A stretch of DNA of 64,000 nt from a bacterium. GTDB taxonomy: Bacteria; Bacillota_I; Bacilli_A; Izemoplasmatales; UBA1188. The notes under the pieces were generated by a model. The model saw only the letters and a list, made by a program, of their open reading frames with translations. It did not search any database and was not told the DNA's origin. The stretch is from positions 8,679 to 72,678 of the forward strand of contig JAFXYB010000022.1 in the NCBI GenBank assembly GCA_017541975.1, read 5' to 3'. A program made the translations under genes and the position numbers. Numbering within the stretch: position 1 is the stretch's first letter; the number at the start of each line of letters is the position of its first letter. This document shows, one piece after another, positions 1 to 64,000 of the stretch.

Positions 1-3000
1 GTTAGTCTTAAATTAGACAAAAACGAATTTACCTTTACATCAGGCGGTACTACATTAAAAGGTACTTACTCTTTTGATGGCACAAATCTTGTTTTAACAT
101 TTGAAGGTGAAACATCTAGCGTTAATGTTACATTTAGTGCTAATACTGTTTCATTCACTTATAAGGGTCAAGCATATACTCTATATAGAAAAGTTAACTT
201 TACTGTTAGCTTTAGTGGAGCAACTGTTCAAGCCCAACAAGTGCAAAATGGTCAAAAAGCAACTAAGCCTCAAAATCCAACAAAAGATGGGTATTACTTC
301 CTTGGTTGGTACAAAGATAGTAACTTTACTACTCCATTCGACTTTGATACTGAAATCATCACAGCCGATACAACTATCTATGCTAACTTTGATGTAAAAT
401 CAGCATCTACTGAAGAATTCACAGTAACTTTCAATACTGGTGAAGGTGGACCAACAGTTAATAGTGTTGAAACAACAAACAACACTGTTTACAATTTACC
501 AACAGTAGAAGTAACTGGTAAGACATTCCTTGGATGGTGGGTATCATACTATAATGATGCTACTAAGCTTTCATATCAATTTGAATCTGGAATGAGATTA
601 TATGAAAACACTACATTATTTGCTGTTTATGGAAGCGATAATATAGCTGTTTCTGTAGTTGGAAATACAATAAAATGGGACTCTAAAGGTGTTGGTAAAT
701 CTTACACTGTTACTATTACAAAAGAAGGCGAAGAAGAACCTGTTTCAACAAAGAGTGTTTCTACTACTAGTGATACATTCAACTTTGCTAATGAAGTTCC
801 TGGTAATTACACAGTAACTGTTGCTACTGGTTCAAATACTGGTACTGCTTACGTTTTAAATAAAGGTTTAGCAAAAGTTTCTAAATTCAGTGTTGATGAC
901 TTCACATTAACTTGGAATAAGGTTCCTAATGCAACTGATTATGCATTATCAATCAATGGCGGAGCTGCAACTCCTCTTGGAGATGTTAATACATTTGATT
1001 TCACAAATGTTCAAATGGTAGAAGATGGATTAACATTCGTTGTTACTGCATCTGCAAACAATTATTTAAGCAGTGTTTCAAGTGCATACAATGTTAAGAG
1101 AAGTTTAGGCAAAGTTACAACAGTTAATTATGATCCACAAACTCAAAAATTAACATGGAATGAAGTAACTGATGCTGATAGATATAGAGTTGAAATAACT
1201 TCTGGTGATAATGTCTATAAATTCGATGCAACTACAAATGAATTTGCAATTGATAACTTCTATGGTGCATTATCATATTCAGTTACGCCTTTAAAGGTTG
1301 GCTATTATTCAGAAGCTAAGACTGGTACATTAAATAAAACTGAACTTGCAACTCCAAAGAACGTTGCAATCATCGGTAATGATGTGAAATGGGATGCCGT
1401 TCAAGGCGCAACATCATACACTGTAACAGTTAATGGTACAACTTACACTGCAGAAACTAATAGTTATACTCTTGCTGCTGATGTTATTAGCGGATCTAAT
1501 AGCTTCACAGTTACAGTTAAAGCTAATGGCGCTAACTCAACTTCATCACTCGTTTCTGAAGCTGTAACAATCAACAAAGGTGGAGTTACACAAATTACTT
1601 ATTCTAATCATGTAATTTCTTGGAATTCAATTCCTGGTGTAAGTTCATTCACTGTAAAAGTTGATAACGGCGAAGCTGAAACTGTAAATGATAATAAGGT
1701 AACTAAAGTTATTACAGCTGGCGCTCATACAATCGCAGTTGCTCCAGCTGGTGGCGATTATTTCTCATATCAAGTTACTGTTTATACTTTAACTTTCAAT
1801 ACACTCGGTGGAATAGAAGTTGAAAATTACTATTATGTTGCTGGTGATTCAATTCCAGATATCACTACAACTTATACAGGTTATGATTTTGTTGGCTGGT
1901 TCGCAACTCAAGCTAAAGCTCAAGAAGGCACACAAAAATATAACGAAGTTACATTTGTAACTGGTGATTTAACACTCTATGCAGGATGGCAAGGAAAAGA
2001 ATATACAGCAACATTCAACTATACTGATCTCGGTGTAGAAGGTACTGCTAATCAAACTGTAGTATTTGGTGATCAATTCACATTACCAGTTGCAACATCT
2101 AGCTCTGTACTCAAAGCATTCTATGGATGGTATAGCGAACCAAACAATGCTGGTATAAGATATACAGACCAAAATGGTAAATCTAAATTTGCATGGAGAG
2201 ATGCTGCTAATACAACACTCTATGCTGGTTGGATTGACGTATTCAAGTTCACAGAATTAAATGATGATACATATGCAGTAACTGCTAGTGAAGGTGCACT
2301 TTACTTAAATGAAGTAACAATCCCTGATAAATATAACGGCAAGACTGTATCATTAATCGAAAGCTATGCATTCAAAGATTATGAGAACTTAACTAAGATT
2401 AATATCCCTAACTCAATTGTTACTATTGAAACTGGTAACTCAGGTCCAAACGGAACTGGTTCAGCATTCAAGGGCTGTAAGAATTTAGTAGGTTTATATA
2501 TCTATGCTGTTGATGGTGTTAAACCAGAAGATGTATTATATTCTTCATCAAATGGTTCATTAGTATACAAGAACAAAACAGCAAATGAAGTTGAATTAAA
2601 GTGGATTCCATATGGAACTGTATCAGGAACATATACTATTCCTGAAGGCGTAACAGCTATTCCAATCAATACATTCCAAAGCTGTACTGAAATTACCGGA
2701 CTTGTTATTCCAGCATCTGTAACAACTATCAATGAAGGTGCATTCATTGGTGCATATCAAATTGCTGAAGTAACATTCCAAGCTGCAGCTGAAGGTACAC
2801 AAGAAAAAGCTCTTAACCTTGGCGATAATATCTTTGGAAATAACAGTAAATTAACTGTATTAAATCTTCCAATGAGAGTTGACAACTTCTCAGCTACTAC
2901 ACTTCCATCACTATCAGCATTAACAGAGGTTAACTTTGTTGGTACATTCGAAAATTCTAAATATAAATCAGTTAATGGTGTTGTTTACAATACTGCTGGT

Positions 3001-6000
3001 ACAACTTTAATTTACTATCCACGTGGTCGTGAAGAAACATTCGTTATTCCAACAGGCGTAACAACAGTTGCAACAAGAGCCTTCGAAGAAGCAAGATACT
3101 TAAGAGGTATCACTATTCCAGGACACGTAACAACTATTGAAGATTACGCATTTAGAACATGTAGTAGATTAGATGCAATTACATTCCAAGGTACTGCAAA
3201 TGATCCAAGCTTATCAATTGGTGTTGAAGCATTCTACAATGCTGGTAACTTCTCAACAGTTCTTACTGAACTCGTTCTTCCAGCTAACTTACAAACAATT
3301 GGTAAATCAGCATTTGGTAACATGGTTGCTATTTCATCAGTTAAGTTATATAGCGTTGCTGAAGAATTAAATTTTGCTCCAGGAGCATTTGGTTCTAATG
3401 TAAGTTCTAACCCTGTATTCTATATCACTCATCTCTTCATGAGCAAAGATGTTCATACATTCAATGTTGCTGGTGTATTCGGTTCAACTAAACTAGAAGT
3501 ATTAGAAGTTGAAGAAGGTAACCAAAACTTCAAGGTTATAGATGGTGTATTATACAGTGCTGATATAACTGCAATTCTATACTATCCAATGACTTTAACA
3601 GGCGCCTTCACACTTCCAGCTACAATCACTACAATTGGTGATAGAGTATTCGAACAAAAGAAGATGCCTTCAATTACAATTCCAGCATCAGTAACTACAA
3701 TTGGTGCTTATGCATTCACTAACTGTCCTAACCTCGCATCTGTAACATTCACTGATGGCGGTACAGACGCACTTACAATCGGCAATTATGCATTCTCTGG
3801 CTGTAAGTTATTAACTACAATGGATCTTCCAGATAGAGTATCTACAATTGGTGCTAAAGTATTTGAAAATTGTACAGGACTTACAACTGTGAATATTGGT
3901 AGTGGCGCGTCATTCACAACTGAATCTACAACTATAACAATTGGTAGAACAAGATACACATTCAATACCATTACAGCATTTGATGGCTGTACTAGCCTAA
4001 CTGCAATCAATGTAGCAGCTAACAATACTAAATACTATTCAGCTAGTGGCGTATTATGTGAATACATCCTTGATAACAATAATGAACCTACAGAATTCGT
4101 TAAAGTTGATGTATGTCCATTGGCTAAAACAGGCGCTCTCGTATTACCAAACACTGTAAAAGTTATTGAATATAATGCATTCTATAATCAAAATGGTTTA
4201 ACAAGCATTTCATTTGCAGAAGGTGTTACTTCACTCGAAATTAAACAATATGCATTCAGAGATGCTAAGACTGTTACATCTATAACACTTCCAAGTGTAA
4301 TTTCAACAATTGAAAGTTATACATTCACTGGCTGTAAAGCTTTAACTTCATTCACAGTTCCTAAATCTGTTACATCAATCAAGAGTTCAGCATTCACTCA
4401 ATGTGTTGGTCTAACAACTATCAACTTTGAAGAAGGTGGAACTCAACCACTAAGATTTGAAGATGGCGACTACAAAGGAAGAGCTGAATCATATGGTGAT
4501 TCTGCTGAAAGTGAAGAAGCAGGCGATCAGACACCTATCTCAACATTCGCTGGATGCAATGGTATTACAACTTTAGTATTACCTGAAAGAACAACTTATG
4601 TTGGTACATCAGCATTCGGTGGCATGATGGGCTTAACTAGTGTATCATTCCCATCAACAATCACTTCAATTGGCGATTGGGCATTCTCATTCTGCCAAAA
4701 TCTTGAAACTGTAACATTTGCACCAAATACTACAGGTTTAACTAATATTGGTCAAGGCGCATTCAGAGGTAGATATTCTTATCAACCAACTAAGTTAAGT
4801 TCAATCAATCTCCCTAGTGGTAACTATAAAATTGGTGATGGTGCATTCAAGTACACTTCACTCACTAATGTAGTAGTTCCAGCAGGCGTAACTGAAATTG
4901 GTAAATATGCGTTCTATGCTGATCAACTCTTAACAGAAGTTAGTCTACCTACAAGCTTAATATTCATTAGAGAATATGCATTCTCAAATGATACAGCTTT
5001 AACAACAGTTACTATTGCAAATAATGCTACACTCCAAGGTGTTGGTGCTTATGCATTTAAGAACACTGGTATAACTTCTATAACATTCCCTGCTACTATT
5101 TATCAAATTGGTCAAGAAGCATTCTATAACTGCACTGATCTCGCATCAGTAACATTCGCTTTAAACGGTTCTGGTAAATCTAACCTTGCTCAAATAGGTA
5201 CTAGAGCATTCGCTAATACAGCAATCACTTCATTCACATTCCCTGAATCAGTTGATACTGAAGGCGCTAGCATCAACATCGCTCTTGGTGGCAATGTAAC
5301 TTTAGTAGCTAATGGTGGCGGTGGTTCTTCACAAGAACTCCATTGTCCTAAGTGCGGTGCAACCGTAACTAAGGATGATAAAGTATGTCCTGAATGCCGT
5401 AGTGAATTACACTTTGACGAAGGCGGCGAAGAAGGCGGCGGCAAAGAAGAAGGCGGTAAAGAAGACGGAAAAGGCCTAAAGGGTAAAGAAGAAGAAGGCG
5501 GCAAGGAAGAAGAAAAACCAGGAGAAGGTGGCGAAGGTGGAGGCAGCCAAGGTGGCGGCGGAAGCAGTCAATTCGTAAGCTCTCCAAGCTACTTATTCGA
5601 AGGTTGTAAGAAACTCACTACTTTAGAGCTCTCATCATCTGTTACTTCTATCGATTGCATGCTCGTTAACTGCCCAGCTTTAACAACAGTAACAATCGCA
5701 GCTGGTAACCCTAACTTAAAGGTTGATACTAATACTAATAAGGCTATCGTAAACGTTGCTGGTACAGCAATTAGAAATGTATATGGTAAACTTACTGGTA
5801 CATTCACTATTCCAGCTGGTATTACTGAAATTTCATCATATGCATTCGCTGGACAAACTGAATTAACTAAGATCGTTATCCCAAGTTCTGTATATGAAAT
5901 TGGCGAATATGCATTCAAGAATTGTATTAATCTTGTTGAAGTAGAATTCGCAAACGGTTCAGCTCTCACTAAGATTGATAATTATCTATTCCAAGATTGT

Positions 6001-8832
6001 AGAAGTCTAACAACTATTAATGTACCTAACAGTGTTACTGATATTGGTAACTATGCATTCGCTGGTTGTGCTTCACTCACTACTCTCCCTGTAACAAGTT
6101 CAGTTACTAAAGTTGGTGATTATGCATTTGCAAACTGCGGATTTACAACATTAACAATTCCATCAACTATTACAACATACGGTACAGGCGTATTCCAATA
6201 CAATAGCAAGTTAACAACTGTAACAATTGGCGAAGGTGCTACTGTAACTGGTGCTTATATGTTTGCTAACAACAAAGCATTAGCTAATATCACATTACCA
6301 AGTTCATTACAATTCTTAGCTGAAGGTATGTTCCAAAATTGTACAGCACTCGTTAGTGTATCTGCTACTAACATCTATCGTTTAGGTGGTAATGCTACAA
6401 CAGCTGGTACCGCTAACAACTTTGCAGGTAGAGTATTCCAAGGATGTACAGCTTTAACAAGTGTAGAATTCGGTAGCAATTTCTTCGCAATCGGTTCATA
6501 TACATTCGCAGGATGTACTTCACTCACAAGTTTCACTATCCCTAATTCAGTACAAAACTTAGGTGAACATATCTTTGATGGTTGTACAAATCTTGTATCA
6601 TGTACTTTATCTAATGCATGTACATACTTAGCTGGATCAATGTTCTACAACTGTACAAGCTTAAAATCTATTTCAATGCCTGCATCTGTAAGAAGAATTG
6701 GTGGTACTTATACAACATCTGATACATCTAATATCACAGCAACATCTTCCGGAAATGTATTTAACGGATGTACTAGTCTCTCAACTGTTACATTCTCAGA
6801 AAATGTTGTGAATATTGGTTATGGTGCATTCATCGGATGTACATCATTAAAAGAAGTTACACTTCCACCTAAGCTACAACGTATTTCAACAAGTGCATTC
6901 GAAAGTTCTGGCGTTGAAGTTGTAACATTCACACAAGAAACTCTACTCAATCAACTTGGTAACTATACATTCAGATATTGTGAAAACTTAAGAGAAGTAA
7001 ATGGATTCAAGACTAATACAAATAATAGTTTAGGTTTTGAAACATTCAACGGATGTACATCACTTGCATCATTCAAGATTCCAACAAATACTTCAACTAC
7101 TGGTAATGGTACATTCAAGAATTGTACTTCATTAACAGAATTAGACTTCAGTGCAACTAATATCTATCAATTAGGTTCAAGCGTTTGTGAAGGATGTGTA
7201 AATTTAAGCAAGTTATTATTACCTGCAACATTCCCACAAATTGCAACAAATAACTTTACATTCGCATCTAAGTCATTCATGGGTTGTACAAGCCTTGAAG
7301 AAATCACTCTTCCATATTTGCCAAACGGAAAAGTATTCAACTTCAGTACTTACGCATTCTATGGCAGTGGATTAAAGCAAATCAACTTACCAAGCAATGT
7401 AATGAAATATAACATCAACCAAACATCAGCTCAACCTACTGGTCATGGTATCGATTATGCAGCATTCAACAATTGCCCAGATCTAGAATTAACTATTGAT
7501 CCTCAAAACAATCAATATATGTTAGTAGATGATATGTTCATCGTAAGATTCAATGACTGGCAAAGTAAAGCTCTTGTTGCATGTCCTCCTACAATTGTTA
7601 GTGTTGTAAATGCTAGTGGCGATGTTACTATTCCTGAAGGATTATTAATTACAGGTTATGCATTCTCTGGTTGTGAAAATATCACTTCATTAACTATCCC
7701 AGCAACAATGACTACAATAACTAGCCAAGCATTCTCTGGATATCTTGGTGGAAATATCATTATTCCTGAAGGTGTAACAACTATTTCATCACAAGCATTC
7801 TATAATTGTGCAAATATTACATCTATTACATTACCTTCAACTATTACAAGTATCGCTGACTATGCATTCCAAGGATGTACTAGCCTTAAATCAATAGTAA
7901 TCCCTGAAGGTGTTACTTCAATCGGTAACTATACATTCCAAGGATGTACTTCACTTGAAAGTATAACAATCCCTAGCTCAGTAACATCAATTGGTAACTA
8001 TGCATTCCAAGAATGTACTAGCCTAACATCTATTACATTCCCAGCTGGTTTAACATCAATTGGTAACCATGCATTCGAAAATACTGGTTTAACATCAGTA
8101 ACAGTTGGCTCAGGCGTTAGAGTTGGTACCTTCAATGATGGTCCATATTCTACAGATGGTTATGTATTCGCAGGATGTACAAGTTTAACAAATGTTACAT
8201 ACAATGCTTCAAGCATCAGCAGTAAACATATGTTTGATGGATGTACAAATCTAACTTCAATTACATTTGGTTCTCCACTCACTCAAATTGATGGTTATGC
8301 ATTCTATGGATGCTCTAAGTTAACATCATTCACATTTGCTGAAGGATTAAAGAGCATTGGTGCTTATGCATTCAGTGGAACTGGTTTAACTACAGTTGCT
8401 CTCCCAGCAACCTTAACTAAACTCTGCGATGGAGCATTCATGAACTGTACAGCTTTAACATCAGTTACACTCTCTAGTGGTCTCAAGTACATCGGTAGTT
8501 CAAGTATTACAGCACTCGATGCAACATCTAATGATGGTGGCGTATTCGAAGGATGTACAGCACTCACTACAGTTACACTCCCAAGCACATTATTCGCTAT
8601 CAACGGACGTACATTCGCTGGATGTACATCAATTGCTAGCATCGTAATCCCTGAAAGTGTATCATTCGTTGGTAACGGCGCATTCGCAGGTTGGACTTCT
8701 AGTCAACATGTAAATTCAGTTCAAGACGAATATACAATCACAGGCTTATGGGAATATGTAACAACTTCTACAGGCCTATCTGCATATAACGCTGATTCTG
8801 AAGCTACATTCACATTCGGTTATACAGCTTAA
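1..8832 (+). CDS. Giant BspA-type leucine-rich repeat (LRR_5) surface protein with N-terminal InlB B-repeat (Flg_new) and FN3-like domains; 5'-partial
   Basis: Frame 1 is open from base 1 (VSLKLDKNEFTFTSGG...QQVQNGQK), so the 241 start is artefactual. InlB-like repeats (PTKDGYYFLGWY...TTIYANF), FN3-like units (LATPKNVAI..VKWDAVQGATSYTV), then dozens of LxxIxIPxxVTxIGxxAFxxC repeats. Ends TAA at 8832 with no C-terminal TM. Confidence 0.93.
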   Translation, partial: VSLKLDKNEFTFTSGGTTLKGTYSFDGTNLVLTFEGETSSVNVTFSANTVSFTYKGQAYTLYRKVNFTVSFSGATVQAQQVQNGQKATKPQNPTKDGYYFLGWYKDSNFTTPFDFDTEIITADTTIYANFDVKSASTEEFTVTFNTGEGGPTVNSVETTNNTVYNLPTVEVTGKTFLGWWVSYYNDATKLSYQFESGMRLYENTTLFAVYGSDNIAVSVVGNTIKWDSKGVGKSYTVTITKEGEEEPVSTKSVSTTSDTFNFANEVPGNYTVTVATGSNTGTAYVLNKGLAKVSKFSVDDFTLTWNKVPNATDYALSINGGAATPLGDVNTFDFTNVQMVEDGLTFVVTASANNYLSSVSSAYNVKRSLGKVTTVNYDPQTQKLTWNEVTDADRYRVEITSGDNVYKFDATTNEFAIDNFYGALSYSVTPLKVGYYSEAKTGTLNKTELATPKNVAIIGNDVKWDAVQGATSYTVTVNGTTYTAETNSYTLAADVISGSNSFTVTVKANGANSTSSLVSEAVTINKGGVTQITYSNHVISWNSIPGVSSFTVKVDNGEAETVNDNKVTKVITAGAHTIAVAPAGGDYFSYQVTVYTLTFNTLGGIEVENYYYVAGDSIPDITTTYTGYDFVGWFATQAKAQEGTQKYNEVTFVTGDLTLYAGWQGKEYTATFNYTDLGVEGTANQTVVFGDQFTLPVATSSSVLKAFYGWYSEPNNAGIRYTDQNGKSKFAWRDAANTTLYAGWIDVFKFTELNDDTYAVTASEGALYLNEVTIPDKYNGKTVSLIESYAFKDYENLTKINIPNSIVTIETGNSGPNGTGSAFKGCKNLVGLYIYAVDGVKPEDVLYSSSNGSLVYKNKTANEVELKWIPYGTVSGTYTIPEGVTAIPINTFQSCTEITGLVIPASVTTINEGAFIGAYQIAEVTFQAAAEGTQEKALNLGDNIFGNNSKLTVLNLPMRVDNFSATTLPSLSALTEVNFVGTFENSKYKSVNGVVYNTAGTTLIYYPRGREETFVIPTGVTTVATRAFEEARYLRGITIPGHVTTIEDYAFRTCSRLDAITFQGTANDPSLSIGVEAFYNAGNFSTVLTELVLPANLQTIGKSAFGNMVAISSVKLYSVAEELNFAPGAFGSNVSSNPVFYITHLFMSKDVHTFNVAGVFGSTKLEVLEVEEGNQNFKVIDGVLYSADITAILYYPMTLTGAFTLPATITTIGDRVFEQKKMPSITIPASVTTIGAYAFTNCPNLASVTFTDGGTDALTIGNYAFSGCKLLTTMDLPDRVSTIGAKVFENCTGLTTVNIGSGASFTTESTTITIGRTRYTFNTITAFDGCTSLTAINVAANNTKYYSASGVLCEYILDNNNEPTEFVKVDVCPLAKTGALVLPNTVKVIEYNAFYNQNGLTSISFAEGVTSLEIKQYAFRDAKTVTSITLPSVISTIESYTFTGCKALTSFTVPKSVTSIKSSAFTQCVGLTTINFEEGGTQPLRFEDGDYKGRAESYGDSAESEEAGDQTPISTFAGCNGITTLVLPERTTYVGTSAFGGMMGLTSVSFPSTITSIGDWAFSFCQNLETVTFAPNTTGLTNIGQGAFRGRYSYQPTKLSSINLPSGNYKIGDGAFKYTSLTNVVVPAGVTEIGKYAFYADQLLTEVSLPTSLIFIREYAFSNDTALTTVTIANNATLQGVGAYAFKNTGITSITFPATIYQIGQEAFYNCTDLASVTFALNGSGKSNLAQIGTRAFANTAITSFTFPESVDTEGASINIALGGNVTLVANGGGGSSQELHCPKCGATVTKDDKVCPECRSELHFDEGGEEGGGKEEGGKEDGKGLKGKEEEGGKEEEKPGEGGEGGGSQGGGGSSQFVSSPSYLFEGCKKLTTLELSSSVTSIDCMLVNCPALTTVTIAAGNPNLKVDTNTNKAIVNVAGTAIRNVYGKLTGTFTIPAGITEISSYAFAGQTELTKIVIPSSVYEIGEYAFKNCINLVEVEFANGSALTKIDNYLFQDCRSLTTINVPNSVTDIGNYAFAGCASLTTLPVTSSVTKVGDYAFANCGFTTLTIPSTITTYGTGVFQYNSKLTTVTIGEGATVTGAYMFANNKALANITLPSSLQFLAEGMFQNCTALVSVSATNIYRLGGNATTAGTANNFAGRVFQGCTALTSVEFGSNFFAIGSYTFAGCTSLTSFTIPNSVQNLGEHIFDGCTNLVSCTLSNACTYLAGSMFYNCTSLKSISMPASVRRIGGTYTTSDTSNITATSSGNVFNGCTSLSTVTFSENVVNIGYGAFIGCTSLKEVTLPPKLQRISTSAFESSGVEVVTFTQETLLNQLGNYTFRYCENLREVNGFKTNTNNSLGFETFNGCTSLASFKIPTNTSTTGNGTFKNCTSLTELDFSATNIYQLGSSVCEGCVNLSKLLLPATFPQIATNNFTFASKSFMGCTSLEEITLPYLPNGKVFNFSTYAFYGSGLKQINLPSNVMKYNINQTSAQPTGHGIDYAAFNNCPDLELTIDPQNNQYMLVDDMFIVRFNDWQSKALVACPPTIVSVVNASGDVTIPEGLLITGYAFSGCENITSLTIPATMTTITSQAFSGYLGGNIIIPEGVTTISSQAFYNCANITSITLPSTITSIADYAFQGCTSLKSIVIPEGVTSIGNYTFQGCTSLESITIPSSVTSIGNYAFQECTSLTSITFPAGLTSIGNHAFENTGLTSVTVGSGVRVGTFNDGPYSTDGYVFAGCTSLTNVTYNASSISSKHMFDGCTNLTSITFGSPLTQIDGYAFYGCSKLTSFTFAEGLKSIGAYAFSGTGLTTVALPATLTKLCDGAFMNCTALTSVTLSSGLKYIGSSSITALDATSNDGGVFEGCTALTTVTLPSTLFAINGRTFAGCTSIASIVIPESVSFVGNGAFAGWTSSQHVNSVQDEYTITGLWEYVTTSTGLSAYNADSEATFTFGYTA
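7861..8082 (+). repeat. 69-bp period tandem LRR-unit repeats
   Basis: tatgcattccaaggatgtact-like starts at 7861, 7930 and 7999, with a degenerate fourth at 8068; 23-aa units. Confidence 0.8.
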
Positions 8833-8850
8833 TTGATTATTGCTATAAAT

Positions 8851-8881
8851 ATCCTAGGGGTTAATCGCCCCTAGGATGTTT
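8851..8881 (+). terminator. Stem-loop after giant LRR gene (leaky terminator or mRNA-stabilising hairpin)
   Basis: Perfect 10-bp stem ATCCTAGGGG-ttaatcg-CCCCTAGGAT followed by only a short gtttc tail. Confidence 0.65.
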
Positions 8882-8915
8882 CACGTAAAAAGGCGAATAA
8901 AATAAGGAGGGAAAT

Positions 8916-9929
8916 ATGAATTATCAAAAAGATTTTAAAAATTTATATAATGCGTTTTTGAAAAATGCCATAAAAAAATCATTATTTTATTCATTATTTA
9001 TTAGTTTTGCTGTTCTATTTGTAATATCTTTTACCTTCTGGATTGTTGATGTAAAACAGTTCTGGATAGCATTCATCGTTTTCGGCGCTTTAGAAGCAAT
9101 ACTTTTCTCAGTATTCTTTTATTTCTTTAGACCAACAGATAAAAAGTTCGCAAAAGAATTAGACTCTCTCGGTCTAGAACAAAGAGTAATAACCATGTAT
9201 GAATATCAAGATGATGATTCGCTCATGGCTAAAGTTCAAAGAGAAAACGCAATAGAACATATAAACAGGTTTGATAGTAAGTTATTAAAACTTGTTATAC
9301 CAGTAATACTCCTTGCATTTATGATTTCAGCATGTGTTCTTGGAGTATCTGCGAGTACTGTTTCAGTATTAAGCGCAACTGGTGTTATTAAGAGTGGCAG
9401 AGACACTATTATTGATATTATCCCTCAAGAAGATGTATATTATTCAGTTACTTATACCGCTAAAAAGGGCGGAATAATTGAAGGTGAACTCACTCAAACT
9501 ATTAAAGAAGGTGAAGATGCATCGCCAGTAATCGCTATCGCAAGCCATGGTTATATTTTTGTAACTTGGTCAGATGGTGTAAGAGATCCATATAGACTCG
9601 ATTTGGGTGTTAATAAAACAATTGATGTCTTCGCAAGTTTCATCACCATTGATGAATATATGGAATTAATGAAGAATCCAGGCGAACCTGAAGTTCCAGA
9701 AGAACCTGCAATGGGTAATATCCCAATTCCAAAGGATGAAGGTGAAGGTGACCCAACAATGCAAAGGTATGATGAAAATGCCCAAATAATTGACGGCGAA
9801 ACATACTATGGTGAAAGTGTATTCGATGAATATCAAGCTGATATGATTGAAACACTTGCACAAGACACAGAAATGTCTACCAATACTAAAAAAATAATCA
9901 ACGATTATTTTGATACTATTGAAAAATAA
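8916..9929 (+). CDS. MoxR-operon membrane protein (3 TM, InlB-like domain, acidic C-terminus)
   Basis: RBS AAGGAGG; two N-terminal TM helices then LDSLGLEQRVITMYE..QRENA; third TM; AKKGGIIEG..GYIFVTWSDG repeat-type domain; C-terminal KIINDYFDTI resembles tails of MoxR-associated proteins. Confidence 0.75.
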   Translation: MNYQKDFKNLYNAFLKNAIKKSLFYSLFISFAVLFVISFTFWIVDVKQFWIAFIVFGALEAILFSVFFYFFRPTDKKFAKELDSLGLEQRVITMYEYQDDDSLMAKVQRENAIEHINRFDSKLLKLVIPVILLAFMISACVLGVSASTVSVLSATGVIKSGRDTIIDIIPQEDVYYSVTYTAKKGGIIEGELTQTIKEGEDASPVIAIASHGYIFVTWSDGVRDPYRLDLGVNKTIDVFASFITIDEYMELMKNPGEPEVPEEPAMGNIPIPKDEGEGDPTMQRYDENAQIIDGETYYGESVFDEYQADMIETLAQDTEMSTNTKKIINDYFDTIEK

Positions 9930-9946
9930 AATAGGGAAATAAAAAT

Positions 9947-10942
9947 ATGATTAATGAAAAAGATATCAATGATTTTAGTCTAAAAATAAAAGAAATATAT
10001 GAACAAATCAATAGAGACGTTATCGGTATAAAAGAAGTAATCGAAGGAACAGTTGTTGCGATGATTGCTGGTGGTAACGTACTACTAGAAGGTGTTCCTG
10101 GCGTTGGTAAAACACGTTTAGTTAGAACCTTAGGTAGAGTATTTGGACTACCATTTTCAAGAATCCAATTTACTCCAGACTTAATGCCAGCTGACGTTAC
10201 AGGTACAAACATGGTTGTTAAAGATGATAGTGGTAAAACATCATTTGAATTCCAACCAGGCCCAATCTTCGCAAGTATCATTCTTGCCGATGAAATAAAC
10301 CGTGCCACACCAAAAACACAATCAGCTCTTCTTGAAGCGATGCAGGAACATAAAGTTACTGTAATGGGCGTTTCAAGACCACTTCAAGAACCATTCTTCG
10401 TTCTTGCAACCCAAAACCCAATTGAACAAGATGGTACATATCCTCTACCTGAGGCTCAAATGGACCGTTTCATGTTCAAGATCTTAGTACCAAACCCAGG
10501 TCTTGAAGACTTAATGACAATCGTCAACTTAACTCAAAAGACTATGGCAGAAGTAGCTGATACCGTTTGTAGCGGTGAAGAACTCTTAAAGATGAGGGAA
10601 ACTGCAAACAATATCCCAGTTGCAACTGATGTATTAACTTATGCAATGATTTTAGTTGCTGCAACACATCCAACTGGTGAATATGCCTCAGAAACAGCTA
10701 AAAAATATCTACGTTTAGGTGCATCTCCACGTGCTGGTCAAGCATTTATCAGTTGTGGTAAGGTAAAAGCCTTAATTAAAGGAAGATATAATGTTGCATA
10801 CGAAGATATCGATGAACTTGCAACAATGATTCTTCGTCACAGAATCAAACTCAATTTTGAAGCTGTTGCCGATAGAGTATCTCCTGATACAATTATCGAA
10901 GAAATTATCAAAGAAGTTAGAGCAAAATATAAAATAAAATAA
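9947..10942 (+). CDS. moxR: MoxR family AAA+ ATPase
   Basis: Walker A GVPGVGKT, RIQFTPDLMPAD, Walker B ILADEINRATPKTQSALLEAM, ATQNPIEQDGTYPLPEAQMDRF, GASPRA. Confidence 0.97.
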   Translation: MINEKDINDFSLKIKEIYEQINRDVIGIKEVIEGTVVAMIAGGNVLLEGVPGVGKTRLVRTLGRVFGLPFSRIQFTPDLMPADVTGTNMVVKDDSGKTSFEFQPGPIFASIILADEINRATPKTQSALLEAMQEHKVTVMGVSRPLQEPFFVLATQNPIEQDGTYPLPEAQMDRFMFKILVPNPGLEDLMTIVNLTQKTMAEVADTVCSGEELLKMRETANNIPVATDVLTYAMILVAATHPTGEYASETAKKYLRLGASPRAGQAFISCGKVKALIKGRYNVAYEDIDELATMILRHRIKLNFEAVADRVSPDTIIEEIIKEVRAKYKIK

Positions 10943-10976
10943 TACTCTAGTAATCTAGAGAAGTGGAAGTGATATT

Positions 10977-11876
10977 ATGGAACTATCATATATTAATGAC
11001 GCATTTTTTAGTCGTCTTGAATCTTTGTCTTTCAATTTAAAATCATATTTAAGCGGATATTTCGGCGGAAAACATCTGGTCAAAACATTTGGCCAGACCG
11101 TCGAATTTGCCGATTTTAGAGATTATCAGCTTGGTGATGATATTAGAAGAATCGACTGGAATTTATATAGTAGATTCGAAAAATTCTTCATCAGGCTTTT
11201 TACTGATGAAAGACAAATGAAAGTATCAATATTCCTAGATGTATCTGCATCTATGGGAAAGGATAACCCTAAAAAAGCTGCCTATGCAACTGCATGTGCT
11301 GCCGGTATTGGATATCTTGCAATACATAATATGGATAAAGTTTCCTTCAATATCATGAAAGAAGAAACATGCGAAAACAAGTATGGTACAATCGTTGGTA
11401 AAAACCAATTTTTCCGTTCGATTGAAGTACTTGAAAATATCACCTTTGAGGGTGAAACCGATATCACAAAGTGTATTCTAAATTCTAATGATGATGGAAC
11501 TGCGAATGGACTTACTGTGATTATTTCAGATTTCCTAACTGAAGGAAACTGGAAAAAGGCAGTCGATTACTTATTATATAAGAAAAGACAAGTTTTATTG
11601 CTTCAAATATTAACACCAGAAGAACTCGAACCAACATACACTGGTAGAGTTAATTTAATCGACTCAGAGTCTTTGGATATCTCAGATCCAAAGAATATGA
11701 GACTTAGAATCAATATTGGTCTTCAAAGCGCGTACCAAATGGCTCTTGAGGAATTCAAAAAAGATATTTCTGACTATGCTAAAAAAAGAGAAGTAGATTA
11801 TATCTCAATAGATACAAGCGAAGCCATTGAAAGTGTGCTTTTTAAACAATTATTAAAGGTAGGAATGATGTCATGA
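10977..11876 (+). CDS. DUF58 domain protein
   Basis: GQTVEFADFRDYQLGDDIRRIDWNLYSR signature, LDVSASM, IISDFL; typical MoxR partner. Confidence 0.95.
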   Translation: MELSYINDAFFSRLESLSFNLKSYLSGYFGGKHLVKTFGQTVEFADFRDYQLGDDIRRIDWNLYSRFEKFFIRLFTDERQMKVSIFLDVSASMGKDNPKKAAYATACAAGIGYLAIHNMDKVSFNIMKEETCENKYGTIVGKNQFFRSIEVLENITFEGETDITKCILNSNDDGTANGLTVIISDFLTEGNWKKAVDYLLYKKRQVLLLQILTPEELEPTYTGRVNLIDSESLDISDPKNMRLRINIGLQSAYQMALEEFKKDISDYAKKREVDYISIDTSEAIESVLFKQLLKVGMMS

Positions 11877-13825
11877 CTTTAATGAACTTAATCGGTTTAT
11901 TATCGCTCATAAGTCTTATTATTTTACTTATTATTTATATTCTTAAACCAAATTATCAACAACAATTTATTTCAAGTACTTATATTTGGAAGTTAAGTTT
12001 AAAATACAGAAAAAGAAGACTTCCAACAAGTAAACTTAGAAATATATTATTGATAATATGCCAAGTTCTCTTACTATTAACTTTAACAGCTATTATTGTT
12101 AGACCTGTGAATATCACAAAAGAAACAGTCGAAAACGAAGCAATAATAGTAATAGATGCATCAGCTAGTATGAGAACGCAATATGAAGATAAGACAAGAT
12201 TTGAAAGAGCAGTAGATTTAGTAAAAGAAAAAGCAAATGAAACATTTGATAAAGAAGGAGCTGTAACAGTTGTCATATCTGACAATAAACCTCATTTCTT
12301 GGTGGAACGAGGTACAGTAAATTCGAAAGACGATATTCAAAGGAACTTGGATAATTTAAAATCCGATTTTTATTCATGTTCATATGGAGAAACTAGTCTT
12401 TCAGATTCAATTAGCCTTTGTCATGATATCCTAATTGATAATCCAAATGCTCATATCTATATTTATACTGATACTACAGTTTCCTATACAGATGATACAA
12501 TTGAAGTTATCAATGTTTGTACAGAAGGAGAAAACAACTTCGCAGTACTTGATGCTTATGCAGAAATAGTAGATAACTATTATTCATTTGTAGTAGAAGT
12601 TGCTGGATATGGTAGAGATGAAAATGTCATTGTAACACTATCTGTTTATGGCGCAAATGCAACTGATGTTGATCCAGATGGTGTTAATCTAACTTTCTCT
12701 CTTGATGTTGATTTAGTAAGCGATAAACCAAAAAGAGTAGTATTTATTAATGAATATCCTGAGTCCTTCAATGAAGAAGAAAACACAGAATATTTCATTA
12801 TCAGTGAGCTTGAAAGAATTTTCTCATATGATTCAGCTCATGTTGAAATAGATATCGAAGATTGTTTCAATGAAGACAATTTCGTCGAAATCTATGGTGG
12901 AACTAAAGAAGACATTAAAGTCGTATACTGTTCAAATAAATCAAACAGTTTCTTTAATGGTATTATGTTCGTTTTAAGAGACGCTCTTAAAAATAAATAT
13001 CATATTGATTATACAGAGATTAAAGATGGCGATGTTCCATATAGAGGATATGATTTCTATATCTATGAACATGAAATGATGCCTGATGTTACACCAAACG
13101 ATGGTATCGTTCTTTATGCCGACCCACAAAAAGATACAGAATCAACTGGTTTTAGAGTCTATGGATACTATGATCTTGATAAGGTATCTGTTTCCTTCAC
13201 TCAAGAAAGTGAACATCCATTACTAGATGGAGTAGTAGTAGATAATATTACAGCATCTAGATATACTGAACTCTCACAGTTTGATCGTAACTATGAAGTT
13301 TTAGCAACTCTAAACAATAGACCAGTTTTAATGGTTAAAAACGAAGAAAACTATAAGATAGTTGTAATGCTATTTAGCTTACACTATTCGAATTTAGCAT
13401 TATTAAAAGAATTCCCTATTCTTTTCACTAATATTTTTGAATATTTCCTCCCATCAACAATCGAAGGAAATTCATTCGAAGTTAATGATGAAGTAAAGGT
13501 GAATGCGAGAAGCCAAGAAATTACGATTACTGGTTATGATGAAACAATAAGGATTGATGAATTCCCAAGCACAGTTTCACTCAAACTTCCAGGATCATAC
13601 ACAATCGAGCAAACAACATATTTTGGAAAGAATATCACCGAAAAGATATATGCAAAAGTTCCAAAAGATGAATCAAATATATTCCCAGTACTAGATAGCC
13701 TTTCTAGTCCTATTGCAGCTGTTGATGAATATGATTACATCAATGACTGGTTATTCTATTTAGCAATTGCCTTATGTGCCCTTTCATTCATTGAATGGCT
13801 ATTAAAAGGCAATGAATCGGCGTAG
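11873..13825 (+). CDS. BatA-N-terminal-domain / vWA membrane protein
   Basis: BatA-like N-terminus (LLIIYILKP...SSTYIWK...ILLIICQVLLL..IVRP), MIDAS-like IDASASM, C-terminal TM ending FIEWLL; ATGA overlap with DUF58 gene. Confidence 0.9.
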   Translation: MTLMNLIGLLSLISLIILLIIYILKPNYQQQFISSTYIWKLSLKYRKRRLPTSKLRNILLIICQVLLLLTLTAIIVRPVNITKETVENEAIIVIDASASMRTQYEDKTRFERAVDLVKEKANETFDKEGAVTVVISDNKPHFLVERGTVNSKDDIQRNLDNLKSDFYSCSYGETSLSDSISLCHDILIDNPNAHIYIYTDTTVSYTDDTIEVINVCTEGENNFAVLDAYAEIVDNYYSFVVEVAGYGRDENVIVTLSVYGANATDVDPDGVNLTFSLDVDLVSDKPKRVVFINEYPESFNEEENTEYFIISELERIFSYDSAHVEIDIEDCFNEDNFVEIYGGTKEDIKVVYCSNKSNSFFNGIMFVLRDALKNKYHIDYTEIKDGDVPYRGYDFYIYEHEMMPDVTPNDGIVLYADPQKDTESTGFRVYGYYDLDKVSVSFTQESEHPLLDGVVVDNITASRYTELSQFDRNYEVLATLNNRPVLMVKNEENYKIVVMLFSLHYSNLALLKEFPILFTNIFEYFLPSTIEGNSFEVNDEVKVNARSQEITITGYDETIRIDEFPSTVSLKLPGSYTIEQTTYFGKNITEKIYAKVPKDESNIFPVLDSLSSPIAAVDEYDYINDWLFYLAIALCALSFIEWLLKGNESA

Positions 13826-13836
13826 GAGGTGAAGAT

Positions 13837-16716
13837 ATGTTAGGTATTTCAATGCACTTCTCTCGCCCAATATTACTATTATTCTTAATCCCATTCTTAG
13901 CGTTTACGGTTATTCCATACTTTAGACTTTCTAAAAAATATAGAAAGACAAGAAACCGTATCACATCAATGGTACTTCATGGAATATTATCCACTCTTGC
14001 AGTATTGCTTCTTGCTGGATGTATCTTTGTTAGCAGCAGGAAGAATCCAGATAATGAATTAATCATTTTAGTCGATGTCTCAAATACAGAAAACGAATCG
14101 AAAGATTCTAGAGACAAATTTGTAAAAGATTTAATTAATCAATGTTCATTTGATAACGTAAAAGTTGGTATTGTGACATTCGGATATGATCAAGAATACG
14201 TTGCAGAACTAACTGATGAATATGATGATTTATATGAAAAATATTTAAATGCACCACTTCCTGATACTTCCGCAACAAATATCGCATCCGCAATCAACTA
14301 TGCTAAAGAATTATTCACTAATTATGAATCAGGAAAGATAGTAATCATTTCTGATGGTAAAGAAACTGATGAAAATAGTAAGACTGTCATCAAAGGTGCA
14401 GTTGCATCTGGTTTAAAGATTGATACAGTATACGTTCCATCTATGTATGATGGTGATGAAACAGAAATAGTTAGTGTCGAATTCCCTGAATATCATATCA
14501 ATAAAGGTGAAGAATTCACTCTTTCACTAAATATAAAGAGTAATTTCACACATAATGCGATTATATCTTTATATGATAATGGCGTTTTAGATACACTTTC
14601 AGATGTTGCAGTTGATATTATTGAAGGTGAACAAACAATATTATTAAAACATACATTTGCTAATGATGGACTTCATGAATTATCATTCAAAATCAACGAT
14701 CTACAAGATGTAGTAGCAGAAAACAACGAATACATCTCTTACATGTATGTTGAATCATTCAACAAGGTTTTAATCTTAGAACAAAATATTGGTGAATCAA
14801 ATCTCTTAAGAAGTGTCTTAACTGAAAATGATGAATTCCAAGTTAATGTGATGAATGTTAAAACTGATACACTTCCAAAAACAGCACTTGAACTTTGTGC
14901 GTATGATGAAGTGATTTTAAACAACATTGCGAACTCTGATTTAGAAGGAAGCTTTGTAGAAGCATTAAATGAATATGTTTATAACTATGGTGGTGGGCTC
15001 TTCACAACTGGTGGTAACGATTCTACAGATGGAACTATGTCTCATTCTTATAATAGAACTGATATGGTTGGTTCCCTCTATCAACAAATGTTACCTGTTC
15101 AAGTAATCAACTATACTCCTCCAGTTGGTGTAATCTTCATCATCGATAGATCAGGTTCAATGTCTGAAGTCGCAGAAGATGGTAGTACACTTCTTGAATG
15201 GGCAAAAGCTGGTACCTTCTCTGCTGCAATCAACGCTCTAACAGAAAGAGATTATGTCGGAATTATGAGTCTTGAATCTGACTATGGTATGATTCTTGAA
15301 TTAACTCCAAGAACACAAGAAGCTAAGATCAGATCAGCAATCGACAGTATTGATACAGCTGATGGTAGTACAACTTTCTCAGGTGCTATCGAAAGAGCGG
15401 GTCAAATACTTCGTTCTGCTAAAAATGTTGATAAAAAGCATATTGTAATAGTATCTGATGGTTGGGTAACTGAATCAAGTAACGAAACATATGAAAGACT
15501 TGCAAAACAATATTATGAAACTGATGGTATCACAATCTCCGTTATTGGTGTAAGTATGTCTACACCGATAGATGCAGTGAATTATAAAGATGAAACTGAC
15601 GTTGAAAATATTCCAACTGTTGGCGCTTATTATATGATGTTAAGGTTAACAATGATTGGTCATGGTAGACTTCATGCTATACCAACAAATGAATCAGCAA
15701 GAATCGTCCCAGAAATGAGAGAAGACTTAAAAGCTGATGATATTAAAGAAGTAAGTGATGAGCCATTCTATCCAATAATCGTAAACAATACTGCATCAGT
15801 ATTTAATGGTGTTGAAAGGTTAAACGATGAAGAACACGGAAACACTATGACTATGCAAATAGAAGGTTTCTATGGAACTAAGATACGTGATGGTGCAACT
15901 CTCCTTCTTACAGGCGAATATAATGTTCCTCTCTATGCTCAGTGGAAATATGGAAACGGTATGGTTGGTAGTTTCATGTCTGATGTCTATGGACTATATA
16001 CTGGTGACTTTATGAGTGATCCTAGTGGCACAACTTTCTTAAAGAACGTTATAAAGAATCTGACTCCAACATCAAATATTAGAGATAACGACATAAAACT
16101 TACACTCTATGAAGAAAACTATTCTAACCAATTAAGTATTCTAACCGGATTTAATGAAGGGGAATACTTAGAAGGTAAGATTATATATGAGGATAGTGAA
16201 ACAGGTACTGTCGAAGTATCGATGAATACTCTAGTTGAGGATGCAACAAAAGAATTAATTAGGAATTCTAATGTCTTCATTTTAAATCCAATGACAGAGG
16301 CTAATAACTATTCAAGATGTAAGTTTATCATTAGAAAACCTGGTACATATACTATTGAAATCAATAAATATAATGAAGCCGGTGAACTCGTTGGTTCAAA
16401 TACTATAAATAAAACACTTGCGTATTCTAAAGAATATGAAGCGTTCGAAGAAGAAGATTATAATCCAAAAGAATTATTATCAATAATATCTAAAAATGGT
16501 AATGGTATTCTAGTTGATGATTTAACTGATGCTCATAGTATAATCGATTCTTTTGAAACAATAATCTATAAAGAATTTGACCCAAGATACTTATTCGCAA
16601 TTATGATGATTGTGCTCTTCCTAGCGGATGTTGCAGTAAGAAAGTTCAAATTCAAATGGCCACACGAAATTATTAAGAAATATCGTGAAAAGAAACTAGA
16701 AGGTGATAAGAAATGA
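13837..16716 (+). CDS. Membrane protein with two vWA domains and a GATase1-like domain
   Basis: N-terminal TM pair; vWA1 ILVDVSNT..IISDGKET; YDEVILNNI..GGGLFTTGG class-I-amidotransferase-like segment; vWA2 IIDRSGSM..IVSDG; PLYAQWKYGNGMVG; C-terminal TM LFLADVAVRK. Confidence 0.88.
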   Translation: MLGISMHFSRPILLLFLIPFLAFTVIPYFRLSKKYRKTRNRITSMVLHGILSTLAVLLLAGCIFVSSRKNPDNELIILVDVSNTENESKDSRDKFVKDLINQCSFDNVKVGIVTFGYDQEYVAELTDEYDDLYEKYLNAPLPDTSATNIASAINYAKELFTNYESGKIVIISDGKETDENSKTVIKGAVASGLKIDTVYVPSMYDGDETEIVSVEFPEYHINKGEEFTLSLNIKSNFTHNAIISLYDNGVLDTLSDVAVDIIEGEQTILLKHTFANDGLHELSFKINDLQDVVAENNEYISYMYVESFNKVLILEQNIGESNLLRSVLTENDEFQVNVMNVKTDTLPKTALELCAYDEVILNNIANSDLEGSFVEALNEYVYNYGGGLFTTGGNDSTDGTMSHSYNRTDMVGSLYQQMLPVQVINYTPPVGVIFIIDRSGSMSEVAEDGSTLLEWAKAGTFSAAINALTERDYVGIMSLESDYGMILELTPRTQEAKIRSAIDSIDTADGSTTFSGAIERAGQILRSAKNVDKKHIVIVSDGWVTESSNETYERLAKQYYETDGITISVIGVSMSTPIDAVNYKDETDVENIPTVGAYYMMLRLTMIGHGRLHAIPTNESARIVPEMREDLKADDIKEVSDEPFYPIIVNNTASVFNGVERLNDEEHGNTMTMQIEGFYGTKIRDGATLLLTGEYNVPLYAQWKYGNGMVGSFMSDVYGLYTGDFMSDPSGTTFLKNVIKNLTPTSNIRDNDIKLTLYEENYSNQLSILTGFNEGEYLEGKIIYEDSETGTVEVSMNTLVEDATKELIRNSNVFILNPMTEANNYSRCKFIIRKPGTYTIEINKYNEAGELVGSNTINKTLAYSKEYEAFEEEDYNPKELLSIISKNGNGILVDDLTDAHSIIDSFETIIYKEFDPRYLFAIMMIVLFLADVAVRKFKFKWPHEIIKKYREKKLEGDKK

Positions 16717-19505
16717 AGAGATTAAGCCATATCCTCATTTGTCTATTTGTTTTTCTAAGCGTACTAACTCTTACATCTTGTAAAAAAGAATTATTAGCTC
16801 AGCCAACAAATATTTCAATTGACGAAGAAAACAACTTAATATGGGATAGTGTCGATGATGCAAAATCTTACACAGTTTATTTTTTAAACGTTGATTCAAA
16901 CATCACCACCTTCGAAAATGTTAGAAAAACTTCTTTCAGCCTATCGGAACTCGAAGAAGGAGATTATCAAATCACTATTAGATCTATTTCTGGTGTCAAT
17001 GATAAAAAAGATTCTTTAGATTCTGAAATTATCTACTATCATAAATACCCAGAAACTGGATGCGTTTATAAACTTATTAATAATAATACTGAATATGCGA
17101 TATCTAAAGTAGGCAGTGCTCAAGGAACATTTGTGATTGAGGATTATTACCGCGGTAAAGCAGTAACTGAAATCTCCGATAAAGCTTTTAAAGGTAGCAC
17201 AAAGGTCGTTGATATTACTTTAGGTTCAAATATTATCTCAATCGGTGAATCAGCATTTTGGAACTGTCCAAAGCTTGAAAGAATCACACTTCCAAACTCC
17301 CTAATCACAATAGGTAAAAGTGCATTCCAATCTTGTAGATCACTTAAAACTATTACTATTCCTTATGCTGTAACAGTAATACCTGAATATTGTTTCGCAT
17401 ATTGTAGAAATCTTGAAAGTATTACTTTCCCAGAAAACTTAAAATCAATTCTAGAATCTGCGTTCGTTGATTGTTCACTTCTTACAACCATTACTATTCC
17501 AGATAAAGTAGAAATAGTTGGCGCTTCAGCTTTCTTTGGATGCGAGAAGTTAGAGACAGTTATAATTGGTCCTAGCGTTGAATATATTAAAGAATCTGCA
17601 TTCTCTACATGCCATTCTTTAATCGAAGTAACATTTAAAGAAGGCTCTAATTTAAAAGAAATAGGAACTAGTGCCTTTAGAGAATGTAGTGTACTTGAAA
17701 CTATATCTTTACCAAATGGTTTAACCTTTATCGGTGAATCTTGTTTCGGTAACGATGTAAAGTTAGATTCTATCATTATTCCTGATACAGTAACTGGTGT
17801 TGGTAATAATGCTTTCCATGGCACAAAATTATTCAATGATCAGGTTAATGCAGGAGAAGATTTCATTTACGCTGATAACTGGTTGATATTCTCACCAGCT
17901 GCAGTAAGAAATACTATCGAAAGCATCACTACTGAAACATTAAAGGATACAGTAGTTGGTATTGCGGATAATGTGTTTGAAGGTTGCCCTGAGTTAAAAA
18001 CAGTAACTTTACCACAATCATTCAAATATATTGGTGCATATGCATTTAATAGTTGCCCTAATTTATGGAAGTTGGAAACCTTAGATAACAGTATTAAAAT
18101 AATTGGTGATTATTCATTTACTGGATGTAATCTTTTTAACGTTCAACTCGGTTATGGACTTGAAAGGATTGGCCACTTTGCCTTCTATGGCAATTTAATG
18201 CTTGATAATAACACACAAAGGCCATATGACTGGATTCCAGAAACTGTAACATCAATCGGCAAGGGTGCATTTAATAATACTGCGATGTACAATAATGCTG
18301 CTGCAGGCAGTGGAATTGTTTATGCCGGAAACTGGGCAGTGGGGCTCGCCCTTCCTTATACCGCTATTGATTTAAAGTTTGATCCAGATCATGTTGCGGG
18401 AATTGCGGATTATGCATTTATGTATGAAGGCTTCCCAGAACTTGCATCTGTACTTTCTATTAGATCAGTATCTGGTCTTGTAAATTGCAAATATATTGGT
18501 GTTGGTGCTTTCTATGGTAATGTTGAGCTCTCAAGTGTCTCATTAAATAGAAACTTAACAGAAATAAGAGAAGCGACTTTCTATAATACTGGTCTTGTAA
18601 GAGCTACTCTTCCAAGAACTTTAAAATCTATTGGTGATTATGCATTTTATGGAACTCAGCTTACTTCCTTAGATTTATCAACAACTAATGTTGAAACTAT
18701 AGGAAAGAGCGCTTTTTGTGGCGTCTCTGGACTCGTTGATGTTACATTTAATGATAAATTAACAACAATAGGTGATTATGCATTCTTCTGTTGCAACAAT
18801 ATTAAAAATCTCGATATCCCAGATAATGTTACATCAATTGGAGAGAATGCATTCTGTGGTTGCGAAGCAGTTGAAACCTTACACGTATCAACAAATGTTG
18901 AAACCTTAAAAACTGCAGTATTTGCTCACTGCGTATCTTTAAAGACCGTAACTGGACTTGAAAATATTAAAGTGATTGAACCAGAAGCATTCTACGAATG
19001 CCCTCTACTTGAAACTGTAGATTTAGGCGAAAAGTTAGAAACTATTGGTGATGCAGCTTTCTTCATGGATGAAAAATTAACAAGCGTTTATTTATCATCT
19101 AAAGTAAAAGAAATCGGAATTTATGCTTTCCAAGGTTGTTCATCTTTAGCATCATTAACAATACCTAGTTCAGTTAGAACTATTCAACAACACGCATTCT
19201 ATGAATGCTTTAACTTGACAATCTATACATCTTTTGAAACAAAACCAGGAGATTGGCACAATAGGTTTAATTCAAGCAGTAGAACAATTTTCTATCATAC
19301 TGAACTCGATGAATCAAATAATGTAATATCGGTTGATGTAAGCGAAGATAATCTACAATTTAGAAATGCTTTAAATGGTATTTCAGCGCCGATTTATAGA
19401 GGAAAATCCTTTATTAATTTTGTCGACGAAGATAATAATACATATACATTAGAAGATATTAAGTCATTAGACAAAGATATCAAACTAATCGCAAGATATG
19501 AATAA
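16713..19505 (+). CDS. BspA-type LRR lipoprotein with N-terminal FN3-like domain
   Basis: Signal peptide with lipobox LTSC; LAQPTNISI..LIWDSVDDAKSY; many IGxxAFxxCxxL repeats; ATGA overlap with the upstream gene. Confidence 0.92.
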   Translation: MKRLSHILICLFVFLSVLTLTSCKKELLAQPTNISIDEENNLIWDSVDDAKSYTVYFLNVDSNITTFENVRKTSFSLSELEEGDYQITIRSISGVNDKKDSLDSEIIYYHKYPETGCVYKLINNNTEYAISKVGSAQGTFVIEDYYRGKAVTEISDKAFKGSTKVVDITLGSNIISIGESAFWNCPKLERITLPNSLITIGKSAFQSCRSLKTITIPYAVTVIPEYCFAYCRNLESITFPENLKSILESAFVDCSLLTTITIPDKVEIVGASAFFGCEKLETVIIGPSVEYIKESAFSTCHSLIEVTFKEGSNLKEIGTSAFRECSVLETISLPNGLTFIGESCFGNDVKLDSIIIPDTVTGVGNNAFHGTKLFNDQVNAGEDFIYADNWLIFSPAAVRNTIESITTETLKDTVVGIADNVFEGCPELKTVTLPQSFKYIGAYAFNSCPNLWKLETLDNSIKIIGDYSFTGCNLFNVQLGYGLERIGHFAFYGNLMLDNNTQRPYDWIPETVTSIGKGAFNNTAMYNNAAAGSGIVYAGNWAVGLALPYTAIDLKFDPDHVAGIADYAFMYEGFPELASVLSIRSVSGLVNCKYIGVGAFYGNVELSSVSLNRNLTEIREATFYNTGLVRATLPRTLKSIGDYAFYGTQLTSLDLSTTNVETIGKSAFCGVSGLVDVTFNDKLTTIGDYAFFCCNNIKNLDIPDNVTSIGENAFCGCEAVETLHVSTNVETLKTAVFAHCVSLKTVTGLENIKVIEPEAFYECPLLETVDLGEKLETIGDAAFFMDEKLTSVYLSSKVKEIGIYAFQGCSSLASLTIPSSVRTIQQHAFYECFNLTIYTSFETKPGDWHNRFNSSSRTIFYHTELDESNNVISVDVSEDNLQFRNALNGISAPIYRGKSFINFVDEDNNTYTLEDIKSLDKDIKLIARYE

Positions 19506-19524
19506 TTAGGAGGATGGTAATCTT

Positions 19525-22500
19525 ATGAAGAATAATAAAAAGACGGTTTTCTTGTTTGTTTTAATTATTTCTTTTGCCTTAATGCTAACTGGTTGTGGCA
19601 AGAAAAAAGAACTATCATTTGAAGTAAATGGTGGTAGTCCAATTGAAACAGTAAAAATAGACGCAAAAGAAGAATACACACTACCTACTCCAACTCGTGA
19701 TGGCTATGAATTTGCTGGATGGTATTTAACTAGCGATTTTACTGGTGAAAGTATTACAGTTATTATACCAACTGAAAATGTAACAGTTTATGCTAAATGG
19801 AATCAATTATTTAAAATAACTCTAGATCCAGCAGGCGGAAGCATATCTACTACAACAGTTTATGGTAAGACAGGCGACAGCGTTTTAGATTTAGTTAAAA
19901 CCCTTGTTCCAACTAAAGATGGAATGGTCTTTGGTGCTTGGTTTAATGGTAATCTTGAACTAAATGAGAATTCAAAGATAACTAATAAAGATATTACCTT
20001 AACCGCAAAATACAAAGTTGAATACACAGTTAATGTTTATAAAGAAAAATTAACTCATGATGGTTACGATAAAGAAGAAATAAAGAACTATGATTATGTA
20101 GGTAAAAAAGTATCATATGAACTAGATAGTAGCGAAGGATTCACTGAAGTAGAAAAAGATGATACTGTCGATGAAATTACCATTTCAGAAAACAAATCTA
20201 ATAATGTATTAACATTATACTTCAATCGTGATTATTATACTGTAACATTAAGAAGCAATTATCCAGGCTCAGTAAAGAGTGAAGAAACAGTCACAATAAA
20301 TCTTTATTATGGTGAAGAAGTAGATCTTCCTGAAGTTGGATTTAGTATAGATGGTTACTATCTACTTGGCTTTTCTGATTCAGCTACTGGGGATGTCATC
20401 TATGATGCACATATGATAGATAACTTACCAGTTAATAAAGAAGAAGATACTATCACCAAAGATAAAATAAGCGTAAATAGAACATCTTCTTTATATGCTA
20501 TTTGGAATAAAGGATATAAAGATATGTTCGGTGGAGATGATTATATCTTTGTAGCGTCAGATAAAAAGACTGCATATCTTGAAAGAGCGGGCATATACTT
20601 CATCGGCGAATTCTTTACAAGTGATAATTCATTTATCTTCTATAACGACAAAGAAAACTTAGAAGGTAGAGTATACACTGATGGTACATATGCTTACTAT
20701 AATGTATCAAGAGATGAATACTCAGCAGTTTTATATACTGTAGGTAGCGGTCTTGATGAAAGCATTAAAGTGCTCTTTGATCCATATAATGGAATTACTT
20801 ATTATGATGGAAATCAAGATGCTGATAAGAGAGAATCAAAAGGCACTTACACAATCGATGAAAACAATTTCTATCATGTAACTTTCACTGAAGGCTTAAA
20901 AGCTGGTGAAACAATGATAATAATTGTAGGTAGAGTTACAGCTGATTATGTTACAACTGATGCTTTCCAACTTAGAAATGAAGAAGAATACGAAATGGGA
21001 AGCTTAGTTAGATTTACTATTGTTAATTCGACAATAACTTATTATCTATATGCTTACCAAATCGAACTATCTGGTTTTGGTACACTCACATACAATACTG
21101 GTGAAACTACCGAAACTTACTATTATAGTTATGATGAAGAAAAAGATATGTACAAAATCGCAACCGCAGAAGGTTCTAATTTTGGTACAATCAAGCTCAT
21201 CACAAACGATGGCGTTAAAGGCTATATGTTCTATGATGAAACTATGGATCAAACCTTTACTGCTAGCGATGGTTCAACACTTGTCCTTGATGGTGTATAT
21301 AACGCAACATACACTAGTGGAACTACCAGTGTAACTGGTACATATGTAGCTAAACAATCAGTATTTGGTGGAAATATCGTAAGACTTAAAGCTAATAATA
21401 CTGAATATACTTTCTTAACATCTTCAAAGACTGAAGAGGGTATCATCGGTACTGAAGGTGAGGAAGCTGAAACTATTACAACTTATTCATTCATCGTTAA
21501 ACCTAATGGTTATGATGAATATTATTATAAAGATGAACAATCAATCTATTATGCTCCACTAGTTGTTATAAATGACACTGAAGAAGGAATGGCTAATGTT
21601 TATGGTTATACACCAAATAGAACATTTGAACTTATCCTTGAAGGAACATATGTATTTGATGAAAACACCGATCTTTATGTCTTCACTACTACAAAAATTC
21701 ACAACAATAAAGTTATGACTAATCCAGTAGATATCAAGACAATTAAATCATTTGTTTTCAAAGTTGATTCAGAAATCACTCAATATTCTATCAACTATTG
21801 GTATTCATCTACCACAGATAGTGAGACAGTTGACTACAAGAAGGAATATAAGAATAACGACAATTCATCAGTGCTCTTAGTAAATGGTATCGCAATCCTC
21901 TCTAAAGATGGCTATGTAATCACAGGTACATATTCAACAAGAAATGGCGTTACCACAATTTCTAATCAACATAATAGGGCATACGTAGAACTCAATAACG
22001 ATGATATGACATTCATCACTCTTGAACACGCTCCATATAATGCATATATAGTAGTTGATGATGGTTCATATTCAACTAAACTACATATGGAATTTGATGG
22101 CAAAGGTGGTGCTAAATACGTATACTATGAAACTCTAAATGAAGAAGAAGTTGAAAAATTCTATAGTGGTACAGTAACTAAGACAACTGAATCTACAAGA
22201 CAAGGAATTGAAGTTTATGAATTCCAATCAGCTGAAAAGACTTTTAAATATCTTTTAATCCACACTGATTATGCAAGTTTCGTATATCCAAACTATAGTT
22301 CTTATAGTGGTTCATATTCTTCAAGTGATGGCATACTCTATCTTGATGGCTATCTAAACTATGTAAGCTATACAGATCCTGAAGGTGATGAATATATAGG
22401 TAGTTATATTATTGAAGGTGAAAACCTTATTAAAGCTACCTTTGATTCTAAAGTTAGATACTTTGATGTCAATAATAGATCATTTACTATTAGAGGTATC

Positions 22501-24459
22501 GAATATGGCACATATATCATCGTAGAAAACCAAGGCACAAACAATGTCTATGTTGATCTTGATGGTTATGGTCAAGCTGATGTTTACAAACTTGATGGTG
22601 ATAATAAGACTGTCATTGATAGTGCATCTACCTATATCGTTTCAAATGATAAATATACTCTCACCTATACCGATAATACTACAGATATAACACTAGTTGG
22701 TTATCTTGGAAGTTACCATAATGATGGCGTGCTTGAAGATGCATTCGTCATTGAAAAACAAGAATTTGTCCATACATATATCAATAATAAAGACTGGTCT
22801 GTATTAAAGATTGATTCAAAAGGTCGTGCAATTAGAGCTGATAATAAAGGTATAAGTGATGAAGGCACATACATAATCATCACTGATGATTTGCTCTATT
22901 TTGAAAACGATGAAGGTACATATGCCAACATCTATAAATATAGCAATACTACTAATTCTATAACCGAATCAAAATATGTGCCAAGAGGATATTATACTCA
23001 AGAATTAAAATCACTCCTCTTCACACAATATGGTTTTGCAGTATTTAATTTCAATACAAAGTATTTCTACAATATCACAAATGACGGTGTAGTAATATAC
23101 CATCAAGATGTCAATAATCCAAACGCTAATAAATATGGATATGTAGAAGAAAACTTTGGTGCTTTTGATAACGTCAAAGAATACAATGGCGATACTTATT
23201 ATCAAAATGATGGTTTCGCAATCAACTTCACAAGAGTAGAAGCAACAAAAGACTTATATCCTGTGCTTGTAATTAAAAACCCAGAGACAAGAGCTCCGCT
23301 TGAAAAATTATCATTTAGTCCAACAGGAAATGATACATTCAGATCTCAAGGTACTGTAGATGTTGGTCCATACCAAGGTATGGCTTGTACAGTAGTTAGA
23401 GAATATGTAGATGACCACTATGAAATGTATGTACTTGTTGGCTATTATCGTTTCGATATCACTGTTCACTTCAGCGGTAAGAATGAAGATGGTAGCTCAA
23501 ATAGCACTTATGAAGTTACAGGTATGTCATGTTAAAGAATAATCGATTCATACAGATATCTTGATAATTATTATATGTACTATATATTCTATGGTCAATC
23601 ATTCGTAAGCACATACGAAAATAACTTCGGTCAAGTGAAGCTTTTACAATACTTCAATGAAACTGGCGAAATGACTGATGATTACGTTGTAATAGATTTT
23701 AAAGATGATACTAAAGCACTAGACTTAAATGGCAACCTCATTGGCACTCAGCATGCTTCATATGATTACCAAGAAAATGGTGGTATGAATGGAAATGGTG
23801 ATACCTTCACAGTAGAATTTGAAGCCGGTGATGGTTATACATATAAAGTTTATATCTTACTTCAAAACCATGGTGCATTTAATAGACTTGGATATATCAT
23901 CTATGCTGTAACTCGTCTTGAGACAATCACAAGCGGAGATTACAAACTAGAAGTAGAAAGAATAATCACAAGTGATTATAACTTCCCTATTGGCGCATAT
24001 TACAATGTTAAGATGAGCAAGGGTGATACTGAACTCTTAAGTAAAGAATCATTTGAAATCGATGATGTTCTCCACTATGTTGCAAGAACATATGATGACG
24101 ATGAAAATATCACCTCTACAACATACTATAAACTCGATTTAGTATTGAAGGATTCTGAGTCACTTGCAGAAGACGTAGTTGTCCCAGTTGATAGCGTCAC
24201 AGTCACAGAACTTGAAGCTCATACTTATTACACAGAAGATAAAGAATCTTATGTTGATGTCTTAGATTCTAAGATTGTACTAGTTTCAGTTGATGGTGTA
24301 AAATCACTCGTTAGTGAATGCACATACAATACTGAAACAGGTGAATACAAAGTAACACTAACATCGCTAAAAGAATACACTGTCAAGATTGAAGATGGTG
24401 TTATGACTATCACAGAAGTCCAAGAAGAAATCGAAGAAGTCGAAGAAAATAACGAATAA
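19525..24459 (+). pseudogene. Large Tyr-rich lipoprotein (InlB B-repeats plus beta-rich LDGxG..GTY repeats) interrupted by one in-frame TAA at 23533-23535
   Basis: RBS AGGAGG, lipobox LTGC, PTRDGYEFAGWY repeats. ORFs 19525-23535 and 23575-24459 share a frame, reading GMSC*RIIDSYRYLDNYYMYY with no RBS before 23575. May be a true nonsense allele or a sequencing error. Confidence 0.75.
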
Positions 24460-24472
24460 AAGGAGTGCACTT

Positions 24473-27400
24473 ATGAATTTATTAAAAAAAGCAGCAATCC
24501 TAATATTCTCTGTATTGATTGCTAATGTGTTTAGTGTCCCAATTAAAGAAAATAGTCCAGTATTAGAAAGTACTGGTCTTTCTCATTTGGCCTCTGAACA
24601 AAACACCATAAGAAATATCAGCTCTTTAAAAAATCTCTTTGAAACAAACATCGAACAATACTTCAATCAAGAACTGGTATATAAACTACCAGATACAGTA
24701 AAAGACGATGATATGATTTCAGTAATCATCGAGATGGATTTTGATTCATTATATGATAAGTATTTAGAGAGTGGATCATGTGGCAATTTTAGTGATTATG
24801 TAACAACTAAGACTGCCTCTAAACAAGTTGAACAAATAAACGAACTAAAGTATAAGAAGATAAGAGAATTAGACGCTCTTGGAGTTAAATATACTCTCGG
24901 TGAAGAATACAATACTCTGCTCGCTGGTTTTGAAATCGAAATCAAAGCTAAAGATTATGATAGTATATCTAATCTTTTCCCTAATGATACATTAATCATC
25001 GGTGAAGTATATGAGAAACAAGAGACAGAAGTAGTTGAAAACTACGTCAACGTCTATGATACTGGTATCTTTGATAGTTCAGAGATTGAATATCAAGGTG
25101 ATGGTGTCGTAGTAGCCGTTCTTGATACTGGTTTAGACTACACTCACTCAGCTTTCTCAGTTGAAAACTTCACAACTACTAATGAAGCATTTACTCTATC
25201 TTATGTTTCAAGTAAAATTAATCAAACTCTCGCATCTACCTTTACAGAAGGCCTAACAGGCGAAGATGTTTATGTATCTAAAAAGATTCCATATGCATAT
25301 GACTATGCAGATAAGGATCCTGACGTTTCACCAATCAACTCAGAACACGGAACTCACGTAGCCGGTATCATCGCTGGTAAAGATAGCGAAATAACTGGTG
25401 TTGCTCCAAATGCACAACTCGCAATCTTTAAAGTATTCAGTGACCACTCTGATGGTGCTAAAACATCTTGGATTATCGCTGCCCTTGAAGACTGTGTCGT
25501 TCTTGGAGTTGATTTAATCAATATGTCACTTGGTACTTCTTGCGGTTTCTCAAGAGAAGTAGATAAAGAATATGTCAATACAATCTACGATAAGATTAAA
25601 GATGCCGGTATCGAAATGATTGCCTCTGCCGGTAACCAATATAACTCAACTATGGGTAGTGAGAAGAACGGTAATAACGGTCTAACATCTAACCCTGATT
25701 ATGGTACTGTTGGTTCTCCTTCAACATATGAAGCAACACTGTCAGTTGCTTCAGTAGAAGGCCTTAAAACATCTTATTTGAAACATAACGATACTATCAT
25801 TTATTTCAATGAAGCTTTTACAAATAGTGCAGATGTTACTAAGAGTTTCGTTGACGATATCTTAAAAACATTAGGAAATAATGTAAATTCACATATATTT
25901 GAATATGTAGTAATTCCAGGTATTGGCAGATCATCAGATTATCCTGATGAAGATTCCTTCTATGAAGGAAAGATCGTGCTTGTAAAAAGAGGTATCACTA
26001 CATTTGAAGACAAGGTAAGAATTGCCCTCAAGGAAAAAGGTGCTGCTGGTATCATCATCTACAACAATGTTTCAGGTTCAATTTCCATGTCAGTTGGTGC
26101 CAACATTGGTGCCGTATGTTCACTTTCACAAGATGATGGTGAATACCTAGTATCACAAGTTGATCCTAAAACTGGAATCGGTAAGATTGAAATCAGTAGA
26201 TCGCTATTAGCTGGACCATTCATGTCAGATTTCTCATCATGGGGTCCTACATCGGATTTAAAGATTAAACCAGAAATTACCGCTCATGGTGGCCAAATTT
26301 ATTCAGCAATTCCTGGTCAATCATACGATAGGTTATCAGGAACTTCAATGTCAGCTCCAAACCTTTCTGGTGTTACAGCTCTCGTTTGCCAATATGTTAA
26401 ATATAGCGGTGTATTCGGTACTAACTTATCGACAAAAGAAGTAACTGATATCGTTAATCAACTAATGATGTCAACATCAGATATCATCTACGATAAGAAT
26501 GGTCTTCCATCATTCGTTAGAAAACAAGGTTCAGGACTTGTAAGCCTTGATAAATCAGTTACATCAGAAGCATATCTATCAACATATGATAAGAATAATG
26601 AAAAGATGTCTAAAGCTAAATTTGAACTTGGCGATGATAAGAATAAAACTGGTGTCTATTCAATGACATTCGATATCAACAATATCACAAGTTCAAGTAT
26701 ATCTTACGATATCTCATCTATCGTTCTAACTGAAGGAGTGAATGTAACCTATACAAGTCACAGTGATACAACTGTCACTCAAAAAGCTTATGAACTTAAA
26801 GGCGCAACTATCACAGTTGATAGTGTCACAAATGGTACTCAAAATGGTAATAAAGTAGAAGTAGGTGCTAACCAAGTTGCGAAAGTAAAAGTAACTGTCA
26901 CTCTTTCTGATAGCGATAAAGAATATTTAAATAATTCATTCAAAAATGGTATGTATGTTGAAGGTTACATCAAGCTTAAAACTAGTGGCTCAAACAAGAC
27001 CGATTTAAATCTTCCTTATCTCGCCTTCTATGGTGACTGGACACAAGCTCCAATCTTCGATGAAGAATACTATGATACAAATGTTGATGAAATCAACAAG
27101 GGCTTAGATCCAGAAGATAAACTCATGCCAGATGCTTATGCGACAAGAGTTATCGGTGGACTTTATAGTGATTATATCACTACCCTTGGTACATATTATT
27201 TCACTCAAGATCCAAATGCTACACAAATTGCCGCATCAAAAGAACATATTGCCATTTCCAACCAAGATAAAGGTGAAGAAAACGGTTCAACTGTATCGAG
27301 CATTAGGTCAGTAAACGCTGGTTTACTTAGAAATGCTAAAGAAATCTATATTGAAATAAAAGAAGAATCTACAGGAAAGACTATCTATACTGATTTAGTC

Positions 27401-30400
27401 ACAAATCAACATAAGACATATTCATATGGTAGTTCTTTCTATGGTACTCAAGTAGATATCAAATACAACATCTTAGAACAAAATTTAAAGAATAATACTA
27501 AATATACTTGTACTCTAACTGCCTACATCGATTATGGTGAAAAAGAAGATCAAAAGAACCTGAGAAATACATTCTCATTCCCATTCTATGTTGACTTTGA
27601 AGCACCAATCATCACTGATGTAGCATTTAGAAGTGAATATGATAAGACATCTAAAGAAACTCATCTCTACGCAGACCTATCAGTCTATGATAACCACTAT
27701 GCGATGGGTATTCAACTTGGCCAAATAATTGAAGCTGAAGAAGGTTCAGAATACACATTCTCTCTTCAATCATTCGGTAAATATGTAACTCCTGTTTATT
27801 CTAGTTTCAATTCTACATCAATCGTAACTATTGAACTCACAAATTACGTATCTCAACTCAAGAATTCTTGTGGTATAGAGTATAATCCTGACTATACTAC
27901 CACAGTTATTCATAACACCAATACGTTTGTGGCAACTGTTTACGACTATGGTATGAACTATGCTACATATGAGATATCACTTCCTGATGATATTATCTAT
28001 ATGTATTTTGAAAATACAGATGTGAATCTAAGTCCTAATGAAACATTAGATCTCACTAAAGCTTTAAATATCTATCCATCATCTTCATGGATTCAGGTAC
28101 TAAATTTCACATCATCTAATCCAAATGTTGTTTCAATCGTAAATAGCACTCTTATCGCTAAGGAAAGTGGTATATCTAATATCACCGCTTCAGGTAAAGA
28201 CAAAGATGGCAATCCAATCAGTGCCACAATGAACGTCCGTGTATTAAATGAAGGTGATGAAGGATATGTAGGAGGCTATTCAATCCCAGAAATCAATAGA
28301 TTTTCTATTGATGGTTATAAGACAGTGAAGGCCTACTACAATGTCACAACCGAAGAAAGAGATATTGGTATGGATGATGGTGAATACGATTTTGGTGACA
28401 CTATCACCCTCAAGATGTATCCATCTGAAACAGTAGATATTCTATATACTTTAGATTCATATTTCCCTGAGAAAACTACTGTAGAATTTAAATCATCAAA
28501 TTCAAAGATTGCAACAGTTGATGAAAATGGTAGGATTATCGCTCAAGCGAAAGGTAATACCACAATCATGATCAACGTCCTCTTTGATGGCGCATCGACA
28601 TTCTATTTAGGTAAGATATCTATTGAAGTCAAAGATCCATTCAATATTCAATCTATCTATCTTTATAATTATAAAGGTTTAGGTGGAGAAGTAATTATTC
28701 CAGGCGATAGAGGTATCACAACTATCTATAACTATGCATTCTCTAACTATGAGTTCGTAGAGAAAGATTTAGAAGCTGGTGATGTAATCGATGATGAAGA
28801 TCCATATCTCATCAAACAACACTATATCGGTGATGACACCATCACTAAAGTAGTTATTCCAGAAGGTGTAACTACAATCAGTGAATACGCTTTCGCTAAT
28901 CTTACTGCCCTAGAAGAAGTAGTTCTTCCATCAACTCTTATTAGAATTGGTGTTGGTGCTTTCTATAATTGCACAAGCTTAAAGAAAATCAATTTAGAAC
29001 ATGCTAAATTCATCAATGAAAAAGCATTCTACAATTGCCCTATCGAAGACATTGATCTATCAAGTGTAGTATCAATTGGTAATTACGCTTTTGAAAATTG
29101 TAGATTAAATTATGTAACACTTCCAAGCTGTGCACAATCACTTTCAGAAGGTGCCTTCTACAATAACGAATACTTAACAAGCGTAACTTTAAGAGCTAAG
29201 AAGATTAAGATTGCTCCATACGTATTCGCTAAATGTTCAAGACTCGTATCTATAAACATCAACGCATCAGTTATCTCATCTCACGCCTTTGAAGATTGCG
29301 TAGAACTCTCAGATGTAACTATCGGTCAAGATGTTTCAATAATATCTGAATATGCATTCGCAAATACTGCCGTAGCAAACTTTAAACTTAATAGTAGAAA
29401 CCCATATTTAACACTTGAAGAAAATGGTGCTTTAATTCTAAAAGGAACAGAACTCATCCTTGCAGCGCCATCATATATAGGTGCATCTAATACCATCACA
29501 TCAAATGCCCTCTCAATCGCATCTGGTGCCTTCAGTGGTAATAAGAAAGTATTCTATCTAGTATTAAATAACGTAAAGAACGTTGGTGATTATGCTTTCG
29601 CTAATTGCGTAAACTTAAAGACTGTCACAATGCCAAATGTTGAGACAATCGGTAAATACGCATTCTATGAGACAGATCTCACAGATATCGGACTCTTAGC
29701 TAACCTAAAGAGCATCGGAAACTATGCTTTTGCAGGAACTGATCTTGAAACATTAACGCTTACTAATAATGTAACAGTTGGTGATTATGCATTCGCATAT
29801 TGTGATTATTTAGAAACCGTAACACTCGGTAACAACGTTACTATTGGAAGTTATGCATTCTTTAATCCAATTACTTTTTATACATATGATCAAACAGAGA
29901 ATTTTGAACACTATACACCATATGCCTACGAAGTAAAAGATAAAGAAGGTAACACCATTAAGACAAACAGCTACTATAGATATAACTTTATTGACGGTGT
30001 TAAATCTAAACTTACATCTTTAACTGCAGGAAGTAACCTTTCTATTGGTGAAGCTGCATTCTTCGGAAATGGTAAACTTCAAACTGTAACCTTAGGTGAT
30101 GGCACAAAAGTAGGTGATTATGCATTCTATAGCTGTCACGCCCTTACTACTATCGATTTATCTAAAGTTAAGACTATTGGTAGATATGCCTTCAGTGGCT
30201 ATACAACATACGATTATTATCTTGAAAATAATATATGGCGTTATGCCTATGAAAGCGAATATGATGATGGAGCATTCATCTCAACTGCCTATGTTTATAC
30301 TTGTTTCTCACCATCATTTACAAGCGCAAATCTAACAAATACAGAAGAAGTACTTGAAGGTGCATTCAGTGGTAATAGTTCACTCACAAATGTCATCTTA

Positions 30401-31813
30401 AGTGATTACATGAATGTTGTCGGCAAAGAAATGTTTGCGAACTGTAAATCACTTACAGAAATTAATCTAAAACCAAATATCACTGAAATTGGTGAACAAG
30501 CATTCTCATCAAGTGGAATCACAACTATCAATTTAGAAGGTGTTGATACAATCGGCGAGGCTGCCTTCTTCAACACTCCAGTAAATAATATCACTTTCAA
30601 AGATGATGTAGTGATAGGAGATAGTGCATTCTACTATGCAGAAAAACTATCAAATGTTTTAAATACAGCTAAGATTAAATTGATTGGCGATTTAGCCTTT
30701 GCCTTAACATCAATTGAAAGTATCGATCTTTCAAATGCAACATCAATTGGCGACTTTGCCTTTGGCAAGAGTGCCTTAAGAAGTGTAGCCTTAGGTGAAA
30801 AATTAGTTGAACTTGGTGAAAATCCATTCTTTGGATCACTAATCACTACCTTCGCTAAGACAAAGGATATCATATTCAATAGTGAAGTTGTAGGAACTGA
30901 AAGTGTTGAAACATACGATTTAAGCCCAACAGTTAAAGTTGTTGATGGTGTATTATACGAAGTAGTACCTAAAGGATATGAACTTGTAAGTTATCCAAGA
31001 TTAAAAGCTGATAAGGAATTCACTATCGATGAAAACACTGTAAGAATTTCATCTTTAGCATTCGCTGAATCAAATATTGAAAAAGTAATTTTATCTAATA
31101 TATTGATTTCAATAGGTGATAAAGCATTCTATGGTTGCGAAAAACTAAATGCAGTAATCTTTAGAAGTTATGATGCTCCACTCTTAGAAGAAGAATTTAA
31201 TACAAATTATATCACTGAAAATAATTTACCAATAACTGGTAATATTGGTGAAGTTAGTGGTCTTAGCATTTCTAAATACTACATGTGGAATGTCTTCACA
31301 AACTACACTAATTTCTACTATGGTGCAAACTTCAAAGATTATATTGGCCATAATACCGGTGATTTAATCATGGTTAGACCAAAGAATGGTCAAAATTATG
31401 ATTCCTTCATCTTCGATCAATATTTCTCAACAAAAGTTGATGGTGTCTATGCCCCAACAATTAACACTTTAAATATCATCACTCAAATTGATAATTTACC
31501 AGTCAATGTGACACTAAATGATGAAGCACAGATTGTAGCAGCAAGACAAGCTTATGATTCTCTAACATCAGAGGAACAAAAATCTCTAATTTCTAATTAT
31601 GAAAACTTAGTTAGAGCTGAATCAACTCTTGCATATCTTAAATCAAGAGAAGAAACTCCAGTAGATCCAACCGATCCAACTGAACCAACTGAACCAAGCA
31701 AATTCGCTATCTTTATGAAGAACAATATGTATGGTTTCATTCTTTCAGGAATAATCGCTATTGGCTTTACTGTAGCTTTAGTTCTCGTTATTAAAAAGAA
31801 GAAAAGGGTATAA
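24473..31813 (+). CDS. Cell-surface S8 subtilisin-like protease (lactocepin/C5a-peptidase type) with PA, Fn3-like, Ig-like (Big_2) and BspA LRR domains and C-terminal membrane anchor
   Basis: Signal peptide and propeptide; triad motifs VAVLDTG, HGTHVAGII, SGTSMSAP; oxyanion SAGN; PA motif GKIVLVKRGITTFEDK; SSNPNVVSI and SSNSKIATVDENG Big_2 motifs; LRR block in C-terminal ~1000 aa; PVDPTDPTEPTEP linker, TM, KKKKRV. Confidence 0.95.
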   Translation: MNLLKKAAILIFSVLIANVFSVPIKENSPVLESTGLSHLASEQNTIRNISSLKNLFETNIEQYFNQELVYKLPDTVKDDDMISVIIEMDFDSLYDKYLESGSCGNFSDYVTTKTASKQVEQINELKYKKIRELDALGVKYTLGEEYNTLLAGFEIEIKAKDYDSISNLFPNDTLIIGEVYEKQETEVVENYVNVYDTGIFDSSEIEYQGDGVVVAVLDTGLDYTHSAFSVENFTTTNEAFTLSYVSSKINQTLASTFTEGLTGEDVYVSKKIPYAYDYADKDPDVSPINSEHGTHVAGIIAGKDSEITGVAPNAQLAIFKVFSDHSDGAKTSWIIAALEDCVVLGVDLINMSLGTSCGFSREVDKEYVNTIYDKIKDAGIEMIASAGNQYNSTMGSEKNGNNGLTSNPDYGTVGSPSTYEATLSVASVEGLKTSYLKHNDTIIYFNEAFTNSADVTKSFVDDILKTLGNNVNSHIFEYVVIPGIGRSSDYPDEDSFYEGKIVLVKRGITTFEDKVRIALKEKGAAGIIIYNNVSGSISMSVGANIGAVCSLSQDDGEYLVSQVDPKTGIGKIEISRSLLAGPFMSDFSSWGPTSDLKIKPEITAHGGQIYSAIPGQSYDRLSGTSMSAPNLSGVTALVCQYVKYSGVFGTNLSTKEVTDIVNQLMMSTSDIIYDKNGLPSFVRKQGSGLVSLDKSVTSEAYLSTYDKNNEKMSKAKFELGDDKNKTGVYSMTFDINNITSSSISYDISSIVLTEGVNVTYTSHSDTTVTQKAYELKGATITVDSVTNGTQNGNKVEVGANQVAKVKVTVTLSDSDKEYLNNSFKNGMYVEGYIKLKTSGSNKTDLNLPYLAFYGDWTQAPIFDEEYYDTNVDEINKGLDPEDKLMPDAYATRVIGGLYSDYITTLGTYYFTQDPNATQIAASKEHIAISNQDKGEENGSTVSSIRSVNAGLLRNAKEIYIEIKEESTGKTIYTDLVTNQHKTYSYGSSFYGTQVDIKYNILEQNLKNNTKYTCTLTAYIDYGEKEDQKNLRNTFSFPFYVDFEAPIITDVAFRSEYDKTSKETHLYADLSVYDNHYAMGIQLGQIIEAEEGSEYTFSLQSFGKYVTPVYSSFNSTSIVTIELTNYVSQLKNSCGIEYNPDYTTTVIHNTNTFVATVYDYGMNYATYEISLPDDIIYMYFENTDVNLSPNETLDLTKALNIYPSSSWIQVLNFTSSNPNVVSIVNSTLIAKESGISNITASGKDKDGNPISATMNVRVLNEGDEGYVGGYSIPEINRFSIDGYKTVKAYYNVTTEERDIGMDDGEYDFGDTITLKMYPSETVDILYTLDSYFPEKTTVEFKSSNSKIATVDENGRIIAQAKGNTTIMINVLFDGASTFYLGKISIEVKDPFNIQSIYLYNYKGLGGEVIIPGDRGITTIYNYAFSNYEFVEKDLEAGDVIDDEDPYLIKQHYIGDDTITKVVIPEGVTTISEYAFANLTALEEVVLPSTLIRIGVGAFYNCTSLKKINLEHAKFINEKAFYNCPIEDIDLSSVVSIGNYAFENCRLNYVTLPSCAQSLSEGAFYNNEYLTSVTLRAKKIKIAPYVFAKCSRLVSININASVISSHAFEDCVELSDVTIGQDVSIISEYAFANTAVANFKLNSRNPYLTLEENGALILKGTELILAAPSYIGASNTITSNALSIASGAFSGNKKVFYLVLNNVKNVGDYAFANCVNLKTVTMPNVETIGKYAFYETDLTDIGLLANLKSIGNYAFAGTDLETLTLTNNVTVGDYAFAYCDYLETVTLGNNVTIGSYAFFNPITFYTYDQTENFEHYTPYAYEVKDKEGNTIKTNSYYRYNFIDGVKSKLTSLTAGSNLSIGEAAFFGNGKLQTVTLGDGTKVGDYAFYSCHALTTIDLSKVKTIGRYAFSGYTTYDYYLENNIWRYAYESEYDDGAFISTAYVYTCFSPSFTSANLTNTEEVLEGAFSGNSSLTNVILSDYMNVVGKEMFANCKSLTEINLKPNITEIGEQAFSSSGITTINLEGVDTIGEAAFFNTPVNNITFKDDVVIGDSAFYYAEKLSNVLNTAKIKLIGDLAFALTSIESIDLSNATSIGDFAFGKSALRSVALGEKLVELGENPFFGSLITTFAKTKDIIFNSEVVGTESVETYDLSPTVKVVDGVLYEVVPKGYELVSYPRLKADKEFTIDENTVRISSLAFAESNIEKVILSNILISIGDKAFYGCEKLNAVIFRSYDAPLLEEEFNTNYITENNLPITGNIGEVSGLSISKYYMWNVFTNYTNFYYGANFKDYIGHNTGDLIMVRPKNGQNYDSFIFDQYFSTKVDGVYAPTINTLNIITQIDNLPVNVTLNDEAQIVAARQAYDSLTSEEQKSLISNYENLVRAESTLAYLKSREETPVDPTDPTEPTEPSKFAIFMKNNMYGFILSGIIAIGFTVALVLVIKKKKRV

Positions 31814-31821
31814 TTTTAAGT

Positions 31822-31860
31822 AGTTTACGCCCATAAAAAAACAATGGGCGTAAACTTTTA
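31822..31860 (+). terminator. Rho-independent terminator after protease gene
   Basis: Perfect 13-bp stem AGTTTACGCCCAT-aaaaaaaca-ATGGGCGTAAACT followed by T-rich sequence. Confidence 0.8.
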
Positions 31861-31933
31861 TATCATTTTTTTAATGATATATTGTATAATTATTAATAGA
31901 ATGTTTGAAAGGAGGAACAATAGTTTTAGTTTT

Positions 31934-33457
31934 ATGAAATCAAAAATAAAGTTTTTTAAAATTATTATTTCTTTTTTCATGATTTTTATGCTCACAAGTT
32001 GTAAAGATAATAGCCTCTTTAATAAGAGAAAGGAAGAAGGATACAAAATCTCAGTAAGATATGAAGCTAACGGAGGATCATATCTCGATAGAGAAGGTGT
32101 AACTCTAATAGATATGTTTAATCCATCTGACTACGTGGCTGATCAAGATGGCACTATTCACATAAAACTTGTAGAACCAACTGATCCAAGAAGACCATCA
32201 GGAGGAAGAGAAGGTATCTATATCACAAGAACCAATTATTTCCTTGTTGGATGGTATAAAGAAAAAACCCTAAAGACAAATACTGATGGTAAACCAATTA
32301 ATGAAGATGGCGAACCACTAGTATTAAAAGACAATAAATATTATCTTGAAAGCGATAATGAAACTCAATCCGAAGCACTATATGAATATTCTGGATATTG
32401 GGATTTCGAAAACAATACTCTAGACTATAACCCTGAGTCAGGAGAAATGGAACTTACATTATATGCTGTATGGTCAAAGTATTTCGAATTCAATTATTAT
32501 TACCAAGATGGTGATGAATGGAAGTATTTAGGTAGTACCACATTTGACTATAAGACTACTAACCAAGAAGGTTCTACGACTTCTGATAAGGACACAATAT
32601 ATTTACCAAGATATGTAGATGGTGCGATGAACTATAATCACAGATACCAAAACAATTCCATCTATACATTCCCTAAAGTTGAAGGTTATACCTTCAAAGA
32701 AGCCTATACAGATATGAATCTAACAGAAAAAATAGAAGATTCATTCGAACATACAGGTTCTATAGACTATGAAACAGGTAAGGCAATTAACCCAGTTCAA
32801 AACATCTATATAACTCTAGATAAAGGCGAGTATTACTACATTAAAAACGCAAGTGAACTCGTGGCTAATCCTAACTTAAATGGCATCTATATCATTGAAA
32901 ATGATTTAGATTTCACTGGTCTTGAATGGCCAACAGTATTTAGCCTTGGTGAATTCAAAGGCAAGATGTATTCGAAAGATTCAGGGAACTTTAAGTTATC
33001 AAATATTGAAATCTATCACTCAAATGATTCTGCAAAATATGGTGGAATCTTTGGAAGCATTAATGAAGATGCCTTAATCAAAAATTTAACATTTGAAAAT
33101 ATCACATTAGATCTTGCCTATGTAGGAAGAAGAAATAGAGATACTAACTTCGGTTTATTCTCTGGATATATAAACAATAAAAATTCCATCGATAACGTTA
33201 AATTATCTGGAGAAGTGAGAATTGGACCAATCACCCTTGGTGAAGACTATTCAATCAATTTAGTCGCAAATGGCGACAGTAGCGCCAACATAACCACATT
33301 ATCTACCATCCATCTTTCCATCTACGGAACCGATCAAGGCGATGTCTACAACTACACTATAAATCCTGATCAAGTAGAAATTGATGAATCAGGTTACGTT
33401 ACTCTTGTCTCTGTGACAGGACTCAAAAAACCAAATGAAAAATATGTAATTCAATAA
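31934..33457 (+). CDS. Lipoprotein with InlB-like N-terminal region and GLUG/beta-helix-like C-terminal region
   Basis: Likely start ATG 31934 (MKSKIKFF..MLTSC lipobox); the ORF-track start 31844 lies inside the terminator. YEANGG..YFLVGWY..LTLYAVW; YIIENDLDF..W..FKG..GGIFG..IKNLTFENI pattern. Confidence 0.78.
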   Translation: MKSKIKFFKIIISFFMIFMLTSCKDNSLFNKRKEEGYKISVRYEANGGSYLDREGVTLIDMFNPSDYVADQDGTIHIKLVEPTDPRRPSGGREGIYITRTNYFLVGWYKEKTLKTNTDGKPINEDGEPLVLKDNKYYLESDNETQSEALYEYSGYWDFENNTLDYNPESGEMELTLYAVWSKYFEFNYYYQDGDEWKYLGSTTFDYKTTNQEGSTTSDKDTIYLPRYVDGAMNYNHRYQNNSIYTFPKVEGYTFKEAYTDMNLTEKIEDSFEHTGSIDYETGKAINPVQNIYITLDKGEYYYIKNASELVANPNLNGIYIIENDLDFTGLEWPTVFSLGEFKGKMYSKDSGNFKLSNIEIYHSNDSAKYGGIFGSINEDALIKNLTFENITLDLAYVGRRNRDTNFGLFSGYINNKNSIDNVKLSGEVRIGPITLGEDYSINLVANGDSSANITTLSTIHLSIYGTDQGDVYNYTINPDQVEIDESGYVTLVSVTGLKKPNEKYVIQ

Positions 33458-33472
33458 ATGGAGGAATATAAG

Positions 33473-36064
33473 ATGACTAGAAAGATATTTACAAGAATCT
33501 TAATAATCTCAGCTTTACTATTTGTAAGCTTACTTATGGTAGGTTGCAAAAAGAAGAAAAATAAAGATAGTATCGTTCTTATGAGCGATGATGTAAGTGG
33601 TCTATTCAATCCATTCTATGCAACATCAGGTGCAGATATGGAAGTTACAGGAATGACACAAATCGGTATGCTTTCAACTGACAGCAATGGCCAAATAGCT
33701 TGCGGAGATGATCTTTCAACAGTAGTAAAAGCCTATAAACAAGAAACAGTAGGAGAAAATACCGTTTATACATTCGTTTTAAAGAACGGTCTAAAGTTCT
33801 CTGATGGCGTTCCTCTAACAATGAACGATGTAATATTCAATATGTATGAATATTTAGATCCAGTTTATACTGGTTCTTCAACAATGTATTCAATTAAGAT
33901 TAAAGGTCTTACTCAATATAGAACTCAAAAGAACTATTCAGATTCTTCATCATCTGCAGAAGATGCTATCTCAAACCAAGCATCAGTTCTCGCACAAAAT
34001 AGACTTGAAGAATTAATCTTAGTCTTTGAAGACAAAGGTTTAATTGAAGGAACTCAAAACAGTTACAGCTTAAATGAAACACAAATGAAGGCTGCAATAA
34101 ATGAATGGGATGTTACAGAAGGTTATAAATCAGCAGTTGCAACCGATGCTCAAAAGCTCACAATGACTGATAATGATTACCGTCAAAAACTACTCGAAGA
34201 CTATGAACTCGCCCTTTCAAAATTCAAAGAAGAATTAAAATCAGATTATTCAGCAGCTAAAGAATCATTTGACCTCACAACTGCACCATATAAAGATTGG
34301 TCAAATGAATTATCAAACGATATCTTCAAATTCTTTCTCTATGAAGGTTATATCATTCCAGTATACAAAGATGTAATGGGTAAGAAAGATAAAACCGTTA
34401 TCGAAAAATTTGAAAACACTGATATCGTAAGCAAATATGACACAGAAGACGCAGCAATAACTAGAGTTTATAACGATACAGTTAAAAACCAATTAAACTA
34501 TATCCTCTCTTACTGGGGAACTGCAGGTACACTCACAACTATCTATACTGCAGCAGCAAGAGATATCATCCTCCACAACAATATGTCATCTTCAGATGAA
34601 CTCACATATAAGAATATTGAAGGTATCGTATCGCTCGGCCATACCACTGACACTCAAAGTGTTACAGTCGGTGGTGTAACCTATAATGTAGCTCATAATC
34701 ATGCTGCAGATGGAACAGTAGTTGGAGACAACGTATACGACGTACTTCAAATCACTCTTGAAGGAACAGATCCAAAAGCTATCTATAACTTCAGTTTCTC
34801 TGTTGCCCCTGTTCACTACTATACTGCCGATAGCACTCATCCAAATGGAAGAGAAGTTGATATCGCTAACAACAAATTCGGTGTTGAATATGCATCAAGT
34901 GATTTCCAAAGTAAAGTTATTCAATCAAAAGAACACGTAGAAGTTCCACTAGGTGCAGGTTGTTACCAAGCTACAGATGAAAATGGTAGTGACCATCCAA
35001 CTGGTGATAACTTTGTTAGAAGCAATATCATCTACTATAAAGCAAACAAATATTTCATGTTTGATGTTAAAACTGAAAAATTACAACTCCAAATCGTATC
35101 AAGCGCAAACGCTATTGATAAACTCGTAAGTGGTGAAGTAGATTTCATCACTCCACAATTCACTAAAGCTAATTCAGAAAGATTAACTGGTCTTGCTAAA
35201 GACGGTATCGTAAAACTCGATTCATGGCAACTCGGTTATGGTTATATCGGTGTTAATGCTGGCAAAGTACCAGATGTAAACATTAGAAGAGCTATCATGT
35301 CTGCGATGGAAACATCACTTGCACTAAGTTACTACGAATCAGGTACAGTTAAGAATATCAGCTGGCCAATGAGTACAGTAAGCTGGGCTTATCCATTTGA
35401 AGATGATGGCATCACTTCAAAATATAATTCTCATGATTATACAAACTGGGAAGGCCTCGATAAAGCAAAAGAAAAAATCAGTCGTTATATGGCTGCCGCT
35501 AATGTAACTGCTGGTGATTCTAAATTAAAAATTAAATTCACTATCGCTGGTTCATCAATCACAGAACACCCAACATATTCAGTATTCAAACAAGCATCTG
35601 AAATTTTAAATGATATGGGTTGGAACGTTGAAGTTAAAGCCGATTCACAGGCGCTAACAAAACTTGCGACAGGTTCACTTGAAGTTTGGGCAGCTGCGTG
35701 GGGTTCAACAATTGACCCTGATATGTATCAGGTATATCATAAGAACTCTTCAGCAACTTCAGTATATGCTTGGGGCTATAGAGAAATCTTAAGTAACCAA
35801 ACACAATATCGTTATGAAAATCAAATAATCAATAAACTCTCAGAAGTAATTGATGATGCAAGATCAATTACTGATCAAGCAGCAAGAAAAGCTATGTACG
35901 AAGAGGCAATGGGTTATGTATTAGACCTCGCAGTAGAAATGCCTGTATATCAAAGAAAGACTTTATATGCCTACAACTCTAAGGCAATCACAGGTTTAAA
36001 TAGTAACGTAAATCCATACACATCACCTCTTGAAAAGATTTGGGAGATTGAACTCGTAAAATAA
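33473..36064 (+). CDS. oppA: ABC transporter substrate-binding lipoprotein, family 5 (OppA-like), unusually long
   Basis: RBS GGAGG before ATG 33473; lipobox MVGC; GLFNPFYA, YTFVLKNGLKFSDGVPLTMNDVIF, DVNIRRAI, AAWGSTIDPD, MPVYQRK. Confidence 0.9.
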   Translation: MTRKIFTRILIISALLFVSLLMVGCKKKKNKDSIVLMSDDVSGLFNPFYATSGADMEVTGMTQIGMLSTDSNGQIACGDDLSTVVKAYKQETVGENTVYTFVLKNGLKFSDGVPLTMNDVIFNMYEYLDPVYTGSSTMYSIKIKGLTQYRTQKNYSDSSSSAEDAISNQASVLAQNRLEELILVFEDKGLIEGTQNSYSLNETQMKAAINEWDVTEGYKSAVATDAQKLTMTDNDYRQKLLEDYELALSKFKEELKSDYSAAKESFDLTTAPYKDWSNELSNDIFKFFLYEGYIIPVYKDVMGKKDKTVIEKFENTDIVSKYDTEDAAITRVYNDTVKNQLNYILSYWGTAGTLTTIYTAAARDIILHNNMSSSDELTYKNIEGIVSLGHTTDTQSVTVGGVTYNVAHNHAADGTVVGDNVYDVLQITLEGTDPKAIYNFSFSVAPVHYYTADSTHPNGREVDIANNKFGVEYASSDFQSKVIQSKEHVEVPLGAGCYQATDENGSDHPTGDNFVRSNIIYYKANKYFMFDVKTEKLQLQIVSSANAIDKLVSGEVDFITPQFTKANSERLTGLAKDGIVKLDSWQLGYGYIGVNAGKVPDVNIRRAIMSAMETSLALSYYESGTVKNISWPMSTVSWAYPFEDDGITSKYNSHDYTNWEGLDKAKEKISRYMAAANVTAGDSKLKIKFTIAGSSITEHPTYSVFKQASEILNDMGWNVEVKADSQALTKLATGSLEVWAAAWGSTIDPDMYQVYHKNSSATSVYAWGYREILSNQTQYRYENQIINKLSEVIDDARSITDQAARKAMYEEAMGYVLDLAVEMPVYQRKTLYAYNSKAITGLNSNVNPYTSPLEKIWEIELVK

Positions 36065-36077
36065 TTAAGGAGCATTA

Positions 36078-37067
36078 ATGTTCAAATACATCATTAAAAG
36101 GATATTGATCTCAATACTCATCTTAGTTGGCGTATCGTTTGTACTATACGCCCTTTTGAGATGCATGCCAACCGATTTCGTTGAGCAGAAGATATTGAAT
36201 CTATATCAAGCTGGCGCCACAACTTCAGATGAATTTATCCAGCAGATGTACAAGACCTATGGTCTTGATGGCACGATAATTGAGGGATATTTTAAATGGC
36301 TAGGTAGTGCATTACACCTAGATTTTGGCAAATCATTCATCAACCAACGTCCAGTACTATCTGAAATCTTTGATAAAGATAGAATGGGTACATCATTCTT
36401 CGTTGCCGCCGTTGCGACTGTATTTGAATTCTTAATCGCAATCCCACTCGGCATAACTGCCGCAACTCATCAATATTCACTTCGAGATTATATTATCACA
36501 ATTCTAGTATTAGTTGGTATATCACTACCTTCATTCTTCTTTGGACAAGTATTAAAAGATATATTCGCCAATAAACTCGGTTGGTTCCCTGTATCCGGTA
36601 TGAAGACGGCAGGTATCACCTACGACAATGCCTGGGAGGCATTCACAGACTATGCAAGACATATGTTTATCCCAATTCTAACAGTCGTAATTCTATCTAT
36701 TGGTGCCAGAATGAGAATGACAAGAACCAATATGCTTGAGGTTCTTAATTCCGACTATATTAGAACCGCAAGAGCCAAAGGCTTAAGCGAAAATAGAGTA
36801 ATATATAAACATGCATTCAGAAATACGATGATCCCTCTAGTAACATCACTAGCAGGACTTATTCCATCGCTCTTTTCTGGTGCAATGATTACAGAAACAG
36901 TCTTCGACCTTGAAGGTATTGGTAAATATGCCCTCAATGCGATGACTCAAGGTGACATTCCTGTAATTATGACATACAATATGTTCTTAGCGGCTTTATC
37001 GGTCATGGGTATCCTCTTATCCGATTTAATGTACGCTGTAGTTGACCCTAGGGTCAAACTAGCATAA
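36078..37067 (+). CDS. oppB: Oligopeptide ABC transporter permease
   Basis: MFKYIIKRIL, LDFGKSF, EAA motif RTNMLEVLNSDYIRTARAKGL..KHAFRN, YAVVDPRV. Confidence 0.95.
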   Translation: MFKYIIKRILISILILVGVSFVLYALLRCMPTDFVEQKILNLYQAGATTSDEFIQQMYKTYGLDGTIIEGYFKWLGSALHLDFGKSFINQRPVLSEIFDKDRMGTSFFVAAVATVFEFLIAIPLGITAATHQYSLRDYIITILVLVGISLPSFFFGQVLKDIFANKLGWFPVSGMKTAGITYDNAWEAFTDYARHMFIPILTVVILSIGARMRMTRTNMLEVLNSDYIRTARAKGLSENRVIYKHAFRNTMIPLVTSLAGLIPSLFSGAMITETVFDLEGIGKYALNAMTQGDIPVIMTYNMFLAALSVMGILLSDLMYAVVDPRVKLA

Positions 37068-37077
37068 GGAGGTTTAT

Positions 37078-38139
37078 ATGGAAGACGATAAAAATCTCGT
37101 GAATGAAACCTCTTTAGAAGAAAAAGAAGTTCAAGTAGTTTCTGAAGTAGATAAGGATACTCCACTCGATAAGAACCTAAAACTTATGTCACCAGGTAGA
37201 ATGGTTATGAGGAGATTCTTCAGATCTAAACTATCAATTACTGGACTTGTCATGCTATTTAGCTTATTTGTATTCTGCTGGCTTGGTCCTGTTGTTTACC
37301 AAAGATGGGGAGAAACTGAATCTGATAGGACAGGAAGCATTGCCTATACCGAATATGAAGCAGAAATAGATGGTGAAAAATTCATTCAATTTGTTGAAAC
37401 TGATAATGGTATAAATTCACTAGCTGGACCATCATCTGAACATATCCTTGGTACCGATGAACAAGGTATGGATATCTTCACAAGACTCATGTATGGTGGT
37501 AGATTATCGCTTATGATAAGTTTCTTAGCGGTATTTTTGACATCAGCTTTAGGCATAATTATGGGTGGCATTGCCGGGTACTATGGTGGCATTGTCGATA
37601 ATATAATAATGAGAATATGCGATGTGCTTATGTGCCTTCCAACCTTACCACTTATGCTCATAATTGGTACAGTTTTAGATGCAAATGGTGTACCATCATC
37701 ATATTATATCTATCTGTTAATGGGATTATTATCATTATTCTCATGGACAGGTATGGCAAGACTTGTTAGAGGTCAGATCTTATTCCTTCGTGAACAGGAA
37801 TATATGGTTGCTGCTGAAGCTATGGGTTATTCAACATCAAGAAAGATCTTCAAGCATTTAATTCCAAATGTCTTACCACAAATCTTAGTTTCAATGACTT
37901 TATCACTCGGTAGTATGATTCTTTATGAATCTACATTATCATATCTAAATTTAGGTGTTAGAGTTCCATATGCTTCTTGGGGTACTATGGTTCAAATCAT
38001 TTCATCTAGACCTGACATTCTTCAAAATAATTTCAATGTATGGGGTCCATCTGGTATCTGCATCATCATTGCCGTTCTTGGCTTCAACTTTGTTGGTGAT
38101 GGCTTAAGAGATGCCTTAGATCCTAAACAACGTCGATAA
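37078..38139 (+). CDS. oppC: Oligopeptide ABC transporter permease
   Basis: HILGTDEQGMDIFTRLMYGGRLSL, REQEYMVAAEAMG..KHLIPN, FNFVGDGLRDALDPK. Confidence 0.95.
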   Translation: MEDDKNLVNETSLEEKEVQVVSEVDKDTPLDKNLKLMSPGRMVMRRFFRSKLSITGLVMLFSLFVFCWLGPVVYQRWGETESDRTGSIAYTEYEAEIDGEKFIQFVETDNGINSLAGPSSEHILGTDEQGMDIFTRLMYGGRLSLMISFLAVFLTSALGIIMGGIAGYYGGIVDNIIMRICDVLMCLPTLPLMLIIGTVLDANGVPSSYYIYLLMGLLSLFSWTGMARLVRGQILFLREQEYMVAAEAMGYSTSRKIFKHLIPNVLPQILVSMTLSLGSMILYESTLSYLNLGVRVPYASWGTMVQIISSRPDILQNNFNVWGPSGICIIIAVLGFNFVGDGLRDALDPKQRR

Positions 38140-38151
38140 GGTGGAATAGTT

Positions 38152-39441
38152 ATGAGTGAAAGACATTATTTAACCGGAAAAGAAATTCGACAAATAGCTA
38201 AAGACAACGCAAAAGAAATGCGTCTTTTGGAAAAGAATAAAAATAGAAAATGCAAAGAAGAAGAATTCTTATCGACAATGAATGATCCAAACAACATTCT
38301 TGAAGTTGAGGATCTCCATTCTTACTTTTATACTGACCAAGGTGTTGTTAAAGCCGTTAATGGTGTAAGTTTTTCTATTCCAATTAATTCTACCATCGGT
38401 GTAGTTGGAGAATCTGGTTGTGGTAAGAGTGTTACTGCAATGTCTATTATGAGACTCCTTCAGGGCCCATCTGGTCAAATTAAGAGTGGTTCTATTAGAT
38501 TTAGAGCTAATGACTTTAAGAGGGATACACTTGGTAATTATATTCCTATCTATGAATTAGATGATAGTGGCAATATCTTAAAAGAAACCATTACCGATAA
38601 GAAGGGTAATACTATCGTAGTAGATAAAGTTAAAAAAGACGAATCTGGACTTCCACTATATGAAAGAGAAGAAAAGGTCTATGATATCGCTAAGATGCCA
38701 ATAAAAGAAATGTATCGTGTTCGTGGTAGACAAATCGCAATGGTTTTCCAAGAGCCAATGACATCTCTTAATCCAGTATTTACTATCGGTAATCAATTAG
38801 ATGAAGCATCAATGCTTCATATTCCAAACATAACTAAAGAACTCGCTAAAAAGCGTTCTATTCATATGCTTGATATGGTTGGAATCGCATCACCTGAGAG
38901 AATCTACGATGCATTCCCACATGAACTCTCTGGTGGTATGCGCCAAAGAGTTATGATTGCGATGGCACTGGTTGCTGAACCAAGACTCATCATCGCCGAT
39001 GAACCAACCACAGCGCTCGACGTCACAATTCAAGCACAAATACTCGATCTATTTAATGATTTAAAGAAAAGAATTAATGGATCAATTTTACTAATTACCC
39101 ATGATTTAGGTGTAATTGCGGAAATGGCTGACTATGTAATTGTTATGTATGCAGGACGAGTAATCGAACAAGGTACAGCTACTGAAATATATAATAATCC
39201 ATGTCACCCATATACTATTGGCCTACAAAAATCTAAGCCAACAATGGATTCTACAAAGGACGAGCTTTATAACATCAAAGGAAACGTTCCAAACCCTATT
39301 GATATGCCTAATTATTGCTACTTCAAAGAAAGATGCGATAAATGTATAAATAAGTGTTCTGGAGATTATCCAAAGATGGTTAAAATAAGCGATACTCACT
39401 TTGTTGCGTGCCATTTATTTGAGGAAAAAGAAAATGAGTGA
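38152..39441 (+). CDS. oppD: Oligopeptide ABC transporter ATPase with N-terminal extension and internal insertion
   Basis: GESGCGKS, FQEPMTSLNP, LSGGMRQRVMIA, IADEPTTALDV, C-terminal Cys cluster CYFKERCDKC..VACH. Confidence 0.95.
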   Translation: MSERHYLTGKEIRQIAKDNAKEMRLLEKNKNRKCKEEEFLSTMNDPNNILEVEDLHSYFYTDQGVVKAVNGVSFSIPINSTIGVVGESGCGKSVTAMSIMRLLQGPSGQIKSGSIRFRANDFKRDTLGNYIPIYELDDSGNILKETITDKKGNTIVVDKVKKDESGLPLYEREEKVYDIAKMPIKEMYRVRGRQIAMVFQEPMTSLNPVFTIGNQLDEASMLHIPNITKELAKKRSIHMLDMVGIASPERIYDAFPHELSGGMRQRVMIAMALVAEPRLIIADEPTTALDVTIQAQILDLFNDLKKRINGSILLITHDLGVIAEMADYVIVMYAGRVIEQGTATEIYNNPCHPYTIGLQKSKPTMDSTKDELYNIKGNVPNPIDMPNYCYFKERCDKCINKCSGDYPKMVKISDTHFVACHLFEEKENE

Positions 39442-40552
39442 AGAAATAAATAAAAGTGTAAACGAAATCGATTTTTCCAATTTTGATGATGCACTACAAG
39501 AAGAAAAAGAAGAACAAATAAGAAATGCTAATTACGAGAAAGATAAAACTCTTCCTCCTGATCCTGATTGTCTACTTGAAGTAAGACACATCAAGAAGTA
39601 TTTCACTTTAAAAAAGACATTATTAGGTAAGCCTATTACCGAACTTAGAGCTGTTGATGATGTCTCTTTTAAGGTTTATCCTGGCGAAACTCTCGGTATT
39701 GTTGGTGAATCTGGTTGTGGTAAAACCACAATGGGTAGAACAATTCTTAAACTCTATGACCCTACAAGCGGGCAAATCTTCTTTGAAGGCAATGATATCG
39801 CAAATTATACTTCAAAAGAGATGAGGCCTCTTAGAACTAAGATGCAGATTATCTTCCAAGATCCATATTCATCACTTCCACCAAGACAAACTGTAGGTGA
39901 TATTTTAAGTGAACCAGTTAAAGTTCATAATATTGTTCCAAAAGAAAAAACTAAAGAATATGTATTAAATCTGATGGACCAATGTGGTCTTCGTGATTAC
40001 TACTATGAAAGATATCCTCATGAATTCTCAGGTGGCCAACGTCAAAGAATTTGTATCGCAAGAGCGCTTTCTGTAAACCCTAAATTTGTAGTATGTGATG
40101 AACCTGTATCTGCACTTGATGTTTCCATTCAAGCACAAATAATAAATCTTCTTAAGAAACTTCAAAAAGAAAGACAATTGACATATCTCTTTATTTCACA
40201 TGATTTATCAGTAGTAAAATACATCTCTGATAAAATATGCGTAATGTATCTTGGAAATATGGTAGAATATGGCAAGAATGAAGACATATTTAGAAATCCA
40301 CTTCACCCATATACTATCTCACTATTTTCAGCAGTACCTAACCCTGATCCAAATAAAAAATCAAAAAGAATCATTCTTAAAGGCGATATTCCAAGTCAAG
40401 TAAATCCACCAAAAGGCTGTAAATTCTCAACACGTTGTCCTAACTGTATGGAAATATGCAAGCACATTGCTCCAGAATATAAGGAAATTGAGAAAGACCA
40501 TATTGTTGCGTGCCATTTATTTGATGATGTAAATAAACAAGATGAAAAATAA
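39434..40552 (+). CDS. oppF: Oligopeptide ABC transporter ATPase
   Basis: Likely start ATG 39434 after GAGG; GESGCGKT, FSGGQRQRICIARAL, CDEPVSALDV, CKFSTRCPNC..VACH. Confidence 0.95.
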   Translation: MSEEINKSVNEIDFSNFDDALQEEKEEQIRNANYEKDKTLPPDPDCLLEVRHIKKYFTLKKTLLGKPITELRAVDDVSFKVYPGETLGIVGESGCGKTTMGRTILKLYDPTSGQIFFEGNDIANYTSKEMRPLRTKMQIIFQDPYSSLPPRQTVGDILSEPVKVHNIVPKEKTKEYVLNLMDQCGLRDYYYERYPHEFSGGQRQRICIARALSVNPKFVVCDEPVSALDVSIQAQIINLLKKLQKERQLTYLFISHDLSVVKYISDKICVMYLGNMVEYGKNEDIFRNPLHPYTISLFSAVPNPDPNKKSKRIILKGDIPSQVNPPKGCKFSTRCPNCMEICKHIAPEYKEIEKDHIVACHLFDDVNKQDEK

Positions 40553-40802
40553 AGAAAAAAAGAAAGATAAAGAAAAGGTTGTTTATTATGACGATGGAAG
40601 CACAATTGCCAATATGGATGGGGTAAAACAAAAAAGTATCATTCCAAAAACTGATAATAATAGACCTAAATCAACAGGAAGAGAAAAATTAAAAACTTTC
40701 TTTGAAGCATTTAAGATGATGCTTATTCCCACTGGTGTTGCATTACTAGTTTTATTAATTTTATATCTAATTTTTATGCTTATAGGAAATTACGCTAATT
40801 AG
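40542..40802 (+). CDS. Small hypothetical membrane protein
   Basis: Overlaps oppF end; basic N-terminus, YYDDGSTIANMDGV motif, C-terminal TM helix. Confidence 0.75.
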   Translation: MKNKEKKKDKEKVVYYDDGSTIANMDGVKQKSIIPKTDNNRPKSTGREKLKTFFEAFKMMLIPTGVALLVLLILYLIFMLIGNYAN

Positions 40803-40827
40803 ACAATATATAGAGGGGGATTGCAAT

Positions 40828-40998
40828 ATGACAGTTTTAGAACTAACATGCAGAGAAGCAAAATCTTTATATGGTATTCTTTTAGATCAAAAAAGAGACC
40901 TTGAAGATCTCATTAAACAAGAAACAAATGAAATGAATAAGAAAGAACTAGAAGAGGAACTTAATAGAGTTAACTCTATTATTCAAAAACTTAACTAG
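40828..40998 (+). CDS. Small coiled-coil protein (56 aa), below ORF-track cutoff
   Basis: RBS GAGGGGG, ATG 40828, MTVLELTCREAKSLYGILLDQKRDLEDLIKQETNEMNKKELEEELNRVNSIIQKLN, TAG at 40996-40998. Confidence 0.7.
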   Translation: MTVLELTCREAKSLYGILLDQKRDLEDLIKQETNEMNKKELEEELNRVNSIIQKLN

Positions 40999-41045
40999 TT
41001 TTATTTATTTTATCGTTTTACTTTAAGTATTTAGATGGGAGGACT

Positions 41046-41432
41046 ATGAACAATATGACAAAAAAATTATTATCTTTTATGTTCGCTTTAGTATTGGCAT
41101 TTGCTCTTGCTAGTTGCGGTCTATTTAAAAGTGTAACTAAATAAGAAGCCAAGGCAAATCTAGAGGCAGCTGGATATACTGTAACCGTAATTGAAGGAAG
41201 CGTATATGCAGAATCTGAAGATAATGAATTCATGTTAACTGCTGGAGAATTAGAAACATATATGTATGCAGTTAAGGGTGAAGATAAAATTAAGATGTTT
41301 TTCTTCTACACAGTTAATCAAGCTTCAATAAATTCTGAATTCATGAATAATTTTGATGGTCTTTTATCAGGTCAAGCTAACGAATTAGTTTATTTTGGCA
41401 CAAGACAAGCTATCAAAGATGCAGGACTTTAG
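41046..41432 (+). pseudogene. Small lipoprotein interrupted by in-frame TAA at 41142-41144
   Basis: RBS GGGAGG; MNNMTKKLLSFMFALVLAFALASC lipobox then GLFKSVTK*EAKANLEAAGYTV, continuing in frame into ORF 41232-41432. Confidence 0.8.
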
Positions 41433-41446
41433 GATAATCCTATCAT

Positions 41447-41488
41447 GAAAATACCTCAACATTTTTGTTGAGGTATTTTCTTATTTTT
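41447..41488 (+). terminator. Rho-independent terminator
   Basis: 15-bp perfect stem GAAAATACCTCAACA-tttt-TGTTGAGGTATTTTC then ttattttt. Confidence 0.85.
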
Positions 41489-41521
41489 GTGACTAAAAAA
41501 TGAGTACGTTATTTTTTGTAT

Positions 41522-41560
41522 AAACTGCATTGCAGTTTTTAATATATTTTGTTATATAAT
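41522..41560 (+). promoter_or_regulatory. Putative sigma-A promoter with palindrome over the -35
   Basis: TTGCAG (41530) - 17 nt - TATATA with extended TG; AAACTGCA-t-TGCAGTTT inverted repeat at 41522-41538. Confidence 0.45.
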
Positions 41561-41577
41561 ATATATGAGGTAAAACT

Positions 41578-42714
41578 ATGCCTGTCTTGAGTGTATATTT
41601 ATTATTCAATTTATTTCTTTTTATAATGTCTGGATATCTTTTTGTAAGAACTACTCCAGACCTAATGAAAAAGCAAGAATACTTTATTTTTAGAATATTT
41701 ATTCTAGTTTTTTGTTTTTACACTATAGCTAATTCGCTTTGGACAATGCAGGAATATGATATTATATCTCTTCCTGGTTGGCTATTTAATTTAGTTTGTT
41801 TATTATCACTTACAGCTGTTTTATCTAACGCTATGTGCTTCTTTAAATTTGCGATGATTTATTTTGGTTATTCTGATAAGAAGAATAACCTTTTTGAATA
41901 TATACCATATGCGATAATGGTTATTCTTTTAATTATTTCATATTTCAATGGAATGGTATATTCAATTTCGGACAATAAAAACATTGTGAATGGGCCAATA
42001 TATATAATGATTCCTATCGTATCTTTCATATATTTTATAATAATACTAATTTCTTCACTTGTTAAGTTTGTGAGGACTAAGTCTCCACAATCAAGAAAGA
42101 ATTATATAACAATTTTATTCCTTGTAATATTCCTAATTTCTTGGATAATAATTGATAGCTACTTACAAGGTGTTACAATTATACCTATGGCAATATTCTC
42201 AGTTATCCTTGTTCTATTCACAACCTTCCAACAATCATCCATCAACACAGATGCCTTAACCCAAATGAATAATAGAAGAAAGGCGATAGAATATTTGACC
42301 TCCCAGCTTTCAAGTGTAAATAACGATTCACCTCTATATCTATATCTATGTGATATAAATAGTTTCAAGGCAATCAACGATAACTTTGGTCATTTAGAAG
42401 GTGACAACGCACTTATAATTCTATCTAATGCAATAAAAGAAGTTGTCGGTGAATCAGTAGGCTTTGCCGCAAGATATGGTGGCGATGAATTCGTTATTGC
42501 AGTAAGAAATCCTGGGTCAAATTATGACAAGGATGAAATTATAAGAAATATTGAAAAACTTATTAAAGATGAATGTAAAAAAGAGAATAAACCATATGAT
42601 ATAACGATTTCTGCAGGTTGCAAAATCTGTACAGATCCAAAAATATCTGTAGAAGAATATTTGAATGAAGTAGATGCCCTACTTTATGAAGTAAAAAAAG
42701 AACTATATAAATAG
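41578..42714 (+). CDS. Membrane-bound diguanylate cyclase (multi-TM plus GGDEF)
   Basis: About 7 TM helices, then DALTQMNNRR, DINSFKAINDNFGHLEGD, RYGGDEF; no RxxD I-site. Confidence 0.93.
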   Translation: MPVLSVYLLFNLFLFIMSGYLFVRTTPDLMKKQEYFIFRIFILVFCFYTIANSLWTMQEYDIISLPGWLFNLVCLLSLTAVLSNAMCFFKFAMIYFGYSDKKNNLFEYIPYAIMVILLIISYFNGMVYSISDNKNIVNGPIYIMIPIVSFIYFIIILISSLVKFVRTKSPQSRKNYITILFLVIFLISWIIIDSYLQGVTIIPMAIFSVILVLFTTFQQSSINTDALTQMNNRRKAIEYLTSQLSSVNNDSPLYLYLCDINSFKAINDNFGHLEGDNALIILSNAIKEVVGESVGFAARYGGDEFVIAVRNPGSNYDKDEIIRNIEKLIKDECKKENKPYDITISAGCKICTDPKISVEEYLNEVDALLYEVKKELYK

Positions 42715-42733
42715 GTTCGAGAGGCAGTAATTT

Positions 42734-44832
42734 ATGGATGTTAATACAAAATTAATGAATATAGTAAATAAATTCCAACAAACAAATCTCATACGTTCAA
42801 TAAGAGATGGGCTTGTGAATATGATTCCAGTTTTAATTATTGGAGCGTTCGCTTTAATATTTAAATCTTTCCCAGTTCCAGCTTATCAGACCTTTATCAC
42901 AACTTTTGGTAATGGTTTCTTACTTGAATTATTAAATTTCGTATATAGTGCTACCTTTGGCGTATTATCTGTATATATGACACTTTCTATCAGTAGATCG
43001 TATATGAAGATTCAAAAGAACCAAGAAGTAGTTCATGGTGGAGCATTATTTGTATCAGTACTTTGTTTCTTCATTTTATCAGGCGCCCTTCTTGAAGGAT
43101 TTGGCCTTGAGAATATGGGACCTAAATCAATGCTGCTTGCGATTATTGCTGGTCTTGGTGCATCTGCCCTTTATTGCAATTTTTTTTATTAATTAATAAA
43201 AAGGGAAGGTATGTTCTATCAAGAGGTGCTGATGGTGAATTCAACAAGATGCTTTCAACATTATTTCCTATCGTTCTTGTCACAATCGTATTCGCACTTC
43301 TCAATTTAATCATCATTAAGATATTTGATTCTGAATCATTCCATACACTATACATTTCACTTCTAAATGGAATGTTCTCGGCGGGAGAAGCTGGTTTCTT
43401 TAAAGGATTTTTCTTCGTATTATTATCTTCAGTTCTTTGGTTCTTTGGTGTTCATGGAAGCGATGCACTTCAAGGTGTTATGGAAGAATTCTTCGTTGAA
43501 GGTGTTGAAATTAATATGCAAGCAGTAGAAGCCGGAATGGAACCAACTCAAATTCTCACAAAAGAATTCTTTGATTGTTTCGTATTAATGGGTGGATGTG
43601 GAGCTACTATCTGTTTATTGATTGCGATTCTTATATTTTCTAAGAATAGTGCGAAGAAAGGTCTTGGTTATACAGCTGCATTCCCAATGATTTTTAACAT
43701 CAATGAACTAATGGTATTTGGTCTTCCAATCATCTTTAACCCTATCATGTTAATTCCATTCCTCACAGTACCACTAGTATGTTACTCGGTTGCATACCTC
43801 GCAATATCAACAGGTATGGTACCAATGATAATAAGTAATGTAGAATGGACAACTCCAGTTCTAATTGGTGGATATTTTGCAACTGGTTCAATTGCTGGAT
43901 CAATCTTACAACTTGTAAATATCTTAATTGGAACAGCTATTTACTTCCCATTTGTAAGGATGCTTGATAAACAAGCTATTCGTGATAACCAACAACATTT
44001 CAATGATTTCATTGAATACTATAAAGCAAATGAACAAAGTCTCCAGAATGAAAAGATTATTGAAATGAATAGTAGTTATGGTGAATTTGCTAAAGAACTT
44101 TGTGCAGATTTAAGACACGATTTACTAAAGAATATGCATATATTCTATCAACCACAATATAATTATCAAAATGAATGTATTGGTGTAGAAGCACTTCTCA
44201 GATGGAAACATCCAGATTACGGATACCTTTATCCTCCTGTAGTTGTTAAACTTGTTACTGAATGTAATTTACTATCTACACTTGAAAAAGCAATTATTGA
44301 AAAAGTATTATCAGAAAGAGAAGAAATCTATGCTAAATACGGAAAAGGCATAAAGATTTCAATCAACACAACTGGTACAACTATCGTAACTAAAGACTTC
44401 GTTGAATTTATGAAAGATGAAAATGAAATCTACAATTTCAAGGAAAATAATATCTGCCTAGAAGTCACAGAAAAAGAAGCATTCTCACTCGATGAAAAGA
44501 CCTTTGAGTTACTAAATATTTTAAAAGATATGGGTCTTCGTCTTGCCATAGATGATTTCTCAATGGGTCAAACATCTATCAATTACTTGAAATATAATCT
44601 ATTTGATATCATCAAGATTGATGGTGTGCTTGTTCGTGGTGTCGCATCATCTTCTAACTGTAGAGAAATCATTTCATCAGTTGCTGAACTTGCTAAATCT
44701 CTTTCACTCACAATCATCGCAGAATTTGTAGAGACAGAAGAATCTAAAGAATGTCTCCATAAGATTGGCTGTGACTACTATCAAGGATATCTCTATTCAG
44801 CTGCAAAACCACTCGAAGAAAAAGATAAATAG
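42734..44832 (+). pseudogene. PTS EIIC (cellobiose/lactose family)-EAL phosphodiesterase fusion, frameshifted at T8 (43180-43187)
   Basis: EIIC motifs SIRDGLVNMIPVLIIGAF, LWFFGVHG, MGGCGAT, IFNINELMVFGLPIIFNP, WTTPVLIGG; EAL motifs YQPQ, EALLRW, LEVTE, IDDFSMG, KIDG, AEFVE, QGYLYS. One extra T joins ORFs 42734-43192 and 43174-44832. Confidence 0.85.
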
Positions 44833-44835
44833 ACT

Positions 44836-45363
44836 ATGAATGTAAAATTAATTAAACTTTCAAAAGAATATGAAAGGGAACTAGGCGAAATGCTCGATGA
44901 ATGGAAGAGCGATATTGAAATAAATCATACAAATGGTTCGCCTGGTGCAATATTCAAAAACGATTATCATAATTTTGATTATTACTTAGAAAACTTAGAT
45001 TTAAAAGAAGAACGTGATGGAAGAGTCCCAAGTTCTACATTCTTCCTTTTAGACACTGATAGAAATAGACTATTAGGTGCTGTAAGTATTCGTCATTATC
45101 TAAATGATAAACTAATAAATAATGGTGGTGGACATATAGGCGATGGTATTAGGCCAACAGAGAGAAGAAAAGGCTATGCCACTGAAATGATTCGCCTTGC
45201 TCTAATTGAATGCAAGAAGCTTGGAATAAACAAGGTTATGATGGGCTGTGATAAAAACAATATAGGATCAAAAAAATCCATCATCAAAAATGGTGGTATT
45301 CTAGATAGAATAATTGATGAAGATGGTGAAATCACTGAAGTATACTGGATCAATAATGAATAA
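44836..45363 (+). CDS. GNAT family acetyltransferase
   Basis: VPSSTFFL, IRHYLN, GGHIGDGIRPTERRKGYATEM, NIGSKKSIIKNGG. Confidence 0.9.
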   Translation: MNVKLIKLSKEYERELGEMLDEWKSDIEINHTNGSPGAIFKNDYHNFDYYLENLDLKEERDGRVPSSTFFLLDTDRNRLLGAVSIRHYLNDKLINNGGGHIGDGIRPTERRKGYATEMIRLALIECKKLGINKVMMGCDKNNIGSKKSIIKNGGILDRIIDEDGEITEVYWINNE

Positions 45364-45373
45364 AATATGTAAG

Positions 45374-45400
45374 AATAAGAACCTTTGCGTTCTTATTTTT
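45374..45400 (+). terminator. Probable terminator
   Basis: AATAAGAAC-ctttgc-GTTCTTATT followed by ttt. Confidence 0.6.
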
Positions 45401-45530
45401 ATGAATAAATACACAAAAAATTAACTATTTTGTGATGAAAATGTGTTTTATATGCATGATGTTTGTCATTTGCAATTATATGTTATATAATTTTGTTGAA
45501 AATTATAAAAAACAAAAAAGGAGTAAAAAA

Positions 45531-48128
45531 ATGAAAAGAATTATTGCTGTTTTATTGTTAGTTTTACTTTCTGTTTCTCTATTTGCATGTGGAAAAAAGA
45601 CAGAAACAACAACTACTCAATCAAACATTACAACTACAGCACAACAAGCACCTCAACTTGTTGAAGTAACTACCTTAGATCAAGCATATCAAGGTGTTTA
45701 TCTAAAAGATAGTACTGCACTCAAAGTTGAAGGCACAACATTATTATATGAGGGAGTACAATACAAGCTTTATAAAGATAGCAACAATAAACTTGTTATT
45801 AAAGCAAATGTAGCTGGCGATCTCAAAGAAGTATCATTCGCTAATAATAGTATAACAGTTGAAGGTTTTGGTCAATTTGCAAAACAAACTGTAGCTACAC
45901 AAGGTGCCGATGTACAAGGTGTATATCAGGCTCAAGGTGGAACTGAAATCGTTGTAAGAAGCGATTCTGTTACTATTGATGGTGAAAAATTCTATCTCTT
46001 TAGCGATACTGAAGGAACATATATCCTTACTGATGATGGTAAAGTTCGTTTCAGTGTAAACAAAGAAGGTGAAACTGTAAATGTAACAGTTGGTAATGCA
46101 ACATATGGTTTCGAATCTGATACATTACCAGTTGATATTGATACTAGTGAACTTGTATCAATGATCAAGACATTATTAAATTCATATCAAACTTCATCTA
46201 TTCCAAGCTTCGCTCATAAGTTAGAATTAACTACAAAATTAAATACTACAGTACTCACAAATCCTACAAATAAAACTAACTATAAACCTAAAGGTGGTTT
46301 CGGTTTCTTAGATGGATTAGATCTCAGTGTTACTGCAACTGCAATTCTCAAGAACTTAACACTTTCTGACCCAACTACTGCACTTGGTGAATTCACTGCT
46401 GATGCAACTCTATCATTAAATGGATCCAATACACACAACTACGCTAAAGCTAATATCCAAGATGGAAAGGTTTATTCTTATTCAGGAGAAGATGAGGATA
46501 GCTATAGATACTCAGTAAGTGATTTCGCATTAAGTGAAGATGCATTAGAAGATTTCGATACAGAAGATCTCCCATTCTTACAAATCTTATCAATGTACAC
46601 TGGTGTAAGTTTCGATGATATGGAAGATTCATTTGATCTTGATGATTTATATGAAAAGATTGCTGAATTTGAAGAATTATTCAAAACTGCTGGAATCGGT
46701 CTTGATGAACTTGAAAAGATTTACAATGATTTCATTACTGCAAATGGTGATCAAATCACAATCGATGTTAACACTGCTAAGATAGTTCTTGCAGTAGGCA
46801 AAATCACTACACTCATTGAAACAAAAGTTAAACCAGCTTTACAAGTTATCTATGATTCATATAAAGATACTATGTTTAATGAATACAAGAACTTTACTGA
46901 ATTCCAAACAGAAACACTAAAAGATCTCACTGAATTCGTTGCAGAAATGACAAAGTTCTCAACTGAACTCACAATTAGAGAATTCCATGTTGAATTCAAC
47001 AAAGAAACTTTCGTTACTTCAATCAGAGTTGATTTTGATCAAAATGGTAAAGAATATGTAGGACCTGAAAAGGAAGAATCTGATGATCAAAACCCAATTT
47101 ATGCAACATATAAGAACAATGTTAAAGTAAATCTATCTGTTTCTAAACTTGCTAATGACACTGTTACAAAAGTAAATCCAGATGATTACATCATCGATGC
47201 TGACGATGTTAATGCTGTTATTCAAAAATACTTTGAGAACTACACCCTTCCAACTTTTGGTGCTAATGCAGAATACGATTATTCTGTTAGAAAGAATGAA
47301 GAAGATGATAAAGAAGTTAAAGAAGTATATATAGAAATCAATAAGTTAACAAAAGATGAAGCAAATGCAGTTATCGCCTCATTAAACACATATTTCAATA
47401 TTTCAGAAGATGAAGCTTATGAAACATCTATGGATTATATGGTTTTAGGCAGTGAAAACATCACCACAATTAGAGCATACTCTTATGGCTACTATGAAGA
47501 TTATGAATCTCAAGAAGAGCCATCTTATTATGAAATAAATATTTATATCACCGAAAAGCCTAATAATCTTGGCAAGGTTACAACAAATATCCAATCAGGT
47601 ATAACTGTAACTTACAAATATTCAATGGGAAACAATATTTATTTAGATGAATATAACACTTTACAAGCAACAGTTAGTTGGGGAAATGCTGAAAAAGCAT
47701 TAGTTGTAAAAGATAGCAAAAATAATTTAATGTATTATTCTACAATTGATGATGATGCAGAAATTAGAGAGGTTTATGTTAGTTGTAAAGCCGGCGAAAC
47801 TTATAGTTTCTCATTAGTTAATGTAGAAGACGTATATGATTATTGTAGCGTAAGCTATTTTGATTCTGGTTTCGAAACAACAACTACACACTATGGACCT
47901 GAGTATGTTAAGGCTGGCGATACATTCGAAGTAGAACTAACAACTAAGAGTTACGATGGTGAACAAACTCTTCCAACATACGTTATAATTGAAGATTTAG
48001 ACGTTAGGACAGTAGTTCAACCTGGACAAAAACTCACAGTTAGAGTTCCAGCTGATTTTGATGAAAACTGGCTACAAATTAGGTTTGTGGATGAATCTAA
48101 TTTCAATTCTCAATCAGAAGAAGAATAA
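45531..48128 (+). CDS. Large hypothetical lipoprotein
   Basis: RBS AAAGGAG, start MKRIIAVLLL..LFAC lipobox, Thr-rich linker, two QGVY beta repeats, acidic remainder. Confidence 0.85.
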   Translation: MKRIIAVLLLVLLSVSLFACGKKTETTTTQSNITTTAQQAPQLVEVTTLDQAYQGVYLKDSTALKVEGTTLLYEGVQYKLYKDSNNKLVIKANVAGDLKEVSFANNSITVEGFGQFAKQTVATQGADVQGVYQAQGGTEIVVRSDSVTIDGEKFYLFSDTEGTYILTDDGKVRFSVNKEGETVNVTVGNATYGFESDTLPVDIDTSELVSMIKTLLNSYQTSSIPSFAHKLELTTKLNTTVLTNPTNKTNYKPKGGFGFLDGLDLSVTATAILKNLTLSDPTTALGEFTADATLSLNGSNTHNYAKANIQDGKVYSYSGEDEDSYRYSVSDFALSEDALEDFDTEDLPFLQILSMYTGVSFDDMEDSFDLDDLYEKIAEFEELFKTAGIGLDELEKIYNDFITANGDQITIDVNTAKIVLAVGKITTLIETKVKPALQVIYDSYKDTMFNEYKNFTEFQTETLKDLTEFVAEMTKFSTELTIREFHVEFNKETFVTSIRVDFDQNGKEYVGPEKEESDDQNPIYATYKNNVKVNLSVSKLANDTVTKVNPDDYIIDADDVNAVIQKYFENYTLPTFGANAEYDYSVRKNEEDDKEVKEVYIEINKLTKDEANAVIASLNTYFNISEDEAYETSMDYMVLGSENITTIRAYSYGYYEDYESQEEPSYYEINIYITEKPNNLGKVTTNIQSGITVTYKYSMGNNIYLDEYNTLQATVSWGNAEKALVVKDSKNNLMYYSTIDDDAEIREVYVSCKAGETYSFSLVNVEDVYDYCSVSYFDSGFETTTTHYGPEYVKAGDTFEVELTTKSYDGEQTLPTYVIIEDLDVRTVVQPGQKLTVRVPADFDENWLQIRFVDESNFNSQSEEE

Positions 48129-48147
48129 TTATTTATTAAATCGAATT

Positions 48148-48174
48148 AGGTAGGGCGAAAGCTCTACCTTTTTT
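48148..48174 (+). terminator. Rho-independent terminator
   Basis: AGGTAGGGC-GAAA-GCTCTACCT stem with tetraloop followed by TTTTT. Confidence 0.85.
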
Positions 48175-48256
48175 AATTGCAATTAAGTGAAATATTTCCT
48201 TAAAATATTCCACTTCTTTAAAATTAATGTATAATATAAATATAAGTGAGTATTAT

Positions 48257-51200
48257 ATGAATAGAAAGCATCTACAATTCTTGTCTTTAATAGTTGTACT
48301 AGCAATTATGTTTATTGCTCTTTTTTCATATAATAAATCTTTGGTATTTGTTAAGGCAGAAGAAAGCAGCAATATCCCAGATTTCACAGAAATCACAGAA
48401 GGTGACGGTTACACATATGATAGTGAATCATTTATTCTATATTTACGTGGCATAAACTGGACTGGCGATATAACTCTCCCAACAAATACAGAAGAATCCG
48501 TTTTCAGCATTGTTGTTGAAAGTGGTAAAAACTATATTAATGGTTCAATAATCGCCAATCAGAATCTATCTATTTCCGGTGATGGAAGTCTTGAAATCAC
48601 AAGTTCAAATACCACCACAATTCAGGCAAATGGAGAAGTAGAATGCAGTAATGACTATCTTAAGATAGTCAATACATCGACTGATAGTGATGCTAATGCA
48701 ATAACACTAACTGGTAATGATTCAAGCTTAAGGTTTTCTTTTGGTCATGTAATTATTTCTTCTACAAATGGAAATGGTATCTATACTACAAACAGTGTGA
48801 CGGGTAATATTTCATTTAATGGTGGTTTCATCGAGATTACTGCAGCATCTTATGCAATTAAAAACACCAATTCACTTTCACGTATTATTCTAAGTGAATC
48901 AGTAGTAATTCTAAAATCAAATATCACTATCTATAATCCAAATATGGAAATCCAATCAGGTGTAATTGAGATGGATGGAACTTCTAAATTTGCAGCGAGT
49001 GGTTCATCAAGTGTATCTAGCGATGGAACTTCTGGAGGAGTAGTTGCTGATGACTCTCCAACAATTTCTATGGAAGTTGGTTTTGGCTTCTACATAGTTA
49101 GTGGCGAAACAATTACACAAATGGAAGATGTAATCGATCAAACAATCTATTTTAGCGATATCGAAAATGATAATATCAAACATGCAATCATCGCAAAAGG
49201 AGTATATAGAAATTACAATTCATCTGATAGAGAAATCTCATCTATCTATGTATTTGGCACATTAACTACAAGCGAAGAACTTGAAGTTGCACCACAAATA
49301 ACATATTCATATATTGAAACTTCCGTTCTTGGTAAAGGCTTTACTCCAAGTGACGGTGCAGTAATAAACGGTAAACTCTTTTTCTCAAATACACTCTTTA
49401 TTGATCCACCAACTAATCTCACAACCGAATTTGATTACGATGGCGAAGCTAAATCAATTGAATTCCCTGAAGACGGAGAATACTTCGTAGTAAACCCTGA
49501 GGCAAATACTCTAACTAATCCTGGTGAATCAACTGTTATAATTGCCTTAGATAATTTTTCAAATGACTTTAGGCCAGTTTGGAGTGATACATATTCAAAC
49601 GAAAACAGGGAATATATACTCAAAGTATCAAAAGTAACAGTTGAACCACCAGCTGCACCAAGTGTTAATACATTTACATATGATGGCGAAACTCATAGCC
49701 TTGATATTCTTTTGAGCGAGTATTATACAATATCTAACAACGAACTAATTAATGCATCAACTGTCGATGTTATAGTGAGTTTATTAGATTCTGATTTTTA
49801 TATGTGGAGCGATACACTAGATAGCGATGATAAATCATTCACTCTAACTGTAAATCCTCTTACAGTCACAAGGCCAACTGTCGTCACTGACCCATTTACT
49901 TATGATAGTCAGGAACATAGCCTAGATATCCCTGAAAGTGAATATTATTATGTTGGTGCATTTAACACAAGATTTATGGCTGGTACAACCGACGTGCCTG
50001 TCATATTATACGATACAGAAAACTATGTTTGGGATGATGGTACAACTGATGATTTATCATTCCCACTCACAATTAATCCATTCGTAGTCGCAAAACCAAA
50101 TGTGGATAGTGAATCATTCCCATATGATGGCTTAGAACATAGCCTAGATATTCCAGAAAGTGATTATTATCAAGCATACGATAATGTGCTAAGCAATGTT
50201 GGCTCAGTTAGTGTAACAATCGCCCTAAATGATAGAGATAACTATATTTGGGATGATGAAACTAATGATGATATAATCCTAACTTTAACTGTTTATGATG
50301 AAACACCATCTCAAGATGGTTATATTTCGTATATTATCGATTCATACTTTGACATTGATAATCCAAATCCTGAAACATATTCAGCATCGCAAACATATAC
50401 ATTCCTACCTTTAAGTCACCCAGGCATAAACTTTATCGGATGGTATGAGGATGATACATACACTAAAGAAGTAGTTGATACAAGTTCGTTCTCGGATTAT
50501 GTTGTACTCTATGCGAAATTTGAATATGTATCATATGAAATTGTCTTAGATTATAACGGCATAACCTATAAACAAAAAGAATCAGTCAGTCTCGGCACAT
50601 TCAGAAGTGATGAAGAGGTAAGTCTACAACTCAGCGATTATGTTCCTTCATCAATCGACTTTGAATTCAACGGATTTAGAGTTGGCGATAAAACTTATTC
50701 ATTTAACCTTACAACTGATATTAACCTTATAAATAATATCGTTCAAGGTGTAGTCACCCTTAAAGCGTCTTATTCAATCGATTATAAAAAAGATGATAGT
50801 GAACTATCATCAAGATTAGAATTCTTATCTACAAATTTAACTCCACTTCCATATGGAGCTTTTAGTGGTATGTCTTTTACCATAACATCTATGTCCCCTA
50901 TAAGCGATAACGAAGTTTTGAGTATAAAAGATTCTATCATCAGTTCATGTTTGAGTACTGATAAATATTATATAGATGATGATGAAATCTTCCTAAAACT
51001 TACATCATCATATAATCTATCTCTTATAAGTGGAGATACTAACGTTCAATCACTCGATAATAACACTCTATTAAAGGTGATTATTCCATTAAACGTAACT
51101 GAAGAATATTTCACTAAATACGCAGTCGTTTCTAATAATGAATTAATCGCTGTCGCTAAAAGATGTGATAAATTCGGTAATGAAGACATAAATGGTAAAT

Positions 51201-53020
51201 ACCTTTCATTTACCACTAATACTTTATCATCATTTAATATAGTTGGTGTAAAAGCTTTGATTTATAGGCCTAGGACAGAAGAAATGATGGTATTTGAATA
51301 TGAAAATGGTCATATGTCAGAATCATTAAATTGGTTCATCAAAGAATACAATAATGATTTTTATCAAGCAAAATCTGATTATGACTATAGCGTTGGTAAC
51401 CACTATCTAATAGTAACTCCAAAAGCTGGATACTATTTAAGAGGCGATTATAACGATCAAGAAACACTTGATTATACATCTGGTTCTAATGAATCTATCA
51501 AGGTTTCCTATAGCATCAAGAAAAATTATACAGATGAAGAGATGGCGGCTCTTCCAAGACTCACACTAAGCGATTTTAATGTTAGATTCTCATCTATCTC
51601 ACTTAAACCACAGTATCTTGATAAGATAATGCTCATATCCGCTGAAGATGAAGAAGGCAGAACAACCTACATCTATGATAGTGGCCTAAGATACTTAACT
51701 GAAGGCACCGCCTACACTTATACGATATGTTATTACTATGTGGAAAACGATACTTACATGTCTAGCGATTATTTCTACACAGAAGTATCATTTGTCACAA
51801 TGACTTTAGATTCATATATCACAGAACTTAATAGTGAAACTGATAAATACCCTCAAGAATTTATTGATTTTATCAATAACCTTCCAGAATCTTTCCCTAA
51901 GGATGCCTTAGATGATATCATCTTAGCTTTTGAAAAATTAGATTCATTAAAGGATGCAACCGACACAGAATCTAAATACTATGAAAGAAAGAATGCCTAT
52001 ATTGAGAGTAAAAAAGTAGAAATCTTAAACAATGTAAAAGATCTCACATCTTATGATGAAGTTAGATACTACTTATCAGAAGTTAGCTATGATTTAGGTG
52101 ATATCTTATCAAACATCAATGAATCATTAAATGAACTTGATACCAACATTATAAACAATGAGGATATCTCAAAGGATTTAGAAAATAAATATTCTGAATA
52201 TGTTGATTCTTTAGTAGATCATCTCTTTGAATCACTTGATAGTGGTGAACTAACAAACGAAGAACTAAAGAGTAAGACAGAGTTCATAACAAACACATCT
52301 AAAACTCTTTCTGATTTAAACACCCTTTACAGTAATGAAGTAGAATCAAACGATTCACTTCTTACAAATCTTTATGAAAATAAAGTAAAAGAACTCATGT
52401 CAGAAGAATATCGCTTCAACATGGATGTCAACCAATTCTCAAAATTCTATGAATATGTTGACTCATCAGTAAAAGGCGTTAAAACTTTAATGAACACCAT
52501 CAGAAACTGCGATGGTGAAAACTCAAGATTTGCCCTAAGCATTAAGACAAGCATCAAGGTAATAGAAGTTACTACCTTCCGTGACTACAACAAGGATGAA
52601 ATGGATGAACTATTCTATACCCAAGCTGAAGAAGCACTCTATATTCACGTTCAAGAGATGATGCTTCAATATTTAGATGCTTGGTTTGAAGATATTAAGA
52701 ATAGTGGAAGATATAGTGCTTCTAGGCTTGCTCAAATGGAAAAAGAATATATCGCCCAAAGAGATGTTATCTTAAATGACGAAACATTTAGAGAAATATA
52801 TAATGAGGCAAGAAAGACAATCGAAGAAATAGATGGTAATAATGCCGATCTCGATACACTATCAACTAAACTGAAAGACTACAATAAACTTTCAATTTTG
52901 GCCATTCCTCCAGTAATGTCTTTTAGACCACTTGATGTAGTTGTCGTAATCTTAAGTGGAATTCTCTTAATCGCATCTATTACTCTTTTAATACTTAAAA
53001 GAAAGGGGGTAGTAATCTGA
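48257..53020 (+). CDS. Large acidic surface protein (beta-helix-like N-terminus, MBG-like repeats, InlB repeat, C-terminal TM)
   Basis: Signal peptide MNRKHLQF..VKA; NLSISGDGSLEIT; four YD..HSLDIP..NY.W.D repeats; HPGINFIGWYED..LYAKF; helical region; TM then KRKGVVI. Start codon uncertain (weak RBS). Confidence 0.8.
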   Translation: MNRKHLQFLSLIVVLAIMFIALFSYNKSLVFVKAEESSNIPDFTEITEGDGYTYDSESFILYLRGINWTGDITLPTNTEESVFSIVVESGKNYINGSIIANQNLSISGDGSLEITSSNTTTIQANGEVECSNDYLKIVNTSTDSDANAITLTGNDSSLRFSFGHVIISSTNGNGIYTTNSVTGNISFNGGFIEITAASYAIKNTNSLSRIILSESVVILKSNITIYNPNMEIQSGVIEMDGTSKFAASGSSSVSSDGTSGGVVADDSPTISMEVGFGFYIVSGETITQMEDVIDQTIYFSDIENDNIKHAIIAKGVYRNYNSSDREISSIYVFGTLTTSEELEVAPQITYSYIETSVLGKGFTPSDGAVINGKLFFSNTLFIDPPTNLTTEFDYDGEAKSIEFPEDGEYFVVNPEANTLTNPGESTVIIALDNFSNDFRPVWSDTYSNENREYILKVSKVTVEPPAAPSVNTFTYDGETHSLDILLSEYYTISNNELINASTVDVIVSLLDSDFYMWSDTLDSDDKSFTLTVNPLTVTRPTVVTDPFTYDSQEHSLDIPESEYYYVGAFNTRFMAGTTDVPVILYDTENYVWDDGTTDDLSFPLTINPFVVAKPNVDSESFPYDGLEHSLDIPESDYYQAYDNVLSNVGSVSVTIALNDRDNYIWDDETNDDIILTLTVYDETPSQDGYISYIIDSYFDIDNPNPETYSASQTYTFLPLSHPGINFIGWYEDDTYTKEVVDTSSFSDYVVLYAKFEYVSYEIVLDYNGITYKQKESVSLGTFRSDEEVSLQLSDYVPSSIDFEFNGFRVGDKTYSFNLTTDINLINNIVQGVVTLKASYSIDYKKDDSELSSRLEFLSTNLTPLPYGAFSGMSFTITSMSPISDNEVLSIKDSIISSCLSTDKYYIDDDEIFLKLTSSYNLSLISGDTNVQSLDNNTLLKVIIPLNVTEEYFTKYAVVSNNELIAVAKRCDKFGNEDINGKYLSFTTNTLSSFNIVGVKALIYRPRTEEMMVFEYENGHMSESLNWFIKEYNNDFYQAKSDYDYSVGNHYLIVTPKAGYYLRGDYNDQETLDYTSGSNESIKVSYSIKKNYTDEEMAALPRLTLSDFNVRFSSISLKPQYLDKIMLISAEDEEGRTTYIYDSGLRYLTEGTAYTYTICYYYVENDTYMSSDYFYTEVSFVTMTLDSYITELNSETDKYPQEFIDFINNLPESFPKDALDDIILAFEKLDSLKDATDTESKYYERKNAYIESKKVEILNNVKDLTSYDEVRYYLSEVSYDLGDILSNINESLNELDTNIINNEDISKDLENKYSEYVDSLVDHLFESLDSGELTNEELKSKTEFITNTSKTLSDLNTLYSNEVESNDSLLTNLYENKVKELMSEEYRFNMDVNQFSKFYEYVDSSVKGVKTLMNTIRNCDGENSRFALSIKTSIKVIEVTTFRDYNKDEMDELFYTQAEEALYIHVQEMMLQYLDAWFEDIKNSGRYSASRLAQMEKEYIAQRDVILNDETFREIYNEARKTIEEIDGNNADLDTLSTKLKDYNKLSILAIPPVMSFRPLDVVVVILSGILLIASITLLILKRKGVVI
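49432..50295 (+). repeat. Four ~74-80 aa intragenic Ig/MBG-like repeats
   Basis: catagcc(t)..gatat motif recurs about every 222 bp (~49696, 49916, 50138); degenerate first unit from ~49432. Confidence 0.7.
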
Positions 53021-54204
53021 TGAAATCACATAAAGACATAGAAGAAAACATTAAAGTATTAGAAACTATTTCTGCATCAGAATTATCAAGCGTAGATGAA
53101 CTCATATCTGCAAGAGAAGTTGTTTATACAGATGAGTTAAAAGATGTTTCTGAAACCTTTGATAATGCCAAATTAAAGAATAATTCAGATAAGAAAGTTA
53201 ATAATGATGTAAGAAATAAACTACTTTCCTTTAACCTCTTATCTACTGCAGGATTAATCAGCGCTGCCGGTATCATTATTGCGACAAGCGCAGGATTAAT
53301 TAACTATCAAATGTCATCGACATTTACTGACTTCTATTATGAAGATGGAAAAGTATCCTATTCCTTAGAGTTTAACAATCTAGATGTTTCTAAAGATAAT
53401 ACTCTATCAATCCAAGTCCACGAAGAAAAAGATGAACTTGTTGAATACAAACTCATCTATGACTATGATACAGTCGTCATCGATAAAAACATTAGATCAA
53501 TCAAGAAACTGAAGGATTGTGGCATAGAAGAAGATTTAATAATAGATGAATCACACTCTCTATCCTCATATCTTAGAGATATGAAAGACGGAGAAGCTAT
53601 CTCCTACACCTACTTTATGAATGAAAATGATATAACATATTATGAAAGTACCATTCTCATGAATAAAGGCTTAAAAGGTGAAATAAAAGGCTATTTCACT
53701 ATCAATATGGATAGGATAGTTGAAGAGCTCAGTCAAGATGGTGAATTCATGCACTATTATGCAACGCTAAAAGGTAGCACCGGACTATTGGATAGAACCT
53801 TCGATAGAATGGCAGTCAAAGTCACGGCCTTAATTTCCGAGTTTAATAGTTTAAGCGGTGAGTGCCACTGTGTCACAAGAAGTGCAGATGGAACCTATCA
53901 TCTTAAACTAGATTATAAAGACGATTATGGATATTTTAATTTTCAAGATATCTATATGAAAGATATAAACGGTAACGAAAGTGGCCATATAACTGAATCC
54001 TCTAATTGGCACGATGAAATGAAGATTCCTGTATTAAATCTTTCAGGTAGTGCTGAAATCCACATCATCTACATCGATACATCAATAAATAAAAAAGTAG
54101 AACTGATATTTAAAGATGGAAGTAAAGATGTCTTTGTTAGATATGATGATGGAATAGAAGAAATATTTAAGAGTTTTGAAGAAGAATTTGATATAAAAGT
54201 ATAA
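53020..54204 (+). CDS. Hypothetical single-pass membrane protein
   Basis: TGATG overlap with upstream gene; TM AGLISAAGIIIATSAGLI; extracellular part contains GECHC motif. Confidence 0.75.
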   Translation: MKSHKDIEENIKVLETISASELSSVDELISAREVVYTDELKDVSETFDNAKLKNNSDKKVNNDVRNKLLSFNLLSTAGLISAAGIIIATSAGLINYQMSSTFTDFYYEDGKVSYSLEFNNLDVSKDNTLSIQVHEEKDELVEYKLIYDYDTVVIDKNIRSIKKLKDCGIEEDLIIDESHSLSSYLRDMKDGEAISYTYFMNENDITYYESTILMNKGLKGEIKGYFTINMDRIVEELSQDGEFMHYYATLKGSTGLLDRTFDRMAVKVTALISEFNSLSGECHCVTRSADGTYHLKLDYKDDYGYFNFQDIYMKDINGNESGHITESSNWHDEMKIPVLNLSGSAEIHIIYIDTSINKKVELIFKDGSKDVFVRYDDGIEEIFKSFEEEFDIKV

Positions 54205-54215
54205 GGAGAAAGAAA

Positions 54216-55214
54216 ATGAAACAAAAGGGAATTATCGGTATCATCATCAGATGTATCTTAGGATTAATTGGTATCGCAATAATGGTACTATTAATTGGTA
54301 GAGAACAATTCTTTAGAGATGATTCATATTTTTACACATTATTTGATGAAGCATCTAAATTAACTTCAGTTCAGTTATTAGTTAGAAGTGTAATCATCAT
54401 TCTTATGGTTCTTGGGATCTATGTTTTTATAAAATTCATAATGAATATCCTAACCATCAAGAATCAAAAGGCAAGAACACTATGTGATTTAATTATCTCC
54501 CTTGCGAACTATGTCTTCGCAATTGCGATTATTCTAATCATCTTAAGTGCTTTTGGTGTTGACACATCAACACTTATCGCAAGCGCAGGTATCTTATCAC
54601 TAGTTATAGGTCTTGGTTGCCAAACTTTAATTAGTGATATTGTCGCAGGTCTATTCATTGTCTTTGAAGGAGATTTCAAAGTTGGCGATGTGGTTGTTAT
54701 CAATGGTTGGAGAGGAACTGTTCAAACTATCGGCATTAGAACAACTAAGATTATAGATGCTGCCGGAAATGTCAGCATAGTAAATAATAGTTCCATCCAA
54801 AACATCATCAACAACACTAAAGAACTATCTGTTGCAATTATAACTTGTGGTATTGACTATAATGAATCAATTGAAAGAGTAGAAAAGATTATTGAAACTA
54901 ATCTCAACTATTTCAAAGAAAGAATTCCAGCTATTGTCAATGGTCCATTCTACAAGGGTGTTGAAGAATTAGGTGACAACGCCGTCATAATCAAGATTGT
55001 GGCTGAATGTAAAGAAGAAGATAAATATCAAGTTCAAAGAGATATGAATAGATGTTTAAAACTCATCTTCGATAAAAATCATGTCAATATTCCATTCCCA
55101 CAAATCGTTATCAATCAACCAGTTGAACCAGTTAAAGCTGAACCTGTCAATATGGATGATTTTGTCGATTCTCAAAAAGAAGAATCTAAGAATATTGATG
55201 ATATCAATCAATAG
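54216..55214 (+). CDS. mscS: Small-conductance mechanosensitive channel
   Basis: ASAGILSLVIGLGCQTLISDIVAGLFIVFEGDFKVGDVV, GTVQTIGIRTT, IPFPQ. Confidence 0.93.
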   Translation: MKQKGIIGIIIRCILGLIGIAIMVLLIGREQFFRDDSYFYTLFDEASKLTSVQLLVRSVIIILMVLGIYVFIKFIMNILTIKNQKARTLCDLIISLANYVFAIAIILIILSAFGVDTSTLIASAGILSLVIGLGCQTLISDIVAGLFIVFEGDFKVGDVVVINGWRGTVQTIGIRTTKIIDAAGNVSIVNNSSIQNIINNTKELSVAIITCGIDYNESIERVEKIIETNLNYFKERIPAIVNGPFYKGVEELGDNAVIIKIVAECKEEDKYQVQRDMNRCLKLIFDKNHVNIPFPQIVINQPVEPVKAEPVNMDDFVDSQKEESKNIDDINQ

Positions 55215-55226
55215 GAGGAAGCGTTT

Positions 55227-55922
55227 ATGATGTATGTATTAGTTGGAGTTATCGCACTTGCACTCTGGGCACTATATTATTTTCTATCTAAACTCACAGA
55301 TAAATATATCGTTAAAGATAATAAAACTCTCTATTATTTTTCACCACTAATCGCCGCTTTTATTCCAACACTTGTAATAGTTATCGTTCAAATTGTAAGA
55401 GGCGATATTGTCTTTAATCTTGGAGAATTATTAGATTTAGAATACTGGGGAATTATTCTTCTTGCGGTTGTGATTTCTTCAACCCTAACTATCGTATTTT
55501 CTCCATCTCCAAACAAGGTTGAACCAATGGAACTCTCAATGAGATGCGTACATGGTGGACTTATGGAGATACCAGAAAGAATGATGATGCAAGGTTTCGT
55601 ATTATTAATCATGGAAGCCTTTAATGCAAATCAATCTGATCACGGTTATATTGTTCAAGAAAAGAACTGCGTTCTTATTGCATCAATAGTTATCTGCCTT
55701 GGAATCATCATAGAAGCCATAATTAAGAAAGATAAAAATTATAAAGCTTTAGTTGTAAAAGTATTATCTTCTCTAATCTTCTCACTTCTCGTTGGACACG
55801 TTTACTATTTCTCACAAGGTTGCATAATTTACTGTATCGTAGGTCATATGCTAGAAAGATTCATTTCTAATATCTTTTATATTAGAAAGAAAATCACAGA
55901 TTCATATGATTATGAAGAATAG
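55227..55922 (+). CDS. Multi-pass membrane protein, possibly degenerate CPBP/Abi family
   Basis: RBS AGGAGG; 6-7 TM; GLMEIPERMMMQGF and CIVGHMLER resemble degenerate CPBP motifs. Confidence 0.55.
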   Translation: MMYVLVGVIALALWALYYFLSKLTDKYIVKDNKTLYYFSPLIAAFIPTLVIVIVQIVRGDIVFNLGELLDLEYWGIILLAVVISSTLTIVFSPSPNKVEPMELSMRCVHGGLMEIPERMMMQGFVLLIMEAFNANQSDHGYIVQEKNCVLIASIVICLGIIIEAIIKKDKNYKALVVKVLSSLIFSLLVGHVYYFSQGCIIYCIVGHMLERFISNIFYIRKKITDSYDYEE

Positions 55923-55924
55923 TT

Positions 55925-56770
55925 ATGGAATATTATCTTAAAAGTGGAAATCTTGAAGTAACCATCTCATCACTTGGTGCCGAAATGGTAAGCGTTAAGT
56001 ATGATGGCAAAGAACGTTTATGGCAAAACGATAATAACACATGGAGTGGACACGCTCCTGTGCTTTTTCCTATCGCTGGCAAGATAAAAGTTAAAATAGA
56101 TGGTATTACTTATCCTCTTCTCCAACATGGTTTTGCGAGAAGAAGAGAATTTGAATTTGTATCAATTGAGAATAATCAAATAACATTCAAATTATCTAGC
56201 GATGATGAAACCCTAAAATTATTCCCTTATCGTTTCAATTTATATATCAGCTATACGCTTTCAGATTCTCTAATCGAAATGAGATACAAAGTAGAAAATA
56301 CCGATGATAAAGATATCTATTATTCGCTTGGAACTCATACTTCATTTAGTTTAGATGACACAATCGATAACTACTACGTTGAACTATCTAAAGATAAAGA
56401 ACTATGGAATAATATTAACGATAAAGATCCTAGTTTAACTGGAGAATTCATAAAGTTATCGGATAATGGTATATTAGATCTCTCAACTGAATATATCGAT
56501 AACGCTAAAACAATCATCTTTAAAAACTTAAAATCTAAAACCGCAACTCTCATCCATAAAAGTGGAAAGAAGATTGCCGAGATTGAATACGAAGGTTTCC
56601 CATATATCCTCTTTTGGCACCCACTAGATTCTAAAATGGTTTGTATGGAACCATGGCATAATATCTTAGATACTAAGGGTGATGAAAGAGAATTTAAGGA
56701 TAAAGACAATATTATAAAATTAAAACCACACGAATCAAAAGAATTAACACAAAGAATCAGGTATTATTAA
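55925..56770 (+). CDS. Aldose 1-epimerase family protein (LacX-like)
   Basis: GAEMVS..ERLWQ..WSGHAPVLFPIAG, QHGFARR, GTHTSF, VCMEPW. Confidence 0.92.
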   Translation: MEYYLKSGNLEVTISSLGAEMVSVKYDGKERLWQNDNNTWSGHAPVLFPIAGKIKVKIDGITYPLLQHGFARRREFEFVSIENNQITFKLSSDDETLKLFPYRFNLYISYTLSDSLIEMRYKVENTDDKDIYYSLGTHTSFSLDDTIDNYYVELSKDKELWNNINDKDPSLTGEFIKLSDNGILDLSTEYIDNAKTIIFKNLKSKTATLIHKSGKKIAEIEYEGFPYILFWHPLDSKMVCMEPWHNILDTKGDEREFKDKDNIIKLKPHESKELTQRIRYY

Positions 56771-57309
56771 TGAAATTATTTAAGCATTTCTTTACAATAA
56801 CTCATCATAGACATTTAGTCATGAAATACTGTTTTAAAGTAGGTATTGGTTTCCAAGGCCTTTTTCATGATCTTTCTAAATATAGTTTTAAAGAGTTTTT
56901 TAGAAGTGTTAAATACTATAAAGGTGATAAATCACCTACAGAATATGAAAGACTTGAGAACGGATATTCTGAAGTATGGATGCATCACAAAGGAAGAAAT
57001 AAACATCACTTCGAATATTGGACTGACCTCGATACTGATAAGATGAAATACATCGCATACCCTATGCCAATGCGTTATGTAAAAGAAATGTTATGTGACC
57101 GTATTGCGGCATCCAAAACTTATCTAAAAGATAAGTATACAGATGCATCTCCATATGAATATTTCAGCACCCACTGCGGTAAATACAACATGAACGCAAA
57201 AACCAGCGCATTAATCGAATCTTGGCTAATAATGCTAAAGGACAAAGGCGAAAAAGAAACGTTCAAGTATATTAAATCAATCAAAAACAACTACAAATAT
57301 TATGATTAA
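56770..57309 (+). CDS. DUF5662 family (HD-like) protein
   Basis: HFFTITHHRHLV, HDLSKY, WMHHKGRNKHHFEYW, EMLCDRIAASK. Confidence 0.85.
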   Translation: MKLFKHFFTITHHRHLVMKYCFKVGIGFQGLFHDLSKYSFKEFFRSVKYYKGDKSPTEYERLENGYSEVWMHHKGRNKHHFEYWTDLDTDKMKYIAYPMPMRYVKEMLCDRIAASKTYLKDKYTDASPYEYFSTHCGKYNMNAKTSALIESWLIMLKDKGEKETFKYIKSIKNNYKYYD

Positions 57310-58141
57310 AAAATGTTATCTTGAAATCACTAATATATGTAATATGTCGTGCAGTTTCTGTCATGGTACGAAAAGGCCTCCAAAAAGTCTAACTATGGAG
57401 GATTTTTCTTATATATTAAATAAACTAAAGGGTAACATTAAATATCTATATTATCACCTCTTAGGTGAACCACTACTCCATAAGGACTTAGGTGAGTTTA
57501 TCAAACTCACTAAAGAAAGTGACATTCTTCCAATAATAACCACTAATGGAACATTAATAGATGAAAGATATGATGATTTAATCAAAAACAATCCGTATAA
57601 AATAAATATCTCACTTCATTCATTAGAAGCCAATAATAGAGATGATTATGATAAATATTTAGATATAGTCATAAACTTCATAAAAGAAATATCTAATAAA
57701 GGAACATTAATAAATTTAAGGCTTTGGAATGAAGGCGGTCTAAACAGTAATAATAACCTGATATTTAAAAAACTAAAAGACGCCTTTAGTAGTGAATTTA
57801 TAGAATGTTATAACGGATATAAGATAACGAAAAATATCTATATCGATATCGCCTCTAAATTTGATTGGCCAGATATCAATAATAATGAATTTGAAGGTAG
57901 TGTGTTCTGTTACGCGCTAAGAGATCAAATAGGAATATTAGTAGATGGTACTGTAGTTCCTTGTTGTCTTGATGCTGAAGGCATCATGAGTCTTGGAAAT
58001 ATTTATAATAATTCTCTAGATGAAATAATAAATTCTAAAAGAGCTAAAGCAATTTATGATGGTTTTACAAACCATCAAGCAGTAGAATCTTTATGCAAAA
58101 AATGTGGCTATGCTAATGAAACAAAAAAATATCGTAATTAA
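57302..58141 (+). CDS. Radical SAM protein with SPASM/twitch domain
   Basis: EITNICNMSCSFC, GEPLLH, TTNG, CYALRDQIGILVDGTVVPCCLD, LCKKC. Confidence 0.92.
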   Translation: MIKKCYLEITNICNMSCSFCHGTKRPPKSLTMEDFSYILNKLKGNIKYLYYHLLGEPLLHKDLGEFIKLTKESDILPIITTNGTLIDERYDDLIKNNPYKINISLHSLEANNRDDYDKYLDIVINFIKEISNKGTLINLRLWNEGGLNSNNNLIFKKLKDAFSSEFIECYNGYKITKNIYIDIASKFDWPDINNNEFEGSVFCYALRDQIGILVDGTVVPCCLDAEGIMSLGNIYNNSLDEIINSKRAKAIYDGFTNHQAVESLCKKCGYANETKKYRN

Positions 58142-58143
58142 AA

Positions 58144-58176
58144 TGTGACTTTTTAATTATTTAAGTTGTTATATAG
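58144..58176 (+). promoter_or_regulatory. Candidate ECF-sigma autoregulatory promoter
   Basis: TGTGAC - 17 nt - TGTTATATAG in the 50-bp gap before the ECF gene; resembles the general form of Firmicutes ECF promoters. Confidence 0.45.
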
Positions 58177-58191
58177 GTGAAGGGATAAAGA

Positions 58192-58677
58192 ATGGATAAA
58201 TCTAAAGAAGAATATTTTTCTAAAGTATATGATTATTCATATCAAGAAGTATTCAATGTCATATACTCATATGTAAAAACTAAATATGATTCCGAAGATT
58301 TACTTCAGGATACTTTCATATCTTTTTTAGATAAGAACCCTTCATGTAAATCCCTTTCAGAATGCAAATACTGGTTGATTAGAGTTGCTATCAACAAGAG
58401 TATTAACTTTCTAAAAAAGAAGAAAAAAGAAACAATGCTTGATGATGCTTATGAAGTCAAGGATGAAACGTATTATGATAGTGATGAAAATAATCTCATC
58501 TTTAACAAACTGACATCCCTTCCAGAAAAGTTAAAGATAGTAATGATTCTCTATTACTATGATAATATGAAGATTAAAGATATTTCATCCACTCTTAAAA
58601 TAAGCGAATCAGCAGTAAAAATGCGCCTAGAAAGAGGCAAAGAACAACTTAAGAAAGAATTAGGAGGTCTCATATGA
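58192..58677 (+). CDS. ECF sigma-70 factor
   Basis: DSEDLLQDTF, WLIRVAINKSINF, region 4 LPEKLKIVMILYYY..IKDISSTLKISESAVKMRLERGK. Confidence 0.93.
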   Translation: MDKSKEEYFSKVYDYSYQEVFNVIYSYVKTKYDSEDLLQDTFISFLDKNPSCKSLSECKYWLIRVAINKSINFLKKKKKETMLDDAYEVKDETYYDSDENNLIFNKLTSLPEKLKIVMILYYYDNMKIKDISSTLKISESAVKMRLERGKEQLKKELGGLI

Positions 58678-60155
58678 ACGACGATAAAATAAGAGAATCA
58701 AAATATGCAATCCCAGATGTAAACTCAAATCTTAAAGAAAGCATTATTGATGAATACAATAGTTTAAATAAAGAAAAGACTTATAAAAAAGCATTAAACA
58801 AAAATAATAGATTATTTGTCCCAACATTATCATGTATCTTACTCGCCTTAATCGTGGCAATAAGTACTGTATTTATTCCTTTATCAAAGAATGAATCTTC
58901 CTCAGCTTATATAGATGATGATGGAGGTTGGTCTATTCCAGTTGAATCAGCGTCAAGAGAAAGTGGAAGAAGATCTGATTCTTCTAAATCAGGAACAGAT
59001 TTCGCAGGACTTGGAAAAACAGAATCAGGGATAGATTCAGGATATTTATCTGGTGATTCATCTATGAGTGAAAGTGCATCAGCACCATCAGCTGATAAAA
59101 ATTCAACTCCATACATAAAAACACTTACATCAAGTTGTGTTGATGATAATGAAGAATATGTATACTGGAAAAGCTTAAATGCTGATAGTTTTAAAACATA
59201 TAGTGAACAGACAGCATTTAGAACACTAAATAGAATTAAAGTAACACTTCCAAAAGGTATTACAGCCAAAGTATCACTCTTAAGTGATAATGAAGTAATA
59301 TTCACATCTATTCCAAATAGAAATGGTATCGCCTATGTATTCGCAAATAGTGAACAAAGCGAATACAAATTAAGAATTGAATATGCAACAAGCAAAACTT
59401 CAACAAACACCATTAGCGATGTTGTTACAGGCGATAAAGATTACAGCGAAATAATCACTGATGGTTATGACAACCATAGAGATTTAATTGAACTTGCAGT
59501 AGTAATCGATACTACAGGGTCAATGGGAGATGAAATCACATATCTTCAAAAAGAACTAATTAATGTAATAAACAAAGTAAAAGAAGATAATCCTAATACA
59601 GAAATCAAGGTATCAGTAATCGCTTATAAAGATGAATGTGATGCTCAAGATGAATATTTAATTAAGAAATATGATTTCAGTAGTGATCTCACAAAAGTAA
59701 ATGAATTCTTAGCAACCCTTTATGCATCTGGTGGTGGAGATTTTGAAGAAGCTGTAGAACTCGCCCTTAAACAAACAACTGAACTTAGTTGGTCAAGTGA
59801 TGATTCTACTAAACTCTGTTTATTTGTTGCCGATGCTCCAAGTCACGATGATAAGATCTCATCTTGGGCTAAATCAGCTAAAATCTTAGCTTCAAATGGC
59901 GTTAGAATCATTGATGTAGCATCTAGTGGAATCAATTCTAAGACAGAATATCTATTTAGAGCACAGACAATTCTTACTGGTGGAACATACGGATATTTAA
60001 CTGATGATTCAGGAATTGGTGGTTCACACTTAATTGCCTCAACTGAAGAACCAAAGACTGTTGAATATCTAAATGATATGTTAATTAGACTCATTAACGG
60101 ATATCATACAGGAGTGTTTGCTGAACCAGTAGCATACAACAACAATCAACAATAA
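58674..60155 (+). CDS. Single-pass membrane protein with extracellular vWA domain; putative anti-sigma factor
   Basis: ATGA overlap with sigma; ~45-aa cytoplasmic N-terminus, TM, Ser/Gly-rich linker, MIDAS VIDTTGSM, GGGDFEEAV, ADAPSH. Confidence 0.85.
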   Translation: MNDDKIRESKYAIPDVNSNLKESIIDEYNSLNKEKTYKKALNKNNRLFVPTLSCILLALIVAISTVFIPLSKNESSSAYIDDDGGWSIPVESASRESGRRSDSSKSGTDFAGLGKTESGIDSGYLSGDSSMSESASAPSADKNSTPYIKTLTSSCVDDNEEYVYWKSLNADSFKTYSEQTAFRTLNRIKVTLPKGITAKVSLLSDNEVIFTSIPNRNGIAYVFANSEQSEYKLRIEYATSKTSTNTISDVVTGDKDYSEIITDGYDNHRDLIELAVVIDTTGSMGDEITYLQKELINVINKVKEDNPNTEIKVSVIAYKDECDAQDEYLIKKYDFSSDLTKVNEFLATLYASGGGDFEEAVELALKQTTELSWSSDDSTKLCLFVADAPSHDDKISSWAKSAKILASNGVRIIDVASSGINSKTEYLFRAQTILTGGTYGYLTDDSGIGGSHLIASTEEPKTVEYLNDMLIRLINGYHTGVFAEPVAYNNNQQ

Positions 60156-60160
60156 TATTT

Positions 60161-60195
60161 AAAAATCATCTTCGAAAAAAAGAAGATGATTTTTT
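60161..60195 (+). terminator. Rho-independent terminator
   Basis: AAAAATCATCTTC-gaaaaaaa-GAAGATGATTTTT. Confidence 0.8.
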
Positions 60196-60249
60196 ATCAT
60201 AATATGATAAACTTAAATGTGTAAGAATATTTAAGGAGAAAATTTAAAA

Positions 60250-60540
60250 ATGACATTAAATCAAATCATTCTACTTGCTTATGCTGGTCTAATGGTGCTT
60301 ATGTCTTTTGTAGCTCTAATTGCTTTCTTTAGAGATAAGAAATTAGCTGTTAAGCAAAAAGAAAGAACAAAAGAAAAAACATTATTATTCTTTAGCGTAT
60401 TTTTTGGCGCTCTTGGTGCTTTAATTGGAAGAATACTTGCTCACCACAAAACTGATAAAGTATATTTCAGTATTGTAATCTATTTCTCATTACTAACTCA
60501 ACTTGCAACACTAGGTTTACTAGTATTCTTTGTATTATAG
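60250..60540 (+). CDS. DUF1294 family small membrane protein
   Basis: DKKLAVKQKERTKEKTLL..GALGALIG..HHKTDK. Confidence 0.88.
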   Translation: MTLNQIILLAYAGLMVLMSFVALIAFFRDKKLAVKQKERTKEKTLLFFSVFFGALGALIGRILAHHKTDKVYFSIVIYFSLLTQLATLGLLVFFVL

Positions 60541-60550
60541 GAGGAAGAAT

Positions 60551-60787
60551 ATGGCAAATAATCGTCCAACACAAAACGATGCTGAATCACTAAAAAGATC
60601 ACATTCAGCTTCATCAAATTTTAAACTCACAATGTTATGTCTATTATCATCTGTTGCTTTAATGGCACTTGTAGTAGGCCTTGGATTAATCGAATATAAA
60701 ACAATGGAATTTGCATTACCATTTATCATTGGTGGAGGTGCAGTATTCCTACTATCTTTATTCTTATTCTCAGCATTCAAACGTTAA
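60551..60787 (+). CDS. Small two-TM hypothetical protein
   Basis: RBS AGGAGG before ATG 60551 (MANNRP..); two hydrophobic helices. Confidence 0.75.
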   Translation: MANNRPTQNDAESLKRSHSASSNFKLTMLCLLSSVALMALVVGLGLIEYKTMEFALPFIIGGGAVFLLSLFLFSAFKR

Positions 60788-60789
60788 TA

Positions 60790-60819
60790 AATAAAAGGTC
60801 TGACATCAGACCTTTTATT
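60790..60819 (+). terminator. Rho-independent terminator
   Basis: AATAAAAGGTCTGA-ca-TCAGACCTTTTATT. Confidence 0.8.
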
Positions 60820-60917
60820 ATGTGGAAATGCCTTATCTTGATTTATTTATATTTTTCTTGTAAAATATAAATAGAAACAAAGATTTATATCTTTTCATTT
60901 ACGTTCATGGAGGTTTT

Positions 60918-62408
60918 ATGGAACAAGAAATTAATAATGTGCAAAGTAGCGATTACATTGCACGTACGAGTGGTCTTGAAAAGAGAGACTATCTTGGTTA
61001 CGCAATGGGAGACTTTGCAGGATGTTTATGCTTTGCGACTGTCACTACATTACTACAAAAATACTATACAGATATTCTAGGTTTAAGCCCACTATTCATC
61101 ATGATCATGTTCATTGTTGCCCGTATTTGGGATGCAATCAATGATCCAATTATGGGACGTATAGTAGATTTAAGAAAATCAGACAGTAGAGGTCGTTATC
61201 GTGTTTGGATGAAGTTTATATCAATTCCACTTGCTATTGCGACAATACTAATGTTTATCCCATCTACAGGAATAGCTGAAGCACTTGGACCTGTTGGAAT
61301 TTGTATTTATGCAACTATCACTTACATAGTATTTGGTATGGTTTATACAATGCACCAAATACCATATGGTTCTTTAGCATCTGTCGTCACAACTGATGAT
61401 AAAGAAAGAAATAAACTTTCAGTATTTAGATCTGTGGGAGCTGCCTTAGGTTCAATTCCTGTACTCGTTGTTACATTCTTTTGGGCTAAGAAGGTTACAC
61501 TTGATGATGGTACAGTAGTATCACAAGTACAATATATGCCAATAATAATTGGTGTAGTATTATCATCTATTGTTGCTTGTCTTTTATTATTCCTCGCTTA
61601 TAAATGGAATAAAGAACGTGTTGTAACAGTTAATAAAGAAAAAAGCGAAAAGAAGAAAGGCGAAACAATTGAAATTGTTAAAGCGTTACTTAAAAATAGA
61701 TCATTCTTAGGCGCTTGCCTTGTTGGTATGTTACTACTTGCTGGACAAATGTTCACACAATCATTCTATACATATTTATTCAATGACTTATTTGGTAAGA
61801 ATGAAATGAATATGTTATCGATGGTTTGTACATATGCTCCTATGGCAATTCTAATGTTATTTGCTGGTAAACTTGTAAGAAAATTCGGTAAGAAAGAAAT
61901 ATGTGCTGTTGGTGCCGCTCTTGCAGCTATCGCAAATATAGGTGCCTTACTCCTTAAAGGCGTAATTATCAATATGCCATATTTATTCTTAGTATTCTGT
62001 ATTATTTCTGGATTTGGTCTATCAATTATCACCCTTGAAATATGGGCACTAGCAACTGATGCAATTGATGATGTTGAAGTTAAGACAGGAAGAAGAAATG
62101 ATGGAACAAGTTATTCAATATTCATGTTCTTTAGAAAACTTGGTCAAGTATTAGCTGCCGTTGCCGTTAACTCTGCTCTTCTTGCGATGAACTATTTCGT
62201 TCAAACAAATGTAGTATTTAGTGAAGCACAATTAAATACAATGTATTTAATGGCAACTCTAATTCCTGCAATTCTCTTTGGCCTTATGTCAGTTGTATTA
62301 TTCATTATCTATGGATTAAATCATAAGAAGACTGCAGAACTTCAAGTTGAAAAAGAAAAGATGCTTGCTCGTCAAGTTGAAAACAACGAAATTGTATTAG
62401 GCGAATAA
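60918..62408 (+). CDS. Glycoside-pentoside-hexuronide (GPH) cation symporter, MFS_2
   Basis: GYAMGDFA, YYTDILGL, ARIWDAINDPIMGRIVD..GRYRVW, IPYGSL, ERNKLSVFR, TGRRNDG, FFRKLGQ. Confidence 0.94.
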   Translation: MEQEINNVQSSDYIARTSGLEKRDYLGYAMGDFAGCLCFATVTTLLQKYYTDILGLSPLFIMIMFIVARIWDAINDPIMGRIVDLRKSDSRGRYRVWMKFISIPLAIATILMFIPSTGIAEALGPVGICIYATITYIVFGMVYTMHQIPYGSLASVVTTDDKERNKLSVFRSVGAALGSIPVLVVTFFWAKKVTLDDGTVVSQVQYMPIIIGVVLSSIVACLLLFLAYKWNKERVVTVNKEKSEKKKGETIEIVKALLKNRSFLGACLVGMLLLAGQMFTQSFYTYLFNDLFGKNEMNMLSMVCTYAPMAILMLFAGKLVRKFGKKEICAVGAALAAIANIGALLLKGVIINMPYLFLVFCIISGFGLSIITLEIWALATDAIDDVEVKTGRRNDGTSYSIFMFFRKLGQVLAAVAVNSALLAMNYFVQTNVVFSEAQLNTMYLMATLIPAILFGLMSVVLFIIYGLNHKKTAELQVEKEKMLARQVENNEIVLGE

Positions 62409-62415
62409 AGAACAA

Positions 62416-62459
62416 TATAATAATAAGACATGCTCGTTTGAGCATGTCTTATTATTATA
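62416..62459. terminator. Bidirectional terminator between convergent genes
   Basis: 20-bp perfect stem TATAATAATAAGACATGCTC-gttt-GAGCATGTCTTATTATTATA. Confidence 0.88.
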
Positions 62460-62460
62460 C

Positions 62461-64000
62461 TTATTTAATTACAAGACGTCTATTTTTATTGTCATGTAAG
62501 ACTACAGTTTCATTTTCCCTTATTCCACTAACTATTATTTCATCATCAAGACAATCAACTTTAATTGTTCGATAATTATTAGTAGTTCCTTCATCATCAT
62601 AATATTTATATATAAATGAATTATTATTGAAGGTATAGATATTAAATTCAGTATTTCTCTTATCGAGTGGAATAATAGATGAAGCTTTTATAAAGAATAC
62701 AGGAAGTCCTTTAAGTGGCGCTTTAAGAGTTATATTACCACTTATTATTTCATCATTATAGAACCAATTATCTTGAGGAGGTAAATCAACAGTTATTTTA
62801 TTTATTCCTTCATCAAAGACAGGACATACGAGGATTGAACTTCCACACATAAAATAATCGCTTTCAGTGTTATATGAAGGATATTTTAAGAATAAAGGTG
62901 AAACAAGAGGTTCATATTCTTCAATGGATCTATTAGCTTCACTATAGAGATATGGAACTAATTCTTTTCTAAAATTAAATAATTTCTTAACTGAAGGCAT
63001 TAAATCTTGATATAACCAAGGCATGGTTGGCTCTACACCCTCTTTCCATGAATGGAGAGTAAATCTTGGCGTAAAAAGCCCATATTGAATCCATCTTAAG
63101 AAAAGTTCTTTAGATGGACTTGGTCCATAGAATCCACCGATATCTTGACCAGTTAGAATAAATCCTGATAAAGATAAAGTCATAAGCATCTTATGGTTTT
63201 CTCTAAAGTCAGAAAATGATGTGTAATTATCGCCAGTCCAGGTTTGACTAGTCCTAGTAATACCTGTGCATCCACTTCTTGATACAGACATTATTCTTTT
63301 ATTATTATCTACTGCATCAAATGAAGCTCTAGACATTAAAAGTGGGAATAATGGCCTAATGAGTCTCGCTTTTATTTCGTGGCCAAAGCCATTTGCGTAG
63401 ACATTTTCATCTCTTATATCGTATTCGTTATTATCATTCCAAATCGATTCGTAGCCTTTTTCTACAAGGTTATTTTTGACACATTCACTCCAAAATTTAT
63501 ATGCATCAATATTGGTGAAATCAAGATATGAGGCAACGCCTCCCCAAAATGGGAATAATGCTGGTGAACCATCTTTATAATGAAGGAAAAATCCTCTCTT
63601 AGCTATTCTTTCATAGAGTGGATGTGAAGTTAAAAATGCTGGTTTAACATTTGGTAGGAAATGAATTCCATTCTTTAAAAATTTATTTGATAATTTAGTA
63701 GGACTTTTAATTTTGTCTTTGTTCCAGTGAAATACATATCTCTTGCCATCCATTTCAGTATAACCACTTGATAGATAAAATCCACCACAATCAATTTTAT
63801 ATTTCTTTAATAGTTTTAAGAACTCATTTAGTTTATTTTCTGTATCGTTTGCATCTGTATAAGACATGGTTGATGCAGTATATTTAAATGACCATTTTGG
63901 TGGTAAATTTGTCTTACCAGTCATATACATGAATCTACTTAATATTGATTTAACATCGCCAAATATTACATAGTATACAAGTGAATCTTCTTCAAAATGA
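62461..64000 (-). CDS. Glycoside hydrolase family 31 (alpha-glucosidase-like), 5'-partial
   Basis: Frame open to window end (HFEEDSLVYYVIFGD..MTGK); LPPKWS, YLDFTN, catalytic WNDNNE and WTGDN, GQDIGGF, ELFLRWIQYG. Confidence 0.93.
   Translation of the reverse strand, partial: HFEEDSLVYYVIFGDVKSILSRFMYMTGKTNLPPKWSFKYTASTMSYTDANDTENKLNEFLKLLKKYKIDCGGFYLSSGYTEMDGKRYVFHWNKDKIKSPTKLSNKFLKNGIHFLPNVKPAFLTSHPLYERIAKRGFFLHYKDGSPALFPFWGGVASYLDFTNIDAYKFWSECVKNNLVEKGYESIWNDNNEYDIRDENVYANGFGHEIKARLIRPLFPLLMSRASFDAVDNNKRIMSVSRSGCTGITRTSQTWTGDNYTSFSDFRENHKMLMTLSLSGFILTGQDIGGFYGPSPSKELFLRWIQYGLFTPRFTLHSWKEGVEPTMPWLYQDLMPSVKKLFNFRKELVPYLYSEANRSIEEYEPLVSPLFLKYPSYNTESDYFMCGSSILVCPVFDEGINKITVDLPPQDNWFYNDEIISGNITLKAPLKGLPVFFIKASSIIPLDKRNTEFNIYTFNNNSFIYKYYDDEGTTNNYRTIKVDCLDDEIIVSGIRENETVVLHDNKNRRLVIK

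Follow-up and report, generated by a model that had tools for sequence, protein, structure and literature searches.

We propose, with moderate confidence, that the 41-kb gene block described here is a single conserved, horizontally mobile locus of two modules, in which a surface capture platform would be combined with proteolysis and peptide import for feeding on external protein. The block lies in the window (i.e., the whole 64,000-nucleotide stretch of bacterial DNA that was analyzed) and is found with its gene order kept in many uncultured bacteria of the gut and rumen; our literature search found no published description of this gene combination. Module A consists of a giant LRR lipoprotein, a TM protein, MoxR, DUF58, BatA-vWA, double-vWA, an LRR lipoprotein, and an Flg_new lipoprotein. 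Module B-C is, as judged by homology, an LRR-tailed cell-envelope proteinase (B) followed by Opp (C). Because this genome is rich in LRR_5 genes (126 matches, spread over 21 frames and 14 contigs), adjacency by itself is weak evidence. The observation rests on gene order kept across other genomes, and the neighborhood is not due to chance.

Table 1. Features of the two-module locus, in window coordinates
Feature	Coordinates	Strand	Basis and remarks
Giant LRR_5/Flg_new lipoprotein	1..8832	+	Pfam LRR_5 in 19 stretches, Flg_new in 3
Perfect hairpin, 15 bp, no U-tract	8847..8881	+	Between giant LRR gene and TM gene
337-aa membrane protein, ~3 TM helices	8916..9929	+	Hydrophobic segments; first gene of MoxR operon
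MoxR-type AAA+ ATPase, AAA_3 + AAA_lid_2	9947..10942	+	Pfam AAA_3 E 1.5e-61; Walker A GVPGVGKT
DUF58 protein, cytoplasmic	10977..11876	+	Pfam DUF58 E 7e-31
BatA-type membrane vWA protein, 650 aa	11873..13825	+	VWA_2 at 42.9 bits
Double-vWA membrane protein, 959 aa	13837..16716	+	Pfam, two vWA domains
LRR_5 lipoprotein, 930 aa, lipobox LTSC	16713..19505	+	Pfam; overlaps double-vWA stop by 4 nt
Flg_new giant lipoprotein, 1644 codons	19525..24459	+	One in-frame TAA at 23533-23535
Cell-envelope proteinase, 2446 aa	24473..31813	+	Peptidase_S8, PA, fn3_5, Big_2, LRR_5
Terminator-like hairpin (13-bp stem, 9-nt loop) and U-rich tract	31822..31872	+	Stem 31822-31856
507-aa lipoprotein, lipobox LTSC, all-beta	31934..33457	+	0-nt gap to SBP gene
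Extended OppA-like substrate-binding lipoprotein, 868 aa	33458..36064	+	SBP_bac_5
OppB	36078-37067	+	BPD_transp_1, OppC_N, ABC_tran, oligo_HPY set for OppBCDF
OppC	37078-38139	+	Pfam set for OppBCDF (36078..40552)
OppD	38152-39441	+	Pfam set for OppBCDF (36078..40552)
OppF	39401-40552	+	Pfam set for OppBCDF (36078..40552)
86-aa ORF, one TM helix	40542..40802	+	Overlaps oppF end; position 40802 is its stop
Strong terminator, 15-bp stem and T-tract	41447..41480	+	Closes co-oriented run

All of the named elements were confirmed present and are co-oriented on the + strand. This bears out an earlier sequence-only reading, which had described a same-strand block of surface genes of >40 kb (domain content now confirmed by Pfam), with the giant LRR gene 83 bp upstream (83 nt measured) and oppABCDF behind the protease (SBP_bac_5 and OppBCDF at 33458-40552). 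It had also described tight packing from 8916 to 31813 (overlaps or gaps of 34 bp or less), and the measured spacing there is -4 to 39 nt. The BatA-type gene on DUF58 and the LRR lipoprotein gene on double-vWA show 4-nt start/stop overlaps, the Flg_new gene is separated from the protease gene by 13 hairpin-free nt, and the spacing 3' of the protease gene is 120 nt. The same reading had MoxR open the run at 8916; we rejected this assignment, as the gene encodes a protein with ~3 TM helices for which neither Pfam nor NCBIfam gave a family above the cut-off, and MoxR begins at 9947.

Within the core of module A, MoxR exhibits 78% mean column identity (34 orthologs), and the DxSxS motif of DUF58 (D88, S90, S92) is invariant across 37 orthologs. 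The BatA-type protein, which scores 25.3 bits against the Pfam BatA family (cut-off, 25.9 bits), has two N-terminal TM helices, one C-terminal TM helix, and a MIDAS motif (D95xSxS). The double-vWA protein has two N-terminal TM helices, an ectodomain with two MIDAS sites, and one C-terminal TM helix; residues D80, S82, D437, S439, S441, T512, and D541 and the cytoplasmic tail R935-KFKFKWPHE944 are invariant in 50 sequences. Its AF2 model (pLDDT, 82.5) matches the folds of vWA adhesins and Bacteroides BatB (3ibs, 4jdu). Most of these vWA matches are adhesins (e.g., SpaC, PitA, PTMP1, and integrins), and the nearest in sequence are Bacteroides thetaiotaomicron BatB and a Bacteroides fragilis aerotolerance-related protein (23 to 24% identity). 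The locus encodes two BatA/BatB-type proteins with three MIDAS vWA domains that are predicted on the outer face; these domains would lie at the cell surface, because the host is a wall-less monoderm. Such an outward topology has a precedent in Borrelia BB0173, which, according to an excerpt of PMC5700661, shares the BatA-vWA three-TM layout and faces outward from the inner membrane.

By their gene arrangement, the vWA proteins are predicted to be co-translated with the giant LRR, 930-aa LRR, and 1644-aa Flg_new lipoproteins. The giant LRR gene has its ATG 177 nt 5' of the window and encodes a product of 3002 aa (lipobox VTGC); the spacer between it and the TM gene (8833-8915) has an RNA folding energy of -25.3 kcal/mol. 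The Flg_new gene had previously been read as two genes, the second being a separate 294-aa unknown at 23575-24459. We rejected the separate gene, since it continues the frame of 19525-23535 after just one TAA and therefore represents the tail of the lipoprotein. The frame is unbroken (1636 to 1641 aa) in three related loci (L016, L017, and L019), where the TAA position is E, N, or R, and Flg_new is the sole Pfam family in 26/26 orthologs. Given the nonsense codon, which we also counted against joint function, the locus may be partly decaying in this genome.

No S8 gene other than that of the module B cell-envelope proteinase was found in the genome. This proteinase consists of a signal peptide, an S8 domain with a PA insert, fn3_5, Big_2, an LRR_5 region, and a C-terminal TM anchor, and its catalytic triad (D226, H300, S633) is intact. 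Its matches to solved cell-envelope proteinases (E = 7e-65 to 1e-50) uphold the analogy to PrtP/Opp that had been drawn from the sequence. We predict an enzyme of the PrtP/C5a-peptidase kind that is membrane anchored, has its own LRR tail, and cleaves proteins at the surface. In Lactococcus, surface proteolysis feeds the Opp importer, and the locus shares this logic of a surface protease supplying Opp. It also shares the S8 domain with PA insert, fn3_5, and intact triad of PrtP/lactocepin (PrtM, Opp), ScpA, and SpyCEP. Unlike those enzymes, the locus protease has no LPXTG motif and closes with a BspA-type LRR region of ~800 aa and a TM anchor; an LRR-like tail was present in 49/49 full-length homologs examined. 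The locus further differs from the lactic-acid-bacterial system in that protease and Opp are physically linked (in 44 of the 47 metagenome loci that were anchored on the protease and covered on both flanks), OppA is an extended form of 868 aa, an all-beta lipoprotein stands between protease and OppA, and no PrtM-like rotamase was seen among the neighboring genes.

As had been suggested, a terminator at 31822 may cause the Opp half to be transcribed apart: the hairpin and U-tract are followed by promoter-like -10 boxes. A pattern scan missed this terminator because its loop has 9 nt. We counted the terminator and the promoter-like boxes, which set the Opp half apart, against joint function. The start of the following lipoprotein was taken as M31 at 31934, since the ATG at 31844 falls within the terminator stem. 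This 507-aa lipoprotein belongs to no known family according to a domain search, and its AF2 model (pLDDT, 87.1) yielded no PDB fold match at E <= 0.001, with an InlB B-repeat-like piece only. Its orthologs sit between protease and SBP in related loci.

We determined gene order around module A in the best 80 of 247 related genome loci, counting those with enough flank; the GC content of the compared loci is 0.29-0.61. Among these best 80 loci, the LRR lipoprotein gene immediately follows double-vWA in 77/77, the Flg_new gene is second after it in 64/68, the TM-protein ortholog is present in 49/49, the giant LRR gene precedes the TM gene in 46/46, and the MoxR-DUF58-BatA order is kept in 49/54. 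The protease directly follows module A in just 21/52 A-anchored loci from the same best 80, a count that we set against joint function together with the occurrence of the protease-Opp pair without module A. Likewise counted against it were distant homologs of the MoxR/vWA core in genomes G012 and G026 (35% identity), which come without the LRR genes, without the protease, and without this Opp.

The sequence-only reading had staked itself on synteny in relatives, and the modules are colinear in the congeneric genome G006 and in 14/30 distant carrier genomes. The other carriers have them on different contigs (10/30) or in another arrangement on the same contig (6/30), and in 5/30 they lie within 25 kb in another order. 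Protease and SBP were present in 30/30 A-anchored genomes searched, and the two genes are ~4 to 9 kb apart on one contig in 29/30. Within the genus of the window, the same three of eight other genomes hold all three parts; in the remaining five, neither the vWA gene nor the protease nor a full-length match to this SBP is present. In an evenly drawn sample of 151 genomes of the order of G042, the protease occurs in 9/9 carriers of module A versus 14/142 noncarriers, and 14 of the 23 protease-positive genomes lack module A. These co-occurrence counts take no account of phylogeny, and the carriers may come from a small number of clades whose members all have the protease.

A realistic alternative, clearly less probable than a joint locus, is that the surface-protein island houses two systems that are independent of each other. 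Module A would then be a Bat-like adhesion system aimed at the host, feed particles, or other microbes, protease-Opp would serve nutrition, and the two would be neighbors only through joint transfer and retention. Consistent with this alternative, protease-Opp stands alone in many genomes and loci (36/53 protease-anchored loci have no module A directly upstream, with Opp upstream in 16 and something else in 20), and the modules are separated or rearranged in the carriers noted above. Additionally, two or three copies of module A accompany fewer protease loci in G043, G050, G051, G062, and G068, which fits an independently duplicated adhesin cassette; this genome uses LRR_5 surface proteins by default, and the vWA folds mostly match adhesins. 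However, module A was never found without the protease (9/9 and 30/30 carriers and 3/3 congeners), and the protease follows the last A gene closely and terminator-free, a colinearity that recurs in distant genomes. Since the protease-Opp pair occurs without module A, the MoxR module is an optional add-on that is not required for proteolysis. The original protein-utilization reading is supported in part: synteny and protease homology bear it out, and substrate capture by the LRRs and assembly or energizing of the complex by MoxR/vWA are its putative elements.

The confinement of module A to protease-positive genomes, the place of the protease at the 3' end of the densely packed A operon in the window, and the lack of a neighboring PrtM-like rotamase also fit a maturation role, which we consider unlikely. 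Here, MoxR/DUF58 and the vWA proteins would be a functional stand-in for lactococcal PrtM that brings about the folding, positioning, or activation of the membrane-anchored 2446-aa enzyme, and the LRR lipoproteins would be a scaffold; MoxR/vWA pairs are known to mature specific client complexes (excerpt of PMC9976466). However, homologous proteases of the same length and with LRR tails exist without module A, so the protease has no general need of it, and the genes that accompany the vWA genes most steadily are those for the LRR and Flg_new lipoproteins rather than that for the protease.

The prey-surface variant of the earlier reading, in which the LRR lipoproteins bind neighboring bacteria, protozoa, or host cells, the protease shaves their surface proteins, and Opp harvests the peptides, seems similarly improbable. 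BspA-type LRRs are cell- and protein-binding domains. The small carrier genomes (1.3 to 2.6 Mb) and the absence of penicillin-binding proteins from the genus and of sortase from the window genome fit dependent lifestyles, and, beyond the genus, the labeled MAG with the block most closely related to this one has the title Anaeroplasma bactoclasticum, a species name associated with bacteriolysis. However, domain searches of the locus gave no lytic enzyme, pore-former, or toxin, and the data do not separate cell surfaces from soluble protein as substrate.

Very unlikely is a classical Bat-type envelope/aerotolerance stress system placed by chance among surface-protein genes: its MoxR-DUF58-BatA-vWA genes are the bat operon set of Bacteroides, Leptospira, and Borrelia (excerpt of PMC5700661) and its vWA sequences are closest to Bacteroides proteins, but its strict partners are LRR and Flg_new lipoproteins and its distribution is patchy (9/151 genomes of one order, 3/8 congeners), unlike that of a core stress function. 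The Bat-like operons compared (B. fragilis batA-E with moxR and DUF58, Borrelia bb0170-bb0176, and Leptospira batABD) share a MoxR-proper AAA_3 ATPase, DUF58, and three-TM BatA-type proteins with outward MIDAS vWA domains, as far as the excerpt of PMC5700661 describes them. In contrast to them, the locus shows no TPR, SH3, or BatD proteins, has a doubled vWA protein (959 aa) with extra beta domains, starts with the gene of a new 3-TM protein, is always linked to LRR_5 and Flg_new lipoproteins, and, among the genomes searched, occurs only with a giant cell-envelope proteinase.

Other known systems resemble parts of the locus. The bifidobacterial PFNA cluster (pkb2, fn3, aaa-atp, duf58, tgm) likewise encodes a MoxR-proper ATPase and DUF58 with a large surface adhesion-type protein in gut Gram-positives; as described in an excerpt of PMC8430577, it differs in having a Ser/Thr kinase and a transglutaminase-like membrane protein and in lacking vWA membrane proteins, LRR proteins, protease, and Opp. 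Bacteroidota PULs are alike in logic only (i.e., co-encoded surface binders, surface hydrolase, and importer), whereas the locus has no SusC/SusD pair and no outer membrane, a putative protein substrate, and an ABC importer. The NorQ/NorD, CbbQ/CbbO, and RavA/ViaA couples also join an AAA+ MoxR ring to a vWA-fold adaptor, which needs its MIDAS in a binding mode proposed to be general (excerpt of PMC9976466), and the DUF58 of the locus retains the invariant DxSxS motif. NorQ/NorD-type couples act on cytoplasmic or membrane enzymes, whereas the candidate clients here are membrane vWA proteins with extracellular working domains.

The block is common to the wall-less genus of the window and walled Clostridia-labeled MAGs, between which protease identity (62 to 72%) exceeds RpoC identity (52 to 55%), which points to horizontal transfer between distant lineages. 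Genomes G000 and G006 share exactly the giant LRR gene through oppF between unrelated flanks, suggesting that the block moves as a unit.

Under the favored two-module reading, the MoxR ring and its vWA-like DUF58 adaptor would act inside the cell on the invariant cytoplasmic loop/tail of the vWA proteins, a principle drawn from NorQ/NorD (excerpt of PMC9976466). The vWA ectodomains would keep the LRR and Flg_new lipoproteins in place, or position them, to form a capture/adhesion platform that MoxR may assemble or reset by ATP-driven remodeling. Captured protein would be cut by the protease at the cell surface, and the peptides would be bound and imported by the 507-aa lipoprotein, the extended OppA, and OppBCDF. 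Module A would be an optional enhancer of a protease-Opp pair that probably works alone in other genomes.

The 41-kb locus begins an unbroken run of plus-strand genes that extends from window base 1 to approximately 41.5 kb and comprises module A (i.e., the genes for a giant LRR lipoprotein, a TM protein, MoxR, DUF58, BatA-vWA and double-vWA proteins, and LRR and Flg_new lipoproteins), followed by module B-C (i.e., an LRR-tailed S8 cell-envelope proteinase, a 507-aa lipoprotein, an SBP, and OppBCDF). The intergenic spacing from 8916 to 31813 is -4 to 39 nt, and the DUF58 gene adjoins moxR with a gap of 34 nt. Several gene limits of the sequence-only reading were revised. The giant LRR gene starts 177 nt upstream of the window, and its product is a 3002-aa lipoprotein. 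The gene at 8916, which had been read as MoxR, encodes a membrane protein with approximately three TM helices, and MoxR starts at 9947. The 294-aa ORF is not a gene of its own; it is the C-terminal part of the Flg_new lipoprotein, cut off by one in-frame TAA. The real start of the lipoprotein ORF placed at 31844 is M31 (31934), with a lipobox, and the ATG at 31844 lies inside the 3' arm of a hairpin.

Genes of the locus, with window positions, strand, and source of assignment
Feature	Position	Strand	Source
Giant LRR_5/Flg_new protein	1-8832	+	Pfam
337-aa protein, no family over cut-off	8916-9929	+	Pfam
MoxR (AAA_3)	9947-10942	+	Pfam
DUF58	10977-11876	+	Pfam
BatA/VWA_2 protein	11873-13825	+	Pfam
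Protein with two vWA domains	13837-16716	+	Pfam
LRR_5 protein (930 aa)	16713-19505	+	Pfam
Flg_new protein	19525-23535	+	Pfam
294-aa ORF, no family	23575-24459	+	Pfam
2446-aa Peptidase_S8/PA/fn3_5/Big_2/LRR_5 protein	24473-31813	+	Pfam
ORF without family (true start 31934, 507 aa)	31844-33457	+	Pfam
SBP_bac_5	33458-36064	+	Pfam
OppBCDF	36078-40552	+	Pfam

That hairpin is the terminator previously proposed near 31822: a 13-bp stem (31822-31856) is followed by a U-rich tract, although a pattern scan for terminators did not pick it up. The run also continues beyond its earlier end, with small ORFs 3' of oppF, and is closed by a terminator with a 15-bp stem at 41447-41480. A perfect 15-bp hairpin without a U-tract (8847-8881) separates the giant LRR gene from the MoxR operon and could be a processing/stability element or a weak terminator. 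Promoter-like patterns were as frequent as in shuffled sequence and hence uninformative, and an Rfam search of the window and the upstream 12 kb found no family and hence no c-di-GMP riboswitch. Of 20 listed public sequencing runs sharing part of the stretch, six contained at least half of its words; two runs were RNA or guessed to be RNA (shares, 0.05 and 0.16).

The Flg_new gene comprises 1644 codons with the in-frame TAA at 23533-23535. In three relatives, the frame is continuous and the residue at this position is E, N, or R; the TAA of the window's genome may represent real/recent decay, a strain variant, or an assembly error. The second in-frame TAA of the window (41142-41144) is codon 33 of a 128-codon lipoprotein frame (lipobox LASC; 41046-41432), for which no homolog was found in the 60 kb of congener G006 or elsewhere in the window's genome. 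Recoding of TAA was rejected as the cause of both, because TAA terminates 20 of 30 ordinary ORFs here.

Module A is a conserved operon-like unit with invariant cytoplasmic parts. As in Bat-like operons, an AAA_3 MoxR (PF07726, 206.5 bits versus a cut-off of 27) with an intact Walker A motif (GVPGVGKT) is encoded beside a DUF58 protein (PF01882, 107.5 bits; DxSxS motif invariant in 37 orthologs), but the TPR/SH3 partners (BatC and BatE) and BatD were not found in any of the 16 window proteins scanned. Membership in the MoxR-vWA-beta-propeller ternary conflict systems is not indicated, since PF20030 scored 36.3 bits versus 206.5 bits for AAA_3 and the locus has no beta-propeller family. The BatA-type protein matched VWA_2 over the cut-off and BatA slightly below it (25.3 versus 25.9 bits); it has the 2+1 TM layout and a DxSxS motif, and the vWA fold is near that of BatB (3ibs; TM-score on the target, 0.69). 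The two vWA membrane proteins share one layout: a pair of N-terminal TM helices connected by a basic loop, then a large central part and a single C-terminal TM helix. In Borrelia BB0173, which has the same layout, the vWA domain was experimentally located outside the cytoplasmic membrane, according to an excerpt of PMC5700661, and the vWA domains of module A are likewise predicted to be external. Across an alignment of 50 double-vWA sequences, MIDAS residues D80, S82, D437, S439, S441, T512, and D541 are invariant, as are loop residues R36, R39, and R41 and the juxtamembrane tail R935-KFKFKWPHE944. The AlphaFold2 model of this protein (pLDDT, 82.5) contains two vWA domains with beta-rich domains between and after them; Foldseek grouped it with vWA adhesins, and top sequence identity was with B. 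thetaiotaomicron BatB and a B. fragilis aerotolerance-related protein. When MoxR and DUF58 were modelled together with the cytoplasmic tail (30 residues) of the double-vWA protein, the predicted complex scored 0.01 against a mark of 0.32, a result that carries no weight either way as to binding. The giant LRR, 930-aa LRR, Flg_new, 507-aa, and SBP proteins each have a lipobox, and a domain search found no enzymatic domain in 26 orthologs of the Flg_new lipoprotein.

We scanned species-representative genomes with the double-vWA alignment and obtained 247 relatives. The best 80 loci (37 to 94% identity) were mapped by phmmer with the window proteins, counting only loci with enough flank; 167 weaker relatives were left out. 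The titles of these 80 loci are mostly those of uncultured Clostridia MAGs from animal and human guts, with the labels Christensenellaceae, Candidatus Scatosoma, and Anaeroplasma accounting for a few. Among these best 80 of 247, the double-vWA gene is directly followed by an LRR lipoprotein ortholog in 77/77 loci and then by the Flg_new giant gene in 64/68, and it is directly preceded by the BatA-type gene in 66/67; the MoxR-DUF58-BatA order is kept in 49/54, the TM gene is present in 49/49, and the giant LRR gene lies upstream in 46/46. The protease gene stands directly 3' of the Flg_new gene in 21/52 of the best-80 loci. The MoxR-DUF58-BatA order has five exceptions. In four (L032, L038, L046, and L072), MoxR and DUF58 are absent between the TM gene and the BatA-type gene, and the fifth is a split-ORF artefact. 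In L046, MoxR and DUF58 sit 3' of the Flg_new gene; thus, the ATPase pair can shift within the cluster. The G+C content of the related loci is 0.29 to 0.61. Three loci titled Prevotella sp. (L020), Parasutterella excrementihominis (L053), and Acidiphilium sp. (L055) carry the Firmicutes-type cluster; the layout of L020 is that of the Anaeroplasma-titled L019, with near-identical coordinates and scores, and all three titles are probably binning or labelling errors in public records.

Among 40 relatives of the window's genome (G000), the double-vWA gene was found in three of the eight other genomes of the genus (G003, G005, and G006) and, at 35% identity, in two of 16 genomes of a second family (G012 and G026). 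The latter two have only the TM-MoxR-DUF58-BatA-double-vWA core, followed in G026 by other surface proteins (Flg_new-CotH, Big_3, and Cthe_2159) and in G012 by small proteins without known identity. In G006, the block is complete and colinear from the giant LRR gene through oppF (54 to 97% protein identity), and beyond these limits G006 and the window's genome have nothing in common. Block limits were taken from this comparison, as congeners without the block gave no insertion boundaries; the single flanking gene shared with such congeners is an EIIC-EAL gene (with G002).

The protease-Opp part is also a conserved module, with all catalytic and transport parts intact. Like known cell-envelope proteinases, the protease has a subtilase domain (PF00082, 148.8 bits) with an intact triad (D226, H300, and S633 in DTG, HGTH, and GTSMSAP contexts), a PA insert (PF02225, 488-540), and an fn3_5 domain (PF06280, 721-850). 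Residues 206-868 align to the C5a peptidase 7edd (E = 6.7e-65), and solved C5a peptidase, SpyCEP, and other cell-envelope proteinases matched at E values of 7e-65 to 1e-50. The protease starts with a signal peptide. An LPXTG sortase (or S-layer-type) anchor, as expected of this kind of enzyme, was not seen: it has no LPXTG-like motif and ends in a TM helix followed by KKKKRV; the NCBIfam LPXTG-peptidase family SGO_0316 scored 243 bits versus a cut-off of 1400. No counterpart of the dedicated PrtM-type maturase lipoprotein was found beside it (i.e., no rotamase family among the protease neighbours). The Opp importer is complete, with a family-5 SBP (PF00496), two permeases (PF00528, with OppC_N), and two ATPases (PF00005) with the oligo_HPY tail (PF08352); its peptide specificity is only inferred, because the NCBIfam Opp4A match is below its cut-off. 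The 507-aa lipoprotein encoded between the protease and OppA (31934-33457) has a confident all-beta model (pLDDT, 87.1). A PDB fold search gave no match at E <= 0.001, just an InlB B-repeat-like piece, and the protein may represent a novel fold family associated with Opp.

Metagenome contigs were scanned with an alignment of the protease N terminus. Of at least 453 relatives, the best 80 were analysed; many contigs are near-duplicates across samples, and the following counts overstate independence. Among the best 80 of at least 453, Opp adjoins the protease in 44 of 47 loci with both flanks covered, either downstream behind a 507-aa-type lipoprotein or upstream as oppABCDF. In the same best-80 set, the upstream neighbour is module A in 17/53 loci, Opp in 16/53, and something else in 20/53, and the full order A-protease-Opp occurs in 14/47. 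All 49 full-length protease homologs examined have an LRR-like tail, regardless of their neighbours.

The presence of module A implies that of the protease: the association is strong and one-directional and is accompanied by frequent colinearity in a tight gene string. Whole-genome searches of 30 genomes chosen by module A found a protease homolog in all 30 (43 to 72% identity; 2300- to 2700-aa frames in 29) and an SBP homolog in all 30. The block order anticipated from the sequence is kept in G006 and in distant carriers: module A, protease, and SBP are colinear on one contig with the window's spacing in 14 of the 30 genomes, are within 25 kb of each other on one contig but differently ordered or oriented in five, are on one contig with the protease approximately 58 kb from the double-vWA gene in one, and are on different contigs in 10. 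The protease and SBP genes are approximately 4 to 9 kb apart on one contig in 29 of the 30. Five carriers (G043, G050, G051, G062, and G068) have two or three full-length double-vWA copies and one or two protease loci; they probably have several copies of module A. Within the genus, a strong protease match and a full-length SBP match occur only in G003, G005, and G006, and the five congeners without the vWA gene (69 to 97% complete) have no protease and no full-length match to this SBP, two of them giving weak N-terminal matches only. In a sample independent of the feature (151 genomes drawn evenly from the order of carrier G042), the LRR-type double-vWA protein is present in nine genomes (37 to 49% identity, full length) and the protease in 23, including all nine (one-sided Fisher P = 9e-9, uncorrected for relatedness and indicative only); the protease is also present in four of six genomes of this sample that have only a weaker double-vWA relative (25 to 28%). 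All carriers seen are MAGs. No module A without the protease was seen in the genomes searched, and the protease-Opp pair is often present without module A. The main rival to a functional link is that module A is an adhesin cassette independent of the nutritional module with which it travels.

The genome of the window (1.18 Mb, 82.5% complete) has 126 LRR_5 matches in 21 frames on 14 contigs; since such genes are very common in it, adjacency to LRR genes is no proof by itself. It has one S8 gene, a second SBP_bac_5 locus, and two MoxR genes. The second MoxR (AAA_3; contig C14, L004:11860-15167) precedes two proteins of 361 and 407 aa without a Pfam family, and an 826-aa LRR_5 protein is encoded four genes upstream, beside ftsY-ylxM-ffh; its neighbours differ from those in the window. 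A penicillin-binding transpeptidase was not found in this genome or in G006, nor was a sortase found in this genome at its 82.5% completeness, versus two transpeptidase genes in each of four other carriers. LRR lipoproteins seem to dominate the surface of the genus, which looks wall-less. RpoC is 95% identical to that of G006, 64% to that of G012 of the same order, and 52 to 55% to those of eight carriers whose match is full length (among 20 genomes searched, two had no match). Against the 14 colinear carriers, the catalytic region of the protease is 62 to 72% identical and the SBP 54 to 68%, and within the genus the protease is just 74% identical to that of G006. A FastTree tree of 50 double-vWA sequences, a quick method with a paralog root (the G012/G026 forms) and submitter labels, placed the genus together with an Anaeroplasma-titled MAG (100% support) inside Clostridia-titled sequences. 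The identities, the tree, and the wall-gene contrast, together with the patchy distribution, point to a transfer of the block between deep lineages.

A GGDEF membrane protein gene and a PTS_EIIC-EAL gene (41578-44832) represent c-di-GMP turnover beside the surface locus, a neighbourhood not kept in G006; the latter gene is split into 152-aa and 552-aa ORFs in different frames, and G002 has one 706-aa frame (82% identity). At 58192-60155, an ECF-type sigma factor gene overlaps the gene for a 493-aa vWA-domain protein, and the pair may be sigma/anti-sigma-like with a vWA sensor. Overlapping genes for a DUF5662 protein and a radical SAM/SPASM protein (56770-58141) possibly serve peptide modification.

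The lactococcal PrtP/Opp system is one of the nearest described systems. The others are the bat operons (PMC5700661) and the bifidobacterial PFNA cluster (PMC8430577). Full-text literature searches gave no description of MoxR/vWA proteins combined with a cell-envelope proteinase, Opp, and LRR proteins of the BspA type, in agreement with the initial view that no characterised system is known to have this combination; supplementary tables of MAG catalogues might list such clusters. The sequence-only reading had proposed a PUL-like machine that captures, cuts, and imports protein. The likeness in working logic stands, but Pfam scans of the window contained no SusC/SusD-type family.

If the modules work together, the LRR and Flg_new lipoproteins would be held by the vWA ectodomains, MoxR/DUF58 would remodel this vWA/lipoprotein platform from inside by analogy with NorQ/NorD, for which a general MoxR-vWA binding mode was proposed in the abstract of PMC9976466, and the platform would pass substrate to the protease. 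A bolder and, in our judgment, improbable version is an integrin-like, ATP-reset capture machine that feeds the protease and Opp and forms a mobile 41-kb cassette. The MoxR/DUF58 motor would engage the two surface vWA proteins at their invariant cytoplasmic loop and tail and toggle the MIDAS sites from a holding to a releasing state and back; external proteins or the entire surfaces of foreign cells would be seized by the attached lipoproteins (LRR and Flg_new), and the captured material would be handed to the LRR-tailed protease and Opp. If true, this integrin-like machine would be a protein-feeding counterpart of the PUL in monoderm bacteria and a cassette travelling between walled Clostridia-type and wall-less Mollicutes-like gut bacteria, and it would define, for the first time, a set of clients for the Bat/MoxR-proper operons, which have long gone unexplained.

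Operons of the Bat type (MoxR/DUF58/vWA) occur widely, and to our knowledge their clients are not known. Here, such an operon is joined to three specific lipoproteins across related loci and, in the genomes searched, is found only where one particular giant protease is also encoded; this suggests concrete candidates for its clients and a function that can be tested. The locus takes up approximately 3% of a genome of approximately 1.2 Mb in these uncultured rumen and gut bacteria and is therefore probably central to how the carriers live. If protein breakdown is driven by the protease-Opp module together with the optional capture module, both would matter for nitrogen turnover in the rumen and gut. 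Additionally, the block has apparently been exchanged between lineages with and without a cell wall and would then exemplify a complex surface system able to function in the absence of a wall.
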